In this document: in pieces, positions 1 through 64,000 of the stretch | How the letters are laid out: each line of letters begins with the position of its first letter | Numbering within the stretch: position 1 is the first letter of the stretch | Virus record (IMG/VR): IMGVR_UViG_3300021962_000075 | DNA: 64,000 nt | Reading direction: 5' to 3' (one strand) | DNA from: an uncultured virus (IMG/VR IMGVR_UViG_3300021962_000075) | Lineage: Duplodnaviria > Heunggongvirae > Uroviricota > Caudoviricetes | Translations under genes and position numbers: made by a program | Notes under the pieces: model-generated | Told to the model about the DNA's origin: nothing | The model's database searches: none | What the model saw: only the letters and a program-made list of their open reading frames with translations

Positions 1-1
1 G

Positions 2-1063
2 TGTGCCTGTAACGATTACTGCGGTAGGACCAGCACCTCTTGGTGGAGTTCCAGGTGGTATTCTTGGTGGCGCAGGTGGAGCTCCCACAGGTGGAGCAGG
101 TGTTGCACTAGGTCCTGGCCCTGGAGCAGGTGCTGGAGCAGGTGCTGGAGCAGGTGCTGGAGCAGGTGCTGGAGCAGGTGCTGGAGGTGTTGTTTGATTA
201 CCAGGTAATCTAGGATCATTAGGATTTGTTTGTCTGCCACGTGGTGTTTCTGGTGCCTTTTTTTGTCTAGTTAGAATATCAGCCTGTCTATTGGCTGTTG
301 TTGTTGCTTCTTCTGCTCGTTTGGCTTCTTCTGCTTTTTTGGCAGCATCAGCTGCTTTACGTGCTTCTTCAGCCTTTTTACTTGCTTCCGCTGCCATTCT
401 CTGTTCTGCTTGTATTGCTTCTCGTTCAGCACGCAAAATAGCCTCTCTACTTGCAGCTGATGGTCCTGTTGGTGGAACTGGAGGTGCACCAGCTGGTGGT
501 GCAGGTGCTGCAGGAGGTGCAGGAGGTGCAGGAGGTGTTGGCGGAGTTGGACCAGATGGTGGTTTTGGTGGTGCCGCTGGAGGTGTCGGACCAGATGGTG
601 GTTTTGGTGGTGCCGCTGGAGGTGCTGGTGGTTTTGTTCCAATTGGTAGTTTTGGTACAACAGGAGGAACAGAAGGTGCTCCAGGAACTTTTCTATCTTT
701 AAGTTCGTTCGCTTTTGTTTTTGTTGTAACTTTTTTAGGTTTTCTTCTTATAGATAAAGCCTTAATTATTTCTTTATGGCGTCTTTCATCCTCGTAAGCA
801 TCTTCTTTTCTACGATTGTTTCTTTTTTCACGGGAGAGTTTTTCTGTTGCACGTTTCTCAACCATCATCTTATAAATTTCACCAAGATATTCGGTGTTGT
901 TCATATTAGATTTGGTCGATGGTGCAAATTTGTTTTTAATTAATTCACCTATTTTTGATACCGATTTTTTCAAAAGGCCAACGGAATCCTTAGTCTTTTC
1001 AGCCACGAATGGACTAGACTTATCATTTCCGTTGTCTTTCTTATTATTACCGAAAAGGTTCAT
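2..1063 (-). CDS. Partial (runs off left end) Pro/Ala-rich protein downstream of gp51; possible tape-measure/baseplate-hub-associated protein
   Basis: Own translation: ATG at 1063 (ATGA overlap with gp51 stop), MNLFGNNKKDNGNDKSSPF... with no stop to the window edge. It has a basic helical N-terminus, PPAAPPKPPSGPT repeats, an EAAK-rich helix and a (PA)n tract. Absent from the ORF track because it has no stop in the window. Function from synteny only. Confidence 0.7.
   Translation of the reverse strand, partial: MNLFGNNKKDNGNDKSSPFVAEKTKDSVGLLKKSVSKIGELIKNKFAPSTKSNMNNTEYLGEIYKMMVEKRATEKLSREKRNNRRKEDAYEDERRHKEIIKALSIRRKPKKVTTKTKANELKDRKVPGAPSVPPVVPKLPIGTKPPAPPAAPPKPPSGPTPPAAPPKPPSGPTPPTPPAPPAPPAAPAPPAGAPPVPPTGPSAASREAILRAEREAIQAEQRMAAEASKKAEEARKAADAAKKAEEAKRAEEATTTANRQADILTRQKKAPETPRGRQTNPNDPRLPGNQTTPPAPAPAPAPAPAPAPAPAPAPGPGPSATPAPPVGAPPAPPRIPPGTPPRGAGPTAVIVTGT
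121..186. repeat. Perfect 12-bp tandem repeat (CTGGAGCAGGTG x5.5) encoding PAPA on the minus strand
   Basis: Read directly from the sequence. Confidence 0.95.
549..624. repeat. 39-bp tandem duplication (about 2 copies) encoding PPAAPPKPPSGPT
   Basis: GGACCAGATGGTGGTTTTGGTGGTGCCGCTGGAGGTG begins at 549 and again at 588. Confidence 0.9.
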
Positions 1064-1260
1064 TTAATTGCTTTCTGTCGCTCTTTTAATCTTTGATTTT
1101 CTTCTTCCAAATATGAAATTAACATAGCGACATAGATATCTCGTTCCCAAGGTATCATATTTTCAAGTTCAGTAAGACTATACTTATGGTGTTGCATCAA
1201 TGTAAAGTTAGTCTTGTAGTAATTTTTTAAATCATCATAACCAAGTATTAGGCGAAAAAA
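1060..1260 (-). CDS. gp51: gp51-like baseplate hub assembly catalyst; probably the -1 frameshift extension of gp26 (first in-frame ATG only at 1197)
   Basis: Own translation of the frame: FFRLILGYDDLKNYYKTNFTLMQHHKYSLTELENMIPWERDIYVAMLISYLEEENQRLKERQKAIK*. The NYYKTNF-MQHHKYSLTELENM.PWER motif is typical of gp51 in aquatic T4-like phages. Too short for the ORF track. Confidence 0.85.
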   Translation of the reverse strand, partial: FFRLILGYDDLKNYYKTNFTLMQHHKYSLTELENMIPWERDIYVAMLISYLEEENQRLKERQKAIK

Positions 1261-1979
1261 CTTTCGAGGCCCTCCACATTCAAGTGGTGTTCAAAACCGC
1301 ATCGTGAACAAGTCAAATCAATGTGTTTTCTCAATTTTGGAATACTATTGAAGAATCTTTCAACATCTTCAAATTGTTCCTGATTCAATTGTTCAATGAA
1401 AGCAACCAACTCATCAATTGTCTGTTCTTTCGCATAGTGAAATTGTTCACCATCATAAACATAATCAATTGAATTTGCTATCATATTAAAAGTTACTTCT
1501 GTTATATCTTCCAGTTCAATCGAATCTTTAACCAACCTGAATGGTGGATACTTCATCTTAACGATTATTTTATCAGTTAATTTAATTTCAGGATCAACAG
1601 GATCACCATCAAATTCTGGTTCAATTTTCGTAACATCTATTTTTGCTTCCATGATGTTACCACAGACCTTTTCATCGGCAAGTTCATTGTTGCAACGATA
1701 TTTCGTTTCTGAAATTTCACCAACGGATTTTGCTCTTAGTTGCAGAAAATAATATTCAACATCAATAATTGGAAGTTCATCAATATCAACATCTTTACTC
1801 AAAGTACATACATTAAGTATTTCTCTGACATTATGTTGAATAGTTGTTGCATCAGATGATTCCATGGCCATCATCAAAGATTTTTGTTCTTTGATTAGGT
1901 ACGGTCTGTATTTAATTTTCTTTTTAGAAAGTGGTAATTCCAATTCATATGTTGGCACTTCAAGTTTTGGTAAAGCCAT
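1248..1979 (-). CDS. gp26: Baseplate hub assembly chaperone (T4 gp26-like)
   Basis: MALPKLEVPTYELELP..KKIKYRPYLIKEQK, LQLRAKSVGE, terminal CSRCG..NVEGLESFF; SD GAGGAG upstream. Confidence 0.9.
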   Translation of the reverse strand: MALPKLEVPTYELELPLSKKKIKYRPYLIKEQKSLMMAMESSDATTIQHNVREILNVCTLSKDVDIDELPIIDVEYYFLQLRAKSVGEISETKYRCNNELADEKVCGNIMEAKIDVTKIEPEFDGDPVDPEIKLTDKIIVKMKYPPFRLVKDSIELEDITEVTFNMIANSIDYVYDGEQFHYAKEQTIDELVAFIEQLNQEQFEDVERFFNSIPKLRKHIDLTCSRCGFEHHLNVEGLESFFA

Positions 1980-2000
1980 AATATCTCCTCAGTTTAATAA

Positions 2001-2639
2001 TTAATAAGTAGGTCCATCCAATGTTGCTATGTTAAATATCATTTCAGATGATTCTGTAGTAAATTCTCTGACAACAGTATCCATAGCAGAATCCAGTATT
2101 TCTGTACCCAATCCCAATAACGTGTTGTTTTTCCAGTATGTGTATGCAAAAGTAACGGTCAATTTATGGTAACCTTCACTGTTCCAGTCCAAGTCCAATT
2201 GATTCATTGAAACTGGATAAGCATCAAACAAGTTCACAGAATATGTCAATTGATTCTGTAAATCATATTGATTGATTCCCAAATTTACTGCATAATTTTC
2301 TTTATATCGAAAATTGTTGTTATATGTTGGATTAATATAGTTTATCCACGTATCGAAAAATACTTTTTGTTCCATACCATCTTCAACAATAAATGTCAAA
2401 TCAATATCATTGTATGTTGACATGTAAGGATGTTTTTCGATAGGTCCATACGTTTTATGTTCTAATGTAGCTAATGACCTACCTGGAAGTTGTGCAGTTT
2501 CGCATCTGTATTGCAAATCACGAGCATATCTAACATACGGTAATAAACCCACAGGAACAGGTATACTAACATCAAACCTATTATTTCTAGCTAAATCGCC
2601 AGTAAAACTTTTTTTGAAATCGTTTAGTGAACGTGACAT
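2001..2639 (-). CDS. Tail tube-fold baseplate protein (gp54-like tail tube initiator / gp19 paralog)
   Basis: LARNNRFDV, CETAQLPGRSL, WINYINP, DAYPVSMNQLDLDW, LTVTFAYTYW resemble gp19 at 55432 (AQLPGSSI, PLDLAPIDLDW, TCTFAYQFW). Confidence 0.75.
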   Translation of the reverse strand: MSRSLNDFKKSFTGDLARNNRFDVSIPVPVGLLPYVRYARDLQYRCETAQLPGRSLATLEHKTYGPIEKHPYMSTYNDIDLTFIVEDGMEQKVFFDTWINYINPTYNNNFRYKENYAVNLGINQYDLQNQLTYSVNLFDAYPVSMNQLDLDWNSEGYHKLTVTFAYTYWKNNTLLGLGTEILDSAMDTVVREFTTESSEMIFNIATLDGPTY

Positions 2640-3257
2640 TTAAGAATTCCTTATTTCTTGGACCGAATCTTGCCAAATTTGTTTAGGTTGTGCCTTTTTG
2701 AACTGGTGTATTGGTAAATATGTTGCAATATCCCATTCGTTAGGTTCCACAGCCAAAATCCTAGATTTTATGTGGCTGTATAGGTAGTGTTTGATGCAAG
2801 GTCTAAATTCTTTCAACTTAGAAGAAGCGTCCAGGATTTGATAGGTGATTCGGATTCTTTTTATTTCATCATTCTCATCGTAGATTGCAAAGTTTAACAA
2901 CTTTCGCAGGAAAAGAATCCTGTATCTAAGTGGTAAATAGTGTAGGTTTAACCCAATGAACCCGTCAGATTGCCTTTTAAGTGGTAATACCAGTGGAAAT
3001 CTGTCATAATATGGTAAGTCTGCCTTGCCTTTTGGATCGTAAACAAAATAATACATACCACCCATCAGGAACTTCTGTCTGTCACCTGGTCTAGTCCATC
3101 TTTCTTTTTCTCTTGTGATAGGAACAGACAGACGAGTTGGATTTCTAAGTGCTGCAACTTTCTGCAACAACCAACGCAAAGATTCACGGCTCATCGTTTG
3201 ATATTGAGCCTGTGCTTTTTCTTCGGATAGTGTGGTTAGTATGGATTTTGTTATCAT
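2640..3257 (-). CDS. gp2: DNA end protector protein
   Basis: GGMYYFVYDPKGKADLPYYDRFPLV, GLNLHYLP, CIKHYLYSHIKS motifs of the T4 gp2 family. Confidence 0.9.
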   Translation of the reverse strand: MITKSILTTLSEEKAQAQYQTMSRESLRWLLQKVAALRNPTRLSVPITREKERWTRPGDRQKFLMGGMYYFVYDPKGKADLPYYDRFPLVLPLKRQSDGFIGLNLHYLPLRYRILFLRKLLNFAIYDENDEIKRIRITYQILDASSKLKEFRPCIKHYLYSHIKSRILAVEPNEWDIATYLPIHQFKKAQPKQIWQDSVQEIRNS

Positions 3258-3261
3258 CGGA

Positions 3262-3268
3262 TATTTAG
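3262..3268 (-). promoter_or_regulatory. T4-type late promoter variant CTAAATA, 4 nt before the gp2 ATG
   Basis: Minus strand reads CTAAATA-tccg-ATG. Confidence 0.55.
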
Positions 3269-3703
3269 TTACAATCCAAGATGGTCTTCCGTTATTAGTT
3301 TAAACTCCCAACCTCTGTCCAAACAATACTCTGTTGCCGCCTTGAATTTGGCCTGATTGACACCCCATGTAGCAACTTCCGTAATATATCTTTTAGTGAC
3401 CCGTTTTTGCGGTGTTGGTGCTTGTGTTTGTTTCTTTGGTTTCACCTCAAGCATCATGGTTCTAAGTTGACCGTTCTTGTCTTTAACTTTAACAACAAAA
3501 TCTGGAAAGTATCTGTGCCAACGGCCGTCAACAGGAGAAACATAAGGAATTGTTATTTCTTCTGAGGCCCAAGATACAATATTCGGATTTTTGTCGAGCC
3601 AATTCATCACTCGACATTCCCATGATGAGCGATAAATGATATTTTTGTAATCCCCTGCGTATTTTTGAGGATTTGAAGGTCGGAATCTTCCAGAATATGC
3701 CAT
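3269..3703 (-). CDS. gp4: Head completion protein (TnsA-like nuclease fold)
   Basis: MAYSGRFRPSNPQKYAGD..IIYRSSWE, WASEE..IPY.SPVD.RWHRYFPDF, EVKP, NQAK..AA, F.LITEDHL. Confidence 0.93.
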   Translation of the reverse strand: MAYSGRFRPSNPQKYAGDYKNIIYRSSWECRVMNWLDKNPNIVSWASEEITIPYVSPVDGRWHRYFPDFVVKVKDKNGQLRTMMLEVKPKKQTQAPTPQKRVTKRYITEVATWGVNQAKFKAATEYCLDRGWEFKLITEDHLGL

Positions 3704-3708
3704 AAATA
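3702..3708 (+). promoter_or_regulatory. T4-type late promoter ATAAATA for the gp48 operon, overlapping the gp4 start codon
   Basis: cATAAATAg about 30 nt upstream of gp48 in the divergent junction. Confidence 0.65.
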
Positions 3709-3737
3709 GTATATATCACTTTTTTAGAAAACAAACA

Positions 3738-4805
3738 ATGGCACAAATCACAATACCAAGGTCAATTGGCGGTGTAAATTTACCTTCATACAACTTTTCA
3801 GACAATCCTTTGATAGATTTGTTTGGTGTTGAAAAGAACTTCTTTCTACAGTATCCTAGAGATTTGGGTACCGACTCGAAAGCCCATTCTGTCGTTTTTA
3901 CAATTTATGAAGTACAAGAATACACTTTGGGTGAATTGGAAAATATGGGAGGCCAGCTGATACAACAGGGTTCGGATTTTATTGGTAATGATTTTGGAGA
4001 TATGCTTAGAGATACTCTCGGTGGAGTTGGTGATGTATTAAATTCTGGTGTCGATTTCATTACGAACGCATTAACTGAAGGAATAGAATTACCCACAATT
4101 CAAGATGTTACAATGAAGGCACAATCTGGTTTTTCAACTGCTATTAACAAACTTCCACAAGCTGGAGAGTTATTATCCGAATTTGGTAGAGTTATGACAG
4201 AAGAAAGAGTGAATAGAATTGGTAATATTGCTTTGTATATGCCTGAAAATTTTAATATTTCAAATGCTTTCAATTATGATGATTCGACCTCCGTAGCATC
4301 AGCTGCAGGTGCATTACCTTTGCTCGGTAAATTTATAAATCGTGGTACAAATTTTATTTCTGGTAGTAATGATTTTACAAGATTGTTATTTAACAAAGGT
4401 GGTTTCGTTTTTAATCCACAAAAACAAATATTGTTTAATGGTGTCGAATTTAGAAATTTTAGTATGTCTTTCACTTTTACACCATATTCGGAAAAAGAAA
4501 ATACAGAAGTCAGGGAGATAATTAAACAACTAAGAATGTATGCAGCACCAAAACGAAACGACCAATTAGGAAAAGGTATGTTTTGGGTACCACCAGCACT
4601 TTTTGAAATAGATTTTAAATTTCACGATAAACATAATGTAAATTTACCAAAATTAAAAAGATGTGTTATCAAAGATATTGATGTTAATTATGCACCAAGT
4701 GGTTGGGCATCTCATGGTGATGGTGCACCAGTGCAAACAGTAATAACTATTGAATTCCAAGAAATTGCTATGTTAAGCAGAGATGATATCAACGGAGGAT
4801 ATTAA
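3738..4805 (+). CDS. gp48: Baseplate tail tube cap
   Basis: LQYPRDL, IALYMP, FNPQKQILFNGVEFRNFSMSFTFTP.SEKE, P..FEIDF, CVIKDIDVNYAP, FQEI motifs; upstream of gp53. Confidence 0.85.
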   Translation: MAQITIPRSIGGVNLPSYNFSDNPLIDLFGVEKNFFLQYPRDLGTDSKAHSVVFTIYEVQEYTLGELENMGGQLIQQGSDFIGNDFGDMLRDTLGGVGDVLNSGVDFITNALTEGIELPTIQDVTMKAQSGFSTAINKLPQAGELLSEFGRVMTEERVNRIGNIALYMPENFNISNAFNYDDSTSVASAAGALPLLGKFINRGTNFISGSNDFTRLLFNKGGFVFNPQKQILFNGVEFRNFSMSFTFTPYSEKENTEVREIIKQLRMYAAPKRNDQLGKGMFWVPPALFEIDFKFHDKHNVNLPKLKRCVIKDIDVNYAPSGWASHGDGAPVQTVITIEFQEIAMLSRDDINGGY

Positions 4806-4806
4806 A

Positions 4807-5409
4807 ATGCAATATTTTAATTCTTTACCAAAAGTTGTTTATACCGACAAAAATAGTATAAAAACGATATATACAAATCTTCTAGCTAGAGTAAGCATCA
4901 AACCAAGGATATTAAACAATTTGTTGGTATTTTATGAATATGATATACAAGATGAAGATACACCAGAAATTGTCGCTTATAAGTACTATGGTGATATTAA
5001 TCGTTTTTGGATTGTTTTGTATTGTAATCAGATGTTGGATCCACTATGGGATTGGCCATTGAGTTCAAGAAAGTTTGAACAATATGTGTTGAACAAATAT
5101 AATGGCACTTTAAATGATATCCATCACTATGAAAAAATAACAACCATAGTTGATGCTTCTCAACGAATTGTTAACACAAACGTTGATATAATTTCCGAAG
5201 AAGATTATGGCATTTTACCATATAATTATGATGATACCTACACAATAGGTGGAGAAACTTTAAGTGTCAATATTAGTACAAAATCGGTAACGAATTATGA
5301 TTATGAAGTTGCGTTGAATGATTCCAAAAGGAGTATAAAAATATTGAATAAAGATTATGCTTCACAATTAGAAACAGAATTTGTTAATTTAATGAAACCA
5401 AATGGCTAA
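4807..5409 (+). CDS. gp53: Baseplate wedge protein (LysM-like)
   Basis: MQYFNSLPKV, YDIQDEDTPEIVAYKYYGD..WIVL, DWPLS, IHHYE, NDSKRSIKIL. The start at 4807 (GGAGGA upstream) is preferred over 4783. Confidence 0.9.
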   Translation: MQYFNSLPKVVYTDKNSIKTIYTNLLARVSIKPRILNNLLVFYEYDIQDEDTPEIVAYKYYGDINRFWIVLYCNQMLDPLWDWPLSSRKFEQYVLNKYNGTLNDIHHYEKITTIVDASQRIVNTNVDIISEEDYGILPYNYDDTYTIGGETLSVNISTKSVTNYDYEVALNDSKRSIKILNKDYASQLETEFVNLMKPNG

Positions 5410-6721
5410 TTACGCACAAGATTTTAATTTAGAAGCAATTGATATAATTGCTGACAATGGACAAACATTCAAAATAAAATTACTTTTTGTTGAATTGAAT
5501 TTTTTTGAAGATATATTTTCTCCTGCCTGCTCAGGAAATGTAGTTGTGCGGGATGCTCTTGGTATAATTGAAAAATTGAAACTGGATGGTTCAGAAATTA
5601 TACAAATAAGTTATAGTAGATTTCCAAATATACGTGATTCATTAAAAATAAACAGAAAATTTAGATTGTATAAAATCGGTAATAGAAAACCAACAGGCAA
5701 TAAAACATCCGAATTTTATACAATGCACTTTGTATCAGAAGAATTATTTTTATCTGAACAGATGAGAATAACAAATTCATTTACTGGTATGACCATTTCA
5801 GATATGATTTGGAATATTTTGGTAAGAAGCGAAGAAGGTTTAGATGTACCTATAGATAAATTGAAATGGATACAATCGACTTATGGCGTCTATGATTTTT
5901 TGGTGCCAAAATTAAAACCCTTTCAAGCAATAAATTGGTTATCATCCTACGCAATACCTGGAGAAAATCTAGGTGCTGATATGGTATTTTTTGAAACAAA
6001 CGATGGTTTTTATTTTACTTCTTTAAAAACACTGTTTGATGGTGCACCATATGCGACATACAAATATCAACCATCGGACTTTTTAGAATCAAAAATCGAA
6101 AATCAATACACAATATTACAATATGAATTTGTAAATACATATGATTCTTTGAGAGCTATAAATTCTGGAATGTATGCAAGCAGAGTAATTGAACTTGATC
6201 CTATTACAAGAACCAGAAAAATAACAAATTTCAATAACGCATCCCTACCAGGTTCAACAGGTATTGGAACAGCATTAAACAGATTTGGAAAATATTCGGA
6301 AGAAATGTTTGAAAGTTCGGTAAATTTGGTTTTTGGAAATTCCAGTCAACAAACAGAAACATATATACAACAACAGCCAAGGACACAAGGTGATGCTGCG
6401 AAAGACATACGTATAAGTACTGCTGTGCCGAATAGAGCAGCACAACTTTCAATGGCCACCTATACGGTAATGAAATGCATTATTCCAGGTGACACTGGTA
6501 TCACCGTAGGAAGAACAGTGGATATTGCACTAGGTTCATTAGGTCTTGGAGGAACAGCTGAAAAAACAATAAAACCCGAAGATAAATTATATTCCGGAAA
6601 ATATCTCGTAACAGCAATTCGTCATATAATACAAGAACAAGGTGTGTTTCAAACAGTTTTGGAATTAGCAAAATATACTGCGAGTTTGGAATTCTCAAGT
6701 CAACAAAGTGGAGTAATTTAA
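5402..6721 (+). CDS. Baseplate hub protein (gp27 / phage GPD-like)
   Basis: Lies between gp53 and gp5; ELNFFEDIF..SGNVVVRD, FFETNDGFYFTSL, IPGD..ITVG, YSGKYLVTAIRH motifs. Confidence 0.75.
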   Translation: MANYAQDFNLEAIDIIADNGQTFKIKLLFVELNFFEDIFSPACSGNVVVRDALGIIEKLKLDGSEIIQISYSRFPNIRDSLKINRKFRLYKIGNRKPTGNKTSEFYTMHFVSEELFLSEQMRITNSFTGMTISDMIWNILVRSEEGLDVPIDKLKWIQSTYGVYDFLVPKLKPFQAINWLSSYAIPGENLGADMVFFETNDGFYFTSLKTLFDGAPYATYKYQPSDFLESKIENQYTILQYEFVNTYDSLRAINSGMYASRVIELDPITRTRKITNFNNASLPGSTGIGTALNRFGKYSEEMFESSVNLVFGNSSQQTETYIQQQPRTQGDAAKDIRISTAVPNRAAQLSMATYTVMKCIIPGDTGITVGRTVDIALGSLGLGGTAEKTIKPEDKLYSGKYLVTAIRHIIQEQGVFQTVLELAKYTASLEFSSQQSGVI

Positions 6722-6722
6722 T

Positions 6723-7094
6723 ATGCCTGTAAGACCGAGTGGTAATAAATTTATTGGTAAAGACAACTTTATTTGGTGGGTCGGGGTTATTGAAAATAGA
6801 GCGGACAATTTGGGTTTAGGTCGATGCCAAGTTAGAATTTTTGGTTGGCATTCCGAAAATGAAATGATATTACCGACTGAAAGTTTACCTTGGGCGCAAC
6901 CACTTTATCCAACAAATAATTCAAAGACAGTTTCATCACCAAGACTTGGTGATTGGGTTGTTGGTTTTTTTATGGATGGTATGGCCGCACAAGCACCAAT
7001 AATGTTAGGTGTATTACCTGGTATGATTCAAGATGACATATTACCACAAAATGTATCGCAAGAATCGAACCCATATCAATCAAATACTAATTAA
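6723..7094 (+). CDS. gp5: Stand-alone gp5 N-terminal OB-fold domain
   Basis: FIWWVGVIENRAD..LGRCQVRIFGWH..LPTESLPWA..GDWVVGFFMDG..AQAPIMLG; only 123 aa. Confidence 0.9.
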   Translation: MPVRPSGNKFIGKDNFIWWVGVIENRADNLGLGRCQVRIFGWHSENEMILPTESLPWAQPLYPTNNSKTVSSPRLGDWVVGFFMDGMAAQAPIMLGVLPGMIQDDILPQNVSQESNPYQSNTN

Positions 7095-7111
7095 AATTAG
7101 GAAGTAGTATT

Positions 7112-8224
7112 ATGCCATACATAGCAGCAGACGGTAGTACACTATTAACACCAGAAGAATATATCACAAAAGCACAAACTTGGTTGGCGGAAGATTATAA
7201 TTTGTATGCTGGTGTAAATATAAAACCAGTGGAAACACCACCACTAACTCAAGCAGAATCAATTGCTCAAGCAAGAAATTATAATGATGATAGATTTACA
7301 CCATTAGAATCAATTGCAAAAGCAAACGAAAAAGCATTGAAACAAGCGTCAGTTCAAGCAAAACCAAATTTACCAACTTTTCAAGAACTTCAATCAACAG
7401 TTGCGGAGAATCTCAGACTTTCTTCAATGAGTGAAGCAACGAAAGCGAAATATATAGAACGTGGTTATAACATTCCCCCACCTGTTAGTGCTCCAAATAG
7501 TGGTTATGTTAAAGGTGCACCTTCGACAGCATCTTTGGCTAGAGGTATTGTTTTTGGAACCGTTAAACACAATAACAATCAAAAAAGAGCACACGTTTGC
7601 GGATTTATTGATGAGATGCGTAAAAATCAGGAATTGAAAAAATTCATTAAAGCTTCAGCACAATATATTAGAGAAGGTATACGTGAAATTTTGAAAATGA
7701 TTGGTCTTACTGATACATCCGGTATTTTTGCAGCTGCGGCCGCCAGATTAAAAGAGGCGGCAAGATGGTTAAAAACTGCACAAAAATATCTTAAAGATAT
7801 TATTAATTTTGAAAAATATGTTTTAGCTTATATCACAAAAATTAAAGCTTTAATACAATGGATAATGGGTTTGCCTGCAGCATTGATAGCTTTATTAGGA
7901 CAATGTTTGGCAAAATTCTTAAAACTTGTTAAAAGTGTCATGGTGGATTTCTTCAAAGAACTTACTGCAAGCGGTGAAGGTGAGGGATTTTCTGATTTGG
8001 TTGGTTCTGCAAAAGAACTTGTTGATGAAACAATAACTACTGTAAAATTAGCAACCACAGCAGCCACAGGTGCCGTTTTAATCGCCGGAGCTGCAACAAC
8101 AGGGCTTTTGATACCGGTATCTCAATCGGAACTCACAGCAGCCAACAAAACAATTAAAAATTACACTGCAACATTGCCTGATGGTAAATACACCGAACCA
8201 ACACAAAACAAATCAAGACCATAA
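7112..8224 (+). CDS. Hypothetical helical protein between the two gp5 parts
   Basis: 370-aa ORF with SD; C-terminal half rich in amphipathic/hydrophobic helices. Confidence 0.75.
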   Translation: MPYIAADGSTLLTPEEYITKAQTWLAEDYNLYAGVNIKPVETPPLTQAESIAQARNYNDDRFTPLESIAKANEKALKQASVQAKPNLPTFQELQSTVAENLRLSSMSEATKAKYIERGYNIPPPVSAPNSGYVKGAPSTASLARGIVFGTVKHNNNQKRAHVCGFIDEMRKNQELKKFIKASAQYIREGIREILKMIGLTDTSGIFAAAAARLKEAARWLKTAQKYLKDIINFEKYVLAYITKIKALIQWIMGLPAALIALLGQCLAKFLKLVKSVMVDFFKELTASGEGEGFSDLVGSAKELVDETITTVKLATTAATGAVLIAGAATTGLLIPVSQSELTAANKTIKNYTATLPDGKYTEPTQNKSRP

Positions 8225-8227
8225 ATT

Positions 8228-9088
8228 ATGAGCGACATTAATAATCCACCAGGATCCAATTTTTGGACAGAACCGGAGTCTGCGGCAAATACGGCTTATC
8301 CACCAATTTATCCATATAATCATGTGCAACAAACTGAATCCGGTCACACGTTTGAGATGGATGATACACCAACAAGAGAACGTATTGCAATAACACATCG
8401 AACAGGCACATTTATTGAAATGCATCCGAACGGTGATGAAGTACACAAAGTTTATGGTAACGGTTTTACAATCATTGTTTCCAATAAAAATATATTGATA
8501 GGTGGTGATTGTAACATACAAATTAATGGTGATTGTAACTTGGAGGTCATGAAAGACATGAACATACAAGTTCATGGTGATTATAATTTACAGGTAAAAG
8601 GTGAAACAAACATTAGGGGTATTGGTGATATTGATATTTCTGGTGATGCCGATGTAAGAATGACAGCTGATGAAAATTTTGGTGGTACAATGTATCTTGG
8701 TGCTGCTGACCATATCTCTGTGGCATCAGACTTAAACGTTGGTGGTTCAATTCATGCAGACATGTTAAATGCTGAATCTAGAGTAACTGCTGGTGTAGGT
8801 GTTTTTGCTGGTCCGGCGGGATTCACAACATCTGGAGGCGTATCTGCTGGTTTCCCAACACCGGCGACACCGGTTGCAGTTCCAGGGCAAATTAACGCAC
8901 TGACCAGTGTAAATGCTGTTGTATCAGTAAACGCACCATTGGCCAATTTTTCGTTGGCAAAAATTACTGTTATGGACGCAGTTTTAATGAGCGACCAAGT
9001 GAATAGTGCGATATATGGTTCACATATACACGGAAATGGTAATATGGGCGCACCAACAACACCACCAATAACAGGTCCATTTGTGTAA
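8228..9088 (+). CDS. gp5: gp5 C-terminal part: central spike beta-helix with HxH tip
   Basis: YPYNHVQQTESGHTFEMDDTP..ERI..HRTGTFIEMHPNG, I.GD.NL.V repeats, C-terminal GSHIHGNG..PTTPP. Confidence 0.88.
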   Translation: MSDINNPPGSNFWTEPESAANTAYPPIYPYNHVQQTESGHTFEMDDTPTRERIAITHRTGTFIEMHPNGDEVHKVYGNGFTIIVSNKNILIGGDCNIQINGDCNLEVMKDMNIQVHGDYNLQVKGETNIRGIGDIDISGDADVRMTADENFGGTMYLGAADHISVASDLNVGGSIHADMLNAESRVTAGVGVFAGPAGFTTSGGVSAGFPTPATPVAVPGQINALTSVNAVVSVNAPLANFSLAKITVMDAVLMSDQVNSAIYGSHIHGNGNMGAPTTPPITGPFV

Positions 9089-9101
9089 GGAGTAATATAA
9101 T

Positions 9102-9908
9102 ATGGTAGCAGTGGCTAATGCATCAGGAATTTTTCATTCTTTTGGTTATAATTTTGACGATCCAAACGGTCATATACAAGAATTATCGGATGATACAAAA
9201 GAACACCTAGAAAGAATGCCACCGTTTGTCTCGGAATGGCAAGCACAAGATATTGCAAATGATGATTTTGATGGTTATTATCAAAATCCTATGCAAAGTG
9301 TGACTATGAATATAAAAGACAGTGCGAATACCATTTACATGTCTTCCAATAATGTTGCAAATTTGACTTCTTTGAGAGCTGCAGCACAAGGTTTAGAAGC
9401 AAATGCATATTTGTTTTTAACTCACACAAATAAACAGTCTGGAGTAACAGAATTTGATGGTTCCGACAGCCTGACGCCTTATTTGGACCAGGCTATAGGT
9501 GCTGGTAGAACGGCATTGTACATAACCAATCAAACAGATGGAATACAAGATACTTCACCTATTATGGGTAATTTTACAAGCTTGTTGATTGAACCGCAAA
9601 TGGCAGCGAATAGTGAAATATTGACCACATACAAACAACAAGTGCAAAATAGTATAAATGTAATAAGTCCAAGTTCATCAACCACCAATCTGACAAGTAC
9701 ACAGATTACAACAATAACGAATCATATCAATAAAATAAATGATTTTATGAACCTGAGAAGAATTGCGGATATTGATTTTTACGCAAATTTGAGGTATTTT
9801 ATTGATGCATACAATAAAACCAAAAGATTAAACAATGTCGGAGAAACAGAAAAGTATTTAATTAATAATTTAATTGGTACTGATAAATCTAAGTCAAGAA
9901 TTGCATAA
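9102..9908 (+). CDS. Hypothetical protein (baseplate region)
   Basis: 268-aa ORF with SD AAGGAG; no recognisable motif. Confidence 0.7.
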   Translation: MVAVANASGIFHSFGYNFDDPNGHIQELSDDTKEHLERMPPFVSEWQAQDIANDDFDGYYQNPMQSVTMNIKDSANTIYMSSNNVANLTSLRAAAQGLEANAYLFLTHTNKQSGVTEFDGSDSLTPYLDQAIGAGRTALYITNQTDGIQDTSPIMGNFTSLLIEPQMAANSEILTTYKQQVQNSINVISPSSSTTNLTSTQITTITNHINKINDFMNLRRIADIDFYANLRYFIDAYNKTKRLNNVGETEKYLINNLIGTDKSKSRIA

Positions 9909-9994
9909 TTACCAAAATTTCGAATTTTTGCGTTCCGGCCCAAGAATTTTCTCCGACAGTTTCAAAAGTCCAAAAAAGCGTTTTACTCCTAGAC

Positions 9995-10001
9995 ATAAAT
10001 A
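9995..10001 (+). promoter_or_regulatory. Late promoter ATAAATA, 4 nt before the gp25 ATG
   Basis: ATAAATA-aaag-ATG, no SD. Confidence 0.7.
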
Positions 10002-10005
10002 AAAG

Positions 10006-10398
10006 ATGGCAACCATACAGAAACTTTACTCCGATATAGACTTCACACTAGCTAAGAGGCCAGTAGTGAATGATATTGCTTTAAGTTATGACAGTCAAGC
10101 AATCATCCGTTCAATAAGAAACATCTTGTTGACAAAAAAATATGAAAAGATGTGGAATCCAGATTTTGGTTCAAATGTTGATGGCCTATTATTTGAAAAT
10201 ATTTCTGCTATAACTGCAACTGCATTAGAAAAAGAGATATCTGTTGCGATAAGAAATTATGAACCTAGGGTAAATCTCAAAAGTGTTGTTGTAACACCAT
10301 ATGTTGATAGAAATGCTTATGATGTTACAATGACATTTTACATAGCAAATGCGACCCAACCAACTACTATAACAGTTTTTTTAGAGAGAAACAGATAA
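10006..10398 (+). CDS. gp25: Baseplate wedge / sheath initiator
   Basis: YSDIDFT, AIIRSIRNILLT..EK..NPDFGS...LLFE, YEPRV motifs. Confidence 0.93.
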   Translation: MATIQKLYSDIDFTLAKRPVVNDIALSYDSQAIIRSIRNILLTKKYEKMWNPDFGSNVDGLLFENISAITATALEKEISVAIRNYEPRVNLKSVVVTPYVDRNAYDVTMTFYIANATQPTTITVFLERNR

Positions 10399-10399
10399 A

Positions 10400-12478
10400 A
10401 TGGCAGGTGCTAACTCAAATTTTAACATCACCGAATTGGATTTTGATTCAATAAAAACCAGTTTGAAAAACTACATGAAGGACAACGATGTTCTTCAAGA
10501 TTATAATTATGAAGGTTCTGCGATATCTACATTATTAGATGTGTTGGCGTATAATACGCAATATAATGCATACTATTTAAATATGGTTGCAAATGAAATG
10601 TTCATGGACACAGCATTACAAAGAAATTCTGTTGTATCTCAAGCAAAACTACTAAACTACACACCAAAATCAGCCATTGCACCTTCTGCAACAATCAATT
10701 TGACTGTTAATCAAGTATATGAAACTTCATTAACTCTACCAAAATATACAAATTTTCTTTCTGAATCGGTTGATGGTGTAAATTATAATTTCGTGAACAT
10801 AGATTCAAAAACAGTAAATGTTGTTAACGGTGTTGCACAATTCAATGAAGTAACATTGAAACAAGGTCAGGCTTCAAACTACTCATTTGTCGTTGATGTA
10901 ACAAATAATCCAAAATCATTCTTTAAAATACCAGATGTGGGTGTTGATACAACAACACTTTTGATATCTGTACAAGAATCTAGTTCAAATAATTTTACCA
11001 CAACATACTCGGCAGCATCAAATTATTTGACACTGGATGGTGATTCTCTTGTATATTTCTTGCAAGAAGGTATAAATGGTTACTATGAAGTGTATTTTGG
11101 TAATGGTGTGTTGGGTAAATCTCTAAAAAATGGAAACATTGTTAGAATTTCTTATGTTACAACAAAAGGTACCGGATCGACAGGTGCAAACAATTTTGTG
11201 ATAATGAGTACTGTTGGTGGTTATGGCAATACATCTATCACACCAATCACATCCGCATCACAAGGTTCTGTCAAAGAATCATTAGATTCTATCAAGTTTC
11301 AGGCACCTAAGTCCTATGCGGCCCAAGGCCGTGCAGTAACAAAAGACGACTACATAACTGCAATTCAACAAAACAATTTAGGTTACTCTTTTGATGCGGT
11401 CAATGTCTGGGGTGGCCAACAAAATGATCCTCCAGTTTATGGTCGTGTGTTTGTTTGTATGAAACCAACGGGTGCATATACAATCACAGAAAACCAAAAA
11501 GCAAAACTAATTAAAGATGTTTTGAAACCAATTTCAATAATGACTGTTGAACCAACTATTGTTGATCCAGATTATACTTACATTCAAATTACAGCAAATG
11601 TGTTGTATGATCCTAAGAAAACCGTACTCACATCAGAACAAATTAAATCTTCAGTTCGTTCTGCAATCAATAATTATGCTAAGTCTACACTAAACACATT
11701 CAATTCAACATTTAAATCATCTGAATTTAATAACAGAATCAATGCCGTAGATTCTTCAATCATTACAAATGAAATTTCCATTAAGTTACAGAAGAAATTC
11801 TTTCCAAATTTAACCACACCGACAACATACAAGTTGTATTATGGTACTGAACTCAAGAAAGGTATGTTCTTAACTGGTATCTTGAGTTCACCAACAGTTG
11901 TTTATAGAAACCCATTAAATTTGGCACAAACAATTCAAGGCCTTTATGTTGAAGAAGTGCCCTCATCTACAGGTGGTGTCGAATCAATCACTGTTACTAA
12001 TCCAGGTTTTGGATACGAGTATCCACCAGTAGTCACTATATTGGGTGATGGTTCTGGTGCAACTGCACAGGCTGTGGTTGTTAACGGTGTCATCAAGAGT
12101 ATAAATGTATTGACAAAAGGTACAGGTTACACTTCAGCAATAGTAACAATTACAAATTCAGTGAATGATACAACAGGTACTTTAGGTGCAGCAACTGTTG
12201 CACTTGAGGGTAAATATGGTACATTGAGAACATACTATAATGACACATTAAATGTCAAAACAGTATTTAATGGAAATATTGGTACAGTCGATTACAATGC
12301 AGGTATCATCACACTAAATGCATTTGCACCAATAACTGTTGACAATCCTTTGGGTCTATTAACATTGACCGCAACACCAACAACAAGTATTGTTTCTTCT
12401 TCTTACAACAGAATCATTACGGTGGACGAATATGATCCACAATCAATCATTGTTAACGTAACAGCCAAATCAACATGA
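10400..12478 (+). CDS. gp6: Baseplate wedge subunit
   Basis: ELDFDSIKTSL, DYNYEGS..LLDVLAYNT.YNA, NEMFMDTA..RNSVVS.AK, YEVYFGNG, ESLDSIKF.AP..Y..Q.RAVT..DY. Confidence 0.95.
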   Translation: MAGANSNFNITELDFDSIKTSLKNYMKDNDVLQDYNYEGSAISTLLDVLAYNTQYNAYYLNMVANEMFMDTALQRNSVVSQAKLLNYTPKSAIAPSATINLTVNQVYETSLTLPKYTNFLSESVDGVNYNFVNIDSKTVNVVNGVAQFNEVTLKQGQASNYSFVVDVTNNPKSFFKIPDVGVDTTTLLISVQESSSNNFTTTYSAASNYLTLDGDSLVYFLQEGINGYYEVYFGNGVLGKSLKNGNIVRISYVTTKGTGSTGANNFVIMSTVGGYGNTSITPITSASQGSVKESLDSIKFQAPKSYAAQGRAVTKDDYITAIQQNNLGYSFDAVNVWGGQQNDPPVYGRVFVCMKPTGAYTITENQKAKLIKDVLKPISIMTVEPTIVDPDYTYIQITANVLYDPKKTVLTSEQIKSSVRSAINNYAKSTLNTFNSTFKSSEFNNRINAVDSSIITNEISIKLQKKFFPNLTTPTTYKLYYGTELKKGMFLTGILSSPTVVYRNPLNLAQTIQGLYVEEVPSSTGGVESITVTNPGFGYEYPPVVTILGDGSGATAQAVVVNGVIKSINVLTKGTGYTSAIVTITNSVNDTTGTLGAATVALEGKYGTLRTYYNDTLNVKTVFNGNIGTVDYNAGIITLNAFAPITVDNPLGLLTLTATPTTSIVSSSYNRIITVDEYDPQSIIVNVTAKST

Positions 12479-15400
12479 TAGACAACGGCCAACTAACTTC
12501 ATTATTGGTCAAGAACCAATTACCTGAGCACATCCGTGACAATGATGAATACCAAAAGTTTCATACATTCATTCAAGCATACTATGAATGGATGGAACAA
12601 ACAGGTAAAGTCACCGAAAGAACTAAAAATCTTTTAACTTATAAAGATGTTGATACCACAACAGAAGAATTTTTAGATTATTTCACGAATGACTTTCTAC
12701 CATTCTTTCCAAAAGATACACTCTTAAGTAAAGAAGAAACAATCAAAGTCGCAAGACAACTGTATCAAACAAAAGGCACTCATGCATCTTATGAGTTTCT
12801 TTTCCGTGTATTATTCAATTCAGAATTTGAAGTGTTTAATACCAAAGAAGCCGTGTTCAAAGCGTCTGCTGGTACATGGTATGTTTCAAAGAGTTTAAAA
12901 CTTGCATCAAGTAACCGTAATTTTTTAAACACCAAAAACCTAAGAGTATTTGGTTTAGAATCAAAATCTATTGCCACCATTGAGGCTGCGGTTCTAGTTG
13001 GTGACAAGACAGAAATTTTTATCTCCGACATTCAACGTTTGTTTGAGTCTGGAGAATTTATAAAGATTGTTGATTCAAATAATCAAGATGTATTATTTGA
13101 TGATGAAATACTTACTGCAAAAATTGTAGGTCAAATCAGTCAAATCAAAGTCAACTCAGTAAAACGTGGTTCTTTGTATCAACCAGGTGATCCTGTTGTT
13201 GTCTATGATGGTATGGATGATGTTACTACTGGCGTTGGTGCATCAGCTTTCGTTTCAGAAACAACAAAAGGTTCCTTACAACGTATTAGTGTAGTCAACG
13301 GTGGTTTTGGTTACTCATTGAAACCAAATACAATAGTGACAATACCAAATGGTGGTGGTGCCAAAGCAAACGTGTATGCACTAGCACAATACTTGCCACC
13401 TTCATACACAATCGTAAATGGTGGTACAGGTTATAGAATTAACGATAGAGTAATCTATGATGATTCACCGTTTGCGTTTGTTACAAGTGTGGATGAAAAC
13501 GGTTCAATAACAAGCATAAAATATGTGCCTTCTGTGAATGCTCAAGCTGTTGTAAGTCTTACTGCAACAGTTGAGTCATCAAATCCATTGGCAGAAAATG
13601 CAGTGATTAAAACCGCTGCAGCTGTTAGTAACGCTCGAGCAAATGTTAGTTATATCACCACAGATGTTATTGGTTTCAAAGAAGATATTTTAATTGGAAA
13701 CAGTCAATTCTTTTTCGCAAACATGGCTACTGCCAATGCAAACACTAGATTGATTGATGCTCTATCATTCTCTACACTAGAAACAAGTTCAATCTTTAGT
13801 ATGATTGTTGACAACGGCGGTGGTGGAATTTCTTCTATACCAGAGATTAATGTTGTGTCAACCATACCAACAGAAGATGAGAATGATGTTTACTCTGCCG
13901 CACATTCTGATATTGCACCTCTTGGTATCTTAGCACCAATTCAAATCATTAATGGTGGTGGTTGGTATCAGGCAAACGACAGGATAGTATTCAATGGTGG
14001 TTCAGGATATGGTGCATATGCAAACGTGACCTCAGTAGGTGCAAACGGTGCAATCACCGGTATTTCTTACTTGTTTGATCCAGCTGATCCTTTTCCATTG
14101 TATCCATTGGGTGGCCAAGGTTACAAGAATGAATTTTTACCATCAGTAACAGTTAATTCAGCAAATGCAACTGCATCTGGTGCTGTGTTGACTGTACCTG
14201 GAATACTAGGTACTGGTGCAGAATTTTCTTTAGTTGTAGACCGTGTTGGTTCTGTTACAACTATTTCGTTGGACAATTACGGTGAAGATTATGAATCTCA
14301 ACCAGGTGTGTCATTAAAGGTACAAGATATTGTTGTATCAAACGTTGCGATTGAAAACTTGCCACGTAAAGGTGAGTATATTTACCAAGGTCCAACAATT
14401 AACCTAGCAACATATACTGCTAGAGTTAATTCAATTTCATTGTTGGCTGCTGATGCAAACACCGAGTTGTCACTATACAACCTACAAGTGTTTAACTACA
14501 ATGCAAACCCAAATCCAAATTTGATGTTGAAGATATTAGGTGAAGATAGAAACATCAACTTGAAAATGGCAAATTCTACTTTCCCACAGTTTGCAAAATC
14601 ATATACTTATTTCGATGCATCAGGCAATAGAACAGTATTCACAAGACAATACAACAAACAAGGTTACATCACATATGGTGATGGTTCCGCAAAAGCCAAT
14701 GCAACATTCTTAAATGGTTTGGTAATTGGCCAAGGACAATATTTGACCTCACAAGGACAACCAAGTTCATTTGACATTATGCAGGACGATAGGTACAATA
14801 ACTTTACCTATTTGATTACAGTTGATAAAGAGATTTCAAAATACAGAGAAGTTCTATTGGGACTATTGCATCCAGTTGGAACAAATGTATTGGGCCGTTA
14901 CGGTCTGAAGTCCAATAATCAAGTTGACTTACATGGATATGACGCATTATATTCCGCTAATCCATTATCTTATTATCTTGGTTCTTATGTGAATGATGCG
15001 GTAACAATTGTGACCGATTTTGACAACAAGAGTAATAATATAATCCGATTCAATAGTCTGCTTGGTGCACCTTTGGATCAAATTGTAACACCATATTATT
15101 CATATATTAATATAGAAACAAAAAATGGTCCAAATGTTCATTCATTAATTGTTGATGTTGATGCGGAAGCAAATACGGTTACACTTGAAAGTAATGTTTG
15201 GTTGACCTATGCAAACGTTGCGGTGGTAACAGGCAATTCTGGTTCCAACGTACTAAATATTACATCATTGACTGGTCTATATGACTTGATGAATAATGGA
15301 AACTACAGTGACAGTGAATATCCAATAAGAGATATCGTTTATAAAGGTGATGTTGTTCTTGTGGACAATAACACAAGTAAGACAGTCAACACAGTTGATT

Positions 15401-15612
15401 ATATTAATGGAAAAATTTATCTAACAAGTAACTTAAGTTCAAATGCAAATTCTTACCTTGATGTAAAACGCACCTTTGTTGCAAATAGTACACTAACATC
15501 AAGTCAAATAAAATTATATGGTCCAGTTGGACTCACATACATACCGGAAATCACCACAGAAGATGGTGATAATATTACAACAGAAGATGAGAACATAATC
15601 CTATTGGGGTAA
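12475..15612 (+). CDS. gp7: Baseplate wedge initiator
   Basis: QLPEHI..F..FIQAYYEWME, DVDTT..EFL, LYQTKGT..SYEFLFRVLF, QDDRYNNFTY, LLHPVG; follows gp6. Confidence 0.85.
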   Translation: MIDNGQLTSLLVKNQLPEHIRDNDEYQKFHTFIQAYYEWMEQTGKVTERTKNLLTYKDVDTTTEEFLDYFTNDFLPFFPKDTLLSKEETIKVARQLYQTKGTHASYEFLFRVLFNSEFEVFNTKEAVFKASAGTWYVSKSLKLASSNRNFLNTKNLRVFGLESKSIATIEAAVLVGDKTEIFISDIQRLFESGEFIKIVDSNNQDVLFDDEILTAKIVGQISQIKVNSVKRGSLYQPGDPVVVYDGMDDVTTGVGASAFVSETTKGSLQRISVVNGGFGYSLKPNTIVTIPNGGGAKANVYALAQYLPPSYTIVNGGTGYRINDRVIYDDSPFAFVTSVDENGSITSIKYVPSVNAQAVVSLTATVESSNPLAENAVIKTAAAVSNARANVSYITTDVIGFKEDILIGNSQFFFANMATANANTRLIDALSFSTLETSSIFSMIVDNGGGGISSIPEINVVSTIPTEDENDVYSAAHSDIAPLGILAPIQIINGGGWYQANDRIVFNGGSGYGAYANVTSVGANGAITGISYLFDPADPFPLYPLGGQGYKNEFLPSVTVNSANATASGAVLTVPGILGTGAEFSLVVDRVGSVTTISLDNYGEDYESQPGVSLKVQDIVVSNVAIENLPRKGEYIYQGPTINLATYTARVNSISLLAADANTELSLYNLQVFNYNANPNPNLMLKILGEDRNINLKMANSTFPQFAKSYTYFDASGNRTVFTRQYNKQGYITYGDGSAKANATFLNGLVIGQGQYLTSQGQPSSFDIMQDDRYNNFTYLITVDKEISKYREVLLGLLHPVGTNVLGRYGLKSNNQVDLHGYDALYSANPLSYYLGSYVNDAVTIVTDFDNKSNNIIRFNSLLGAPLDQIVTPYYSYINIETKNGPNVHSLIVDVDAEANTVTLESNVWLTYANVAVVTGNSGSNVLNITSLTGLYDLMNNGNYSDSEYPIRDIVYKGDVVLVDNNTSKTVNTVDYINGKIYLTSNLSSNANSYLDVKRTFVANSTLTSSQIKLYGPVGLTYIPEITTEDGDNITTEDENIILLG

Positions 15613-15615
15613 ACA

Positions 15616-17370
15616 ATGTCAACAGTAAAAATTTCGCAACTACCAACACTGGCTAATTTAGATGCCAATACATCCAACAGTTTGTTTATGGGTGTGGATG
15701 TAACCTCGGGTGTTACTGGTAAATTCACCGCACATACACTTGCACAAGGTTTGTTTTCAAATGAAATCTTGAACGTTGGTAACAACCAGACATTCTTACC
15801 AAACACTATTGCACAATTTTATGCGTCAGGTAATTCTTACATTCAAACCAACATTGTAAATTCAAATGATGGTGGTACGGCCGATATGGTAATTACTGCC
15901 AATACGGGTACAGATACAACATACTTCGTTGATTTTGGTTTTGCAAATAAAGATTTTGTTCCTGGTTCCGAATATAACAGTCTAGGCACCGCAATTTATC
16001 CGTTAGATGGTTACCTTTATGTACAAGGTGATGAAGGAGAACTCGGTGGTAACTTAACGATAGGTACAACCACAAGTAACACTGAGATTAAATTTGTGGC
16101 TGGTGGTTATAATGCAGGAAATGTAATTGCAAAAATTAAACATGGTGGTTTTTATTTGGTAAACGACCATACATTGACATTCTCCGATGGCAGTGTACAA
16201 GAAAGTTCAGCAATATTTGCAGAATCATTTGCTAACGGTGCATTTGTACATGCCAATGCTGCATATACCACAACAAATACCAACGTAACATTTGCTGGTA
16301 ACGCATACGATAAGGCAAACTCTGGTGCAACCTTTGCTAACGCAGCATTCACAAGAGCTAACTCCGGTTATGGTGTAGCAAACTCTGGTGCATCATTTGC
16401 TAACGGTGCTTTTGTTATGTCTAACTCTGCATATGCCGCAGCAAATTCTGGCGCAACATTTGCCAATGCAGCCTTCACAAGAGCTAACTCTGCATATGCA
16501 AAGGCAAACTCGGCACTTGCAAATACATCAGGTATATTCGATGGTTCACTAATCATTACACAAAACTTGGATGTTAATTCATCAATCAAGTTTGCAAATG
16601 CAACATTCACATCAACACAAGGTTTGGTTACAATCAGTGCATCAAATACTGGTGCAACTCAACCAACTGGGGGTGATGGTTATGTTTTACACATGACTGG
16701 TAAACATAACATTCCCGTTAGAGTAGTATCCGATTCTTTTGGTGCCAACGGGCAACTCGTTTTCCCATTGTTTGGTGGTCGTGCAGCAAGAGGTAATGTA
16801 ACTAATCCATCTGCGGTTCAAACAGGTGATGTTCTAACACGAATTGGTGCAAGTGGTTTTGGTGAAACATCATATCAATCTGGTGGTACGTCTAGAATAG
16901 ATTTTGTTGCAACAGAAAATCATACAGATACATCCAGAGGCACAGCAATTAAATTCTATAATGTACAAGAAGGTTCAAATACATTATCAGAAATTGCCAG
17001 TTTCAATGCAAACACAGTTACAATTACTGGTGTAGTTAATCCCGCAAAAGGTTTCATCTATACACCTAGAATTCTACAAGGTGCTCAGACCGCAATCACA
17101 ATCGACTTTGCAACAGACTCTATGGTTCGTGCTACATTCTCAGCAACAGTAACAAACACACTCGCAAACTATGTTGCAGGTAAAATTGTTGAAGTATGGT
17201 TAACAAATACAGCAGGTAACGGACAAACAGTTGTACACGGATGCTTGGCAAACAACTCGACTATTGGCGCAACTTCATTAACGGTTGCATCTGGTCGTTC
17301 AGTCTACTTAAAGTACTTTAGTATTAGCGGAGACAATGCAAATACTTTCGTTGCAGTAACATACGCATAA
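15616..17370 (+). CDS. Putative tail fibre / baseplate-attached fibre protein
   Basis: N-terminal VKISQLP motif, central ANxAF heptad repeats, beta-rich C-terminus. Confidence 0.65.
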   Translation: MSTVKISQLPTLANLDANTSNSLFMGVDVTSGVTGKFTAHTLAQGLFSNEILNVGNNQTFLPNTIAQFYASGNSYIQTNIVNSNDGGTADMVITANTGTDTTYFVDFGFANKDFVPGSEYNSLGTAIYPLDGYLYVQGDEGELGGNLTIGTTTSNTEIKFVAGGYNAGNVIAKIKHGGFYLVNDHTLTFSDGSVQESSAIFAESFANGAFVHANAAYTTTNTNVTFAGNAYDKANSGATFANAAFTRANSGYGVANSGASFANGAFVMSNSAYAAANSGATFANAAFTRANSAYAKANSALANTSGIFDGSLIITQNLDVNSSIKFANATFTSTQGLVTISASNTGATQPTGGDGYVLHMTGKHNIPVRVVSDSFGANGQLVFPLFGGRAARGNVTNPSAVQTGDVLTRIGASGFGETSYQSGGTSRIDFVATENHTDTSRGTAIKFYNVQEGSNTLSEIASFNANTVTITGVVNPAKGFIYTPRILQGAQTAITIDFATDSMVRATFSATVTNTLANYVAGKIVEVWLTNTAGNGQTVVHGCLANNSTIGATSLTVASGRSVYLKYFSISGDNANTFVAVTYA

Positions 17371-17376
17371 TAAATA
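17370..17376 (+). promoter_or_regulatory. Late promoter ATAAATA, 4 nt before the gp8 ATG
   Basis: ATAAATA-aatc-ATG, no SD. Confidence 0.65.
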
Positions 17377-17380
17377 AATC

Positions 17381-18760
17381 ATGGCAAATAAAAATATACT
17401 TACAAACGATTCAAAGGTCTCTCAAATAGACCTGTTGTATTATGCACCAGTTGCAGTGGTACCACCTGCAATCACAACACCAATTCATTCTTACTATTGT
17501 TTCTTGGCCAAGCCAACTCCATGGGTAGACGATAATAATCCAAACACACCTACAACTGATTTGAAATCTATCAAACAGATTCAAAAGAATATTTTTGTTA
17601 CGAAACAAATTAAGACCAGTGACATTTCACCAGTCATTCAACGAATTGATTGGCAAACAAATTGGATATATGATTACTTCCGTGATGATGTTGATATGTT
17701 GACTAAGGATGAAAATGGTTTTCTAACCAAATTATTCTATGTTAAAAACAGGTATGACCAAGTTTTCAAGTGTTTGTGGAATAATAATGGTGCAGAATCA
17801 ACAAGAGAACCGTACTTTGAACCTGGTACATATTCAGCCAACAAAATTTTCCAAGGTGATGATGGTTACAAATGGAAATTTATGTATACCATTGACACCG
17901 GACTGAAACTGAAATTCATGGACAGAGAATGGATGCCGGTGCAGGTGGGTTCAAACACGCCAAACCCATTGGTTACCAGTGCAGGTGCAGGTAGTATAGA
18001 TGTTATTAATGTCATAGATGGTGGGTCAGGATACGACACGGTCAATGCGGTTGTGTATGTCACTATCACAGGTGACGGAACAGGTGCAACTGCATCCGCA
18101 AACGTGGAGTCTTTGGTGGACGGTGGTTCAATCAGAGATATTATTGTGGTAAATCCAGGTAGTAACTATACATATGCCAACGTTGCAATAACTTCCGCAA
18201 TTGGTGGTAATGCAAACGTTACATGGGCAACTTCACCAATCGGCGGCCACGGATTTGATCCAATTTCTGAATTGGGTTGCGGTCACCTCATGTTGACTGC
18301 TGAATTTGATGGTGATGAAAATGGTTTTATACCCACAGATATTGACTACCATCAAGTTGGTATTTTGGTAAATCCAACAACAAAACAATTCAATCCAAAT
18401 CCAGCCAATGGTGTCATCTATAGTACAACAACAAATGTAGTTGTAGCACCAGGTTCAGATGCGGGTTATACACCAGATGAATTCATATATCAAGGCACTT
18501 TGGAGAATCCATCATTTTATGCAAACGTTTTGAGTTTTGATAGTGATTCCAACCTGATTAAGCTGATAAATACAACTGGAACTCCAGCAAATAACAGTCC
18601 AATATTTGGCCAAGATTCAAAGACAACAAGAACATTACTGTCATACAGTACTCCAAATTTTGCAGTTCATTCTGGTTATATGATTTATGTAGAAAATAGA
18701 TCCGGTGTTCAAAGAAGTACTGATGGTATAGAACAATTCAGATTCGTATTAGGTTTCTAA
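17381..18760 (+). CDS. gp8: Baseplate wedge subunit
   Basis: Y.FLAKPTPW, VIQRIDW, FYVKN..QVFKCLWN, DGYKWKFMYTI, GGHGFDPISELG, SGYMIYVENR..VQRS..E. Confidence 0.92.
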   Translation: MANKNILTNDSKVSQIDLLYYAPVAVVPPAITTPIHSYYCFLAKPTPWVDDNNPNTPTTDLKSIKQIQKNIFVTKQIKTSDISPVIQRIDWQTNWIYDYFRDDVDMLTKDENGFLTKLFYVKNRYDQVFKCLWNNNGAESTREPYFEPGTYSANKIFQGDDGYKWKFMYTIDTGLKLKFMDREWMPVQVGSNTPNPLVTSAGAGSIDVINVIDGGSGYDTVNAVVYVTITGDGTGATASANVESLVDGGSIRDIIVVNPGSNYTYANVAITSAIGGNANVTWATSPIGGHGFDPISELGCGHLMLTAEFDGDENGFIPTDIDYHQVGILVNPTTKQFNPNPANGVIYSTTTNVVVAPGSDAGYTPDEFIYQGTLENPSFYANVLSFDSDSNLIKLINTTGTPANNSPIFGQDSKTTRTLLSYSTPNFAVHSGYMIYVENRSGVQRSTDGIEQFRFVLGF

Positions 18761-18769
18761 GGGAAAAAA

Positions 18770-21700
18770 ATGGCTTTAAATTTTAACGTTGATCCATACT
18801 ATGACGATTTCGATGGAGCGAAAAACTTCCATCGCATATTGTTTAAACCTGGTGTTGCTGTACAGGCAAGAGAATTAACGCAAGCACAAACAATATTACA
18901 AAATCAAATCACCAGTTTTGCTGATAACATTTTCAAGCAAAATTCTCCTGTTACTGGTGGCCAAGTTACAACCAACTTTGACGTAAAGTACGTTAAAATC
19001 CAATCATCATATAATGGTATCACGATTGATGTTGAAAACTTTCAAGATAAACTAATTAGAAATGCCACCGGTACTGTTGTTGCAAGAGTGTTGACAACAG
19101 CTGTTGCTACTGGCACCGCAGATGAAGGTGATCCTGCAACATTGATTGTTTCTTATAAAACAGGTACAGAATTTAGTGACAATGAAGTTATATACGATGC
19201 AGATTCAAACTTAACTTGCCAAGCAATGCCTAGTGCTGCGGTTGGTTCTTCATCTATTGCATCCATTTCACAAGGTGTTTTCTATGTTCTCGGTAACTTT
19301 GTACAAGTATCACCACAAACTGTTATACTAAGCAAATACGATAACACACCATCTAAACGTGTTGGTTTAGATATCAGTGAAACAATTTATGACTATGCAA
19401 ACGATAATTCTTTGTTGGATCCAGCAGTTGGTGCATCTAACTACCAAGCTCCTGGTGCAGACCGTTATGTAATCAGTTTACAACTATCATCTAGACCATT
19501 ATATTTTGGTGATGATGCATTGTTTATTGAACTTGTTCGCATAGAAGATGGTAATGTATACAGAATGGTTGATGGTTCAGTCTATGCAACTATTGATGAT
19601 TACTTTGCAAAACGTGATTATGAAACGAATGGTGACTACATCATTCAAGATTTTAAATTTACACCTAAAACTTATGATGAGGATGCCAACAAATACACAA
19701 TGAGTGTTGGACCAGGTTTAGCATATGTACATGGTTACCGTGTAGAAAATCCTTCACCACTCAATATAATTTCGAATCGTGCAAGAACTACAGCTACACA
19801 GGAAAACGAACCTGCTTTCATAGATTATGGTAGTTATTTCTTAGTTAGTAACGTTGCAGGTACTGGTGAATATACTTTCCCTGTAACAACAGCCAACACA
19901 GTAGATTTCCACTGCGTTGCCAACACAGATATCAATACTGCAAACTCGACAACTTACAATTCAACATTGGTTGCCACAGCGTATATCCGTGGACTACAAT
20001 TTCAAAGTAGTCCAACAAATGGTCAGGCAAATACATACATATTCAAAGCACACGTTTATGATATTGAAAACAAATCAATTTCAGCAAATGTAATTTCTGC
20101 AAACGCAACATCTATTACACTTCCTTTTATTAATGGAAAAACTTCAGGTGTTGACCATGCTTATGATGGCGTAAATGTTACCATTTCTAAAGGTACTAAT
20201 GCGGGTGAAACAAGAACCATCTCCAATTACAATGGTTCAACAAGAGTTGCAACAGTAAGCCAAGAATGGAGTGTTACACCAGATAGCAGTTCCGTTTATG
20301 TTTTGAACTTTGATACACCAGATATTGAGTCTATGGTGTTTACAAATAGTGATGGAACATATCCAAAAACAAGATACGCAAGTGCTGAGATAGACAATAC
20401 AGGTAAAGTCGGAAACGTGGCCACAGGTGATGCCATATTTGAAAATCCAAACATACCTGAAATGATTTACCCAATCGGTAATCCATATGTGTCAAGTATT
20501 ACATCAACATCTTACACAACATATCAAGAAATTAAAGGTGTAAATTTTAACGTTGATGGTGATACATTATCCGCTACATTATCATACACAGGAAGTTATG
20601 CGGGTGTTATTAAACATTTAGGTAATGAAAACTCAACATTGTCTAATGATGTTGTTGAACAATGTTATACAATTATTGTTACTGATAGAAAATCAAATAG
20701 TACATTGACTAATGGCCAAGTTGTGCCATGGACAGTTAGTGGTAGAACCGTTAAACTAAATGATGTTGGTTCTATAGCCACATTTGAAACAGAAACATCA
20801 GATTTAACTGCATTTACCGCAACAATTATTGCAAAAGTTTTTGTGGTCAATGCTTCAAGTACCAACCACGTTCTAAGAATCAAGAATCTTGTTACTGGTA
20901 ATACAACTGCTGTATCAAGTAATGCTTCAGGTTATATGACAACTGTGGCCACAAATACATTTGTTGATGATTCAGCAAGTTCAAAAGGTCATGTTTACAT
21001 CAAGGCTGCTGGAGTTGTTTCAAACGGAACAAAACAATCATTGTATTTGTCTGACGTTAAACAACTTGTAAAAATCATAGATACGAAAACTGATATTTAC
21101 CCAACTGTTGCTATGTTGACAGACGCTTCTTATGATGTTACAAACCGTTATACGTTTGATAGTGGTCAAAGAGATAATTACTATGACCATGCATCAGTAA
21201 CATTAAGACCTGGTGCTGTGAAACCTACTGGTAATATTCTCATCATTGTGGATTATTATAAACATAGTGGTGGTGATGGTTACTTTAGTAAAATGTCATA
21301 CATTGACAACTCAAGTTCAGCAGAAAACTACAATCAAATTCCTTCTTACAAAAGTAAATATGGTACACAATATAGTCTAAGAGATTGTATTGACTTTAGA
21401 CCAGTAAGACTTAATGCACAAACACAATTTGTTTTCCGTCATACCGATTCAGACTTGAGTGTAGGTTCATTGTTACCAGCTGATTTGTCAACCTTTATTT
21501 GTGACTATTCATATTACCTAGGTCGTAGAGATAAATTAATTATTACTAAAGACAAAGCAATTCAAATTATTGAAGGATCACCATCCATCAACCCACTATT
21601 ACCTAGTGAACCAGAAGGTGCATTGGTGTTGGCCAATATTACGCACAAACCATACACCGGTAATATACCAACAGAAATGAATACAGGTTTATCAGACCTA

Positions 21701-24700
21701 TCTGTGCAATCTGTTCAACACCGCCGTTATACAATGGCTGATATCGCTGGTTTAGATACACGAATCAATAGAATCGAATACTATACTGCATTAAACGCAT
21801 TAGAACAAAATGCAAACTCATTACAAATATCAGATTCATATGGTCTAAACAGGTTCAAAAACGGTATTATGGTAGATGACTTTTCTGGATACGCTGCGTC
21901 AGATGCAGGTATTACAGATTATAAAGCATCAATTAATCGTAGAACAAAACAAATGACAGCAAAACAAACTGTCAAGAATTTCCCATTAAAGAGCTTGGCC
22001 TTAGCATACAACATGGAAAGACCACGAAGTTCTGTAATTTCTAGTTTTAATTTTGCGAGAACAAGTGATGGTTATACTAACTATTTCTCACTACCATATA
22101 CAACTACCAATATTGTTGCACAAAAACTTGCAAGTAGAACAATAAATATCAATCCCTTTTCTGTAACAAATGCAAAAGGATTAGTAGCACTATCACCTAA
22201 CGTAGATAATTGGGTTGATACATCTCACTCTCCTTCACTGTTGATTGTTGATCCAGACTTACATATTTGGCAAAGTTCCGATGAAATTAACACATTGATT
22301 TCAGGTGACTGGCAAACAGTTTCCGGTACAATGACACTGCAAAAAGAAACTTCAACTTCAAGAAGTTGGGACAATAGATGGGTTGATAATCGAACACTAG
22401 AACACATTACGGAAGTTACAACAACATCAACATATAAGAAAGTAACAAATCAAACTGGTACCGATTTACTAGGTGCATACAGCCAGATAGATAATACATA
22501 TTCATTGAATAATGGATATATTAATGACATTAGTATTCTTTCATGGATTAGACCACAAGAAGTTGTTATCCGTGCTCAAGATATGTTGTATAAAACAGAA
22601 ATACACGCTTTCTTTGACACAGTAAATGTTGATAACTACATCAAGAAAGCAAACATTATTGAGTTGACTAATGTTGTAGGAAAATTTAACCAAAATGATA
22701 TTGTTGGATACTATTCTTCAGGTACATTTGTACCAACAGGTATTGTTATTGGCATTTATGATTATCCAAATAATGATAATGTAAGATTGTATGTTTCTGG
22801 TGATGGTGCAACAACAACATATCATAGTGGAAATGTATTACAAAATGCTTTCTTCGATGAAGATGGTGTATATCAAACAAGCGAAGCACAAGGAACATTC
22901 AGTAGTCAAACACACAATGGTGGTTTGATACAAGCAGTGAATAGTTCAACATCAATAACATTGTCTACTTTGGCTTCTTCAACAAGCACGGACTATATTG
23001 GAAGTAAACTATACATTACACAAGGTGTTGGCAAAGGACAATCAGCGATAATTACTGGTTACAACGGAACAACCAAAGTTCTTACATTAGCCACAGCAAT
23101 AACATGTTCAGTGAAAGATTTATATTCTATCGGTTCTTTTGTTACGGATGAACAAGGTAGTTTCTTTGGTGTTTTCACGATACCAGAAAGAACTTTCAAC
23201 AATGGAACTAGAGTGTTCCGTATGGACAACCGTTTCAACGGAAATGAATCTACTATAACAACTTTTGCAGAAGGTACTTTCTATGCATCTGGACTACAGG
23301 TCAATAAACAAAATATTGATTTTGGTGCATCACCATCTGGAGCAAAAGATACCTTTACACAAACAAAGAAAAGAGATGTTGTAACTTCTGAAACCAGAGT
23401 TACTAAAGCACAAAGATTTTGGTATACCAAACACGATCCTGTTTCGCAAACATTTATTATTGACAAAGAAAACTTTGCAAATGGAGCATACATCACTTCT
23501 GTCAGAGTATTCTTTGCAACAAAACCAACCAGTGATACTGCGCCAGTAACTCTATCTATTGTGGGAACACTAAATGGTTATCCAAATGGATCAACGTTAG
23601 ACAATTCTATTGTGGTTTTACCTGCAAACCAAATTAAAACATCATCATCACCACAATACTTGGATGAAACAACATACACAGAATTCGTTTTTGATTCACC
23701 AGTTTACATTCAATCAGATGTAATGTATGCAATAATTTTAAGGTCACAGTCAAACGAGTATACATTATACACAGCTGCAAACGGTGACCAAGCATTGCCC
23801 TCATCTGTGAAGAATCTTGCAACTGATCCATATCCAAGTTCAATCACAAAGATTGCAACAGCACCATATGTTGGTTCATTATTCTTGTCACAGAACTCAC
23901 AAACATGGACAGCGGATCAAAACCAAAGTTTGATGTTCACCATCGAACGTGCCAAGTTTGATATAACAAAAACACCATCAATCAGAATGGTTGTTCCTAA
24001 GAAGATGCCATCCAGAACTTTGATTGAAAATCAAATTGATTATTATATCAACGCAAACACAATGGTTAACAAAGTTGGAACAACTTCAAATGAAGACCTG
24101 TTGGTTGGTGCATTTAATCTTACAACTACCGATTTTATTCCATCATCGACTTCAATAACATATACATATTCAGCTAAATTACAAAGTAATACTGAAACAT
24201 CCGAAGTTAATATTAATCCAGGTAAATATGGAACAACAATGTACAACCATATCTATTTGAATGATAACAGAGGTGAGAGAATAATTGAAGCCAACTCAAC
24301 AACATCATTCTCCATGTATGGTTATTTGGAATCAACTGATGATGCAGTTTCACCTATCATTTCAGATGCAGGTACATCTGTATTCACGATTGAATATGAT
24401 ATAAACAATTGTCCACTATCAAACGGTTTGATTTCTATCACCAATAATGGTAGTGGTTACAATGCAAACTTAACATCCGTTACTGTTTCTGCACCAACAG
24501 GTAAGAATGGTGAACAAGCATATGCAACAGCCAATGTTGTTGATGGTATTATTGATGCAATTTATATCACTACTCCAGGTGCCGGTTACATTGAAACACC
24601 AACCATCATAATTGCTGATGCAAACGGCACACCAGGAACAGGTGCAACCGCAGTTGTTGCGGGTGAAACATCATCCAGTGGTGGTCCAGCAGCAACACGT

Positions 24701-25114
24701 TATATAACGAAAAAAGTTGTACTAGACGGTGGTTTCGATTCAGGTGACCTGAATATTTACTTATCTGCATATCGTCCACTTGGAACTGATATAAATGTAT
24801 ATTACAAAGTTTTGAGTAGAAATGATACACAAAAATTTGATGATGGTTACTGGCAATTAATGACAAAAACCAACAGCAGTGATGGTAAATACTCACAAGC
24901 AAGAGAAAATATACATGAATATACTTTTGCACCTGGAACTTCAGGTAAAGAACAAGGTTTTGTTTCATACTTGAGTAATAATGGACAGACGTATTATACA
25001 TTCAGTCAGTTTGCAATTAAGATTGTGTTGACAACAACAGACAAAACTCTTGTTCCTTATTTGTCGGATTTAAGATGTATTGCTTTGCCACCAAATACTA
25101 ACACGGTATTCTGA
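18770..25114 (+). CDS. Large virion structural protein (VrlC/DUF4815-like)
   Basis: FNVDPYYDDFD..KNFHRILFKPG.AVQARELTQ.QTILQNQI, APGADR, RRYTM.DI..L..RI..IEYYT.L, RFKNG..VDDF, DPVSQTF motifs, as recalled for this family in aquatic T4-like phages. Confidence 0.8.
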   Translation: MALNFNVDPYYDDFDGAKNFHRILFKPGVAVQARELTQAQTILQNQITSFADNIFKQNSPVTGGQVTTNFDVKYVKIQSSYNGITIDVENFQDKLIRNATGTVVARVLTTAVATGTADEGDPATLIVSYKTGTEFSDNEVIYDADSNLTCQAMPSAAVGSSSIASISQGVFYVLGNFVQVSPQTVILSKYDNTPSKRVGLDISETIYDYANDNSLLDPAVGASNYQAPGADRYVISLQLSSRPLYFGDDALFIELVRIEDGNVYRMVDGSVYATIDDYFAKRDYETNGDYIIQDFKFTPKTYDEDANKYTMSVGPGLAYVHGYRVENPSPLNIISNRARTTATQENEPAFIDYGSYFLVSNVAGTGEYTFPVTTANTVDFHCVANTDINTANSTTYNSTLVATAYIRGLQFQSSPTNGQANTYIFKAHVYDIENKSISANVISANATSITLPFINGKTSGVDHAYDGVNVTISKGTNAGETRTISNYNGSTRVATVSQEWSVTPDSSSVYVLNFDTPDIESMVFTNSDGTYPKTRYASAEIDNTGKVGNVATGDAIFENPNIPEMIYPIGNPYVSSITSTSYTTYQEIKGVNFNVDGDTLSATLSYTGSYAGVIKHLGNENSTLSNDVVEQCYTIIVTDRKSNSTLTNGQVVPWTVSGRTVKLNDVGSIATFETETSDLTAFTATIIAKVFVVNASSTNHVLRIKNLVTGNTTAVSSNASGYMTTVATNTFVDDSASSKGHVYIKAAGVVSNGTKQSLYLSDVKQLVKIIDTKTDIYPTVAMLTDASYDVTNRYTFDSGQRDNYYDHASVTLRPGAVKPTGNILIIVDYYKHSGGDGYFSKMSYIDNSSSAENYNQIPSYKSKYGTQYSLRDCIDFRPVRLNAQTQFVFRHTDSDLSVGSLLPADLSTFICDYSYYLGRRDKLIITKDKAIQIIEGSPSINPLLPSEPEGALVLANITHKPYTGNIPTEMNTGLSDLSVQSVQHRRYTMADIAGLDTRINRIEYYTALNALEQNANSLQISDSYGLNRFKNGIMVDDFSGYAASDAGITDYKASINRRTKQMTAKQTVKNFPLKSLALAYNMERPRSSVISSFNFARTSDGYTNYFSLPYTTTNIVAQKLASRTININPFSVTNAKGLVALSPNVDNWVDTSHSPSLLIVDPDLHIWQSSDEINTLISGDWQTVSGTMTLQKETSTSRSWDNRWVDNRTLEHITEVTTTSTYKKVTNQTGTDLLGAYSQIDNTYSLNNGYINDISILSWIRPQEVVIRAQDMLYKTEIHAFFDTVNVDNYIKKANIIELTNVVGKFNQNDIVGYYSSGTFVPTGIVIGIYDYPNNDNVRLYVSGDGATTTYHSGNVLQNAFFDEDGVYQTSEAQGTFSSQTHNGGLIQAVNSSTSITLSTLASSTSTDYIGSKLYITQGVGKGQSAIITGYNGTTKVLTLATAITCSVKDLYSIGSFVTDEQGSFFGVFTIPERTFNNGTRVFRMDNRFNGNESTITTFAEGTFYASGLQVNKQNIDFGASPSGAKDTFTQTKKRDVVTSETRVTKAQRFWYTKHDPVSQTFIIDKENFANGAYITSVRVFFATKPTSDTAPVTLSIVGTLNGYPNGSTLDNSIVVLPANQIKTSSSPQYLDETTYTEFVFDSPVYIQSDVMYAIILRSQSNEYTLYTAANGDQALPSSVKNLATDPYPSSITKIATAPYVGSLFLSQNSQTWTADQNQSLMFTIERAKFDITKTPSIRMVVPKKMPSRTLIENQIDYYINANTMVNKVGTTSNEDLLVGAFNLTTTDFIPSSTSITYTYSAKLQSNTETSEVNINPGKYGTTMYNHIYLNDNRGERIIEANSTTSFSMYGYLESTDDAVSPIISDAGTSVFTIEYDINNCPLSNGLISITNNGSGYNANLTSVTVSAPTGKNGEQAYATANVVDGIIDAIYITTPGAGYIETPTIIIADANGTPGTGATAVVAGETSSSGGPAATRYITKKVVLDGGFDSGDLNIYLSAYRPLGTDINVYYKVLSRNDTQKFDDGYWQLMTKTNSSDGKYSQARENIHEYTFAPGTSGKEQGFVSYLSNNGQTYYTFSQFAIKIVLTTTDKTLVPYLSDLRCIALPPNTNTVF

Positions 25115-25116
25115 TT

Positions 25117-25338
25117 ATGCATTTATTAAAGGTACAAGGCACCAAACTGGTGAGGGATCCTAGGAGTGGTGCCATTATCAACCAAGACAAAACTGGATTA
25201 GATGAGTACTTGGCTAGACGCCGTGGTATGGAGTCTCAAAAGGAAGAAATAAATAAAGTAAAGTCTGATATCATAGAAATGAAACAAGACATGACAGAAA
25301 TAAAAAGTTTGTTACTAAAACTATTAGAAAAAGGTTAA
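25117..25338 (+). CDS. Small conserved coiled-coil protein
   Basis: KVQG..LVRDPRSGAIIN.D followed by a heptad tail; I recall similar ORFs after the VrlC-like gene. Confidence 0.75.
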   Translation: MHLLKVQGTKLVRDPRSGAIINQDKTGLDEYLARRRGMESQKEEINKVKSDIIEMKQDMTEIKSLLLKLLEKG

Positions 25339-25339
25339 A

Positions 25340-28300
25340 ATGGCTAATACAGTTACCACATTAAATTATGCCAATACATTCGGCCATTGGTTGGCTGCAA
25401 CTGACGCATTGATTGCTGAAAATAATACATTGGCCAAAGATAATTATGTAAAAGATTCTGGTACAATTTATCTTTCAGAGGGAACATTAAACGCTTTACA
25501 ATCAAACGGTAACGTTATCGTACAAAAAGCGTTGATGGTCCAAGGTGTTGGTTCTTATGCAACAGTTCAAAATGATTTGACAGTTGAACGCCAAGGTCTA
25601 TTTACCAATACCGATTTGAGTATTGTTGCAACAGGTAATGTACAAGTTGGGAATACATTGATTGTATCTGGTGCAGGTTATGGTGTTCAAGTTGATAATG
25701 ATGCGTTGATTGGTGGTGATTTGGTAATTGGTGGTAACTTAGAACTAAACATTCTAGAAGCTAGACAAAAGGTCAACACAGAAACTTTGTCTGTAACAGG
25801 AACAACATACACCAACAAACTGCAATCAAATAACCAAGTTGTAACTGGCATACTCACTGCAAACACTAACATATACACAAGTCGTTTACAGTCAAACACT
25901 TCTATAACAACAACAGAAATTCAGGCTAATACCGTAATTAATGCTGCCACAATTTCTGTAACTACTGGCATGTATGGTAATTTACTACAAGCCAACTCAA
26001 GTGTTAATACTTCAAATGCATCCATTGTAAACACAGTATACACCAAAGACTTGCAAGCCAACTCAAGTGTTAATACTTCAAATGCATCCATTGTTAATAC
26101 ATTGTATGCAAAAAATTTGGTTGCTAATTCTAAAATAACTGTGCCTGATGCTTATGTTACATCGAATGCTCATATAACTGAGAATATATTTGTTTCGGGT
26201 TCAGGATATGCATATGATTTTTATGCAGCAAATACCGTGTTTAGTGATTCCATATATGCGAATACAGTTTACTTCCAAAACAATCTTACAACTGTAGGTA
26301 ATACCAATTCTACATCATTTTTTGCATCTTCAAATATAACCACACAAACACTATATTCATTAGATTCTTTTGGTGATTATCTTACTGCAAACCTACACAT
26401 TTATACACCATCAATTGACGTTGAGGGTACCACATTGACACGTTTTGTTCAAGCAAATTCGTCAATGAATACATCAAACTCAAGTGTGGTCAATACAAGT
26501 TACACAAAATATTTGATTGCAAACACACTGGTTACAACTGCTGGACTTAATTCTTTAGGTAAGACACATACAAATACTTTACAAGCCAACACTTCAGCAA
26601 ATACACAAACATTATCCGTTACTGAACGTGCATTAATTGACCGTGTTCAAGCCAATACATCCGTTAACACAGACATTTTAAGTGTTGGTACAATTGCATA
26701 TTCAAATAAATTTCAAGCAAACAATTCTGTAAATGCTGCTGTTATAAGTGTTAGTGGAAATGTGTACACAGATAAAGTGCAGGCAAATTCGGCCGTAAAT
26801 ACTGCAACACTAATGGTAACAGAAAAGATTGATGCGAATGATGCGTCAGTTTTTGTTCACGATTTGGAAACTTTGGGTTCATTATCTGTTGGTACTGATT
26901 TCATTATCAACGGCACAACAATTTATAACTCAGATACATTTACTTTAAATGCAAGTGCAGCTGACGGACAATTTGCTTATATTTCTGTAAACAGAGGTTC
27001 GTCTGGTGCTAATGCAGAGATTCGTTGGAATGAATCTAGTGAATGGTGGGACATTTATGAAACCAACAGTGGTGAATACTTCAGAATTCTAACTGATGAA
27101 CACATCAGTGACGTATTAGATTCTACTAATTCATTGGTTGTTGCTTCATCGGCAGCAGCTAATGCATTGAATGATAATATTCAAACAGCAAATACATATC
27201 TAAAAGGTCGTGTCACTTCAGCTGAAAGTTTTGCTAACAGTGCTTTTGTAAGAGCCAACTCATCCTATACTGCACAAAACACAACAGCGGCATTTGCTAA
27301 TGCGGCATTCAGACACGCTAACGCAGCTTTCGAATCTGCAAATAATGTGGCACCTCAAGTGGCACCAGCATACGGTCATGCTAATGCTGCATTTGATAAG
27401 GCTAATACTGTTGTATCAACTATCAAAGGAACAACAGGTTCTGTTACTGCAAGTAACGCTGGTATTACACTAAAGAGTAACAATGGTATTGTTATATTTG
27501 CCACAAATGATAACAGTACTGGTAACACACTTGCAATTAGTACTTCACAAGACCTAAGAACAACTGGTTCACCAACTTTTGCCGGTTTGTCACTGACAAC
27601 TCCACTACAAGTTGGCCAAGGTGGTACAGGAACAACATCCTATGCATCATTATTTGGTTTAGCAATAACTGCTGCAGCAGGTTCTGGTGCTGACGGAAAG
27701 GTTCTTGGTACAGATGGTGCTGGTGGTTATTCTTGGGTAACAGGTGGTTCAGGTGGAGGTGGTGGTACACAACCAGGTTCTAGAATCAGTTCATCACGTT
27801 TATCATATACCGGTGATGACCTTACTTCAAAATTTACCACACCAACGCATAGTGTTGGTACACAACTACGTGCATACATTAATGGTGTTCGTCAACTAGA
27901 ATCTGAATACTGGTCATTCACTGCAAACTCAATCATATGGTTTAAATCACCACCAGTAACAGGTGATTCAATACTCATTGAAGTTGATGGTTATGCTGTG
28001 TATGAATACTTTGCAAATAATATTGTTTATGGTCCTGCTTCAGGTGACATTGTTGGTTCAACCATTCAAGATGCAATTGATAACCTAGAAACAAGAAAGA
28101 TGCCAAAAGGTGGTGGCACATTTACAGGCCGTGTTGAAGGCCTAACGATGCCAACAACAACGTCAAATACTGTATTTGCAACAACTCAATTTGTAAATCA
28201 ACTTGCAAACTCTAATTATACATTCTCACATAGTATTAGTGGTAACGCAGGATCAGTAACAAATGGACTATATTCAAGTGTTACATATGAAAATCCTTCT

Positions 28301-29569
28301 TGGTTATCAACTCTTGCAGCATCAAAACTTACCGGTACTATTGCTGATGCTAGATTGGCCGACCAATCAAGTGTAACTGCTGGTCATTATGGTTCTGCAA
28401 GTAAAGTCACAAAAGTTTATGTTGATTCAAAAGGTAGAGTTACTTCCGTGGCCAACGTGGATATTGCTATCACTAGGTCACAAATTACCGATTTCCCAAC
28501 TTTTACTGATGCAACAAATGCCGACAATATTGTTTCTGGCACACTGAATAATGCCAGACTGGGCACTCAGGCAGGCCTAACAGCAGGTTCTTATGGTGGC
28601 ACCAACAAGGTAGGAACATTTACAGTCAATGCAAAAGGTATAGTTACCGCCGCATCAGATAGTCAAATCGCAATTACAAAATCACAAGTGACAGACTTCC
28701 CGACACTTGCGGCTTCCGCTACAACAGATACAACCAATGCTGGTAATATTAGTAGCGGTACACTACCTGATGCTAGAATGCCTTCCGGTTATGCAAAATT
28801 GGCTGGAGCTGCATTTAGTGGTGAAACAACTGTAACAGGTGCTGGCAAAATTATATTAGCTACATCAGGTGATATTACTGCATACAGAAGTGGTGGCACA
28901 ACAGGTGTAGTATTCTTAAATAGTGCTCAAAGTAAATATTTGTACTTTGATGGAACAAAATATTATATGCCTGGAGCAGCACTGAATGTTAATGGTTCTG
29001 ATGTTATGAATACATCGGATGGATATAATATTACTGGTACACGCAACTACGTTAGTTCTTCTTCTGTAAATGTTGCCACTCAATCAGGCACATTAGTTGC
29101 ATATGGTAGTAGTGGATCCATTGGCACAAACCATGCAACCATGTCTTTCCATAGACCAGGTGCATATGCTGTTAACATGGGACTTGACAACGACAACGTG
29201 TTCAGAATTGGCGGTTGGTCTGCGGCCGCAAATAGATTCCAAATGGACATGAGTGGTAATTTAACAATGGCAGGTAACGTAACTGCTTATTCTGATGTAC
29301 GATTGAAAACAAACATTCAAACCATTGAAAATGCATTAGACAAAGTGATGCAAATGCGTGGTGTTTCTTATGAAAGAATAGATAATGGTGAAAAAAATGT
29401 TGGTGTTATCGCACAAGAAATAAAAGAAGTTCTTCCAGAAGTTGTTCTAGAACGTGAAGGTGACGACCAATATATGTCAGTATCTTACGGCAATATTGTT
29501 GGTGTTTTGATTGAAGCAATTAAAGAACTTAAAGCAGAGATTGAAGAATTAAAAGGACAGAATAAATGA
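25340..29569 (+). CDS. Long tail fibre with C-terminal intramolecular chaperone (peptidase S74)
   Basis: 22-aa QANxxVNT repeats, ANxAF stalk, TVDxKGRVT repeats; C-terminal YSDVRLKTNIQTIENALDKV..RGVSY...GVIAQE..V.PEVV...V.YGNIVGVLIEAIKEL. Confidence 0.88.
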   Translation: MANTVTTLNYANTFGHWLAATDALIAENNTLAKDNYVKDSGTIYLSEGTLNALQSNGNVIVQKALMVQGVGSYATVQNDLTVERQGLFTNTDLSIVATGNVQVGNTLIVSGAGYGVQVDNDALIGGDLVIGGNLELNILEARQKVNTETLSVTGTTYTNKLQSNNQVVTGILTANTNIYTSRLQSNTSITTTEIQANTVINAATISVTTGMYGNLLQANSSVNTSNASIVNTVYTKDLQANSSVNTSNASIVNTLYAKNLVANSKITVPDAYVTSNAHITENIFVSGSGYAYDFYAANTVFSDSIYANTVYFQNNLTTVGNTNSTSFFASSNITTQTLYSLDSFGDYLTANLHIYTPSIDVEGTTLTRFVQANSSMNTSNSSVVNTSYTKYLIANTLVTTAGLNSLGKTHTNTLQANTSANTQTLSVTERALIDRVQANTSVNTDILSVGTIAYSNKFQANNSVNAAVISVSGNVYTDKVQANSAVNTATLMVTEKIDANDASVFVHDLETLGSLSVGTDFIINGTTIYNSDTFTLNASAADGQFAYISVNRGSSGANAEIRWNESSEWWDIYETNSGEYFRILTDEHISDVLDSTNSLVVASSAAANALNDNIQTANTYLKGRVTSAESFANSAFVRANSSYTAQNTTAAFANAAFRHANAAFESANNVAPQVAPAYGHANAAFDKANTVVSTIKGTTGSVTASNAGITLKSNNGIVIFATNDNSTGNTLAISTSQDLRTTGSPTFAGLSLTTPLQVGQGGTGTTSYASLFGLAITAAAGSGADGKVLGTDGAGGYSWVTGGSGGGGGTQPGSRISSSRLSYTGDDLTSKFTTPTHSVGTQLRAYINGVRQLESEYWSFTANSIIWFKSPPVTGDSILIEVDGYAVYEYFANNIVYGPASGDIVGSTIQDAIDNLETRKMPKGGGTFTGRVEGLTMPTTTSNTVFATTQFVNQLANSNYTFSHSISGNAGSVTNGLYSSVTYENPSWLSTLAASKLTGTIADARLADQSSVTAGHYGSASKVTKVYVDSKGRVTSVANVDIAITRSQITDFPTFTDATNADNIVSGTLNNARLGTQAGLTAGSYGGTNKVGTFTVNAKGIVTAASDSQIAITKSQVTDFPTLAASATTDTTNAGNISSGTLPDARMPSGYAKLAGAAFSGETTVTGAGKIILATSGDITAYRSGGTTGVVFLNSAQSKYLYFDGTKYYMPGAALNVNGSDVMNTSDGYNITGTRNYVSSSSVNVATQSGTLVAYGSSGSIGTNHATMSFHRPGAYAVNMGLDNDNVFRIGGWSAAANRFQMDMSGNLTMAGNVTAYSDVRLKTNIQTIENALDKVMQMRGVSYERIDNGEKNVGVIAQEIKEVLPEVVLEREGDDQYMSVSYGNIVGVLIEAIKELKAEIEELKGQNK
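25988..26094. repeat. 41-bp exact duplication at 66-bp period inside the tail fibre gene
   Basis: CAAGCCAACTCAAGTGTTAATACTTCAAATGCATCCATTGT at 25988 and 26054. Confidence 0.85.
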
Positions 29570-30540
29570 CAACAAAGATAACGCCATCAGTACTGGCAAA
29601 TACAGCAGTTACTGCTGGCTCTTATGGTGATGCCACACAAATACCAACGGTTGCAATTGATGCACAAGGTAGAATTACTTCTGCATCACAACAAGCTGTA
29701 GCAATAAGTACAAGTCAAGTAACATCTGGTACATTTGCTGATGCAAGATTACCGGATAAAATTAGTTCAACATCGGTTGGTTCTGCAAGTCATGTATCTC
29801 GTTTTACTGTCGATGCTAAAGGTAGAGTTACTTCAGCAAATAGTATAGCGATTCAAATCGCAACTTCACAAATTACTGGTTATCCAACTTTTGCAACATC
29901 AGCAACAACTGATACAACTGATGCAGATAATATTACATCAGGTACTTTGGCAAAAGAAAGACTGCCTGATACTGCTGTTACTGTTGGTACATATGGTTCA
30001 GCAGCAGGATCATCCTACTCAAGATTTGTTGTCGATTCGTCAGGACGAATTACTTCAGCTGCAAACGTTTCAATTCAAATATTACCAGCACAAGTTACTG
30101 GTTTGGCCACATCAGCCACAACAGATACAACTGATGCGAGTAATATTACAACAGGAACTTTACCATCAGCCAGATTATCAATAACAAACGTCAACGCAGG
30201 TTCTTATGGTTCACAATCTCATGTAACGAGATTTACTGTTGACAATAGAGGTAGACTCACATCAGCAAACAACATTGCAATTGCAATCAACGCATCAGCT
30301 GTAGCAGGCCTAGCATCAGTTTCCACATCAGGTTCTTATTTTGATTTGCGTGATAAACCAAGTATACCAACCGTACTGAATACACTTTCAACAGGTTATC
30401 CAGTAGGTTCAATCTATATGAATGGTTTAGATGGTGAAAATCCAAATACTTTATTAGGTTTTGGTACATGGACAGCTGTTTCAAATACTGCATTTACACC
30501 AGACATTGATCCACTCTATGTTTGGATGCGAACCGAATAA
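29566..30540 (+). CDS. Short fibre protein with TVDxxGRxTSA repeats and a minimal gp10/collar-like C-terminus
   Basis: Four repeats resembling G.YG....FTVD.KGR.TSA; SGSYFDLRDKP; YPVGSIYM..NPNTLLGFGTW...YVWMRT. Confidence 0.7.
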   Translation: MTTKITPSVLANTAVTAGSYGDATQIPTVAIDAQGRITSASQQAVAISTSQVTSGTFADARLPDKISSTSVGSASHVSRFTVDAKGRVTSANSIAIQIATSQITGYPTFATSATTDTTDADNITSGTLAKERLPDTAVTVGTYGSAAGSSYSRFVVDSSGRITSAANVSIQILPAQVTGLATSATTDTTDASNITTGTLPSARLSITNVNAGSYGSQSHVTRFTVDNRGRLTSANNIAIAINASAVAGLASVSTSGSYFDLRDKPSIPTVLNTLSTGYPVGSIYMNGLDGENPNTLLGFGTWTAVSNTAFTPDIDPLYVWMRTE

Positions 30541-30543
30541 GTA

Positions 30544-30550
30544 ATAAATA
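30544..30550 (+). promoter_or_regulatory. Late promoter ATAAATA
   Basis: Intergenic, about 20 nt before the ATG at 30570. Confidence 0.65.
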
Positions 30551-30569
30551 CCTCTAAAGGGGTTAAAAA

Positions 30570-30911
30570 ATGTCAGCAGGTTATCAAGAATTATTTTTAG
30601 AAAAAGGTTCAAATTTTACCACGTCCGTAGCATTGGATCAAGCTGACGGTTCACCTTTTCAATTGGTCGATTGCCAAGTTAAAGCTACCATGAAAAAATC
30701 TTATTATTCTAGTAGCACAACCGCAGAATTTATTATAACAATTAATGACCCGACTGAAGGTATCTTAATTATGTCTTTGCCATATGCAAATACAGCAAAC
30801 ATTTCTCCCGGTAGATATGTATATGACGTTGCTATTAAAGATTCTTCTAATAATGTTTCAAGGGTTTTAGAGGGAATTGTGAACGTGTTACCTCAAGTTA
30901 CTGTATTTTAA
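30570..30911 (+). CDS. Small Ig-like virion adaptor protein (BppU-N-like)
   Basis: LEKGSNF, MKKSYYS, G.L.MSL...TANI.PGRYVYDV, RVLEGIV.V.PQVT. Confidence 0.65.
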   Translation: MSAGYQELFLEKGSNFTTSVALDQADGSPFQLVDCQVKATMKKSYYSSSTTAEFIITINDPTEGILIMSLPYANTANISPGRYVYDVAIKDSSNNVSRVLEGIVNVLPQVTVF

Positions 30912-30920
30912 AGGAAAATC

Positions 30921-31454
30921 ATGGCAACAGTAACAGTTAGACAACCAGCAACTGTCAAAGTAAGGGTAGAAGGACAAAAAACAAGAGTCCAGACTCTTTC
31001 TTATGGTACAAAAACACTTAGAAGTTTAACAGACTTGTCACTCACTGGTGCAAACACTGGTGATGTAATCATATACAATGCCAACACAAAGACATTTAGT
31101 GCAAAAGGTCTTGGTGCGGATACACCTGTTCACGGACATTTATTACCAACAGAATCTAGAACATATGACCTTGGTTCCAGAACTAAAAAATTCCGAAGTC
31201 TATATCTAAGTGGTAACACAATTGACCTGGACGGAACACAAATTAAATCTGAAGGCACAACAGGTGCAATTACGTTTGCAGCTGCACCAACAGAATCCAA
31301 TCCTAATCCTATTGCGATTGTCGTTTCTCCAGTTGGTGGTTTTGCGCCTGTACAAACAGTTGGTGGTGTAATATCCGAACAAGCAATTCAAGCCGCAGTA
31401 GCAAACTCAGTAACTTATTTGGCATTCCAAGGTGCAGACTCGGGTTTCTTTTAA
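30921..31454 (+). CDS. Putative fibre adaptor protein
   Basis: Beta-strand N-terminus, LRSLTDL..GDVIIYN, LLP....YDLGS..KKFRSLYLSG fibre motif, C-terminal ADSGFF. Confidence 0.65.
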   Translation: MATVTVRQPATVKVRVEGQKTRVQTLSYGTKTLRSLTDLSLTGANTGDVIIYNANTKTFSAKGLGADTPVHGHLLPTESRTYDLGSRTKKFRSLYLSGNTIDLDGTQIKSEGTTGAITFAAAPTESNPNPIAIVVSPVGGFAPVQTVGGVISEQAIQAAVANSVTYLAFQGADSGFF

Positions 31455-31457
31455 AAT

Positions 31458-31682
31458 ATGGCAAATACAACGATACAGATACTGCGTTCCTATGCGAACA
31501 CCGCACCGGCCAACTTGGCGGACGGTGAATTAGCATACTCATATCTGTCAAATACACTTTTTATTGGTAGTACCACATTAAATGTGGAAACTCAATTATG
31601 GTCCAACAATGTTATTAGTATTGGTGGACCAGATTATATTGCTAATGCGGTTAGTGTAATTGACGGCGGCATTTTTTCATAA
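31458..31682 (+). CDS. Mini protein with Mtd-N-like domain
   Basis: MANTTIQILRS..APANLADGELAYSY..LFIG; ends IDGGIFS. Confidence 0.7.
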   Translation: MANTTIQILRSYANTAPANLADGELAYSYLSNTLFIGSTTLNVETQLWSNNVISIGGPDYIANAVSVIDGGIFS

Positions 31683-31685
31683 ATA
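31679..31685 (+). promoter_or_regulatory. Late promoter ATAAATA
   Basis: Overlaps the stop codon of 31458, about 40 nt upstream of 31726. Confidence 0.6.
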
Positions 31686-31725
31686 GATAATAGGATTAAT
31701 CCAACCAACAACAAGGATAATAATA

Positions 31726-33636
31726 ATGGCGAATACCTCGATTCTAATTAAACGTTCCACCACGGTAGGCGTACCAACAAGCCTACAAGCTGGTGAGTTA
31801 GCGTACTCATACTTATCAAATACCATATTCATTGGTACACCAGGCGGAAATGGTGTTGTTAATGTTGGTGGTCATTACTATACTTCACAGATTGATTCCG
31901 CAACGGCATCAAATACTGTAAACACAATCGTTAAACGTGATGCTGCAGGTAACGTTGCAGTTGGTCACATCACTGCTCGTGGACTTACAATCGGTAGTAA
32001 CGAGTTTGGTACAAACGGTTTTACAGGTAACGCCAATTCCGCAACACAATTTCAAACAGACAGATACATTGATGTTACTGGTGGTGACATTACTGCATCT
32101 GCACAGTTGTTTAACGGTACTGCAAATGCTACACTAAGTGCGTCACTTAATGCTGTTGCTGGTCTAACTGCTGGTGTTTATGGTGGCGTAACAAACATTC
32201 CAGTTGTTACTGTTGCTGCAAATGGTCGTGTTATGGCCATTGCAAACACCAGTATTTCCACAGACTTGTTGATTGCTGGTGATTCTGGTACAGATACAAT
32301 TCATCTAGCTGATGATACATTAAGATTCATTGGCGGTGAAGGTATCACATCAACAGTATCTGACAATGCAGTTTCTTTTGGTGTTGACACAACAGTTGTT
32401 CGTGCAAATACTGGAAGTTTGACACAAACTATTGATGGTAACATCGTCATCAGTGGTAACTTGAGTGTTCTAGGTACAGAAACCATCATCGGTGTTACTA
32501 CACTTGAAGTTTCTGATCCATTATTATACTTAGCTGGTAACAACTACGTATCTGATGTAGTTGATATTGGTTGGGTTGCAAACTACAACAACGGTTCTGC
32601 AAACCTACATGCTGGTATGATTCGTCATGCTGGTGATAAAGACTTCTACGTTTTTGATAGTTACAACGTTGAACCAGATAATAACGTCATTGACATTACT
32701 GGCAATGGTTTCCATATTGCAAACTTACATGCAAACTTAATCTCTACATGGTCTAACGTTACATCATTACATGTTGGTACATTAGATGTTGCTGGTGCAA
32801 CAACACTTAAATCATTATCTTTAACTGATGACCTAACAGTATCTAACGGTGGTACTGGCGCAAGTTCATTCACAGCAGGTGCAATCCTTGTTGGTGATGG
32901 TACAAACTCACTGAAGACACTAGCAAATAGCACATACACCGCAACAGGAACAGGTGCTGCAAACAACACAGTATCTTCAATCACAGTTGATGCATACGGT
33001 AGAGTAACTGCTGCAACGTTTGAACAGATTACTGGTCTAACAGTTGGCCAAGGCGGTACTGGTGCAAGTTCATTCACTGCTGGTCAAGTTGTTATTGGTA
33101 ACGGCACTGGTGCTCTCGTACAACTTGCAAACGTTTCTTCAATCAACACAAACGTTGCAACATCAAACACAGTTGGAAACATTACAACAGACGTATATGG
33201 TCGTGTAACAGGATTCACACAACAAGAAATCTCTGGTCTATCAGTTGCTCAAGGTGGTACTGGTGCATCAACATTGAGTGCAGGTGGTTTGTTAATTGGT
33301 AACGGAACAGGTGCAATTTCTACACTTGCAAACGTTACTTACACATTGACTGGTACACTAGGTGCAGCTAAGACAATCACATCGTTGACTGTTGATGCAT
33401 ATGGCCGTGTAAGTGCAGCAACTGCCGCAGACATTTCTGGTTTGACTGTTGCTCAAGGTGGTACAGGTGCTTCAACATTCACCGCAAAAGGTATCGTATA
33501 CGGTGATGGCACAAATGCACTAGCAGTTACTGCTGCGGCCGGTTCATCCGACCAAACATGGTCTAACCAAATTCTTACAACAACCAATGCAGGTGTTCCT
33601 GTTTGGACATCCACTTTGGATGGAGGTCAATTCTAA
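31726..33636 (+). CDS. Fibre protein with Mtd-N-like N-terminus and LTVxQGGTGA / TVDAYGRV repeats
   Basis: MANTSILIKRS..P.SL.AGELAYSY; four LxVxxGGTGAS repeats; ends LDGGQF. Confidence 0.75.
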   Translation: MANTSILIKRSTTVGVPTSLQAGELAYSYLSNTIFIGTPGGNGVVNVGGHYYTSQIDSATASNTVNTIVKRDAAGNVAVGHITARGLTIGSNEFGTNGFTGNANSATQFQTDRYIDVTGGDITASAQLFNGTANATLSASLNAVAGLTAGVYGGVTNIPVVTVAANGRVMAIANTSISTDLLIAGDSGTDTIHLADDTLRFIGGEGITSTVSDNAVSFGVDTTVVRANTGSLTQTIDGNIVISGNLSVLGTETIIGVTTLEVSDPLLYLAGNNYVSDVVDIGWVANYNNGSANLHAGMIRHAGDKDFYVFDSYNVEPDNNVIDITGNGFHIANLHANLISTWSNVTSLHVGTLDVAGATTLKSLSLTDDLTVSNGGTGASSFTAGAILVGDGTNSLKTLANSTYTATGTGAANNTVSSITVDAYGRVTAATFEQITGLTVGQGGTGASSFTAGQVVIGNGTGALVQLANVSSINTNVATSNTVGNITTDVYGRVTGFTQQEISGLSVAQGGTGASTLSAGGLLIGNGTGAISTLANVTYTLTGTLGAAKTITSLTVDAYGRVSAATAADISGLTVAQGGTGASTFTAKGIVYGDGTNALAVTAAAGSSDQTWSNQILTTTNAGVPVWTSTLDGGQF

Positions 33637-33680
33637 GCTGACTATATAATGTAATAGATTTTTTATGATAGGAGTTTGAA

Positions 33681-34373
33681 ATGGGAAATGAAAAGTATTT
33701 AAATTATTACATTGAGACATTAACGGCGACAATGACAGATTGTGTTGTACGAAATGTCTCAATGCAAGCGAATGCTAAGATTACTGATGAGGTTGTAAAA
33801 GAACAGACTGAACAAATTGAAGCATTGGTTAAGTTAAATAGTGAACTACAAGAAACAGTTCAAAATTTAAAACAAACCAATGCAACAAATGAAAGTAATG
33901 CCTTACAAGAGTTGAAAAACAAGTTGACTGAAACTGAAGGTCTTGTTGCAAAACATAAACAAGATTATGAAGAATTGATTAATAAGTTTAGAGACTATGA
34001 TAGTGTTAAGAATCAGGCAACACACGTTGAAACCTTTAAAGGTGAATTGATTAGAGCCAGAGAAGAAACTAACCGAGTTCGCACTGAACTTGAAACTAGA
34101 ATCAACTCTATTAATGCTGAAACTAATGGAAAAATTAGTGGCATTAATGAAGAAAATGAAAAGAATGTTAGACTGTTAATTCAGAAACATGAAACTGAGA
34201 AAGGTAATCTGAATAATAAGATTGCCGAATTGACTGAAAAGATTGAATACTTACAACTACCTCCTGCCAAGCGAAAAAAAATTGACGAACAGCTGAATAA
34301 AGAAGTGGCACCAACAACCTTAACAAGTTTAGTTGGTACCGATGGCGTACTCAAGGATGGCGGAACGTTTTAA
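33681..34373 (+). CDS. Coiled-coil protein (possible fibre chaperone/linker)
   Basis: E/K/N/L-rich heptads over most of its length; SD GGAG; ends LKDGGTF. Confidence 0.75.
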   Translation: MGNEKYLNYYIETLTATMTDCVVRNVSMQANAKITDEVVKEQTEQIEALVKLNSELQETVQNLKQTNATNESNALQELKNKLTETEGLVAKHKQDYEELINKFRDYDSVKNQATHVETFKGELIRAREETNRVRTELETRINSINAETNGKISGINEENEKNVRLLIQKHETEKGNLNNKIAELTEKIEYLQLPPAKRKKIDEQLNKEVAPTTLTSLVGTDGVLKDGGTF

Positions 34374-34377
34374 GTAA

Positions 34378-35379
34378 ATGTCAAACACAGCAATACAGTT
34401 AAAAAAATCAGGCGTAACAGGGAACACACCATCAGGTCTTGCATTTGGTGAGGTTGCTCTCAACTACGCCGATGGTAAACTGTATTATAAAAACAGTCTT
34501 GGTGGTACATCGTACATCAACAACCAATATTCGTTTGACACAATCAACTCAAACAACTCCCTAATATTTGCGGGAAGTAGTTCAGACACCTTGTCTTTTG
34601 TTGCTGGTAATAATATAACCATCAGCACCAATACAACTACAAAAACAATCACAATCAATTCAACATCTGGTGGTGATCCAAGTTATGCTTTTGATAAAGC
34701 AAACGCAGCATTCAACAAAGCAAACAACGCACTTGCAAATACAAGTGGAACAACATTTGATGGTGATTTGTTAATTGGTAGTAGTGGTAAACTAACAGTA
34801 TTGGCGGTTGGTGGTGATGAAGGCGGTGAAATTCTTTTAGGCAAAGCTGTTAGCAACACGACTTTGAGTGGCACAGGCGTAACAATTGATGTATGGCAAA
34901 ACAGATTAAGATTCTTTGAACAAGGTGGTTCTGCCAGAGGTGCTTACATTGATTTAAGTGCTGCAACTGCTGGTGTTGGTAGTGATTTATTATCTGGTGG
35001 CGGTGGCGGTACAACAGACACAACCGCAAGAGTTTCCGCACAAGCTGCGTTTGATAAAGCAAACTCAGCAGGTTCATTTGCTAACGGTGCTTTCGACAGA
35101 GCAAACTCCGGATATGGTGTTGCAAATACCGGTTCTTCATTTGCTAATGGAGCATTTCTTACCGCCAATTCATCATATAATGCACAGAATACTACCGCAT
35201 CATTTGCTAACGGTGCATTTGTAACAGCTAATTCAGCAGCAAGTTTCGCCAACGGTGCATTTTCAGAAGCCAATATTGCATACACTCATGCAGAAGCAGC
35301 ATATGCAAAAGCAAATACAGGTACAACCGCACTAGACGTAAACTCCGAAATCATTGCATTTACTATCGCCTTTAGTTGA
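34378..35379 (+). CDS. Fibre protein with Mtd-N-like N-terminus and ANxAF stalk
   Basis: MSNTAIQLKKS..TPSGLAFGEVALNYADGKLYYK; ANxAF repeats; ends EIIAFTIAFS. Confidence 0.75.
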   Translation: MSNTAIQLKKSGVTGNTPSGLAFGEVALNYADGKLYYKNSLGGTSYINNQYSFDTINSNNSLIFAGSSSDTLSFVAGNNITISTNTTTKTITINSTSGGDPSYAFDKANAAFNKANNALANTSGTTFDGDLLIGSSGKLTVLAVGGDEGGEILLGKAVSNTTLSGTGVTIDVWQNRLRFFEQGGSARGAYIDLSAATAGVGSDLLSGGGGGTTDTTARVSAQAAFDKANSAGSFANGAFDRANSGYGVANTGSSFANGAFLTANSSYNAQNTTASFANGAFVTANSAASFANGAFSEANIAYTHAEAAYAKANTGTTALDVNSEIIAFTIAFS

Positions 35380-35383
35380 TGAA

Positions 35384-35390
35384 ATAAATA
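35384..35390 (+). promoter_or_regulatory. Late promoter ATAAATA
   Basis: Intergenic, before 35410. Confidence 0.65.
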
Positions 35391-35409
35391 GAGGATTAAG
35401 GAAATTTAA

Positions 35410-35736
35410 ATGGCAAATACTTTTAAAAATCAACTACAAGCAGCAGTCGGAACATCACCAACTACCATCTACACAGCAGGTGTGGGTGTATCGGCCACAG
35501 TTATTGGTATGACAATTGCAAATATATTGAACTCAACTATAACCGCAAACGTTATAGTAACTTCTAGTGGTTCAGATTATTATATGGTCAAGATGGCAGA
35601 AATTGAACCAGGCAATTCATTGATTACCATAGGTGGTGACCAAAAATTGGTACTAGAAGCCAATGACATTATAAAGGTTTCAACAAGTAACGCCTCAGCA
35701 GCTGATGTTATTTTGAGTTTATTGGAAATAACATAA
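35410..35736 (+). CDS. Small beta-sandwich virion adaptor
   Basis: MANTFKN..TIYT...ATVIGMTIAN...KLVLEAND.IKV..ADVILSLLEIT; paralog-like to 37382. Confidence 0.7.
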   Translation: MANTFKNQLQAAVGTSPTTIYTAGVGVSATVIGMTIANILNSTITANVIVTSSGSDYYMVKMAEIEPGNSLITIGGDQKLVLEANDIIKVSTSNASAADVILSLLEIT

Positions 35737-35737
35737 T

Positions 35738-37372
35738 ATGCAATTCACTTACATTGGTAATCAAAGTAAAAAGGATGTAAGGTTAGCTGGTTCATTTGCT
35801 AATGGTGCATTTGTAACTGCTAACTCAGCAGCCAGTTTCGCCAATGGTGCCTTTACAACAGCCAATTCTGGTGCAACATTTGCTAACAGTGCCTTTGTAA
35901 CTGCTAACTCTGCATATACATCACAGAACACCACGGCTGGTTTTGCAAATGGTGCTTTTGTAACTGCTAACTCAGCTGCAAGTTTTGCCAATGGCGCATT
36001 TACAACAGCAAATTCTGGTGCATCGTTTGCTAACAGTGCTTTTGACCACGCCAATGCAGCCTACAACGCAGCAAATACTAGTGGTGCTGATAGTTGGGCT
36101 AGAACACAAGCCAATAACGCATATGACAAGGCAAATTCTGCCGGTTCATTTGCTAATAGTGCTTTCTCTCAAGCCAATTTGGCATATAATGCAATTATAA
36201 CCAGTAGTAATACGGCTTCGTTGTATTATTTGACACGAACATTTACTGGTGATGGTAGTACAACCGATTTTACAGTAACAGCAAACACCACATCAAACAG
36301 TATTCTTGTTTTTGATAACGGTATTACACAAAATCCAATAGTTGATTATAGTGTAAGTGGCACAACATTAACTTTCACAACTGCACCAAGCACTGGTTCT
36401 GTAATACAAGTTCGTGAAATGTTGAGTAACGTTCCAGTAGTTACAGATAATTCCAATTCTGCATTTGATAGAGCAAATGCTGCGTATATTCGAGCCAATT
36501 CATCTTATACTGCACAAAATACAACTGCATCATTTGCTAACGGTGCTTTCGATAGAGCCAATTCAGCAGCAAGTTTTGCCAACGGTGCTTTTATAAAAGC
36601 AAACTCATCTTACGCTGCACAGAACACCACGGCTGATTTCGCAAATGGTGCTTTCGTAACAGCCAATTCTGGTGCATCATTTGCTAATGCTTCTTTCTTG
36701 AGAGCTAATGCTTCTTATCTTGCACAGAACACCACAGCTGATTTTGCCAACGGTGCATTTGTAACAGCTAATGCATCCTACATATCACAAAACACCACGG
36801 CTGGTTTTGCAAATGGTGCATTTATAACCGCTAATGCTTCTTATCTTGCACAAAACACTACATCTGATTTTGCCAACGGTGCTTTCTTAACAGCCAATTC
36901 TGGTGCATCATTTGCTAATGCTGCATTTGATAGAGCAAATGCCGCTTATGCACAAGCAAATACTGGAGGTGGTGGCAGTGGTGCAGATGCATGGGCAAGA
37001 GACACCGCAAATGCAGCATTCATAAAGGCAAATTCAGCCTTTGATGCCGCAAATACAGCTGCAAATACATCTGGAAATACAAGTGTTACAATGGTTACTG
37101 ATAGTTTTGTTGCCAATGGCAGCACAACAACATTTACTTTAACCATGACACCCACAGATAAATACTATACAACTGTGTCTGTTGATGGTATTATTCAACA
37201 TAAAAGTACATATAGTTTATCAGCCAATGTAATTACATTAGATAGTACATTAGAAAACGGAGCACTTGTTGATATCACAACAACTGGTGTTGTAGGTTAT
37301 TCAACTGGTGGTGGCGGAGGCGGTGTATCAATTAGTAAATCTATTGCAATGGCAATAGTGTTTGGTTTATAA
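35738..37372 (+). CDS. Fibre protein with ANxAF stalks and two G(D/N)GSTTxF domains
   Basis: Long ANxAF heptad arrays; domains TFTGDGSTTDF..NGITQ..TLTFTTAP and SFVANGSTTTF..DGIIQ; ends SKSIAMAIVFGL. Confidence 0.75.
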   Translation: MQFTYIGNQSKKDVRLAGSFANGAFVTANSAASFANGAFTTANSGATFANSAFVTANSAYTSQNTTAGFANGAFVTANSAASFANGAFTTANSGASFANSAFDHANAAYNAANTSGADSWARTQANNAYDKANSAGSFANSAFSQANLAYNAIITSSNTASLYYLTRTFTGDGSTTDFTVTANTTSNSILVFDNGITQNPIVDYSVSGTTLTFTTAPSTGSVIQVREMLSNVPVVTDNSNSAFDRANAAYIRANSSYTAQNTTASFANGAFDRANSAASFANGAFIKANSSYAAQNTTADFANGAFVTANSGASFANASFLRANASYLAQNTTADFANGAFVTANASYISQNTTAGFANGAFITANASYLAQNTTSDFANGAFLTANSGASFANAAFDRANAAYAQANTGGGGSGADAWARDTANAAFIKANSAFDAANTAANTSGNTSVTMVTDSFVANGSTTTFTLTMTPTDKYYTTVSVDGIIQHKSTYSLSANVITLDSTLENGALVDITTTGVVGYSTGGGGGGVSISKSIAMAIVFGL

Positions 37373-37381
37373 GGATTTAAA

Positions 37382-37741
37382 ATGACAACTCCAAATATAG
37401 CAGCATTAACAACAATTACAGGAAATACACAAGTACAAGCTGTGACAACATCAGCCACACCAATTGTAAATAATCCTTCTGCAAGTGGACAAATATTGAA
37501 AATAAATTCTTTAATTATTTCAAATATAAACGCAACAACAGCACAAGATATTACAGTAGATTTATATAGAAACACAACAGCATATAAATTGGTGAGTACA
37601 GTTTCTATTGCGGCCGATAGTTCTTTTACAGCATTAGACAAAACATTATCCATTTATCTTCTTGAAGGCGACCAATTAAGATTGACGGCAAGTAATAATA
37701 GTACACTACAAGCGATTTGTTCATTCGAGGAAATTAGTTAA
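37382..37741 (+). CDS. Small beta-sandwich virion adaptor
   Basis: MTTPNIAALTTITGNT..LKINSLIISN..IYLLEGD.L...SFEEIS. Confidence 0.7.
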   Translation: MTTPNIAALTTITGNTQVQAVTTSATPIVNNPSASGQILKINSLIISNINATTAQDITVDLYRNTTAYKLVSTVSIAADSSFTALDKTLSIYLLEGDQLRLTASNNSTLQAICSFEEIS

Positions 37742-40700
37742 TGTTTAATTCTGGTATTCTTGGAAAAAGGTCAAAGGATACAACAGGTATTGTTTCTGTC
37801 CGTGACAACTTTAACCAACAAAATTATCCGGTACCTACAATTACCAGTTTTTCAGTTACGGATGAATCTTACAATCCAACGGATGATACTGCAATTGATA
37901 CAGCAGGCGGACAAACTATTGTTTTAAATGGTTATGGTTTTGCGCCTGGTATCACCGTTATGGTTAATTCTTCGAACATAAGTGTCGTAACATATATTGA
38001 TCCTAACAGAATATCTTTCACCGCACCAGCATTATCTTCAGGTAGTTATACGGTTTATGCAACTAACGTTAATGGTGGTACAGCAATATTGGTACCAGGT
38101 TTAGTTTATTCAGGAATACCAACATTTACAACATCTGCTGGTTCATTAGGTTCATATTACGAAACAACTTCTATCAACACCTCTGTTAGTGCAACCGGTG
38201 ATACACCAATTACATACTCTGTGGTATCAGGATCATTGCCTTCTGGTGCAACATTAAGTTCAAACGGAACTCTTTCAGGTACAGCTCCAGCTGATTACTC
38301 AAGTTCAACTTATTCATTCGTCATTCAAGCAAGTGATGCTGAAAATCAAGATACTATTCGTTCATTCAATTTAACAATCAATACGGATGTTGTGTCGTTT
38401 TCCACACCAGCAAACAATGTAACATATAATGTTATGGGAAATAGTCCAATATCAAATGTTACTGCAAGCGCAACATCAGCTGCAGGTTATGGTGTATTAT
38501 ATTCATCTACAGGCCTACCCACTGGTTTAACGATTGATGCTGGAACAGGTGTTATATCAGGAACACCAACAGTTGAAGCAAGTAATAATTCAATCATAAC
38601 CGCAACAGCAAATACAACAACTCGTTCTTCAACATTATATATTAATTGGGTTGTTTCTTTAGGTGATTTGTATTGGAAACAAACATCATTATTATTGAAT
38701 GGTGAAACTCCTGTAACACCATATATTAGTGATGCAAGTGCTAATAATGTAGCGTTAACTGTTGTTGGTAATCCGGTTCCAACAAAATTTAATCCATACC
38801 AAGATGGTTACTACAGTAATTATTTTGATGGTACTGGGGATTATTTAACTGCTGCTTCAAGTACAGCTTTTCAACTTGGCACCGGAGATTACACGTTCGA
38901 AGCTTGGATATACCCAACTGCGTTAGGTTCAAATAATAGTAATAATATTTTGAATATTGGTACTTATATAACCGGATTATTGATTAGATGTGCGGCAACT
39001 ACAGGTATTGAAATTTACACCAACAATACACAACGTTTACTTACTGCAACCGGACTCACACAAAATGCTTGGCAGCATATTGCATTAGTTAGAAGCGGAA
39101 GCTCTTGTACATTTTATGTAAATGGCACCAGTATTGGTACATTTACAGATTCTAGTAGTATTTCTCCTGCAACGGCTACAGTTACAATCGGTATGGCAGC
39201 ACATAATAGCAGTGAATTCTTTACTGGTTATATGAGTAATTACAGATTGGTAAAGGGTACAGCAGTATATACATCCGCATTTACTCCATCAACATCACCA
39301 TTAACTGCTATTTCAGGTACAAGTTTATTAACTTGCCAATCAAACAGATTAATTGATAAATCATCTAATGCATTTACTATTACAAAAAATGGTGACACAT
39401 CAGTAACACAAGTGCAACCATTTACAGTTTCGAATGATTATACTGGAGTTTATTTTCCATCCACATCCGATTATTCAACATTTACCGGAACTACCGCACA
39501 AGTTTTTGGTACAGGTGATTTTACAGTTGAATGTTGGGTGTATGCAACTAATACTGGTACAACAACTGGTCATAATATTTCAAGGCCATCAACTTTGACC
39601 AATACGTGGTCACTGCAAACATATAATAGCGCACTAAACTGGTTATTCGGTTCAACAACTCTAGGAACTGGTGCCGTTCCAGTATATGCATGGTCACACC
39701 TTTGTGTCAGTCGTGTTTCTGGTGTAACAAAAGGATTTGTAAACGGAACGCAAACATTCTCTGTAGCAGATACAAACAATTACTCAGCATCACCAACTAG
39801 ACCTATTGGTCCTGGTGGAGGTGGTGCAGCGGTGTTCTATGTTTCTGATTTCAGAGTTGTTGTTGGATCCGGAGTAACATCAGTCACTGTACCTACATCA
39901 CCATTAACAGCAATAACAAACACACAATTATTGACTCACCAATATAGTGGTGCTGTAGTTAATCAAACTATTATAGACAACGGACAATTCAATAACATTA
40001 TCACAAGAAACGGTAATGCAAGTCAAGGTACATTTAGTCCTTATAGTCAAACTGGCTGGAGTAATTTCTTTGATGGTAGTGGTGATTATATAGATGTTAC
40101 TGGAATACCTGTGGCAGCAACAGGACAATTCACAGTTGAAGCATGGATATACACCAACAAAGTTAATAGTTCTACCAATCAGATGATATACTCACAGTAT
40201 AACACAACCGATTCTAATAGATTTACTATTAATATAAACACATCCAACAAATTAACAGTGACACATCCTTCAGGTAACATCACTGGTGCAACAACAATAA
40301 CACCATATCAATGGAATCATATTGCGGTAACTAGAGATGCAAGCAATACACTTAGAATATTTTTAAATGGTGTAGTTGATGCATCATCGTCAAGTTGGAC
40401 AAATTCAATATTTCAAACCAATGCAAGGATTGGATATTATCCAAACACTCCACTAGATTACTTTAATGGTTATATCAGTAATCTAAGAGTATTGAGTGGG
40501 ACTGGATTATACACTGAAGCATTCACACTACCAACCACAGCATTAACTGCAATAGCAAACACAACTTTATTAACTTGTGGATCAAACAGATTTGTTGATA
40601 ATTCAAATAATAATTATACATTAACTAGAACTGGTGATGTGTCAGTTCAAGCCTTTAGTCCATTTGGAGGAACAGCTTATAATCCAAGTTTGCATGGTGG

Positions 40701-41805
40701 CAGTGTATACTTTGACGGTAGTGGTGATTATCTCACAATTCCAACTAGTACAAATTTCGGATTCGGTTCAGGAGATTTTACTGTTGAGTTTTGGGTATAT
40801 CCTACAGCTACCACCAGACAAGACTGGATAGACATTACAGATGGAACAAATAGAGTTTTGGTTTATTATAGTGGTAGCGCAATCACATTCTATAGTGTAC
40901 CTACAAATGCTGCAGCAATTACCGGACCTGCAATTGTCGCCAGACAATGGTATCATATAGCGTTATCAAAAAGTTCTGGTTCTTCTAGACTATTTGTTAA
41001 TGGCGTTCAAGTTGGTGCTACATACGCAACAAATCAAACTTATTCAGCAACAATGCCAATAACAATTGGTAAAGACAGTGCCGGATCAACACACGTTACT
41101 GGTTATATCAGTGATATTAGGATCACTAAAGGCTTAGGAATATATACTGCAAATACTTCGGTACCAACTACGCCGGCGACAAATTATTCCACATCTAGAC
41201 CAGCAAGTTTGTTATTGAATATGAATAATGGCGGTATAACTGACAAACACAGTAGTCATACATTTGAAACAGTGGGTAATGCTCAATTAAGTACTGCTGT
41301 CAAAAAGTATGGTAGTGCTAGTATGTATTTTGACGGCAACGGAGATAGATTAGTAATTCCATACTCAACTTTATTTTCACAAATGCAACCATATACGGTT
41401 GAATTTTGGTTCTATCCAACAAATAATGGTGTTACCGGTCAATATATATTTGCTCGAAATTCAGGTGGTTTTTTTAATCTCAATTGGTTCGGAACTATTA
41501 TGAGGGTAGACAAACAAGGTACGGGTATACAGATTACCGGATCAACTACCATGGCAGTAAATCAATGGCACCATTTTGCCATGACGTATGATGGCACCAA
41601 CACAAAGATATGGGTAAATGGTGTATTAGATGGTTCTGTTGCCGGTACAAGTACTAGTGATACTAGCGCAAATATAACTATTGGATACTATGAAGCTTCA
41701 GGAACATCTTCTTACTATGGTTACATAGATGATTTTAAGTTTACTAAAGGTGTGGCACTTTACACTTCCAACTTCACACCACCAACACAATTACTAACAT
41801 CATAA
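37741..41805 (+). CDS. Large adhesin with IPT/Ig-like repeats and four LamG/ConA-like lectin domains
   Basis: PTITSFS..GGQTIVLNG.GF (IPT/TIG-like); SGSLPSG.TLSS.G.LSGT and GLPTGLTID..TG.ISGTPT (putative Ig); repeated S.YFDG.GDY..GTGDFT.E.W.Y..W.HIA..R...F.NG..GY.S..R. Confidence 0.85.
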   Translation: MFNSGILGKRSKDTTGIVSVRDNFNQQNYPVPTITSFSVTDESYNPTDDTAIDTAGGQTIVLNGYGFAPGITVMVNSSNISVVTYIDPNRISFTAPALSSGSYTVYATNVNGGTAILVPGLVYSGIPTFTTSAGSLGSYYETTSINTSVSATGDTPITYSVVSGSLPSGATLSSNGTLSGTAPADYSSSTYSFVIQASDAENQDTIRSFNLTINTDVVSFSTPANNVTYNVMGNSPISNVTASATSAAGYGVLYSSTGLPTGLTIDAGTGVISGTPTVEASNNSIITATANTTTRSSTLYINWVVSLGDLYWKQTSLLLNGETPVTPYISDASANNVALTVVGNPVPTKFNPYQDGYYSNYFDGTGDYLTAASSTAFQLGTGDYTFEAWIYPTALGSNNSNNILNIGTYITGLLIRCAATTGIEIYTNNTQRLLTATGLTQNAWQHIALVRSGSSCTFYVNGTSIGTFTDSSSISPATATVTIGMAAHNSSEFFTGYMSNYRLVKGTAVYTSAFTPSTSPLTAISGTSLLTCQSNRLIDKSSNAFTITKNGDTSVTQVQPFTVSNDYTGVYFPSTSDYSTFTGTTAQVFGTGDFTVECWVYATNTGTTTGHNISRPSTLTNTWSLQTYNSALNWLFGSTTLGTGAVPVYAWSHLCVSRVSGVTKGFVNGTQTFSVADTNNYSASPTRPIGPGGGGAAVFYVSDFRVVVGSGVTSVTVPTSPLTAITNTQLLTHQYSGAVVNQTIIDNGQFNNIITRNGNASQGTFSPYSQTGWSNFFDGSGDYIDVTGIPVAATGQFTVEAWIYTNKVNSSTNQMIYSQYNTTDSNRFTININTSNKLTVTHPSGNITGATTITPYQWNHIAVTRDASNTLRIFLNGVVDASSSSWTNSIFQTNARIGYYPNTPLDYFNGYISNLRVLSGTGLYTEAFTLPTTALTAIANTTLLTCGSNRFVDNSNNNYTLTRTGDVSVQAFSPFGGTAYNPSLHGGSVYFDGSGDYLTIPTSTNFGFGSGDFTVEFWVYPTATTRQDWIDITDGTNRVLVYYSGSAITFYSVPTNAAAITGPAIVARQWYHIALSKSSGSSRLFVNGVQVGATYATNQTYSATMPITIGKDSAGSTHVTGYISDIRITKGLGIYTANTSVPTTPATNYSTSRPASLLLNMNNGGITDKHSSHTFETVGNAQLSTAVKKYGSASMYFDGNGDRLVIPYSTLFSQMQPYTVEFWFYPTNNGVTGQYIFARNSGGFFNLNWFGTIMRVDKQGTGIQITGSTTMAVNQWHHFAMTYDGTNTKIWVNGVLDGSVAGTSTSDTSANITIGYYEASGTSSYYGYIDDFKFTKGVALYTSNFTPPTQLLTS

Positions 41806-41812
41806 TAGTTTG

Positions 41813-41819
41813 ATAAATA
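41813..41819 (+). promoter_or_regulatory. Late promoter ATAAATA, 4 nt before the ATG at 41824
   Basis: ATAAATA-aaac-ATG, no SD. Confidence 0.65.
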
Positions 41820-41823
41820 AAAC

Positions 41824-42867
41824 ATGTCAACACAAGTAACTCCATCAAGATTAGATTCAACTAAAGATTTTTCGTCTTTGGTGCCGTCTGCCTATGCGGC
41901 AGCAAACGCAGCTTTTGTGCAGGCAAATGCTGCCTTTGCTCAAGCAAATACAGGTGGTGGCGGTGCGGGTTCAGATGCTTGGGCCAGAGATACAGCTAAT
42001 GCATCATTCCTACAAGCAAACTCTGCGGCATCATTTGCCAATGGTTCTTTTGTAACCGCCAACACAGCTGCAAGTTTTGCCAATGGTGCTTTCTTAAGAG
42101 CCAACGCATCATATACAGCTCAAAACACTACGGCTGAATTTGCTAATGGTTCTTTTTTAACTGCTAACTCGGCAGCCAGCTTTGCTAATGCAGCATATCA
42201 ATCACAAAATACTACCGCATCATTTGCTAATGGTTCTTTCATTGCGGCAAACTCAGCAGGTTCATTTGCCAATGCAGCCTTTGTAACAGCCAACTCTGGT
42301 GCATCATTTGCCAATTCTGCATATGCACATGCCAATGCAGCATATGCTCAAGCAAATACTGGTGGGTCAGGTACAGATGCATGGGCAAGAGATACAGCAA
42401 ATGCCGCTTATGCACATGCAAACGCAGCCTTTACAACAGCTAATACTGGCGGTGGTGGCGGCTCAGACACATGGGCTAGAGCACAGGCCAATGCTGCGTT
42501 TGCAAAAGCAAATTCTGAAATTATAATTTTCGCAGTAACAGACGACACATCAAATATCACAGTCAGTTCTGCTAGGGCGTCATTCAGAGCACCTTCTGCA
42601 ATGACATTAACTGGTCTACCTAGAGCATCACTAAATGTTGCTTCAACATCCGGTATAGTTAACGTTGATATTAAGATAGCAGGAACAACAATACTTGGTT
42701 CAAATAAATTAACAATAGATGCAACAGAAAAAACCAGTACAACTGCTGCAACACCAACAACATATGTGACAACATCGGTAGCTGATGATGCGGAAATTAG
42801 TGTTGATATTCTTGGTGCTGGTACAGGTGCAAAAGGTTTAAAGATAACTCTTTACTATACGGATTAA
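41824..42867 (+). CDS. Stalk/adaptor protein (ANxAF repeats plus C-terminal beta domain)
   Basis: DxWAR..ANAAF x3; C-terminal FRAP.AMTL..LPRASL..ASTSG...AKGLK.TLYY shared with 45387. Confidence 0.75.
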   Translation: MSTQVTPSRLDSTKDFSSLVPSAYAAANAAFVQANAAFAQANTGGGGAGSDAWARDTANASFLQANSAASFANGSFVTANTAASFANGAFLRANASYTAQNTTAEFANGSFLTANSAASFANAAYQSQNTTASFANGSFIAANSAGSFANAAFVTANSGASFANSAYAHANAAYAQANTGGSGTDAWARDTANAAYAHANAAFTTANTGGGGGSDTWARAQANAAFAKANSEIIIFAVTDDTSNITVSSARASFRAPSAMTLTGLPRASLNVASTSGIVNVDIKIAGTTILGSNKLTIDATEKTSTTAATPTTYVTTSVADDAEISVDILGAGTGAKGLKITLYYTD

Positions 42868-42868
42868 T

Positions 42869-44953
42869 ATGTCGGGTGTTATGTTTATTAATAATGCAGT
42901 GAATTACATAGCATTAGCGGGTCAAGAAGAATGGACATCCAGTTCAGGTACTTTTACTTGGATTGTACCTAGAGGTGTCTATGAAATTCATGTTTGTTGT
43001 ATTGGTGGTGGAGGCGGTGGCGGAGCTCACGCTACTGCACCAGCTGGCGGTGGTTATGGTGGTTCGTTAGCATGGGGTAATAAAATACCAGTAACACCTG
43101 GAGAACAAATAACCGTTCGGGTGGGTGACGGGGGTGGTAATGCAATTGGCACTGGTGTAAGTGGTGGTTCCGGCGGCGAATCTTATATCGCAAGAGGTGC
43201 CACAAGATTGTTAAGTGCTGCTGGTGGTCCAGGTGGTGGAACAACATTAGCAGGTACAAATCAAAGTACAACTTCAACAGCAGTTAGTGGAACAAATAGT
43301 GTATATGGTTTAACTGACGCATCTTATAGTCACGGTGGACCATCATATGTAACTAACGCAACATCAAGTGAGAGATGTTCTGGCGGTGGCGGCGCAGCAG
43401 GATACGCCTCAATTGCAAACATTGGAACAATCACAGGTGGAATTGGTGGACCCAATAATACCGGATACACATCAGGGACCAGTGGCGGTAGCGGAGGTGG
43501 TTCCGGAGGCATTTCATCTGACACTGGAGGTGCTGGTGGAGGTACAGGACCATGGGGTCAAGGCACTAGCGGATCAGCCGCTTCAACAACAGGTGGTTGG
43601 GCTGGCGTAGGTGGTTCGGGTGGCCTGCCGACTGCAAGTTTTGAGAGTCCACCTGCACAATCTATCGCATCAGCTTGGAGTGCATCAAGTTGGTCACCCA
43701 ATGCAGGATTATTTGGCGGTGGTGGCGGCGGTGGATTAAACTCAAACCCAGGTACAGGTTCCGGTTTCGGTGCAAGAGGTTGTGTGAGAATAATGTGGGG
43801 AGAAGGCAGAGGGTATCCTTCAACAAATACAGGTGACTACTATGGTTCAACCGCTGTAACAAGTAGTCAACAAAATTATTTTACGCCAGGAACATATACA
43901 TGGACTGTTCCAGCAGGCGTTAGAGAATTTTCAGTGTGCGCTATAGGTGGTGGCGGAGCAGGTATGCAAGGCACTACTACAACAGGAAAAGGCAGTGGTG
44001 GTGGTGGCGCTTTAGCGTGGGCGAATTTCAAGTGTGAACCTGGAGAATCATTTACTGTAGTAGCCGGTGCTGCAGGACAATCAACTGCATTAAACACTGC
44101 AACCGCAGGTGGTGCCAGTACTGTTACTAGAAACGTTTCGTTTAAAGGGTTTATATCAGGAACAAATTTGTACATTACTGAAATGATTTCAGGATTAATA
44201 ACAACCGCAATAACTATAACGGGCTCGGGTGTAACATCAACAACAATAAATGCATTTCAAACGGGTGAATATGGTAAAGAAGGAACTTATACGATAGGTA
44301 CTTCACAAACAGTAGGAACATTAGACTCACCAATCACATTTAGTGGTACTTTGTTATTAATGACAGCTGGCGGCGGTGGTGCTGCTTTAGCTGTTGGTGG
44401 TGGCACACCATCAGGAGGAACATATTCTGTACACTCAACTGCAAAAAGTAGTGGAGGCATGAGTGGCGGTGCTGGTGGCACAAGTAACTCATCGACAACT
44501 GCGTTTGGTGGTAGTGGAGGTGGTGCAGGAGGATACCAAGGCACAGCAGGCGGTGCCGGAAGAAATTCATCTTCAGCTCTAAATGGAAACTATCCAACAC
44601 CATATGTAGCTAATAGAATTTCAATGACGGGTGGATCATCGAGTGGACGTAATGGTGGTGCTGCGGGTGCGATGGGTGCTGGCGGTGGTGGTACAGGAAT
44701 ATATGGCACAGGTAGAGAGCCTGGACAAGATACTGGTCAAGTATCTTCAGCACTTAATTCAGGTGGTGTTGCAGGCAGCGGAGGACAAGACGGTACCGCA
44801 CCAGCAGGCACTGGCCAAGGTGGCCAGTTCGGAGGTGGCGGCGGCGGATCAGGTAACAACTACACTGCTGGTCGAGCAAACGGTGGAATTGGTGGTGTAA
44901 GAATAACTTGGGGTGCTAGACACAAGTATCCCGCACCAACAACAGATGTTTAA
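42869..44953 (+). CDS. Glycine-rich adhesin-like protein, two tandem Gly-rich domains
   Basis: Two copies of GT(F/Y)TW.VP.GV....V..IGGGG.G ... G.VRI.WG...YP. Confidence 0.8.
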   Translation: MSGVMFINNAVNYIALAGQEEWTSSSGTFTWIVPRGVYEIHVCCIGGGGGGGAHATAPAGGGYGGSLAWGNKIPVTPGEQITVRVGDGGGNAIGTGVSGGSGGESYIARGATRLLSAAGGPGGGTTLAGTNQSTTSTAVSGTNSVYGLTDASYSHGGPSYVTNATSSERCSGGGGAAGYASIANIGTITGGIGGPNNTGYTSGTSGGSGGGSGGISSDTGGAGGGTGPWGQGTSGSAASTTGGWAGVGGSGGLPTASFESPPAQSIASAWSASSWSPNAGLFGGGGGGGLNSNPGTGSGFGARGCVRIMWGEGRGYPSTNTGDYYGSTAVTSSQQNYFTPGTYTWTVPAGVREFSVCAIGGGGAGMQGTTTTGKGSGGGGALAWANFKCEPGESFTVVAGAAGQSTALNTATAGGASTVTRNVSFKGFISGTNLYITEMISGLITTAITITGSGVTSTTINAFQTGEYGKEGTYTIGTSQTVGTLDSPITFSGTLLLMTAGGGGAALAVGGGTPSGGTYSVHSTAKSSGGMSGGAGGTSNSSTTAFGGSGGGAGGYQGTAGGAGRNSSSALNGNYPTPYVANRISMTGGSSSGRNGGAAGAMGAGGGGTGIYGTGREPGQDTGQVSSALNSGGVAGSGGQDGTAPAGTGQGGQFGGGGGGSGNNYTAGRANGGIGGVRITWGARHKYPAPTTDV

Positions 44954-44966
44954 TTAAGGAAAAACT

Positions 44967-45380
44967 ATGAATTTATGTATTGAAATTTATGAAGGCAATC
45001 CAATCAATCATCCAATCCAACAATCCAATTTGGAAATGATTTATCCTGGTATAGATTTTGAAAATTTACCTGAAAAATATTGTAAATTTGTTCGTGTTGA
45101 GAAACCATTTCCTAAATGGGATGAAGTTATTGAAGGACCAGAATACAAAATTATTGATGGTGTTTGTTATGATGTATGGACAATTAATAAAATTTCTGAT
45201 GAAGAACGTCAGCAAAAAATTGCAGATTTAGTTGCATCTTGTCCTTATCCATCATGGACAATAGATTATGAAAATCATAATATAATACCACCAACGCCAA
45301 TGCCAGAACAAGGTTCTTGGACATGGGACGAAGCAACTCTTTCTTGGGTCGAATATGTGGAACCAACAGACAACATATAA
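44967..45380 (+). CDS. Acidic Trp/Pro-rich partner of Gly-rich fibre (assembly chaperone-like)
   Basis: PYPSW, PPTPMP..W.WDEATLSW motifs; follows the Gly-rich gene. Confidence 0.65.
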   Translation: MNLCIEIYEGNPINHPIQQSNLEMIYPGIDFENLPEKYCKFVRVEKPFPKWDEVIEGPEYKIIDGVCYDVWTINKISDEERQQKIADLVASCPYPSWTIDYENHNIIPPTPMPEQGSWTWDEATLSWVEYVEPTDNI

Positions 45381-45386
45381 TAAAAA

Positions 45387-45854
45387 ATGACAACAAAAAT
45401 AAAACTACCCAATATAGACACATCGTATGATTATTCATCTTTGGTACCAGCATCATTTGCACAGGCTAATGCGGCATTTTTATCTGCAAACAATGCAGGT
45501 AATGTTTATATGACGATAGCTCTTAGTGATGAAACAACTGCAATTACAACAGGTACATCAAAAGTAACTTTCAGAGCACCACATGCAATGACATTAAATC
45601 AATTACCTAGAGCATCACTAGCTACTGCAAGTACATCAGGTAATCCAGCAATTGATATTAATAAAAACGGCACAAGTATTTTTAGCACCACATTAACCAT
45701 AGATGCTAACGAAAAAACAAGTGTGACTGCCGCAACGCCCGCAGTGTTGTCCACCACAACGTTTGCAGATGATGATGAAATAACTATGGATATAGATACA
45801 GCCGGTACAGACGCAAAAGGATTAAAAGTCACATTATATTATAGAAGAACATGA
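45387..45854 (+). CDS. Short paralog of the 41824 stalk/adaptor protein
   Basis: Similar N-terminus (..SSLVP..A.ANAAF) and the same C-terminal domain as 41824, almost no stalk. Confidence 0.75.
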   Translation: MTTKIKLPNIDTSYDYSSLVPASFAQANAAFLSANNAGNVYMTIALSDETTAITTGTSKVTFRAPHAMTLNQLPRASLATASTSGNPAIDINKNGTSIFSTTLTIDANEKTSVTAATPAVLSTTTFADDDEITMDIDTAGTDAKGLKVTLYYRRT

Positions 45855-46798
45855 GATTTCTTATAAATTCATATGTACTTGGGGCTTCTGGCGTTGCACC
45901 AGGTCAACAAGAATATACAACACCAGGAACATATAGTTTTGTTGTACCAACAGGTGTAACAAGTGTATCTGTTGTTTGTATTGGTGGTGGCGGTGCAGGT
46001 TCAGTCGGCGGCGGCGCATCATCAAGAACTCCAGGTGGCGGCGGTGGCGGCCTAGGGTATAAAAATAACATATCAGTTACTCCAGGAGCAAGTTATACGG
46101 TTGTTGTTGGTGCAGGCCAAACTAGATTGGCTGTGTCTACTGCAACAGACGTTTATCCTGGTGGTTCAGGTGGCGATAGTTATTTTATAGATACATCTAC
46201 AGTTAAAGGTGGTGGCGGTGGCGGCGCAGGAAGCAATGCTGGTTCATCAGGCGGCAGTTATGTTGGTGATGGAGGTGGTGCTGGCGGCGGTGTGACAGGA
46301 AACACTAGTGACCGAGCAGAAGGTGGTGGCGGCGCTGGCGGATACTCTGGTACAGGTGGTATCGGAGGCCAAGCAAACAGTAATAGTGGTAACGGTGGTT
46401 CAGGATCAGGCGGCGGAGGCGGAGGCGGCGGTGCTGCATGGACTACAAGTGGCAGTTCTTATCGTGCGGGTTCGGGTGGTGGAACAGGATTATTAGGCCA
46501 AGGATCAAACGGTACTGGCGGCACATTTAATAGTGGTGCTGGGACTGGCGGTTCAAATCCGCAAGGTGGAGGTGGTGGCGGTGGTTCTGGTGGTGGAAAT
46601 GGTACAAGCGGCGGCATATCAACATCAGACACAAACATAGGTGGTAGTTATGGCGGTGGTGGTGGTGGTGTATCAAGAAATACAGGAACAGTGTATAGTG
46701 GCAGTGGGCAAAATGGAGGTGTCCGTATTATGTGGGCTGGTACCAGAGTGGGTGATGTATCAAGAGCCTACCCATCGACAAATACAGGAAACTTATAA
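45851..46798 (+). CDS. Glycine-rich adhesin-like protein, one domain
   Basis: GQQEYTTPGTYSFVVPTGVTSVSVVCIGGGG ... GGVRIMW...YPSTNTG, homologous to the domains in 42869. Confidence 0.8.
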   Translation: MRFLINSYVLGASGVAPGQQEYTTPGTYSFVVPTGVTSVSVVCIGGGGAGSVGGGASSRTPGGGGGGLGYKNNISVTPGASYTVVVGAGQTRLAVSTATDVYPGGSGGDSYFIDTSTVKGGGGGGAGSNAGSSGGSYVGDGGGAGGGVTGNTSDRAEGGGGAGGYSGTGGIGGQANSNSGNGGSGSGGGGGGGGAAWTTSGSSYRAGSGGGTGLLGQGSNGTGGTFNSGAGTGGSNPQGGGGGGGSGGGNGTSGGISTSDTNIGGSYGGGGGGVSRNTGTVYSGSGQNGGVRIMWAGTRVGDVSRAYPSTNTGNL

Positions 46799-46824
46799 AT
46801 GAAATTTCTGCCGCCAGAAGAATA

Positions 46825-46831
46825 ATAAATA
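46825..46831 (+). promoter_or_regulatory. Late promoter ATAAATA for the neck genes
   Basis: Intergenic, before gp13. Confidence 0.7.
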
Positions 46832-46848
46832 CCCTATAGGGGGAAAAC

Positions 46849-47622
46849 ATGGCCACAATAACAACAAGAACAGCATTTAAAGATTACTGCTTACGTAGAC
46901 TAGGATTTCCAGTAATCGAAATCAACGTTGATGACGACCAGGTAGAAGACCGTATTGACGATGCATTACAATACTGGCAAGACTATCACTTTGATGGTCT
47001 ACAAAAGGTTTATTACATTAAAAGAATAGACCAAAACGATATTGATAACAAATATTTGGATATATCTGAAGCCACAGATTCATCAAACAACGCATTACAA
47101 ATTGCTGGTATCACCAGAATATTCCCTATTTCCGATTCTCTTTCTCAAGTCAATATGTTTGATTTGAGATACCAATTGCGTTTGAATGAGTTGTATGACT
47201 TTACATCCGCATCATACATCAACTATACCATGACACAACAACATCTACGTATGTTGGAACAATTGTTTAGTGGTGAAGTACCTATTAGATTTCAAAGACA
47301 CATGCAAAGATTGTACATTGATTGGGCTTGGGGTCACAGCGAAGCACCAGTTGGTACAACAGTGATTGCAGAGTGTTATGCAACAATTGATCCTGACATT
47401 TATACGCAGGCATGGAATGACCGATGGTTAAAAGAATATGCAACAGCACTTATCAAGCGTTCTTGGGGTAACAACCTTAAAAAGTTTGAAGGCATTCAAT
47501 TGCCAGGTGGTGTCAAACTAAATGGCGACAAGATTTATCAAGAAGCCAAAAACGAGATAGATGCTCTACATGCGGAAATTGGTGACAAGTATGGTGCACC
47601 ACTAGAAATGTTCATGAACTAA
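46849..47622 (+). CDS. gp13: Neck protein
   Basis: DYCLRRLGFPVIEINVDDDQVEDRIDDALQYW..YHFDG, WLKEYATALIKRSWG.NL.KF.GIQLPGGV.LNG. Confidence 0.95.
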   Translation: MATITTRTAFKDYCLRRLGFPVIEINVDDDQVEDRIDDALQYWQDYHFDGLQKVYYIKRIDQNDIDNKYLDISEATDSSNNALQIAGITRIFPISDSLSQVNMFDLRYQLRLNELYDFTSASYINYTMTQQHLRMLEQLFSGEVPIRFQRHMQRLYIDWAWGHSEAPVGTTVIAECYATIDPDIYTQAWNDRWLKEYATALIKRSWGNNLKKFEGIQLPGGVKLNGDKIYQEAKNEIDALHAEIGDKYGAPLEMFMN

Positions 47623-47623
47623 T

Positions 47624-48505
47624 ATGGCAACCTCGGTTTATTTCAATAATTATAACTCTCTTGCTGAGCAGAGGGTAATTGAAGACTTGATTGTTGAGTC
47701 AATCAAGATTATGGGTTTTGACGCCTACTATTTACCTATTGAAAATGAAACCGATAGAGACATATTGTATGGTGAGGATCCAATTAAGAGATTTAGTTCA
47801 GCCTTCCCAATTGAATTTTACTTATCAAGTTCAATGGAATATGGTGGTGAAAAAGAATTCTTTTCTAAGTTTGGTCTTGAGATTAAGAACACTGTTAACA
47901 TTATTCTTTCTAAACGTTCTTTCTCACAAAGAGTACCACAAGATTCTTTTACTAGACCCCGTGAAGGCGATTTAATTTATGTACCATTCTTAAATGGTAC
48001 TGGTGAATTATTTGAAATCAAATTCACAAACCAGACCAAAGACTTTTTCATGTTAGGTCGCAAGATACCATTCTTCTATGAATTGGAACTAGAGAAATTC
48101 AAGTATTCACAAGAAGTTATCGACACTGGTGTGGAAGATATTGATGATGTTATGATTCAATCAAGTTACACTTTAGACTTGATTGTTGGCCAAGGTGAAG
48201 GTTCATATGAAGCAAGAGAAATTGTATATCAATCTGATGATGGCACACAAGCAAATGCATGGGTTGTGGCTATCGTACAAGAATTTATTAAGCCAGAAGA
48301 TACACTAAAAGTTACCAATATTGCAGGTGAATTCAGAGATAACGTTGCAATCATTGGTGCAACAAGTAATGCAGAATACTATTTGGCATCTTTTGATCCG
48401 TTAAAAGATAGTACAAGAAATGAAACATATGACAATGCATATTTGTTTGATACTGCAAATAATATTATTGACTTTACAGAAACAAATCCGTTTGGAAGAA
48501 TTTAA
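47624..48505 (+). CDS. gp14: Neck protein / head closure
   Basis: EQRVIEDLIVESIKIMG, FSKFGLEI, RPREGDLIY, LFEIKF, IDFTETNPFG. Confidence 0.95.
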   Translation: MATSVYFNNYNSLAEQRVIEDLIVESIKIMGFDAYYLPIENETDRDILYGEDPIKRFSSAFPIEFYLSSSMEYGGEKEFFSKFGLEIKNTVNIILSKRSFSQRVPQDSFTRPREGDLIYVPFLNGTGELFEIKFTNQTKDFFMLGRKIPFFYELELEKFKYSQEVIDTGVEDIDDVMIQSSYTLDLIVGQGEGSYEAREIVYQSDDGTQANAWVVAIVQEFIKPEDTLKVTNIAGEFRDNVAIIGATSNAEYYLASFDPLKDSTRNETYDNAYLFDTANNIIDFTETNPFGRI

Positions 48506-49521
48506 TGTCAACATATAATCGTGTCATAAGAAAATTGGTTGTCGGATTTGGTAATCTGTTTGATAACATTACCTTGTATAGATTTAAACCAGATGAAACA
48601 GAATCAGAAAGATTCATTGTTCCTATTACATATGCAAGTAAAGAACGTTATGTCATGCGTATTGAACAAGATGCGACACTAGACAAAAAGGTTCAGATAA
48701 CTTTACCTCGTATGTCATTTGAGATGGCCGGTCTGTCTTATGATTCTAGTAGAAAACAAAACACAAACATTAAGAATTTTTCTGGAACTCCACCATCAGG
48801 AATTTTATCACAATATAATCCAGTACCATACAATTTTGATTTTAACTTATACATCTATGTTCGAAATATAGAAGATGGTACACAAATCATTGAACATATA
48901 TTGCCATTTTTTACACCAGATTATACGATTAAATTGAATTTGATTCCTGAAATGGGTATCATCAAAGAAGTTCCTGTCATTTTAAATTCCACATCACATG
49001 AAATTACATATGAAGGTGGTAGAGAAAATGAAACACGTATGATTGTTTGGACATTAAACTTTACAGTTAAAGGTTTCATATTTGGTAAGGTTTCAGAAAC
49101 TGGTGTCATCAACCGTGCATTTGTTTCTGTATACAATCTAGTATCTCCACAAGAGGTGATTGAATTCTACATGAATTTAGATTCTGGTTTTGGTACCTAC
49201 AAAGTGGGTGAAACAGTTTATCAAGGTTACACACCAGATGATGCAACAGCAACAGCTGTTGTAGTACAATTCACCGATAACGTATTGAGACTAAAAGAAC
49301 TAACAGGAAACTTCGTGTCAGATAAACCTATATACGGAATTAACACATTGGCAAACTATAACTTTACATCATACAACTTGAACCCATTGAAATTCGTTGA
49401 AGTTGATTCTGTTGGCAGAGTTAGTACAGATATCGACTATATGTCTGTTGATAAAGAAGATGCTAAGGCTGATAATACATTGGCTGAAGTCACAACAATC
49501 AACAAGGCTGCAAACCAATAA
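48505..49521 (+). CDS. gp15: Tail sheath stabiliser / tail terminator, with C-terminal extension
   Basis: IRKLVVGFGNLF, VPITYASKE, LPRMSFE, PVPYNFDF.L, QIIEHILPFF.P, WTLNFTVKG. Confidence 0.93.
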   Translation: MSTYNRVIRKLVVGFGNLFDNITLYRFKPDETESERFIVPITYASKERYVMRIEQDATLDKKVQITLPRMSFEMAGLSYDSSRKQNTNIKNFSGTPPSGILSQYNPVPYNFDFNLYIYVRNIEDGTQIIEHILPFFTPDYTIKLNLIPEMGIIKEVPVILNSTSHEITYEGGRENETRMIVWTLNFTVKGFIFGKVSETGVINRAFVSVYNLVSPQEVIEFYMNLDSGFGTYKVGETVYQGYTPDDATATAVVVQFTDNVLRLKELTGNFVSDKPIYGINTLANYNFTSYNLNPLKFVEVDSVGRVSTDIDYMSVDKEDAKADNTLAEVTTINKAANQ

Positions 49522-49539
49522 ACAAAACGAGAGAATTAA

Positions 49540-51531
49540 ATGTCTAAACAAACTATTAATATTGGTATTAGAGCAAATGATGGTAAAGGTGATTCATTAC
49601 GAGTTGCTTTTACTAAAACAAATAACAACTTCACTGAGTTGTATACCACAGTTGCAAATAATTCTAATACATCAAACACCTACTATGAAACCAACCAAGA
49701 GTTGGCACAGAATGCTTACAACAAGGCAAACACCGCATCACTAGGTGACATTTTGTTTGACCACACAACGATGTATAGTAATACTCACGTTGAAGTTGGT
49801 AATGACCACCATGGCCGCAGAGCATGGGGTTTAACATTTGGCCAAACAACAACAGTTGCAAATAGTGTTTTTGGTACCAGTGTTGCATTTGATACTGCAA
49901 ATAATATTTTGGTTGCAATGACAACTCCAAATGAAGTTACGGGTCTACCACAATCAACAGTTATTAAATTTGATCCATATGGATCAATTTTCTGGAGAAA
50001 ATCGGTACCAGCATCAAACGTAAACAATACATTACTACCAAGTTATGCCGAATCTGTTGCTGTTGATGCAAACAACAACGTGTATCTATTAACAAATATA
50101 CCAGATGATTCATCAACACTGGTAACCAAGTTTAACTATCTTGGTCAAAATGTATGGAATACCTTAATTTCTGATTCTATTGGTTCAACTGAAATTGTTG
50201 TTGATGACCAAGAATTTCCATACTACATTGGTCAACACAATTTAATTACAGGTTTAGATATTACAGGTGAATTATATTTCACACACTTTAATGCAGGTAT
50301 AGGTAATGCATATTCTATTATTACATTACCAACTGCATATAGTGGAGGTGGTGTGTTGGTTGGTTCGGATAATGGTCATGTACACAAGTTTGATACAGAA
50401 GGTGTTTATTTGTGGTCAAACGAAGTTGATTCTGGTGGAAATCACATCGTATCATTAACTTATGATACCTCAAATAATTGGTATGCAGCAACAAACACAA
50501 ACATTTATAAGTTTAGAGCCAACAATCAATTAATTTGGGAAAAAGAAATAACAGGATTAAATGCAAATCTTTCCGCAATTAAATATAGTGGTGATTATTT
50601 GTATGCAACACAAACAGGTACAGTAGAAAATAATGAAAGAGGTTTTGTAAACTATAAGTTACATGCAGCAAACGGAGAACTTGTTTGGGCAAATGCATTA
50701 CAAATACCTTACGTTGATAATGAACACCGAAATGGTTACCGAAACTTTGATGTTAAAGGTGACTTCATGGTTGGTGTTGGCCATGCTTCTTTTGATGTAG
50801 ATGTTGCAACAATATACCAATTACCCGTTGATGGTACTTTGGCAGGAACTTATTTTGGTGCTCAGTCTACGAAGTGGGCTGAAGGTAATCCTATAGAATT
50901 TACATACGTTACTGTACCAGAAGCTGGAACTACAACAAGTTCAACAGTTGGTTCAGGCAATACAACAATAACTATTGCAGAGAATACCAACTATTCTTAC
51001 ACAATGAATACTGTTGTATATCAAAACCCAAGTCCAGAAAACGAAGAAACATTAACATATTTCACACAAAATTGGGACTTCACTGGAGACGGAACATTAG
51101 TTATTCCATCTTCTGGTTCTGATTTGGCAATAGAGTTTAGCGGTAAAGGTGTTGCTAACGTTGGTTCAATCACTGCTAGAACTGCTGCAGCGACATGGAA
51201 TGGAAATACTTCATTTGAATTAGATGTTACTGCATTAATTAATAAATTAACACCACAACTAGGTGATGGTGGTGAACAATATCACTTAGCGGATGGCGTT
51301 GAAGGTCAAATAATGTATATTGTTCCAGGAACTGGTGGCGAGATGAATAATCAATTCACAACTATGTCTTTTGATAATGCAAGATGGTCTAATGGTAATG
51401 GTGTGATTAATGAAAATACATCAGTGTCTTGGTGGTTGCCATTTCAAAACCCAAATGGTGGCAGTACTGCTGTACTAACTTTGATATTCACTGACGGCGC
51501 TTGGAACCTACCACACAACTGGTTCGATTAA
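49540..51531 (+). CDS. Fibre-like protein with T4 gp9/gp10-like N-terminus and beta-propeller
   Basis: MSKQTINIG..ANDG.GDSLR.AF.K.N.NF.ELY; repeated (V/I)AVD..NN.Y / KF...G...W blades. Confidence 0.75.
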   Translation: MSKQTINIGIRANDGKGDSLRVAFTKTNNNFTELYTTVANNSNTSNTYYETNQELAQNAYNKANTASLGDILFDHTTMYSNTHVEVGNDHHGRRAWGLTFGQTTTVANSVFGTSVAFDTANNILVAMTTPNEVTGLPQSTVIKFDPYGSIFWRKSVPASNVNNTLLPSYAESVAVDANNNVYLLTNIPDDSSTLVTKFNYLGQNVWNTLISDSIGSTEIVVDDQEFPYYIGQHNLITGLDITGELYFTHFNAGIGNAYSIITLPTAYSGGGVLVGSDNGHVHKFDTEGVYLWSNEVDSGGNHIVSLTYDTSNNWYAATNTNIYKFRANNQLIWEKEITGLNANLSAIKYSGDYLYATQTGTVENNERGFVNYKLHAANGELVWANALQIPYVDNEHRNGYRNFDVKGDFMVGVGHASFDVDVATIYQLPVDGTLAGTYFGAQSTKWAEGNPIEFTYVTVPEAGTTTSSTVGSGNTTITIAENTNYSYTMNTVVYQNPSPENEETLTYFTQNWDFTGDGTLVIPSSGSDLAIEFSGKGVANVGSITARTAAATWNGNTSFELDVTALINKLTPQLGDGGEQYHLADGVEGQIMYIVPGTGGEMNNQFTTMSFDNARWSNGNGVINENTSVSWWLPFQNPNGGSTAVLTLIFTDGAWNLPHNWFD

Positions 51532-51532
51532 A

Positions 51533-51539
51533 ATAAATA
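51533..51539 (+). promoter_or_regulatory. Late promoter ATAAATA before gp16
   Basis: 7 nt upstream of the ATG, no SD. Confidence 0.6.
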
Positions 51540-51546
51540 AAAAACT

Positions 51547-51966
51547 ATGAATACATTTGACAAAAACATGGAAAAATTATTTGATGTAACACCGGTCGAA
51601 CAAGAGGCAAAGCCTTTGGTGCCGGTGGTTACCACACCAGTTGAAGATGGTCCTGATTTAAAAACAGACTTGCATGATGCATATCAACAAACAAAAGACA
51701 ATCTACAAGAACTAATTGATAATGGCAAAGATGCAATGGAAGAATTGCGACAGATTGCTGCAGCAGGACAACATCCACGTGCGTTTGAAGTCTATGCAAC
51801 ATTACTAAAGAACGTGGTTGATGCAAACAAAGAACTACTTGCAGTGCAAAAACAAATGCGTACCATGGATGGTAAGCCTAGAGAAGGTGATACCAAAATT
51901 GATAAAGCCATTTTTGTTGGTTCAACCGCAGAATTAAATAAATTCCTCAAAGGTAAAGATGAGTGA
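51547..51966 (+). CDS. gp16: Terminase small subunit
   Basis: NLQELI..G..A, HPRAFEVYA.L.K, IFVGSTAEL.KFLK. Confidence 0.93.
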   Translation: MNTFDKNMEKLFDVTPVEQEAKPLVPVVTTPVEDGPDLKTDLHDAYQQTKDNLQELIDNGKDAMEELRQIAAAGQHPRAFEVYATLLKNVVDANKELLAVQKQMRTMDGKPREGDTKIDKAIFVGSTAELNKFLKGKDE

Positions 51967-53647
51967 TTTAAGAAACGGCGAAGCATACCGTGACAATCCT
52001 TTACTTAAAAAGGCAGGTGTCAAGGTAGAATATACAGAAGAACAAGTTGCTGAGTATATTAAATGTTCTAAAGACCCTGTTTATTTTGCCAAGAATTATG
52101 TGAAGATTGTTAACGTTGACGAAGGTCTAATCAACTTTAAGATGTGGCCATTCCAAGAAAAGATGTTGAAACTTTTTAAGGACAATCGTTTCGTAATTAC
52201 CAAATGTCCTCGACAAGTTGGTAAAACTACCACAACCGTTGCATACATGTTATGGGCAACCATCTTTACAGACAGTCAAAACTGTGCAGTTCTAGCCAAC
52301 AAGGGTTCTCTTGCAAGAGATATTTTATCCAAATACCAACTTGCATACGAAAACTTACCTATGTGGTTGCAACAAGGTATTGTGACCTGGAACAAAGGTA
52401 ACGTTGAATTGGAGAACGGTTCTAAGATTGTTGCAGCATCTACATCAAGTTCTGCAATTCGTGGAGGTTCTTTTAACATCGTATTTTTGGATGAATTTGC
52501 GTTCGTTCCAAACAATATTGCGGAAGAATTCTTTAACTCTGTTTACCCTGTAATTTCATCAGGTAAAAAGACAAAAATTATTATTGTGTCTACACCAAAT
52601 GGTATGAATCTATTCTACAAGTTATGGATGGACTCAATCAATAAGAAAAACAACTATGTGAATTTTGAAATTCATTGGTCACACGTACCAGGCCGTGACG
52701 AAAAGTGGAAAGAAGAAACCATTCGTAACACTTCCGAAAGACAGTTTGCACAAGAGTTTGAAACAGAATTTTTGGGTTCTTCCAACACATTGATTTCTGG
52801 ATACAAATTACAACAATTGGTATACATTGACCCTATTGCAAACCATGACCTATTAAAAATTTACGAACATCCGGTTAGAGAAGGTGTCAATGAATCCAAA
52901 TCAGACCACCTGTATGCAATTACGGTTGACGTTTCAGAAGGTAAGAACCTTGACAGTTCAGCCTTCTCTGTAATTGATATCTCACAGACACCATACAAAC
53001 AAGTGGCAACTTATAAGAGTTCGTCAATTACACCCATTCTTTTTCCAACTGTGATTTATAATACCGCAAGATATTACAATGATGCGTATGTACTCGTAGA
53101 AATTAATAACAACCCACAGGTGGCAGATTCGTTACATGCGGATTTTGAATATGAAAATCTATGGAAGATATTTACAGGCAATAAGAAGCCCCAACAATTA
53201 TCAGCAGGTTTTGCCCGTGGTGTCCAGATGGGTCTAAAAATGTCACCGCAAGTCAAGGCAATTGGTTGTTCAAACCTTAAGACTTTGATTGAAGGTGACA
53301 AATTACTAATACAGGATTTTGATACATACTCAGAGTTGACCACTTTTATTCAACAGAAGAACTCTTTTTCTGCGGAAGAAGGTGCAAACGATGACATGGT
53401 TATGTCTTTGGTGATGTTTTCGTGGGTAACAACCCAACAATATTTTAAAGAAATTGTTAATCACGATATTCGTAAACAAATTCAATTGGAGAATATGAAC
53501 CAGATGGACGATGATGTTCTACCGGCTCCAATTATAGAAGATGGTTTAGAACATGATTTTGAAATTGTTGGTGGTGATATGTGGGAACTTGCAGACGGTG
53601 GAGAAACGTATGCGAAGTTTATGAGAAACAGATTGGAAAGGTTATAA
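51959..53647 (+). CDS. gp17: Terminase large subunit
   Basis: KCSKDPVYF, Walker A PRQVGKTT, Walker B FLDEFAF, STPNGMN, nuclease VDVSEG...DDMVMSL; no intein or intron seen. Confidence 0.97.
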   Translation: MSDLRNGEAYRDNPLLKKAGVKVEYTEEQVAEYIKCSKDPVYFAKNYVKIVNVDEGLINFKMWPFQEKMLKLFKDNRFVITKCPRQVGKTTTTVAYMLWATIFTDSQNCAVLANKGSLARDILSKYQLAYENLPMWLQQGIVTWNKGNVELENGSKIVAASTSSSAIRGGSFNIVFLDEFAFVPNNIAEEFFNSVYPVISSGKKTKIIIVSTPNGMNLFYKLWMDSINKKNNYVNFEIHWSHVPGRDEKWKEETIRNTSERQFAQEFETEFLGSSNTLISGYKLQQLVYIDPIANHDLLKIYEHPVREGVNESKSDHLYAITVDVSEGKNLDSSAFSVIDISQTPYKQVATYKSSSITPILFPTVIYNTARYYNDAYVLVEINNNPQVADSLHADFEYENLWKIFTGNKKPQQLSAGFARGVQMGLKMSPQVKAIGCSNLKTLIEGDKLLIQDFDTYSELTTFIQQKNSFSAEEGANDDMVMSLVMFSWVTTQQYFKEIVNHDIRKQIQLENMNQMDDDVLPAPIIEDGLEHDFEIVGGDMWELADGGETYAKFMRNRLERL

Positions 53648-53659
53648 AACCAGCCTTTC

Positions 53660-53666
53660 ATAAATA
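53660..53666 (+). promoter_or_regulatory. Late promoter ATAAATA before gp18
   Basis: Intergenic. Confidence 0.7.
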
Positions 53667-53714
53667 CTCTTATGGTATTTTGCCAAAAGAACATAATAAT
53701 TCAAGGAGAATAAA

Positions 53715-55406
53715 ATGGCATTTCAAATCTCTCCAGGCGTAAATGTAGCTGAGGTGGATGCAACAACAGTTGTACCCGCAGTTCAACAGACCGCTGGTGC
53801 ATTTGCTGGAAACTTCCAATGGGGTCCAGCAGACAAGGTAAAACAAATAGATAGTGAAATAACACTTGTAAGTACATACGGTAAACCTAATTCAGACTCA
53901 GCAGTATCATTTTTTACAGCTGCAAACTTCTTGTCTTATGGTAACAACTTAAGTATTGTGCGTTCTATTGGTGCATTAGCAAACAATGCAACCGATGGTA
54001 GTACATTGAATGTACAAATTAAAAACGAAGACGTTTATGAAGCTTCATATTTGTTAAGTGACAATGGCAACGACTATGGTCCGTTTGCAGCTCGTTATGC
54101 AGGTTTATTAGGTAACTCTCTGACTGTACACGTTTGTGCAAACACAACAACATATAGCACATGGGCATACAAAAACTATTTCACATCAGCGCCAGGTACA
54201 TCAGACTTTGCAGATTCTGTGAATGGATCAGATGACGAAATGCATATTGTGGTTGTTGACACAGACGGTTTATTTACAGGTTCAGCTGGTTCAATTTTAG
54301 AAACATATGGTTTCGTTTCAGCTGCTTCTGATGCTGTAATTAACGGTGTTACAAATTACTATAAACAAGTTATTTTTAATAACTCAAGATATATCTATGC
54401 AATGGATCCTGTTGATTATGCAACAACATCTGCGACATGGGGCACCACAGCTGCAGGCAAAACTTTTGCGAGACCAGCAACCAACCAAACAGTGAGTTTG
54501 ACTACAGGTTCTTCTGTAAATCCTACAGACGGAAACATACAATCATCTTACGATTTGTTTGCAAATAAAGAAGCTATTGATGTTGCATTGGTGTTGTCAG
54601 GTGGCCATTCAATTACAGTCCAACAATATGTTATAGACAATATTGCAGTTGGTCGTGCTGATTGTGTTGCCTTCATTTCTCCAAGATATGCAGACGTTGT
54701 AAACAAAGCAGGTCAAGAAACCACTAATATCGAAGACTGGTTAACAACACTGTCAAGAAGTTCTTCTTACGTTGTTGCCGACTCTGGTTGGAAATATCAA
54801 TTTGACAAGTACAACAACACATACCGTTGGATTCCATTGAATGGCGATGTTGCTGGTCTATGTGTATACACAGATAATATTCGTGACCCATGGTTCTCTC
54901 CAGCAGGTTTCAACCGTGGTTCAATTAAGAACTGCATTAAGTTGGCATGGAATCCAAATAAATCATACCGTGACACATTGTATGCCGCAGGTGTAAACCC
55001 TGTTGTATCTTTCCCTGGTCAAGGTACAGTGTTGTTTGGTGACAAAACATTGTTGAACAAACCATCTGCATTTGACAGAATCAACGTTCGCCGTTTGTTC
55101 ATCACACTTGAGAAAGCAATTGCACAAGCTGCTAAGTTCTCAATGTTCGAATTGAATGATGAGTTTACTAGAGCACAATTCATCGCTTTAGTATCACCAT
55201 TCTTGCGTGACATTCAAGGCCGCCGTGGTTTAACAGACTTTAGAGTTGTTTGCGATGCAACAAATAACACACAACAAGTTATTGATAGTAACCAATTTGT
55301 TGGTGATATCTACATTAAACCTGCACGCTCTGTCAACTACATTCAGTTGAACTTTGTCGCTGTTGGCACTGGTGTTGACTTCGTAACAATCGTTGGCGCA
55401 GCTTAA
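53715..55406 (+). CDS. gp18: Tail sheath protein
   Basis: SPGVNV.EVD, FQWGP, PWFSPAGFNRG, LFGDKT, SAFDRINVRRLF, IKPARSVNYIQLNF. Confidence 0.97.
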   Translation: MAFQISPGVNVAEVDATTVVPAVQQTAGAFAGNFQWGPADKVKQIDSEITLVSTYGKPNSDSAVSFFTAANFLSYGNNLSIVRSIGALANNATDGSTLNVQIKNEDVYEASYLLSDNGNDYGPFAARYAGLLGNSLTVHVCANTTTYSTWAYKNYFTSAPGTSDFADSVNGSDDEMHIVVVDTDGLFTGSAGSILETYGFVSAASDAVINGVTNYYKQVIFNNSRYIYAMDPVDYATTSATWGTTAAGKTFARPATNQTVSLTTGSSVNPTDGNIQSSYDLFANKEAIDVALVLSGGHSITVQQYVIDNIAVGRADCVAFISPRYADVVNKAGQETTNIEDWLTTLSRSSSYVVADSGWKYQFDKYNNTYRWIPLNGDVAGLCVYTDNIRDPWFSPAGFNRGSIKNCIKLAWNPNKSYRDTLYAAGVNPVVSFPGQGTVLFGDKTLLNKPSAFDRINVRRLFITLEKAIAQAAKFSMFELNDEFTRAQFIALVSPFLRDIQGRRGLTDFRVVCDATNNTQQVIDSNQFVGDIYIKPARSVNYIQLNFVAVGTGVDFVTIVGAA

Positions 55407-55412
55407 TAAATA
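55406..55412 (+). promoter_or_regulatory. Late promoter ATAAATA before gp19
   Basis: Intergenic, followed by SD AGGAG. Confidence 0.65.
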
Positions 55413-55431
55413 AACGATATAGGAGAAAACA

Positions 55432-55974
55432 ATGGCATTTAATGTAGCAGAATTCAGAGCTAATATGATTGGAGACGGCGCACGTCCTAATCTATTCTCT
55501 GTCTCTTTAATATTCCCTTCAAACGTATCGAACTCAACAGCTGCAGGTCAAAAACTAACCTTTATGGCCAAGACAGCTCAATTACCAGGTTCGTCAATTG
55601 GTACTGTTCCAGTGTATTACTTTGGCCGTGAAATGAAATTTCCTGGCAATAGAACATTCGCTGATTGGACATTAACCATCATCAATGATGAAGATTTCGT
55701 GATTAGAAATTCTTTAGAAAACTGGATGAATTCTATCAACAGTCATGCAACCAATGTAAGAAGTGGTGCAGCCAGAAATTCTAACGGATATTCTGTTGAC
55801 GCAAACGTTATTCAATATGGTAAAACAGGTAACGAATTGAAAAAATATAAATTCGTTGGTATGTTCCCATTAGATTTGGCACCAATCGACCTAGATTGGG
55901 GTTCAAATGACTCAATTGAAGAATTCACTTGTACGTTTGCATACCAATTCTGGGAAACAGACACAACATCTTGA
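55432..55974 (+). CDS. gp19: Tail tube protein
   Basis: GARPNLFSV, AQLPGS.IG, GR..K.PGNRTF.DWT.TI.NDEDF, IEEFT.TF.YQ.W. Confidence 0.96.
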   Translation: MAFNVAEFRANMIGDGARPNLFSVSLIFPSNVSNSTAAGQKLTFMAKTAQLPGSSIGTVPVYYFGREMKFPGNRTFADWTLTIINDEDFVIRNSLENWMNSINSHATNVRSGAARNSNGYSVDANVIQYGKTGNELKKYKFVGMFPLDLAPIDLDWGSNDSIEEFTCTFAYQFWETDTTS

Positions 55975-55981
55975 TATATGA

Positions 55982-56013
55982 GGGAGGCCCGTTAGGGTCT
56001 CCCATGTTTTTTT
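55982..56013 (+). terminator. Intrinsic terminator after gp19
   Basis: GGGAGGCCC-GTTA-GGGTCTCCC hairpin followed by atgTTTTTTT. Confidence 0.8.
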
Positions 56014-56035
56014 GATTTTATAATTACACACAAAT

Positions 56036-57787
56036 ATGGCAAATAACACAAATAAATTTTCATTGTTCGGTTTTACTATTTCTCGTCAGAAGGATGAGGA
56101 AGATGCAATCGTCCAACAATCATTTGCACCACCAACGCAAGACGATGGGGCATTAACTATTACATCTGCCGCTTATTACGGCACATACGTTGACCTTGAC
56201 GGTACCGCAAAGAATGAGGTGGAACTTATTTCTCGTTACCGTGAAATGGCAATGCAACCTGAAATAGAATCTGCAATAGATGATATAGTTAATGAAGCCA
56301 TTGTGCAAGACGATGATGGTAAAATAACACAAATCATTTTGGATGATTTGAAAGTAAATGACAAAATCAAAAAAGCCATCAAAGAAGAATTCAATACCGT
56401 TTTACGTATGTTGGATTATAGAAAAATGGCCCAAGATATTTTCCGCCGTTACTATGTTGATGGTAGAATGTATTATCACATCATTATTGACCGTGAGAAT
56501 CCACAAGAAGGTATCAAAGAACTTCGTTACATAGACCCACGTAGATTACGTAAGGTCCGTGAAATGAAGAAACAAAAGGATGAAAGAACTGGTGCAGATA
56601 TTATGCAACCAGTCAACGAATACTATATCTACAACGACAAAGTTGTTAGTGGTAGTGCATCCAATTTTGGTCCTGTTGGTGTTCGTATTACAACAGACTC
56701 TATTATTTCGGTGGTATCGGGCCTTATGGACTCCCGCCGTGCCGTGGTGTTATCATATCTACACAAAGCAATCAAGCCTCTTAATCAATTAAGGATGATT
56801 GAAGATGCAACTGTTATCTATCGTATTTCACGTGCTCCTGAGCGCCGCATTTTTTATATTGACGTTGGTAATTTGCCTAAGTTAAAAGCAGAACAATACC
56901 TACGTGATATCATGGTCAAGTATAAAAACAAACTTGTGTATGATGCGAACACAGGTGAAGTGCGTGATGACCGTAAGTTCATGTCTATGATGGAAGACTT
57001 TTGGTTACCACGTAGAGAAGGTGGCAAAGGCACAGAGATTACTACACTACCAGGTGGACAAAACCTAGGTGAGTTGGAAGACGTTAAATACTTTCAAAAG
57101 AAACTGTATGGTGCCTTGTGTGTTCCAATCTCCAGGTTAGAACCTAATCAAGGATTCTCACTTGGTCGTTCATCAGAAATTACACGTGATGAATTGAAGT
57201 TCTCTAAGTTTGTGGACAGACTAAGAAACAAATTCTCCGATGTATTCAACCAAGCCTTGCGTGTACAGTGTGTACTAAAAGGTATCTGTACAGATGAAGA
57301 ATGGGAATTGTTTAGAGAAAACATTCATTATGATTTCATCAAAGATAATAATTTCTCCGAATTAAAAGAAGCGGAATTAATTTCACAACGATTATCTCTA
57401 CTTCAATCGGTTGATCCATATACTGGTCGTTACTTCTCACAAAAATGGATTCAACAAAATGTGTTGCGTCTAACAGATGATGAGATTGCTGAAATGGATT
57501 CAGAGATTGAAAAAGAAAAAGAAATGGGTCTTGGATTACCAGTCTCAGTAACAAATGATGTTGCACAACAACAAATGATGGGACAAGTTCAGACCGACCA
57601 AATGGTACAACAATCAGAATTAATGCCTGATAATGCACCGACTGGTGGTTCCAGTTCTGGTGGTGATACTTCATCATCAAAAAGTAAACCAAAAGAAAAA
57701 AGTTCCAGTGGATCAAAATCAGTTAAAGGTGACCTCAGCTTAGAAGAAGTTGAAACAACGTTTACTAGATTAAAACGTATTTTATAA
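56036..57787 (+). CDS. gp20: Portal vertex protein
   Basis: LISRYREMA..PE..AIDDIVNEAI, YIDPR, SYLHKAIKP.NQLRMIEDA.VIYR..RAPERRIFYIDVGNLPK, EDFWLPRREGG.GTEI.TLPGG. Confidence 0.97.
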   Translation: MANNTNKFSLFGFTISRQKDEEDAIVQQSFAPPTQDDGALTITSAAYYGTYVDLDGTAKNEVELISRYREMAMQPEIESAIDDIVNEAIVQDDDGKITQIILDDLKVNDKIKKAIKEEFNTVLRMLDYRKMAQDIFRRYYVDGRMYYHIIIDRENPQEGIKELRYIDPRRLRKVREMKKQKDERTGADIMQPVNEYYIYNDKVVSGSASNFGPVGVRITTDSIISVVSGLMDSRRAVVLSYLHKAIKPLNQLRMIEDATVIYRISRAPERRIFYIDVGNLPKLKAEQYLRDIMVKYKNKLVYDANTGEVRDDRKFMSMMEDFWLPRREGGKGTEITTLPGGQNLGELEDVKYFQKKLYGALCVPISRLEPNQGFSLGRSSEITRDELKFSKFVDRLRNKFSDVFNQALRVQCVLKGICTDEEWELFRENIHYDFIKDNNFSELKEAELISQRLSLLQSVDPYTGRYFSQKWIQQNVLRLTDDEIAEMDSEIEKEKEMGLGLPVSVTNDVAQQQMMGQVQTDQMVQQSELMPDNAPTGGSSSGGDTSSSKSKPKEKSSSGSKSVKGDLSLEEVETTFTRLKRIL

Positions 57788-57800
57788 TTAGGAGATAAAA

Positions 57801-58013
57801 ATGCCAACAGCAAGAGAAATCATAGATTATGCAGAAACAGACAATGCGGTTGAAATGCGTGATGCATTATATGCTGCACTACATGATAGAGTTATGTCTC
57901 ATATCGAAACACATAAAGCAGAAGTTGCAAAACAACTGATGAATCCAGAAGGTGCAACCGCTGAAGATGAAGTTGTGTATGCATCAGAACCTGCCGCAAC
58001 AGAAGCAGAATAA
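57801..58013 (+). CDS. Small acidic prohead core protein (gp67-like by position)
   Basis: 70 aa, acidic, immediately after the portal gene, SD GGAG. Confidence 0.6.
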   Translation: MPTAREIIDYAETDNAVEMRDALYAALHDRVMSHIETHKAEVAKQLMNPEGATAEDEVVYASEPAATEAE

Positions 58014-58025
58014 TTTTGACACTGG

Positions 58026-58033
58026 TATAAATA
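58026..58033 (+). promoter_or_regulatory. Consensus T4 late promoter TATAAATA
   Basis: Exact consensus in intergenic DNA. Confidence 0.75.
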
Positions 58034-58059
58034 TTATTCAAACATAACAGGAATTACAA

Positions 58060-58581
58060 ATGTCAAATTCATTTACATATCAAGTAATAAAGGATACCAC
58101 AGAACATACAGTTATTAAATTAACCGGTTCTTTTGATGGTACAGGCCAAGAAGCCAATGCTGTTCGTATTCAAGCAAATACACTATACGGTGCAATGGAT
58201 ACTTCTAAAGGTAACTTACTTTCTTCTAGTGCAAATACAGGTGCATTAGATTTTTACGGTTTATCTGTATATCGTTTATGGTATGACTGTGCATCTGGTG
58301 GTGACGTAACACTTTCTTGGAACGCAGCAACACCATTGCCTATATTTGTAATGAATGGTAACGGTGAATATGATTCTGCTGGTAACTGGGTAACAATACC
58401 AAACAACGCAAAAGGTACCACCGGATGCAAAGGTGATATTGCTGTTACAACTAGAGGTATGGCAGCAAATGATAGTTACACAATGATTTTGGAATTACGT
58501 AAAGACAACGAACATTATCAACGTGGTCATTTGAGTGATCCAGCTGCGTTTAACTATGGCCCATATGCCATGAAACCATAA
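58060..58581 (+). CDS. Hypothetical beta-rich protein in the head gene cluster
   Basis: 173-aa ORF between the gp67-like gene and gp21; not basic like T4 gp68. Confidence 0.7.
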   Translation: MSNSFTYQVIKDTTEHTVIKLTGSFDGTGQEANAVRIQANTLYGAMDTSKGNLLSSSANTGALDFYGLSVYRLWYDCASGGDVTLSWNAATPLPIFVMNGNGEYDSAGNWVTIPNNAKGTTGCKGDIAVTTRGMAANDSYTMILELRKDNEHYQRGHLSDPAAFNYGPYAMKP

Positions 58582-58591
58582 GGTAACAATA

Positions 58592-59236
58592 ATGAAACTC
58601 ATACGAGAACTTACCGAATCGGTACAATACTTAACGGAAGAAAAAGATGGAAAGAAAACACTTTACATCGAAGGTCCGTTTCTAGTAGCAGAAGCAGTTA
58701 ACAAAAACAAACGCATGTACAAAGAAGAAACAATGCGTAATGAAGTTAACCGTTACAACGAAGAATACATTTCTAAAAATCGTGCCTTTGGTGAACTGGG
58801 ACATCCAGACACCCCATCCATTAATCTTGACCGTGTATCACACTTAATTGTTGGTCTGCGTCAAGAAGGAAATGCTTGGATAGGCAAAGCAAAAATTCTT
58901 GAAACCCCTATGGGTAACATTGCAAGAAATCTTATTGAAGGTGGGGCACAACTTGGTGTATCATCTAGAGGTATGGGTTCTCTTAAAATGGAAAACGGCA
59001 TCAATGTCGTTCAAGGAGACTTTCATCTGGCCACAGCGGCAGATATTGTAGCAGACCCTTCTGCACCTGGTGCTTTTGTGCAAGGTATTATGGAAGGTAA
59101 GGAATGGATGTTAGTTAATGGTATCTGGACAGAACAACATTACGATGTTGCTAAACAGGAAATCAAACAAGCATCAAGCAAAGATATTGAAGCAGTAAGC
59201 TTAAAAATCTTTGAAAACTTCCTTAAAAAACTTTAA
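58592..59236 (+). CDS. gp21: Prohead protease
   Basis: LYIEG.F..AE..N.N.R.Y, AFGELGHP, LGVSSRGMGS, ADIVADPSAP.AFV. Confidence 0.96.
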   Translation: MKLIRELTESVQYLTEEKDGKKTLYIEGPFLVAEAVNKNKRMYKEETMRNEVNRYNEEYISKNRAFGELGHPDTPSINLDRVSHLIVGLRQEGNAWIGKAKILETPMGNIARNLIEGGAQLGVSSRGMGSLKMENGINVVQGDFHLATAADIVADPSAPGAFVQGIMEGKEWMLVNGIWTEQHYDVAKQEIKQASSKDIEAVSLKIFENFLKKL

Positions 59237-59237
59237 A

Positions 59238-59245
59238 TATAAATA
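59238..59245 (+). promoter_or_regulatory. Consensus T4 late promoter TATAAATA before gp22
   Basis: Exact consensus, SD AAGGAG downstream. Confidence 0.75.
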
Positions 59246-59273
59246 TCCAATATAAATCAAGGAGATTCTCAAA

Positions 59274-60536
59274 ATGGGAAAATTTAATCTGACAGACGCC
59301 GCTAAAGCAATTCTAACAGAAGGTGCAAAAGAAAATTTTGAAGCTTCTGTAAGCCGTGGCCACAAAGACGGTCCTTCAAAGTTGCCTACATCTGTTGCTT
59401 ATGGCACTAAAGATGTTGGTGAAGTTGCAGGCGAAATCAAGAAGCAAGACGATGAGACTGGTGACTACACAAAAGGTACACCAACAGCAACACCTCCAGG
59501 TGCAACACCACCAGTTGGTTCACAACCTGCACAGAAGTTGTCTGGTCCTGCTGACTCACAAGGTTCTGAACACAAAGCTGTTCAAGCTGCAGCAACTGAT
59601 TACAACGCAATTCGTGACCGTATCAAAGCTAAACTTGCTCCACAAATGATGCAAGCAAATCCAGGTGCAACATTCCAATCTTATGCTGAAGAAGCAGAAG
59701 AAGAATCTGATGATGTTGTTGCTGAAGAAAAAGAAGGTCATGAAGACTCAGCCGAAGACAAAAAAATGATTAAGGCCATGATGAAGAAACAAAAGATGAA
59801 AGAACAAATGGACCAAGACGTAGGTGCATTGCTTTCAGGTGAAGACCTTTCAGAAGAATTCAAATCAAAAGCTACTACAATTTTCGAATCTGCCGTTGTT
59901 GCTCGTTCACAATCTATCATGGAAGAAGTTGAAGAAGCATTGTACGAAGAATTCGAAGTTGCTGTTGAAGCAGTTAAAGAAGATTTGGCTAAGAAGTTGG
60001 ATGACTACATCAACTACATGGCTGAAGAATGGTTCAAAGAAAACCAATTGGCAATCGAAAAAGGTCTACGTGCCGAAATCGTTGAAGATTTCATCCGTGG
60101 TCTAAAAGGTCTATTCGAAGAACACTATATTGACATTCCAGAAGAAAAAGTGGATGTTGTGGAAGAATTGACAACTAAGGTTGAAGAATTGGAATCTTCT
60201 ATCAACGAAGAAATTTCACGTAACGTTGAAATGAAGAAACAAATTAACGAGTTTAAAAAGAATGAGGCTATACATGCAGTATGTGAAGGCCTAACGCAGA
60301 CACAAGTAGAGAAACTTAAATCACTCGCAGAGAGCGTTGAGTTTACTACTGAAGAAGAATTTGGTCGCAAACTAGAAACATTGGTAGATTCATACTTCCA
60401 ACAATCAGTTAAAGCACCAGTTAGTTCTGCCCTGAACGAAGCTGTTGAAGTTGAGGACGAAAAAGCACCATCGGCTGCTGTTGATCCTGCAATTGCACAG
60501 TACGCACAAATCATCTCTAAATCATTGGTTAAATAA
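59274..60536 (+). CDS. gp22: Prohead scaffolding protein
   Basis: LSEEFK.KA.TIFE.AV, D.Y..Y.AEEW..EN.LAIE.G, LF.EHYIDIPEEK, KL.SLAE. Confidence 0.93.
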   Translation: MGKFNLTDAAKAILTEGAKENFEASVSRGHKDGPSKLPTSVAYGTKDVGEVAGEIKKQDDETGDYTKGTPTATPPGATPPVGSQPAQKLSGPADSQGSEHKAVQAAATDYNAIRDRIKAKLAPQMMQANPGATFQSYAEEAEEESDDVVAEEKEGHEDSAEDKKMIKAMMKKQKMKEQMDQDVGALLSGEDLSEEFKSKATTIFESAVVARSQSIMEEVEEALYEEFEVAVEAVKEDLAKKLDDYINYMAEEWFKENQLAIEKGLRAEIVEDFIRGLKGLFEEHYIDIPEEKVDVVEELTTKVEELESSINEEISRNVEMKKQINEFKKNEAIHAVCEGLTQTQVEKLKSLAESVEFTTEEEFGRKLETLVDSYFQQSVKAPVSSALNEAVEVEDEKAPSAAVDPAIAQYAQIISKSLVK

Positions 60537-60539
60537 ATA
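60533..60539 (+). promoter_or_regulatory. Late promoter ATAAATA before gp23
   Basis: Overlaps the gp22 stop; SD AAGGAG downstream. Confidence 0.65.
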
Positions 60540-60576
60540 AAATTTACCAACAAAAGATACTTACAAGGAGACACTC

Positions 60577-61923
60577 ATGTATCTAACAGAAGAACTACAA
60601 AAGAAATGGGCACCAGTGCTTGAGCACGAAGGCCTAGAGTCTATCAAAGACCCATACAAGAAAGCTGTTACAGCACTTGTTTTGGAAAACCAACAACGTG
60701 AAATGGCTGCTGCTGCACAACAGTTGAATGAAACTGCTGTTTCTGCTGCACCAACAAACGTTACAGGTTCTGGCATTTCTAACTACGATCCAATCTTGAT
60801 TAGCTTGGTTCGCCGTGCATTGCCTAACTTGATTGCTTATGACGTTGCTGGCGTTCAGCCAATGACAGGACCTACAGGTCTTATCTTCGCAATGCGTGCT
60901 CGTTACGACACACAATCAGGTGGTCCATCAAATACAAACGAAGCATTCTTCAACGAAGCAAATACAGAATTCTCTGGTGCATTGTCTACATCTAACCCAT
61001 ACGGTTTTCGTGGTAACAACGCAACTGACATCCGTACAAGCCCTGTTCAAGACTTGACTGCTAACCACTATACAACTGGTATCGCAATGACTACAGCAAC
61101 TGCTGAAGCTTTGGGTGCTGATACAGATAGTCCTTTCAAACAAATGGCATTCTCAATTGAGAAAGTTACTGTTACTGCACAATCACGTGCTTTGAAGGCT
61201 GAATACTCTCTAGAACTTGCACAAGACTTGAAGGCAATTCATGGCTTGGACGCAGAAACAGAGTTGTCAAACATCCTTTCTACAGAAATTTTGTCTGAAA
61301 TCAACCGTGAAGTTATCCGTACAATCTATACAACTGCTGTTGCAGGTGCTCAATATGGTACCACAACTGCTGGTGCATTTGACTTGGACACAGACTCTAA
61401 CGGTCGTTGGTCAGTTGAACGTTTCAAAGGTTTGATTTTCCAAATCGAACGTGATGCTAACGTTATTGCAAAACAAACTCGTAGAGGTAAAGGTAACGTG
61501 ATGATTGTATCATCTGACGTTGCTTCCGCTATGGCTATGGCTGGTGTTCTACAGTACACTCCTGCATTGTCTGCTGACTTGCAAGTTGATGACACTGGTA
61601 ACACATTTGCTGGTATGTTGCACGGTCGTATCAAGGTCTACATCGACCCATACTTCGGTGGTTACACATCTAACCAAGAATTGGTTACAATCGGTTATAA
61701 GGGTTCTTCTCCTTATGACGCTGGTCTATTCTACTGCCCATACGTTCCTCTACAAATGGTTCGTGCAGTTGACCAGTACACATTCCAACCAAAGATTGGT
61801 TTCAAGACTCGTTACGGCATGGTTGCAAACCCATTCGCAAACGGTCTTGCATCTGGCAACGGTGCATTGAACCCACGTACAAACGTGTACTACCGTATCT
61901 TCCAAGTTAAAAACTTGATGTAA
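60577..61923 (+). CDS. gp23: Major capsid protein
   Basis: KWAPVL, LISLVRR..P.LIAYD..GVQPMTGPTGLIFAMR, SRALKAEYSLELAQDLKAIHGLDAE.EL, FYCPYVPL, FQPKIGFKTRYG. Confidence 0.98.
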   Translation: MYLTEELQKKWAPVLEHEGLESIKDPYKKAVTALVLENQQREMAAAAQQLNETAVSAAPTNVTGSGISNYDPILISLVRRALPNLIAYDVAGVQPMTGPTGLIFAMRARYDTQSGGPSNTNEAFFNEANTEFSGALSTSNPYGFRGNNATDIRTSPVQDLTANHYTTGIAMTTATAEALGADTDSPFKQMAFSIEKVTVTAQSRALKAEYSLELAQDLKAIHGLDAETELSNILSTEILSEINREVIRTIYTTAVAGAQYGTTTAGAFDLDTDSNGRWSVERFKGLIFQIERDANVIAKQTRRGKGNVMIVSSDVASAMAMAGVLQYTPALSADLQVDDTGNTFAGMLHGRIKVYIDPYFGGYTSNQELVTIGYKGSSPYDAGLFYCPYVPLQMVRAVDQYTFQPKIGFKTRYGMVANPFANGLASGNGALNPRTNVYYRIFQVKNLM

Positions 61924-61952
61924 GATAAAAAGTCACCGCAGAGTGATATTTT

Positions 61953-61980
61953 AAGACCACCTTCGGGTGGTCTTTTTTTT
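61953..61980 (+). terminator. Intrinsic terminator after gp23 with C(UUCG)G tetraloop
   Basis: AAGACCACC-TTCG-GGTGGTCTT followed by a T-tract. Confidence 0.92.
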
Positions 61981-61985
61981 GGCTC

Positions 61986-61992
61986 CTAAATA
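61986..61992 (+). promoter_or_regulatory. Late promoter variant CTAAATA before gp3
   Basis: Immediately after the terminator; SD GAGGAG downstream. Confidence 0.6.
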
Positions 61993-62009
61993 CTGATAGA
62001 GGAGATAAA

Positions 62010-62522
62010 ATGACAGCACTAAACAGAAGTCCTGAAAATACAAACCTATTACAACCAACAAAGTTTTTGTTGACATTTGACAGAATTAGAACCACACAAT
62101 ATTTCTGCCAAACAGTTAATCTTCCTGGTGTAAGTTTGGGTGAAGTAAGTAGGGCAACACCATTCTTGGATATGTTTTCACCTGGCACTAAACTAACATA
62201 CGATCCATTGGTCGTAGAGTTTATATTGGATGAAGAATTGCAAGGATGGAAAAATTTGTATGATTGGTTCTTGTCTATGGCTGATCCAAATGGTTTTGAA
62301 AAACGTGACGGTAGTAGAGAACTACAAATGAATAAACATTTTTCGGATGCTACTTTAACTGTGTTGAGTGGATTAAATAATCCTTTGTTGAGAATACAAT
62401 ATGTTAACGTATTTCCATTGAGTATTGGAGATATTAGATTTGATACCACACAATCTGCGGATACAATATTGACCGCAACGGCAACATTTAGATATCAATC
62501 ATATACATACTTGACAGTTTAA
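62010..62522 (+). CDS. gp3: Tail completion / sheath stabiliser (tube terminator)
   Basis: NLLQPTKF, YFCQTVNLPG, PG.KL.YDPL.V.FI.DE.L..W, SDATL, FP.S.G.I.F. Confidence 0.9.
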   Translation: MTALNRSPENTNLLQPTKFLLTFDRIRTTQYFCQTVNLPGVSLGEVSRATPFLDMFSPGTKLTYDPLVVEFILDEELQGWKNLYDWFLSMADPNGFEKRDGSRELQMNKHFSDATLTVLSGLNNPLLRIQYVNVFPLSIGDIRFDTTQSADTILTATATFRYQSYTYLTV

Positions 62523-62539
62523 TCATTTTGTGTTATAAT
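62511..62539 (+). promoter_or_regulatory. Perfect sigma70 promoter TTGACA-N17-TATAAT with extended -10 TG, upstream of uvsY
   Basis: TTGACA at 62511-62516, TG at 62531-62532, TATAAT at 62534-62539. Confidence 0.85.
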
Positions 62540-62606
62540 GTTTTGAATAGATAGAATGACATTAAGTTGTTGATTCTAAAGAATAATTTGATATATTTGA
62601 ATAGAT

Positions 62607-63041
62607 ATGGAAACACTTGAACAAGTTTTAAAAATGTGGGAATCGGATGCGGTTATAGACCAAACCGAGCCATCTAAAGAACTACTAAACATTCCCAAAT
62701 ATCATAGTAAGTATCTTGGCATTCTTACTAAACATAAAATTGCATCAAAGAAAGCACACTTTGATTATCTACGTATGCGTAAAGTAAAATGGGAATACTT
62801 TACTGGCAAAATGTCCGAAGAAGAATTGGAACAATACGGTTGGGAACCATTCCAGTTTGCACTCAAATCGGATATCAATACTTACCTAGAAGCAGACAAA
62901 GACCTTATCAAGTTGCTTGAGAAGAAGGTCTACCACGAAGAAGTTATTTCTGTAATCGAATCCGTGTTAGCAGAACTTAAACAAAGAACGTGGCAGTTAA
63001 GAGATTTTATTTCTTGGGAGAAATTCGTTGCCGGACAATAA
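62607..63041 (+). CDS. uvsY: Recombination mediator protein UvsY
   Basis: W..D..ID, IPK.HSKYL, WEYFTGK, YL.AD.DL, R.WQ....I.WEKF.AG; between gp3 and uvsW. Confidence 0.9.
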   Translation: METLEQVLKMWESDAVIDQTEPSKELLNIPKYHSKYLGILTKHKIASKKAHFDYLRMRKVKWEYFTGKMSEEELEQYGWEPFQFALKSDINTYLEADKDLIKLLEKKVYHEEVISVIESVLAELKQRTWQLRDFISWEKFVAGQ

Positions 63042-63198
63042 TATACTATCAATTTCAATTGATACATTAAACCTTTTTTCTTTTATGGTTGGCATGTTTT
63101 TTGCTGCAACCATGTGGAGAACTAGGGCTTTATATTATGTCGTTTTTTATTTTGTGTGTTTGGCATTATATTACGGTTTGAGATATCATTATGGTTGA
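63028..63198 (+). CDS. Small putative membrane protein (56 aa, TTG start)
   Basis: Own translation MPDNNILSISIDTLNLFSFMVGMFFAATMWRTRALYYVVFYFVCLALYYGLRYHYG*; GGGAG 7 nt before the TTG; bridges the uvsY-uvsW gap with overlaps at both ends. Confidence 0.55.
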   Translation: MPDNNILSISIDTLNLFSFMVGMFFAATMWRTRALYYVVFYFVCLALYYGLRYHYG

Positions 63199-64000
63199 AC
63201 ACATTACAATAACAAAAGTAAATGAGGTGTACGGCAAAGTGGTCTGTGAACGCCACGTTGCAAGGGAACTGTCAGAATACTTCACGTTCTTTGTACCTGG
63301 TTATCAGTTCGTTCCAGCCTATCGGAATCGCATTTGGGATGGTAAGATTCGTCTATTCAATCTACAGACCAGTCAACTATATCTTGGATTGATTCCATAT
63401 CTTACAGAGTTTTGTGATGAACGTGAGTATGCATACTCGCATGACCTGATTGAAGATGAATATTCTGTGTATCATGCACACAAGTTCTTTGATACTTTGA
63501 ATCTACATTCAAATGGTAAACCAATCGGTGTCAGAGAACATCAACAAAATGCGTTTATTGAAGCAATACAGAAACGTAGAACCTTATTGTTGTCACCAAC
63601 CGCATCAGGCAAATCACTTATCATATACTTGTTGTTTAGACAATTATTGGATTATCAAGACCTGAAAGGTTTAATTATTGTACCGACAACATCATTGGTA
63701 GAACAGTTGTACACAGACTTCCAAGATTATTCAAGTGAAAATGGTTTTGATGTTGAAGATAATGTACACAGAATCTACCAAGGTAAAGATAAAGTAACTG
63801 ATAAAAAACTTACAATATCCACTTGGCAATCATTGTACAAACTTCCACCAGAGTATTTTCAACAGTTCGATTATGTGATTGGTGATGAGGCACACCTATT
63901 CAAGGCACAGTCTTTAACATCTATACTGACAGCCTGTGTTAATGCCAAATACCGAGTTGGTCTTACTGGAACTTTGGACGGAACCAAAACACACAAACTG
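63191..64000 (+). CDS. uvsW: RNA-DNA/DNA-DNA helicase UvsW (partial, runs off right end)
   Basis: Own translation MVEHITITKVNEVY..FTFFVPGY.F.PAYRNRIWDGKIRLF, Walker A SPTASGKS, IIVPTTSLVEQ, STWQSL, GDEAHLF, GLTGT. Confidence 0.95.
   Translation, partial: MVEHITITKVNEVYGKVVCERHVARELSEYFTFFVPGYQFVPAYRNRIWDGKIRLFNLQTSQLYLGLIPYLTEFCDEREYAYSHDLIEDEYSVYHAHKFFDTLNLHSNGKPIGVREHQQNAFIEAIQKRRTLLLSPTASGKSLIIYLLFRQLLDYQDLKGLIIVPTTSLVEQLYTDFQDYSSENGFDVEDNVHRIYQGKDKVTDKKLTISTWQSLYKLPPEYFQQFDYVIGDEAHLFKAQSLTSILTACVNAKYRVGLTGTLDGTKTHKL

Follow-up and report, generated by a model that had tools for sequence, protein, structure and literature searches.

In branched receptor-binding systems, such as those of the Klebsiella phages KP32, K11 and KP34 and those of CBA120 and G7C, an anchor and a T4gp10-like branching domain are combined with a conserved N-terminal docking peptide. 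In the Bacillus exosporium and Ena systems, ExsFA/BxpB jelly-roll trimers hold the N-terminal peptides of BclA or F-Anchor, and Ena subunits have connectors. The long tail fibre of T4 is made of successive, adjacently encoded pieces (gp34-gp35-gp36-gp37), with the small, non-fibrous gp35 forming the knee. For Klebsiella phages, one study describes how a second receptor-binding protein uses a short conserved N-terminal peptide to dock on the first, at a domain that is itself conserved; by experiment, this peptide is essential and transplantable (PMC13352976). According to the accessible text of another report, a separately encoded Gly-rich adhesin (gp38) caps the fibre in T2/S16-type phages, and Pam3 gp24 docks on the baseplate via a long N-terminal helical bundle (PMC9608196).

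Here we analysed a window of 64,000 nucleotides from an uncultured virus found in water. It comprises the tail and fibre module of a T4-like myovirus, in which gp25, gp6 and gp7 lead on to gp13 through gp17, and its host-binding fibres are encoded as about 20 separate pieces with matching tags at their ends (Table 1; genes are named by their first nucleotide). As in T4, the pieces are successive and adjacently encoded, the N-terminal module of T4 gp37 is common to 34378 and 31458, and the C-end of T4 gp36 (..QDFGYY; D-F-G-Y-Y) resembles the D-G-G-x-F of the window; gp35 can be compared with the window's joint protein. No homologue of T4 gp34, gp35, gp36 or gp38 was found in the window by BLAST (E<=0.01). 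The window differs from T4 in its far larger number of pieces, in having several types of tip, in its putative knee, a 110-aa jelly roll with a hydrophobic tail on one side and a YIGN head on the other, and in the docking of the adhesin, which is predicted to occur through a short N-terminal peptide on a jelly-roll knob.

Like the Klebsiella-type systems, the window combines a short conserved N-terminal peptide with a conserved domain, their docking being predicted, and protein 29566 has a T4 gp10 C-terminal-like stretch (Pfam Gp10_C, E 4.3e-8). In contrast to the branched systems, the role of socket is proposed for a jelly-roll knob at a C-end or for a 110-aa protein that stands free, and not for a gp10-like domain, and the peptide motifs differ. 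The products of 42869 and 45851 weakly match (E 0.015) Pam3 gp24, which consists of a TNF-like and a glycine-rich domain (PDB 7ypx/7yfw), but they carry no more than a short peptide at the N-terminus and lie behind a knob-bearing fibre. Both small domains of the window model as jelly rolls similar to ExsFA/BxpB and Ena, and the jelly roll in 9h3d holds a terminal peptide; this likeness is limited to the fold (Foldseek E 1e-3 to 1e-2, VIA Z 6-9), with no sequence relation and a different biology.

Table 1. Tail and fibre genes of the window
Coordinates	Strand	Product	Remarks
12475..15612	+	gp7-like baseplate wedge protein, 1045 aa	Pfam Baseplate_wedge, weak; matches baseplate wedge subunits of Cr30 and phiM12 (tblastn)
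15616..17370	+	KISQL fibre, 584 aa, start M-S-T-V-K-I-S-Q-L, ANxAF heptads	between gp7 and gp8
17381..18760	+	gp8-like baseplate protein	Pfam Phage-Gp8, E 3.1e-7
25340..29569	+	1409-aa fibre, Peptidase_S74 intramolecular chaperone domain at end	Pfam PF13884, E 5.3e-17, residues 1318-1370
29566..30540	+	324-aa protein, MTTKI start, three TVDxxGR repeats	
30921..31454	+	177-aa protein, C-end ..GADSGFF	
31458..31682	+	74-aa mini-protein: gp37-N-like start and DGGIFS end, nothing else	
31726..33636	+	636-aa fibre, gp37-N-like start, QGGTG/TVDxxGR repeats, C-end ..PVWTSTLDGGQF	C-end matched by phrog_15769
33681..34373	+	230-aa coiled-coil protein, C-end ..KDGGTF	conserved partner of upstream fibre
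34378..35379	+	333-aa fibre, gp37-N-like start, ANxAF heptads, hydrophobic C-end ..IIAFTIAFS	
35410..35736	+	108-aa jelly-roll 'joint' protein	model pLDDT 93; in 42 phage records
35738..37372	+	544-aa fibre, start M-Q-F-T-Y-I-G-N, hydrophobic C-end ..IAMAIVFGL	two T7-fibre-N-like (GDGSTTxF) domains; Pfam Phage_T7_tail, E 1.1e-5
37382..37741	+	119-aa second joint protein	remote homologue of 108-aa protein
37741..41805	+	1354-aa candidate tip, repeated LamG and He_PIG Ig domains	Pfam Laminin_G_3, E 9e-88, 5 stretches; He_PIG, E 2.5e-13
41824..42867	+	347-aa heptad fibre, C-terminal jelly-roll knob ('socket')	knob ~42481-42864
42869..44953	+	694-aa protein, two Gly_rich_2 domains, start MSGVMFINN..	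Pfam PF21722, E 8.9e-17
44967..45380	+	137-aa small protein, C-end W.WDE..SW..	phrog_7759, weak
45387..45854	+	155-aa mini-fibre: MTTKI start, short helix, jelly-roll knob ('socket')	knob 45504-45851
45851..46798	+	315-aa Gly_rich_2 tip protein, residues 3-8 F-L-I-N-S-Y ('plug')	start overlaps stop of 45387
49540..51531	+	663-aa protein, T4 gp9/gp10-N-like start and beta-propeller	Pfam PQQ_2, E 1.8e-6; T4_gp9_10_N, E 0.0011, under that family's cut-off; phrog_677, E 1e-4

Spacers, tips and paired ends

A sequence-only reading had proposed that six pairs of neighbouring end motifs and start domains, separated by interchangeable spacers, build a tree-like network with different binding tips. Every motif was located where it had been claimed, and in other genomes four of the six pairs are again found side by side, but two are not. 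The spacers are all present by motif count: ANxAF heptads (AN.A[FY] occurs 22 times in 35738, at a spacing of 7 or 14 residues), TVDxxGR (three in 29566) and QGGTG (four in 31726). All proposed tips were matched by Pfam (Laminin_G_3; Gly_rich_2, two plus one; PQQ_2; Peptidase_S74, E 5e-17), but the LamG stretches number five, not four. The traceable part of the supposed tree consists mostly of linear chains with joints.

The knob and the N-terminal peptide of the next protein

The best supported of the six pairs links a knob-bearing fibre to the protein encoded next, and it holds for both cases in the window (41824 followed by 42869, and 45387 by 45851). The knob is a 116-residue C-terminal jelly roll (FRAP..GLK.TLYY) without a Pfam family, with matches in 9,697 cluster representatives at E<=1e-3; among the 150 matches listed, it sits right at the C-terminus of proteins 114-1363 aa long or is present in tandem copies. 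The two knobs of the window are 57% identical, and that of 45387 was modelled as a jelly roll with a pLDDT of 97 over residues 41-155. Structurally, it comes closest to the C-terminal jelly roll in the long tail fibre of phage 7-7-1 (9rkv_M, Z 9.8, rmsd 7.7, 131 aligned), and it also resembles C1q, TNF and BclA (Z 6-7). Knob carriers are podo-, sipho- and myovirus-type records from many hosts.

We collected 86 knob loci (78 viral contigs and 8 GenBank loci), which form 50 clusters at 90% identity. The knob is the end of the protein in 49 clusters, and in 46 the distance to the start of the next gene is between -16 and +10 nt. The downstream protein often starts with the peptide (I/L)(I/L)N(P/S)(Y/F), hereafter the plug. 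Within the first 30 residues, a loose form of the motif was found in 32/50 clusters compared to 3/469 control ORFs (Fisher p ~1e-34, which overstates independence, since the loci are interrelated), and a strict form in 28/50 compared to 1/469; 18 loci are without it. When their first 25 residues were removed, 49 downstream proteins fell into 39 BLAST families, 25 of them with a plug. Gly_rich_2, Peptidase_S11 plus LamG, and discoidin-like proteins are among those encoded downstream. At two loci (L083 and L085), a natural in-frame fusion joins the knob to a LamG-like domain, and the plug is missing. Of the two knob cassettes of the window, just one has a good plug; the start of 42869 (MFINN) is a degenerate form that fails even the loose motif. 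A knob on a fibre stalk would receive the N-terminal peptide M-x(1-3)-(I/L)(I/L)-N-(P/S)-(Y/F) of the tip encoded next. The tips on the knobs of the window would be Gly-rich adhesin-like proteins, and the products of 42869 and 45851 are likely receptor-binding heads.

The small protein encoded by 44967 is possibly a fibre-assembly helper. Small proteins with a similar end adjoin fibre genes in Melnitz, G003 and G004.

A proposed joint of three parts

As had been proposed, the fibres 34378 and 35738, both with a hydrophobic C-end, are each followed by a gene for 108 or 119 aa. The pair is really a triple, composed of the ..AxAIALG fibre end, a jelly-roll protein of ~110 residues and an M-x-Y-I-G start. 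Across 41 distinct contexts (from 80 loci), the hydrophobic tail lies upstream of the ~110-aa protein in 40, and all 40 contexts with a downstream ORF show it 0-2 nt behind, with an (F/Y)..(I/L)G start. The tail motif ends 38 of 1,814 mechanical ORFs, and an ORF of 95-130 aa comes next in 36 of these, a count biased by the fetching of loci. The GenBank carriers examined were six of 42 records, all unrelated named phages (HTVC010P, HMO-2011, S-TIM5, RHph_Y65, PhiW-14 and Yersinia GN1); the tail was present in 6/6, and the M-x-(Y/H)-(I/L)-G start in 4/6. For this joint and the knob joint, the junction motifs neighbour each other across genomes far above chance.

The 119-aa protein aligns with the 108-aa protein over 74 columns (hhalign probability 82%, E 1.1e-5), and its context is retained in 6 loci. 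The model of the 108-aa protein is a compact jelly roll, and the structures that it matches with a VIA Z of 9.3-9.8 are a trimeric cement protein from a phage, a viral turret and Ena subunits. Both models, of the joint protein and of the knob, are similar to trimeric knobs and to spore proteins that anchor peptides, among them ExsF with bound peptide (9h3d), and the ~110-residue protein is probably an oligomer. Its homologues carry the name 'virion structural protein', which is a depositors' label. The M-x-Y-I-G piece often carries a T7-fibre-N-like domain. Hydrophobic tail (..A-x-A-I-A-L-G), jelly roll and M-x-Y-I-G piece would form one joint, which would work like the T4 knee, gp34-gp35-gp36.

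Proposed joints confined mostly to one lineage

Both motifs of the proposed DGGxF pair are real, and the pair matches the gp36/gp37 junction of T4, but the DGGxF rule is not general. The C-end D(G/S)GxF(S) is found on four consecutive genes (30921, 31458, 31726 and 33681), and the Mtd-N-like start module on three (31458, 31726 and 34378). Residues 7-45 of T4 gp37 match 34378 (41% identity, E 5e-4), and the gp37 N-terminus matches 31458 (E 0.002; both BLAST). The pairing is ambiguous because the motif ends four different proteins, and for the best-conserved bearer, 31726, the rule fails, since the next gene has no matching start: a coiled-coil protein follows this fibre and its relatives in 41 of 43 distinct contexts. 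The coiled-coil protein itself has the DGGxF end in 23/25 complete cases and precedes a gp37-N-like start in 25/25 cases (26/29 contexts in a second set), and relatives of the 30921 protein end in D(A/G)G(F/Y/T/L)F in 5/5. A C-terminal D-G-G-x-F would meet the gp37-N-like start in a joint of the T4 gp36/gp37 type. This joint appears mostly in one phage lineage, and its counts are those that conservation of gene order would yield by itself.

The gp7-like protein ends in ..TTEDGDNITTEDENIILLG, a TTEDG..TTED..ILLG tail of ~20 residues, and the gene behind it starts with MSTVKISQLP, as claimed. The pair is present in six of six genomes (the window and five relatives), all of which share the slot between gp7 and gp8 and the start of the KISQL fibre. 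In a wider sample (80 loci, 42 distinct contexts), a strict regex detected the pair in 19 contexts and reading of the tails by eye in 37; the remaining five are three wrong-frame ORF picks and two differing tails. Tail and fibre are both absent in the four named relatives: Mosig and Melnitz have a gp9/10-N-start fibre in the KISQL slot, and Cr30 and DLP_6 have no fibre there. In the lineage to which the phage belongs, the pair is conserved. A lineage-specific joint would bring together the acidic TEDG tail of the baseplate protein and the KISQL-start fibre, and here, too, conserved gene order would suffice to give the counts of a joint that seems mostly restricted to one lineage.

Two pairs did not hold up. 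An MTTKI start follows a GDGSTTxF-domain gene in none of five MTTKI-start genes in the six genomes; instead, the GDGSTTxF domain comes after the 110-aa protein. The C-termini of gp15 are unconserved in the six genomes, and a gp9/10-N-start gene follows gp15 in only three. The propeller protein (49540) most likely docks on the baseplate, by analogy with its T4 namesakes, and not on gp15, so the proposed agreement of gene order with assembly order is broken in places.

Discussion

Taken as a whole, multi-piece fibres joined via four kinds of joint are the best explanation, to which we give a little better than an even chance. It builds on the motifs and on how often they are neighbours, on the folds modelled for two small domains and on one natural fusion. 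An unlikely alternative is that conserved gene order and shared terminal modules involve no contact between neighbours. Adjacency would then reflect block inheritance, with fibre genes arising by tandem duplication and module shuffling and conserved ends capping the trimer, nucleating the folding or attaching to one third partner that all have in common, for example the baseplate. Indeed, the fibre genes of the window have extensive repeats in common (all-against-all BLAST), DGGxF terminates four different neighbouring proteins, and the TEDG/KISQL and DGGxF pairs occur almost only in relatives sharing the whole block. However, the 39 unrelated families behind the knob, in phages of three tail types and many hosts, the recurrence of the three-part joint in 6/6 unrelated named phages and the knob-LamG fusion lacking the plug argue against this alternative.

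The 108- and 119-aa proteins, and possibly some knob-downstream proteins, could also be assembly chaperones that bind the C-terminal tail of the fibre during folding and are then released, like T4 gp38, Mu/P2 Tfa and Pam3 gp25, which we consider quite unlikely. Their genes do occupy the classical Tfa-type helper site directly downstream of a fibre gene, and the available part of the Pam3 report places gp25 after the Gly-rich fibre gp24 (PMC9608196). Yet the compact jelly roll of the 108-aa model is unlike the beta-sandwich-plus-helical-bundle that the same text gives for gp25 (PMC9608196), the gene of the ~110-aa protein is followed in 40/40 cases, at 0-2 nt and with translational coupling, by one for another fibre-like protein, depositors label homologues as structural, and proteins behind the knob carry LamG, Gly_rich_2 and discoidin-like binding-type domains. 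That the knob itself, as in C1q, BclA or the 7-7-1 long tail fibre, acts as receptor-binding tip, with the next gene encoding an independent tail protein of the same operon, is very unlikely. This would fit the best structural matches, the 7-7-1 jelly roll followed by C1q, TNF and BclA, but a knob identity of 50-90% across phages of very different hosts is not what a host-specific tip would show, and the conserved peptide on 25/39 unrelated families and the near-universal abutment of stop and start would be left unexplained.

Under the multi-piece reading, contact between the partners, their stoichiometry and the virion presence of all pieces are what we infer. To call the connector code undescribed was too strong, as the jointing principle has precedents in the long tail fibre of T4 and in the docking peptide of Klebsiella phage KP32. 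The proposed knob/peptide and three-part joints are widespread in phages and apparently undescribed so far. Docking of terminal peptides on small domains is a plausible reading of the fibre-piece junctions, by which the region would make several multi-protein tail fibres, with short terminal peptides docking on small conserved domains.

Results

Layout of the window and its relatives

The window carries a T4-type tail module on the plus strand. Genes are named below by their start positions.

Landmark genes in the window, by start position
Feature	Start	Strand	Remark
gp25	10006	+	tail module
gp6	10400	+	tail module
gp7-like wedge protein	12475	+	followed by about twenty fibre/accessory genes
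gp13	46849	+	after the fibre/accessory genes
gp14	47624	+	
gp15	48505	+	
Two terminase subunits	51547, 51959	+	
Sheath	53715	+	
Tube	55432	+	
Portal	56036	+	

Megablast of window 29000-47000 against phage records gave no match, and no near relative was found among named phages. A comparison of the sheath protein places closest, at about 50% identity, Pelagibacter phages Mosig and HTVC008M, Methylophilales phage Melnitz and Stenotrophomonas phage DLP_6. A near-identical viral contig of 104.6 kb (G001) is too close to inform on conservation. The comparison set was composed of five more distant relatives, with 57-66% identity in gp6 and 71-77% in gp13.

Several features of these genomes were recorded alongside. 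At 42000-48000 of the window, G+C content is 0.41-0.46, compared to about 0.36-0.39 elsewhere, with a strong positive GC skew; the rise matches the position of two glycine-rich (GGN-codon) genes, 42869 and 45851. A giant 2114-aa DUF4815 protein (18770-25114, E 4e-64) is encoded directly 3' of gp8. In Mosig and DLP_6 its counterpart bears the annotation 'VrlC protein', and in the relatives G004 and G006 it is apparently split into two ORFs. G004 also has one in-frame TAA in gp6, a gp14 start later than in the other genomes, and a 185-aa ORF with an HNH-like start between gp13 and gp14 (42337-42894 of the concatenated stretch, L179/L180), suggesting a homing-endonuclease insertion between these two genes. 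The fibre regions of G003-G006 (L178-L188) contain blocks of non-fibre genes that are absent from the window, among them radical-SAM-like starts, 2OG-Fe oxygenase-like starts and glycosyltransferase-like ORFs. Their products may modify fibres or host surface sugars.

End motifs, spacers and tips

The sequence-only reading had proposed that accessory proteins dock through six couples, each consisting of a C-terminal motif and the start of a neighbouring gene product, with interchangeable spacers in between and different binding tips at the ends. All of these end and start motifs are present as described. The spacers are real as well: 35738 has 22 AN.A[FY] motifs at 7- or 14-residue spacing, 29566 has three TVDxxGR motifs, and in 31726 QGGTG occurs four times, at intervals of about 67 residues. 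The tips were recovered with Pfam. Laminin_G_3 matches five stretches of 37741, where four LamG domains had been counted, and Gly_rich_2 matches twice in 42869 and once in 45851 (PF21722, 62.3 and 27.9 bits; curated cut-off 24.3). A PQQ-type propeller is found in 49540, and the fibre at 25340-29569 ends in a Peptidase_S74 chaperone domain covering the full profile length (PF13884, E 5.3e-17). The Gp10_C match on residues 275-307 of 29566 (E 4.3e-8) covers just 32 of 139 profile positions.

A C-terminal knob is often followed by a gene for a candidate plug

One couple consisted of a C-terminal domain with the signature FRAP..GLK.TLYY and a glycine-rich protein. This domain (the knob) makes up the C-terminal 116 residues of 45387 and also terminates 41824. 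To analyze its neighbours, 86 loci (78 viral contigs and 8 named phages) were reduced to 50 clusters at 90% identity. The knob terminates its protein in 49 of the 50 clusters, and in 46 the gene behind it begins at -16 to +10 nt. The putative plug motif, [LIVMFYT][LIVMT][NDG][PS][FYW] within the first 30 residues of the downstream product, occurs in 32/50 clusters but in only 3/469 other ORFs of at least 100 aa from the same loci, although a p-value for this difference overstates independence because the clusters are related to one another. The two are borne out as neighbours. Without their first 25 residues, 49 downstream proteins fell into 39 BLAST families, 25 of which carry the plug motif. 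Knob-downstream proteins include Gly_rich_2 proteins, a D-Ala-D-Ala carboxypeptidase with LamG and a discoidin-like protein. In the window, a good plug is present only on 45851; 42869 starts with MFINN, at best a degenerate form.

Two loci encode the knob and a LamG-like domain as one in-frame fusion, which has no plug motif. On a bolder reading, the pair may represent a beta-hairpin split between two genes, given this natural fusion without a plug and the start of the plug right behind the last strand of the knob. The complex predicted for three knobs (residues 38-155 of the alignment) and full-length 45851 scored 0.02 against a mark of 0.32, which neither supports nor opposes binding.

The knob is predicted to be a jelly roll (pLDDT 97). 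Structurally, the model is most similar to the C-terminal jelly roll of the phage 7-7-1 long tail fibre (Z 9.8, rmsd 7.7, 131 aligned; PMC12796354). Likeness of the model to C1q, TNF and BclA-type knobs reached Z 6-7, where Z 7-8 is a common best score for the search tool. No Pfam family was found for the knob (0/43 alignment members gave better than chance-level hits), and the ESM Atlas returned unnamed viral clusters only. PHROG matches of both the knob and the 110-aa joint protein described below were weak and unnamed, and a PDB sequence search with the knob protein, 31726 or the 119-aa protein 37382 gave nothing meaningful. In an exhaustive HMMER search, the knob had 9,697 cluster representatives at E<=1e-3; among the 150 representatives listed, it lies at the extreme C-end of 114-1363-aa proteins, sometimes in tandem.

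A different N-terminal peptide was observed in the relative G002, which has seven tandem genes of 266-321 aa (about 37280-43482 of the concatenated stretch, L176-L177) starting with M-x-(L/I)-x-I-G-x-G-I-x-x-G and having two types of C-end. Some resemble Gly-rich heads after circular permutation: their ..Y-K-F-T-G-S-G-S-I-T-F strand lies at the C-end, not near the N-end. Their shared N-terminal peptide may be a third kind of plug.

A candidate 110-aa joint protein lies between a hydrophobic tail and a conserved head

The hydrophobic motif IAxxIxF had been coupled to a 110-aa adaptor. This adjacency holds, but the unit is really a triple with a conserved head downstream. The 80 loci fetched with the 108-aa protein of the window (35410) represent 41 distinct contexts. 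In 40 of them a hydrophobic tail (such as ..AFAIALG, ..ALAIALG or ..AFTIAFS) closes the upstream gene product, and all 40 contexts having a downstream ORF show, at 0-2 nt, a product with a (F/Y)..(I/L)G head. The head protein often contains F-x-G-x-G-x-x-T-x-F, a stretch matching the Pfam T7 fibre N-domain. This is the GDGSTTxF motif that had been coupled to MTTKI-type starts; none of the five MTTKI-start genes lies directly behind a gene with this domain, and that couple was not upheld.

The joint protein is present in 42 named phage records. Six diverse ones were inspected (HTVC010P, HMO-2011, S-TIM5, RHph_Y65, PhiW-14 and Yersinia GN1): the tail was found upstream in all six and an M-x-(Y/H)-(I/L)-G head downstream in four. 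The PhiW-14 record names its upstream gene a gp36-like hinge connector. Joint homologues bear the label 'virion structural protein' in depositors' annotations and in the Atlas.

The 108-aa protein is predicted to fold into an eight-stranded jelly roll (pLDDT 93). Its model resembles a trimeric phage cement protein, a virus turret and Ena spore-appendage subunits (Z 9.3-9.8), and Foldseek also returned ExsFA/BxpB and the ExsF-peptide complex; all of these indicate fold likeness only. Remote homology links the 108-aa protein to the 119-aa protein 37382 (hhalign 82%, E 1.1e-5). No Pfam family was found for the joint protein (0/30 alignment members beyond chance-level hits). A match of the 108-aa protein to Tako8 (E 1.8e-20) was rejected as an artefact: it adds up seven weak stretches, of E 0.19-0.77 each, along a perfect repeat that was designed.

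The remaining couples

The start of 34378 is 41% identical to residues 7-45 of T4 gp37 over 39 residues (BLASTP, E 5e-4), and 31458 matches the same N-terminal module (BLASTP, E 0.002). T4 gp36 ends in ..QDFGYY. Judged by these sequences, the couple described as DGGxF and an Mtd-N-like start corresponds to the T4 gp36/gp37 junction. The window's lineage keeps three genes as a set: a QGGTG fibre (..PVW...DGGxF), a coiled-coil protein and a gene with a gp37-N-like start. The coiled-coil protein directly follows the fibre in 41/43 distinct contexts and ends in DGGxF in 23/25 complete cases; the gp37-N-like-start gene follows it in 25/25 (26/29 in a second count). The fibre also ends in DGGxF and precedes the coiled-coil protein, and therefore the rule that DGGxF precedes an Mtd-N-like start fails for the fibre. 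Support for this couple is mostly conserved synteny within one lineage.

Two small genes of this region were also noted. The 74-aa gene at 31458-31682 has little beyond a gp37-N-like start and a DGGxF end and is kept at 73-74 aa in G002 and G004; its product could be a minimal adaptor or a selected remnant. The 113-aa protein at 30570-30911 heads the long chain of DGGxF genes, is kept in 5/5 relatives, and matches phrog_3304 'L-shaped tail fiber protein assembly' (E 2.7e-16) and, weakly, BppU_N.

The proposed link between the TEDG tail of gp7 and a KISQL-start fibre was recovered: both occur together in all six genomes (the window and its five relatives) and in 37/42 distinct contexts by eye; a strict regex for the tail undercounted them (19/42). 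Both are absent from 4/4 named relatives (Mosig, Melnitz, Cr30 and DLP_6). The slot between gp7 and gp8 is occupied by a fibre with a gp9/10-N-type start in Mosig and Melnitz and contains no fibre in Cr30 and DLP_6. This is covariation resting on few independent events. The acidic tail of gp15 had been paired with a gp9-like start, but gp15 C-ends are unconserved and a gp9/10-N-start gene follows gp15 in just 3/6 genomes, and this couple was rejected. In the T4 baseplate, gp9 and gp10 dock on the wedge. The gp9/10-N-start protein that adjoins gp7 in Mosig and Melnitz fits this precedent.

Discussion

The motif couples were partly confirmed as an observation, and their interpretation as a docking code is partly supported. 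That interpretation had the phage build a branched, tree-like network; judged by the motifs, a set of jointed chains is the most likely arrangement, rather than an established tree. Following the motifs, one chain would lead from gp7 to 15616, and a long one from 30921 through 31458, 31726, 33681, 34378, 35410, 35738 and 37382 to the LamG protein 37741. Gly-rich heads would terminate two short chains, one from 41824 to 42869 and the other from 45387 to 45851. The S74 fibre 25340, the gp10_C-bearing 29566 and the propeller protein 49540 would be separate fibres.

Fibres made of several pieces with dedicated junctions are known from T4. Like the T4 long tail fibre, the window has a gp37-type N-terminal joining module, on 34378 and 31458; unlike it, no gp34, gp35, gp36 or gp38 homologue was found among the window proteins by BLASTP at E<=0.01, a pairwise comparison that remote homology would escape. 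The Gly_rich_2 matches of 42869 and 45851 above the cut-off resemble Pam3 gp24-type heads, and PMC9608196 compares Pam3 gp24 with the separate Gly-rich adhesin at the fibre tip of T2 and S16. As in branched receptor-binding systems, there is a partial Gp10_C match (29566) and a conserved N-terminal peptide, a putative docking peptide, on the adjoining secondary protein. For Klebsiella phage KP32, docking of such a peptide on a branching domain was shown experimentally (PMC13352976). In contrast to these systems, the plug found here is paired with a jelly-roll knob, not with a gp10-like domain. Multi-gene fibres of podoviruses are discussed by Hardies and colleagues (PMC4819975). Within the part of the literature that was searched, no description of the knob/plug pair or the tail/110-aa/head triple was found. 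Joining of pieces by conserved ends is a known principle; the window shows a variant of it, with two widespread, unnamed predicted connector modules.

If these joints are real, such fibre islands could be parsed into chains and tips, and the true specificity determinants would be marked by the variable tip genes that follow a constant socket. The knob and the 110-aa joint, both small and very common, would be available to phage engineering as connectors alongside the Klebsiella docking peptide. A bolder reading, which we consider tentative and rather doubtful, is that both modules, the knob with its (I/L)(I/L)N(P/S)(Y/F) peptide and the tail/110-aa/head triple, are general, portable snap-fit connectors, shared by podo-, sipho- and myoviruses of many hosts, that attach nearly any binding domain to nearly any fibre.

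To our knowledge, sequence does not at present reveal which hosts an uncultured aquatic phage infects. If the snap-fit reading is true, both modules would be ready-made parts for phage retargeting, and a large share of aquatic phages would have their host range reshuffled through swaps of whole tip genes behind a constant socket.
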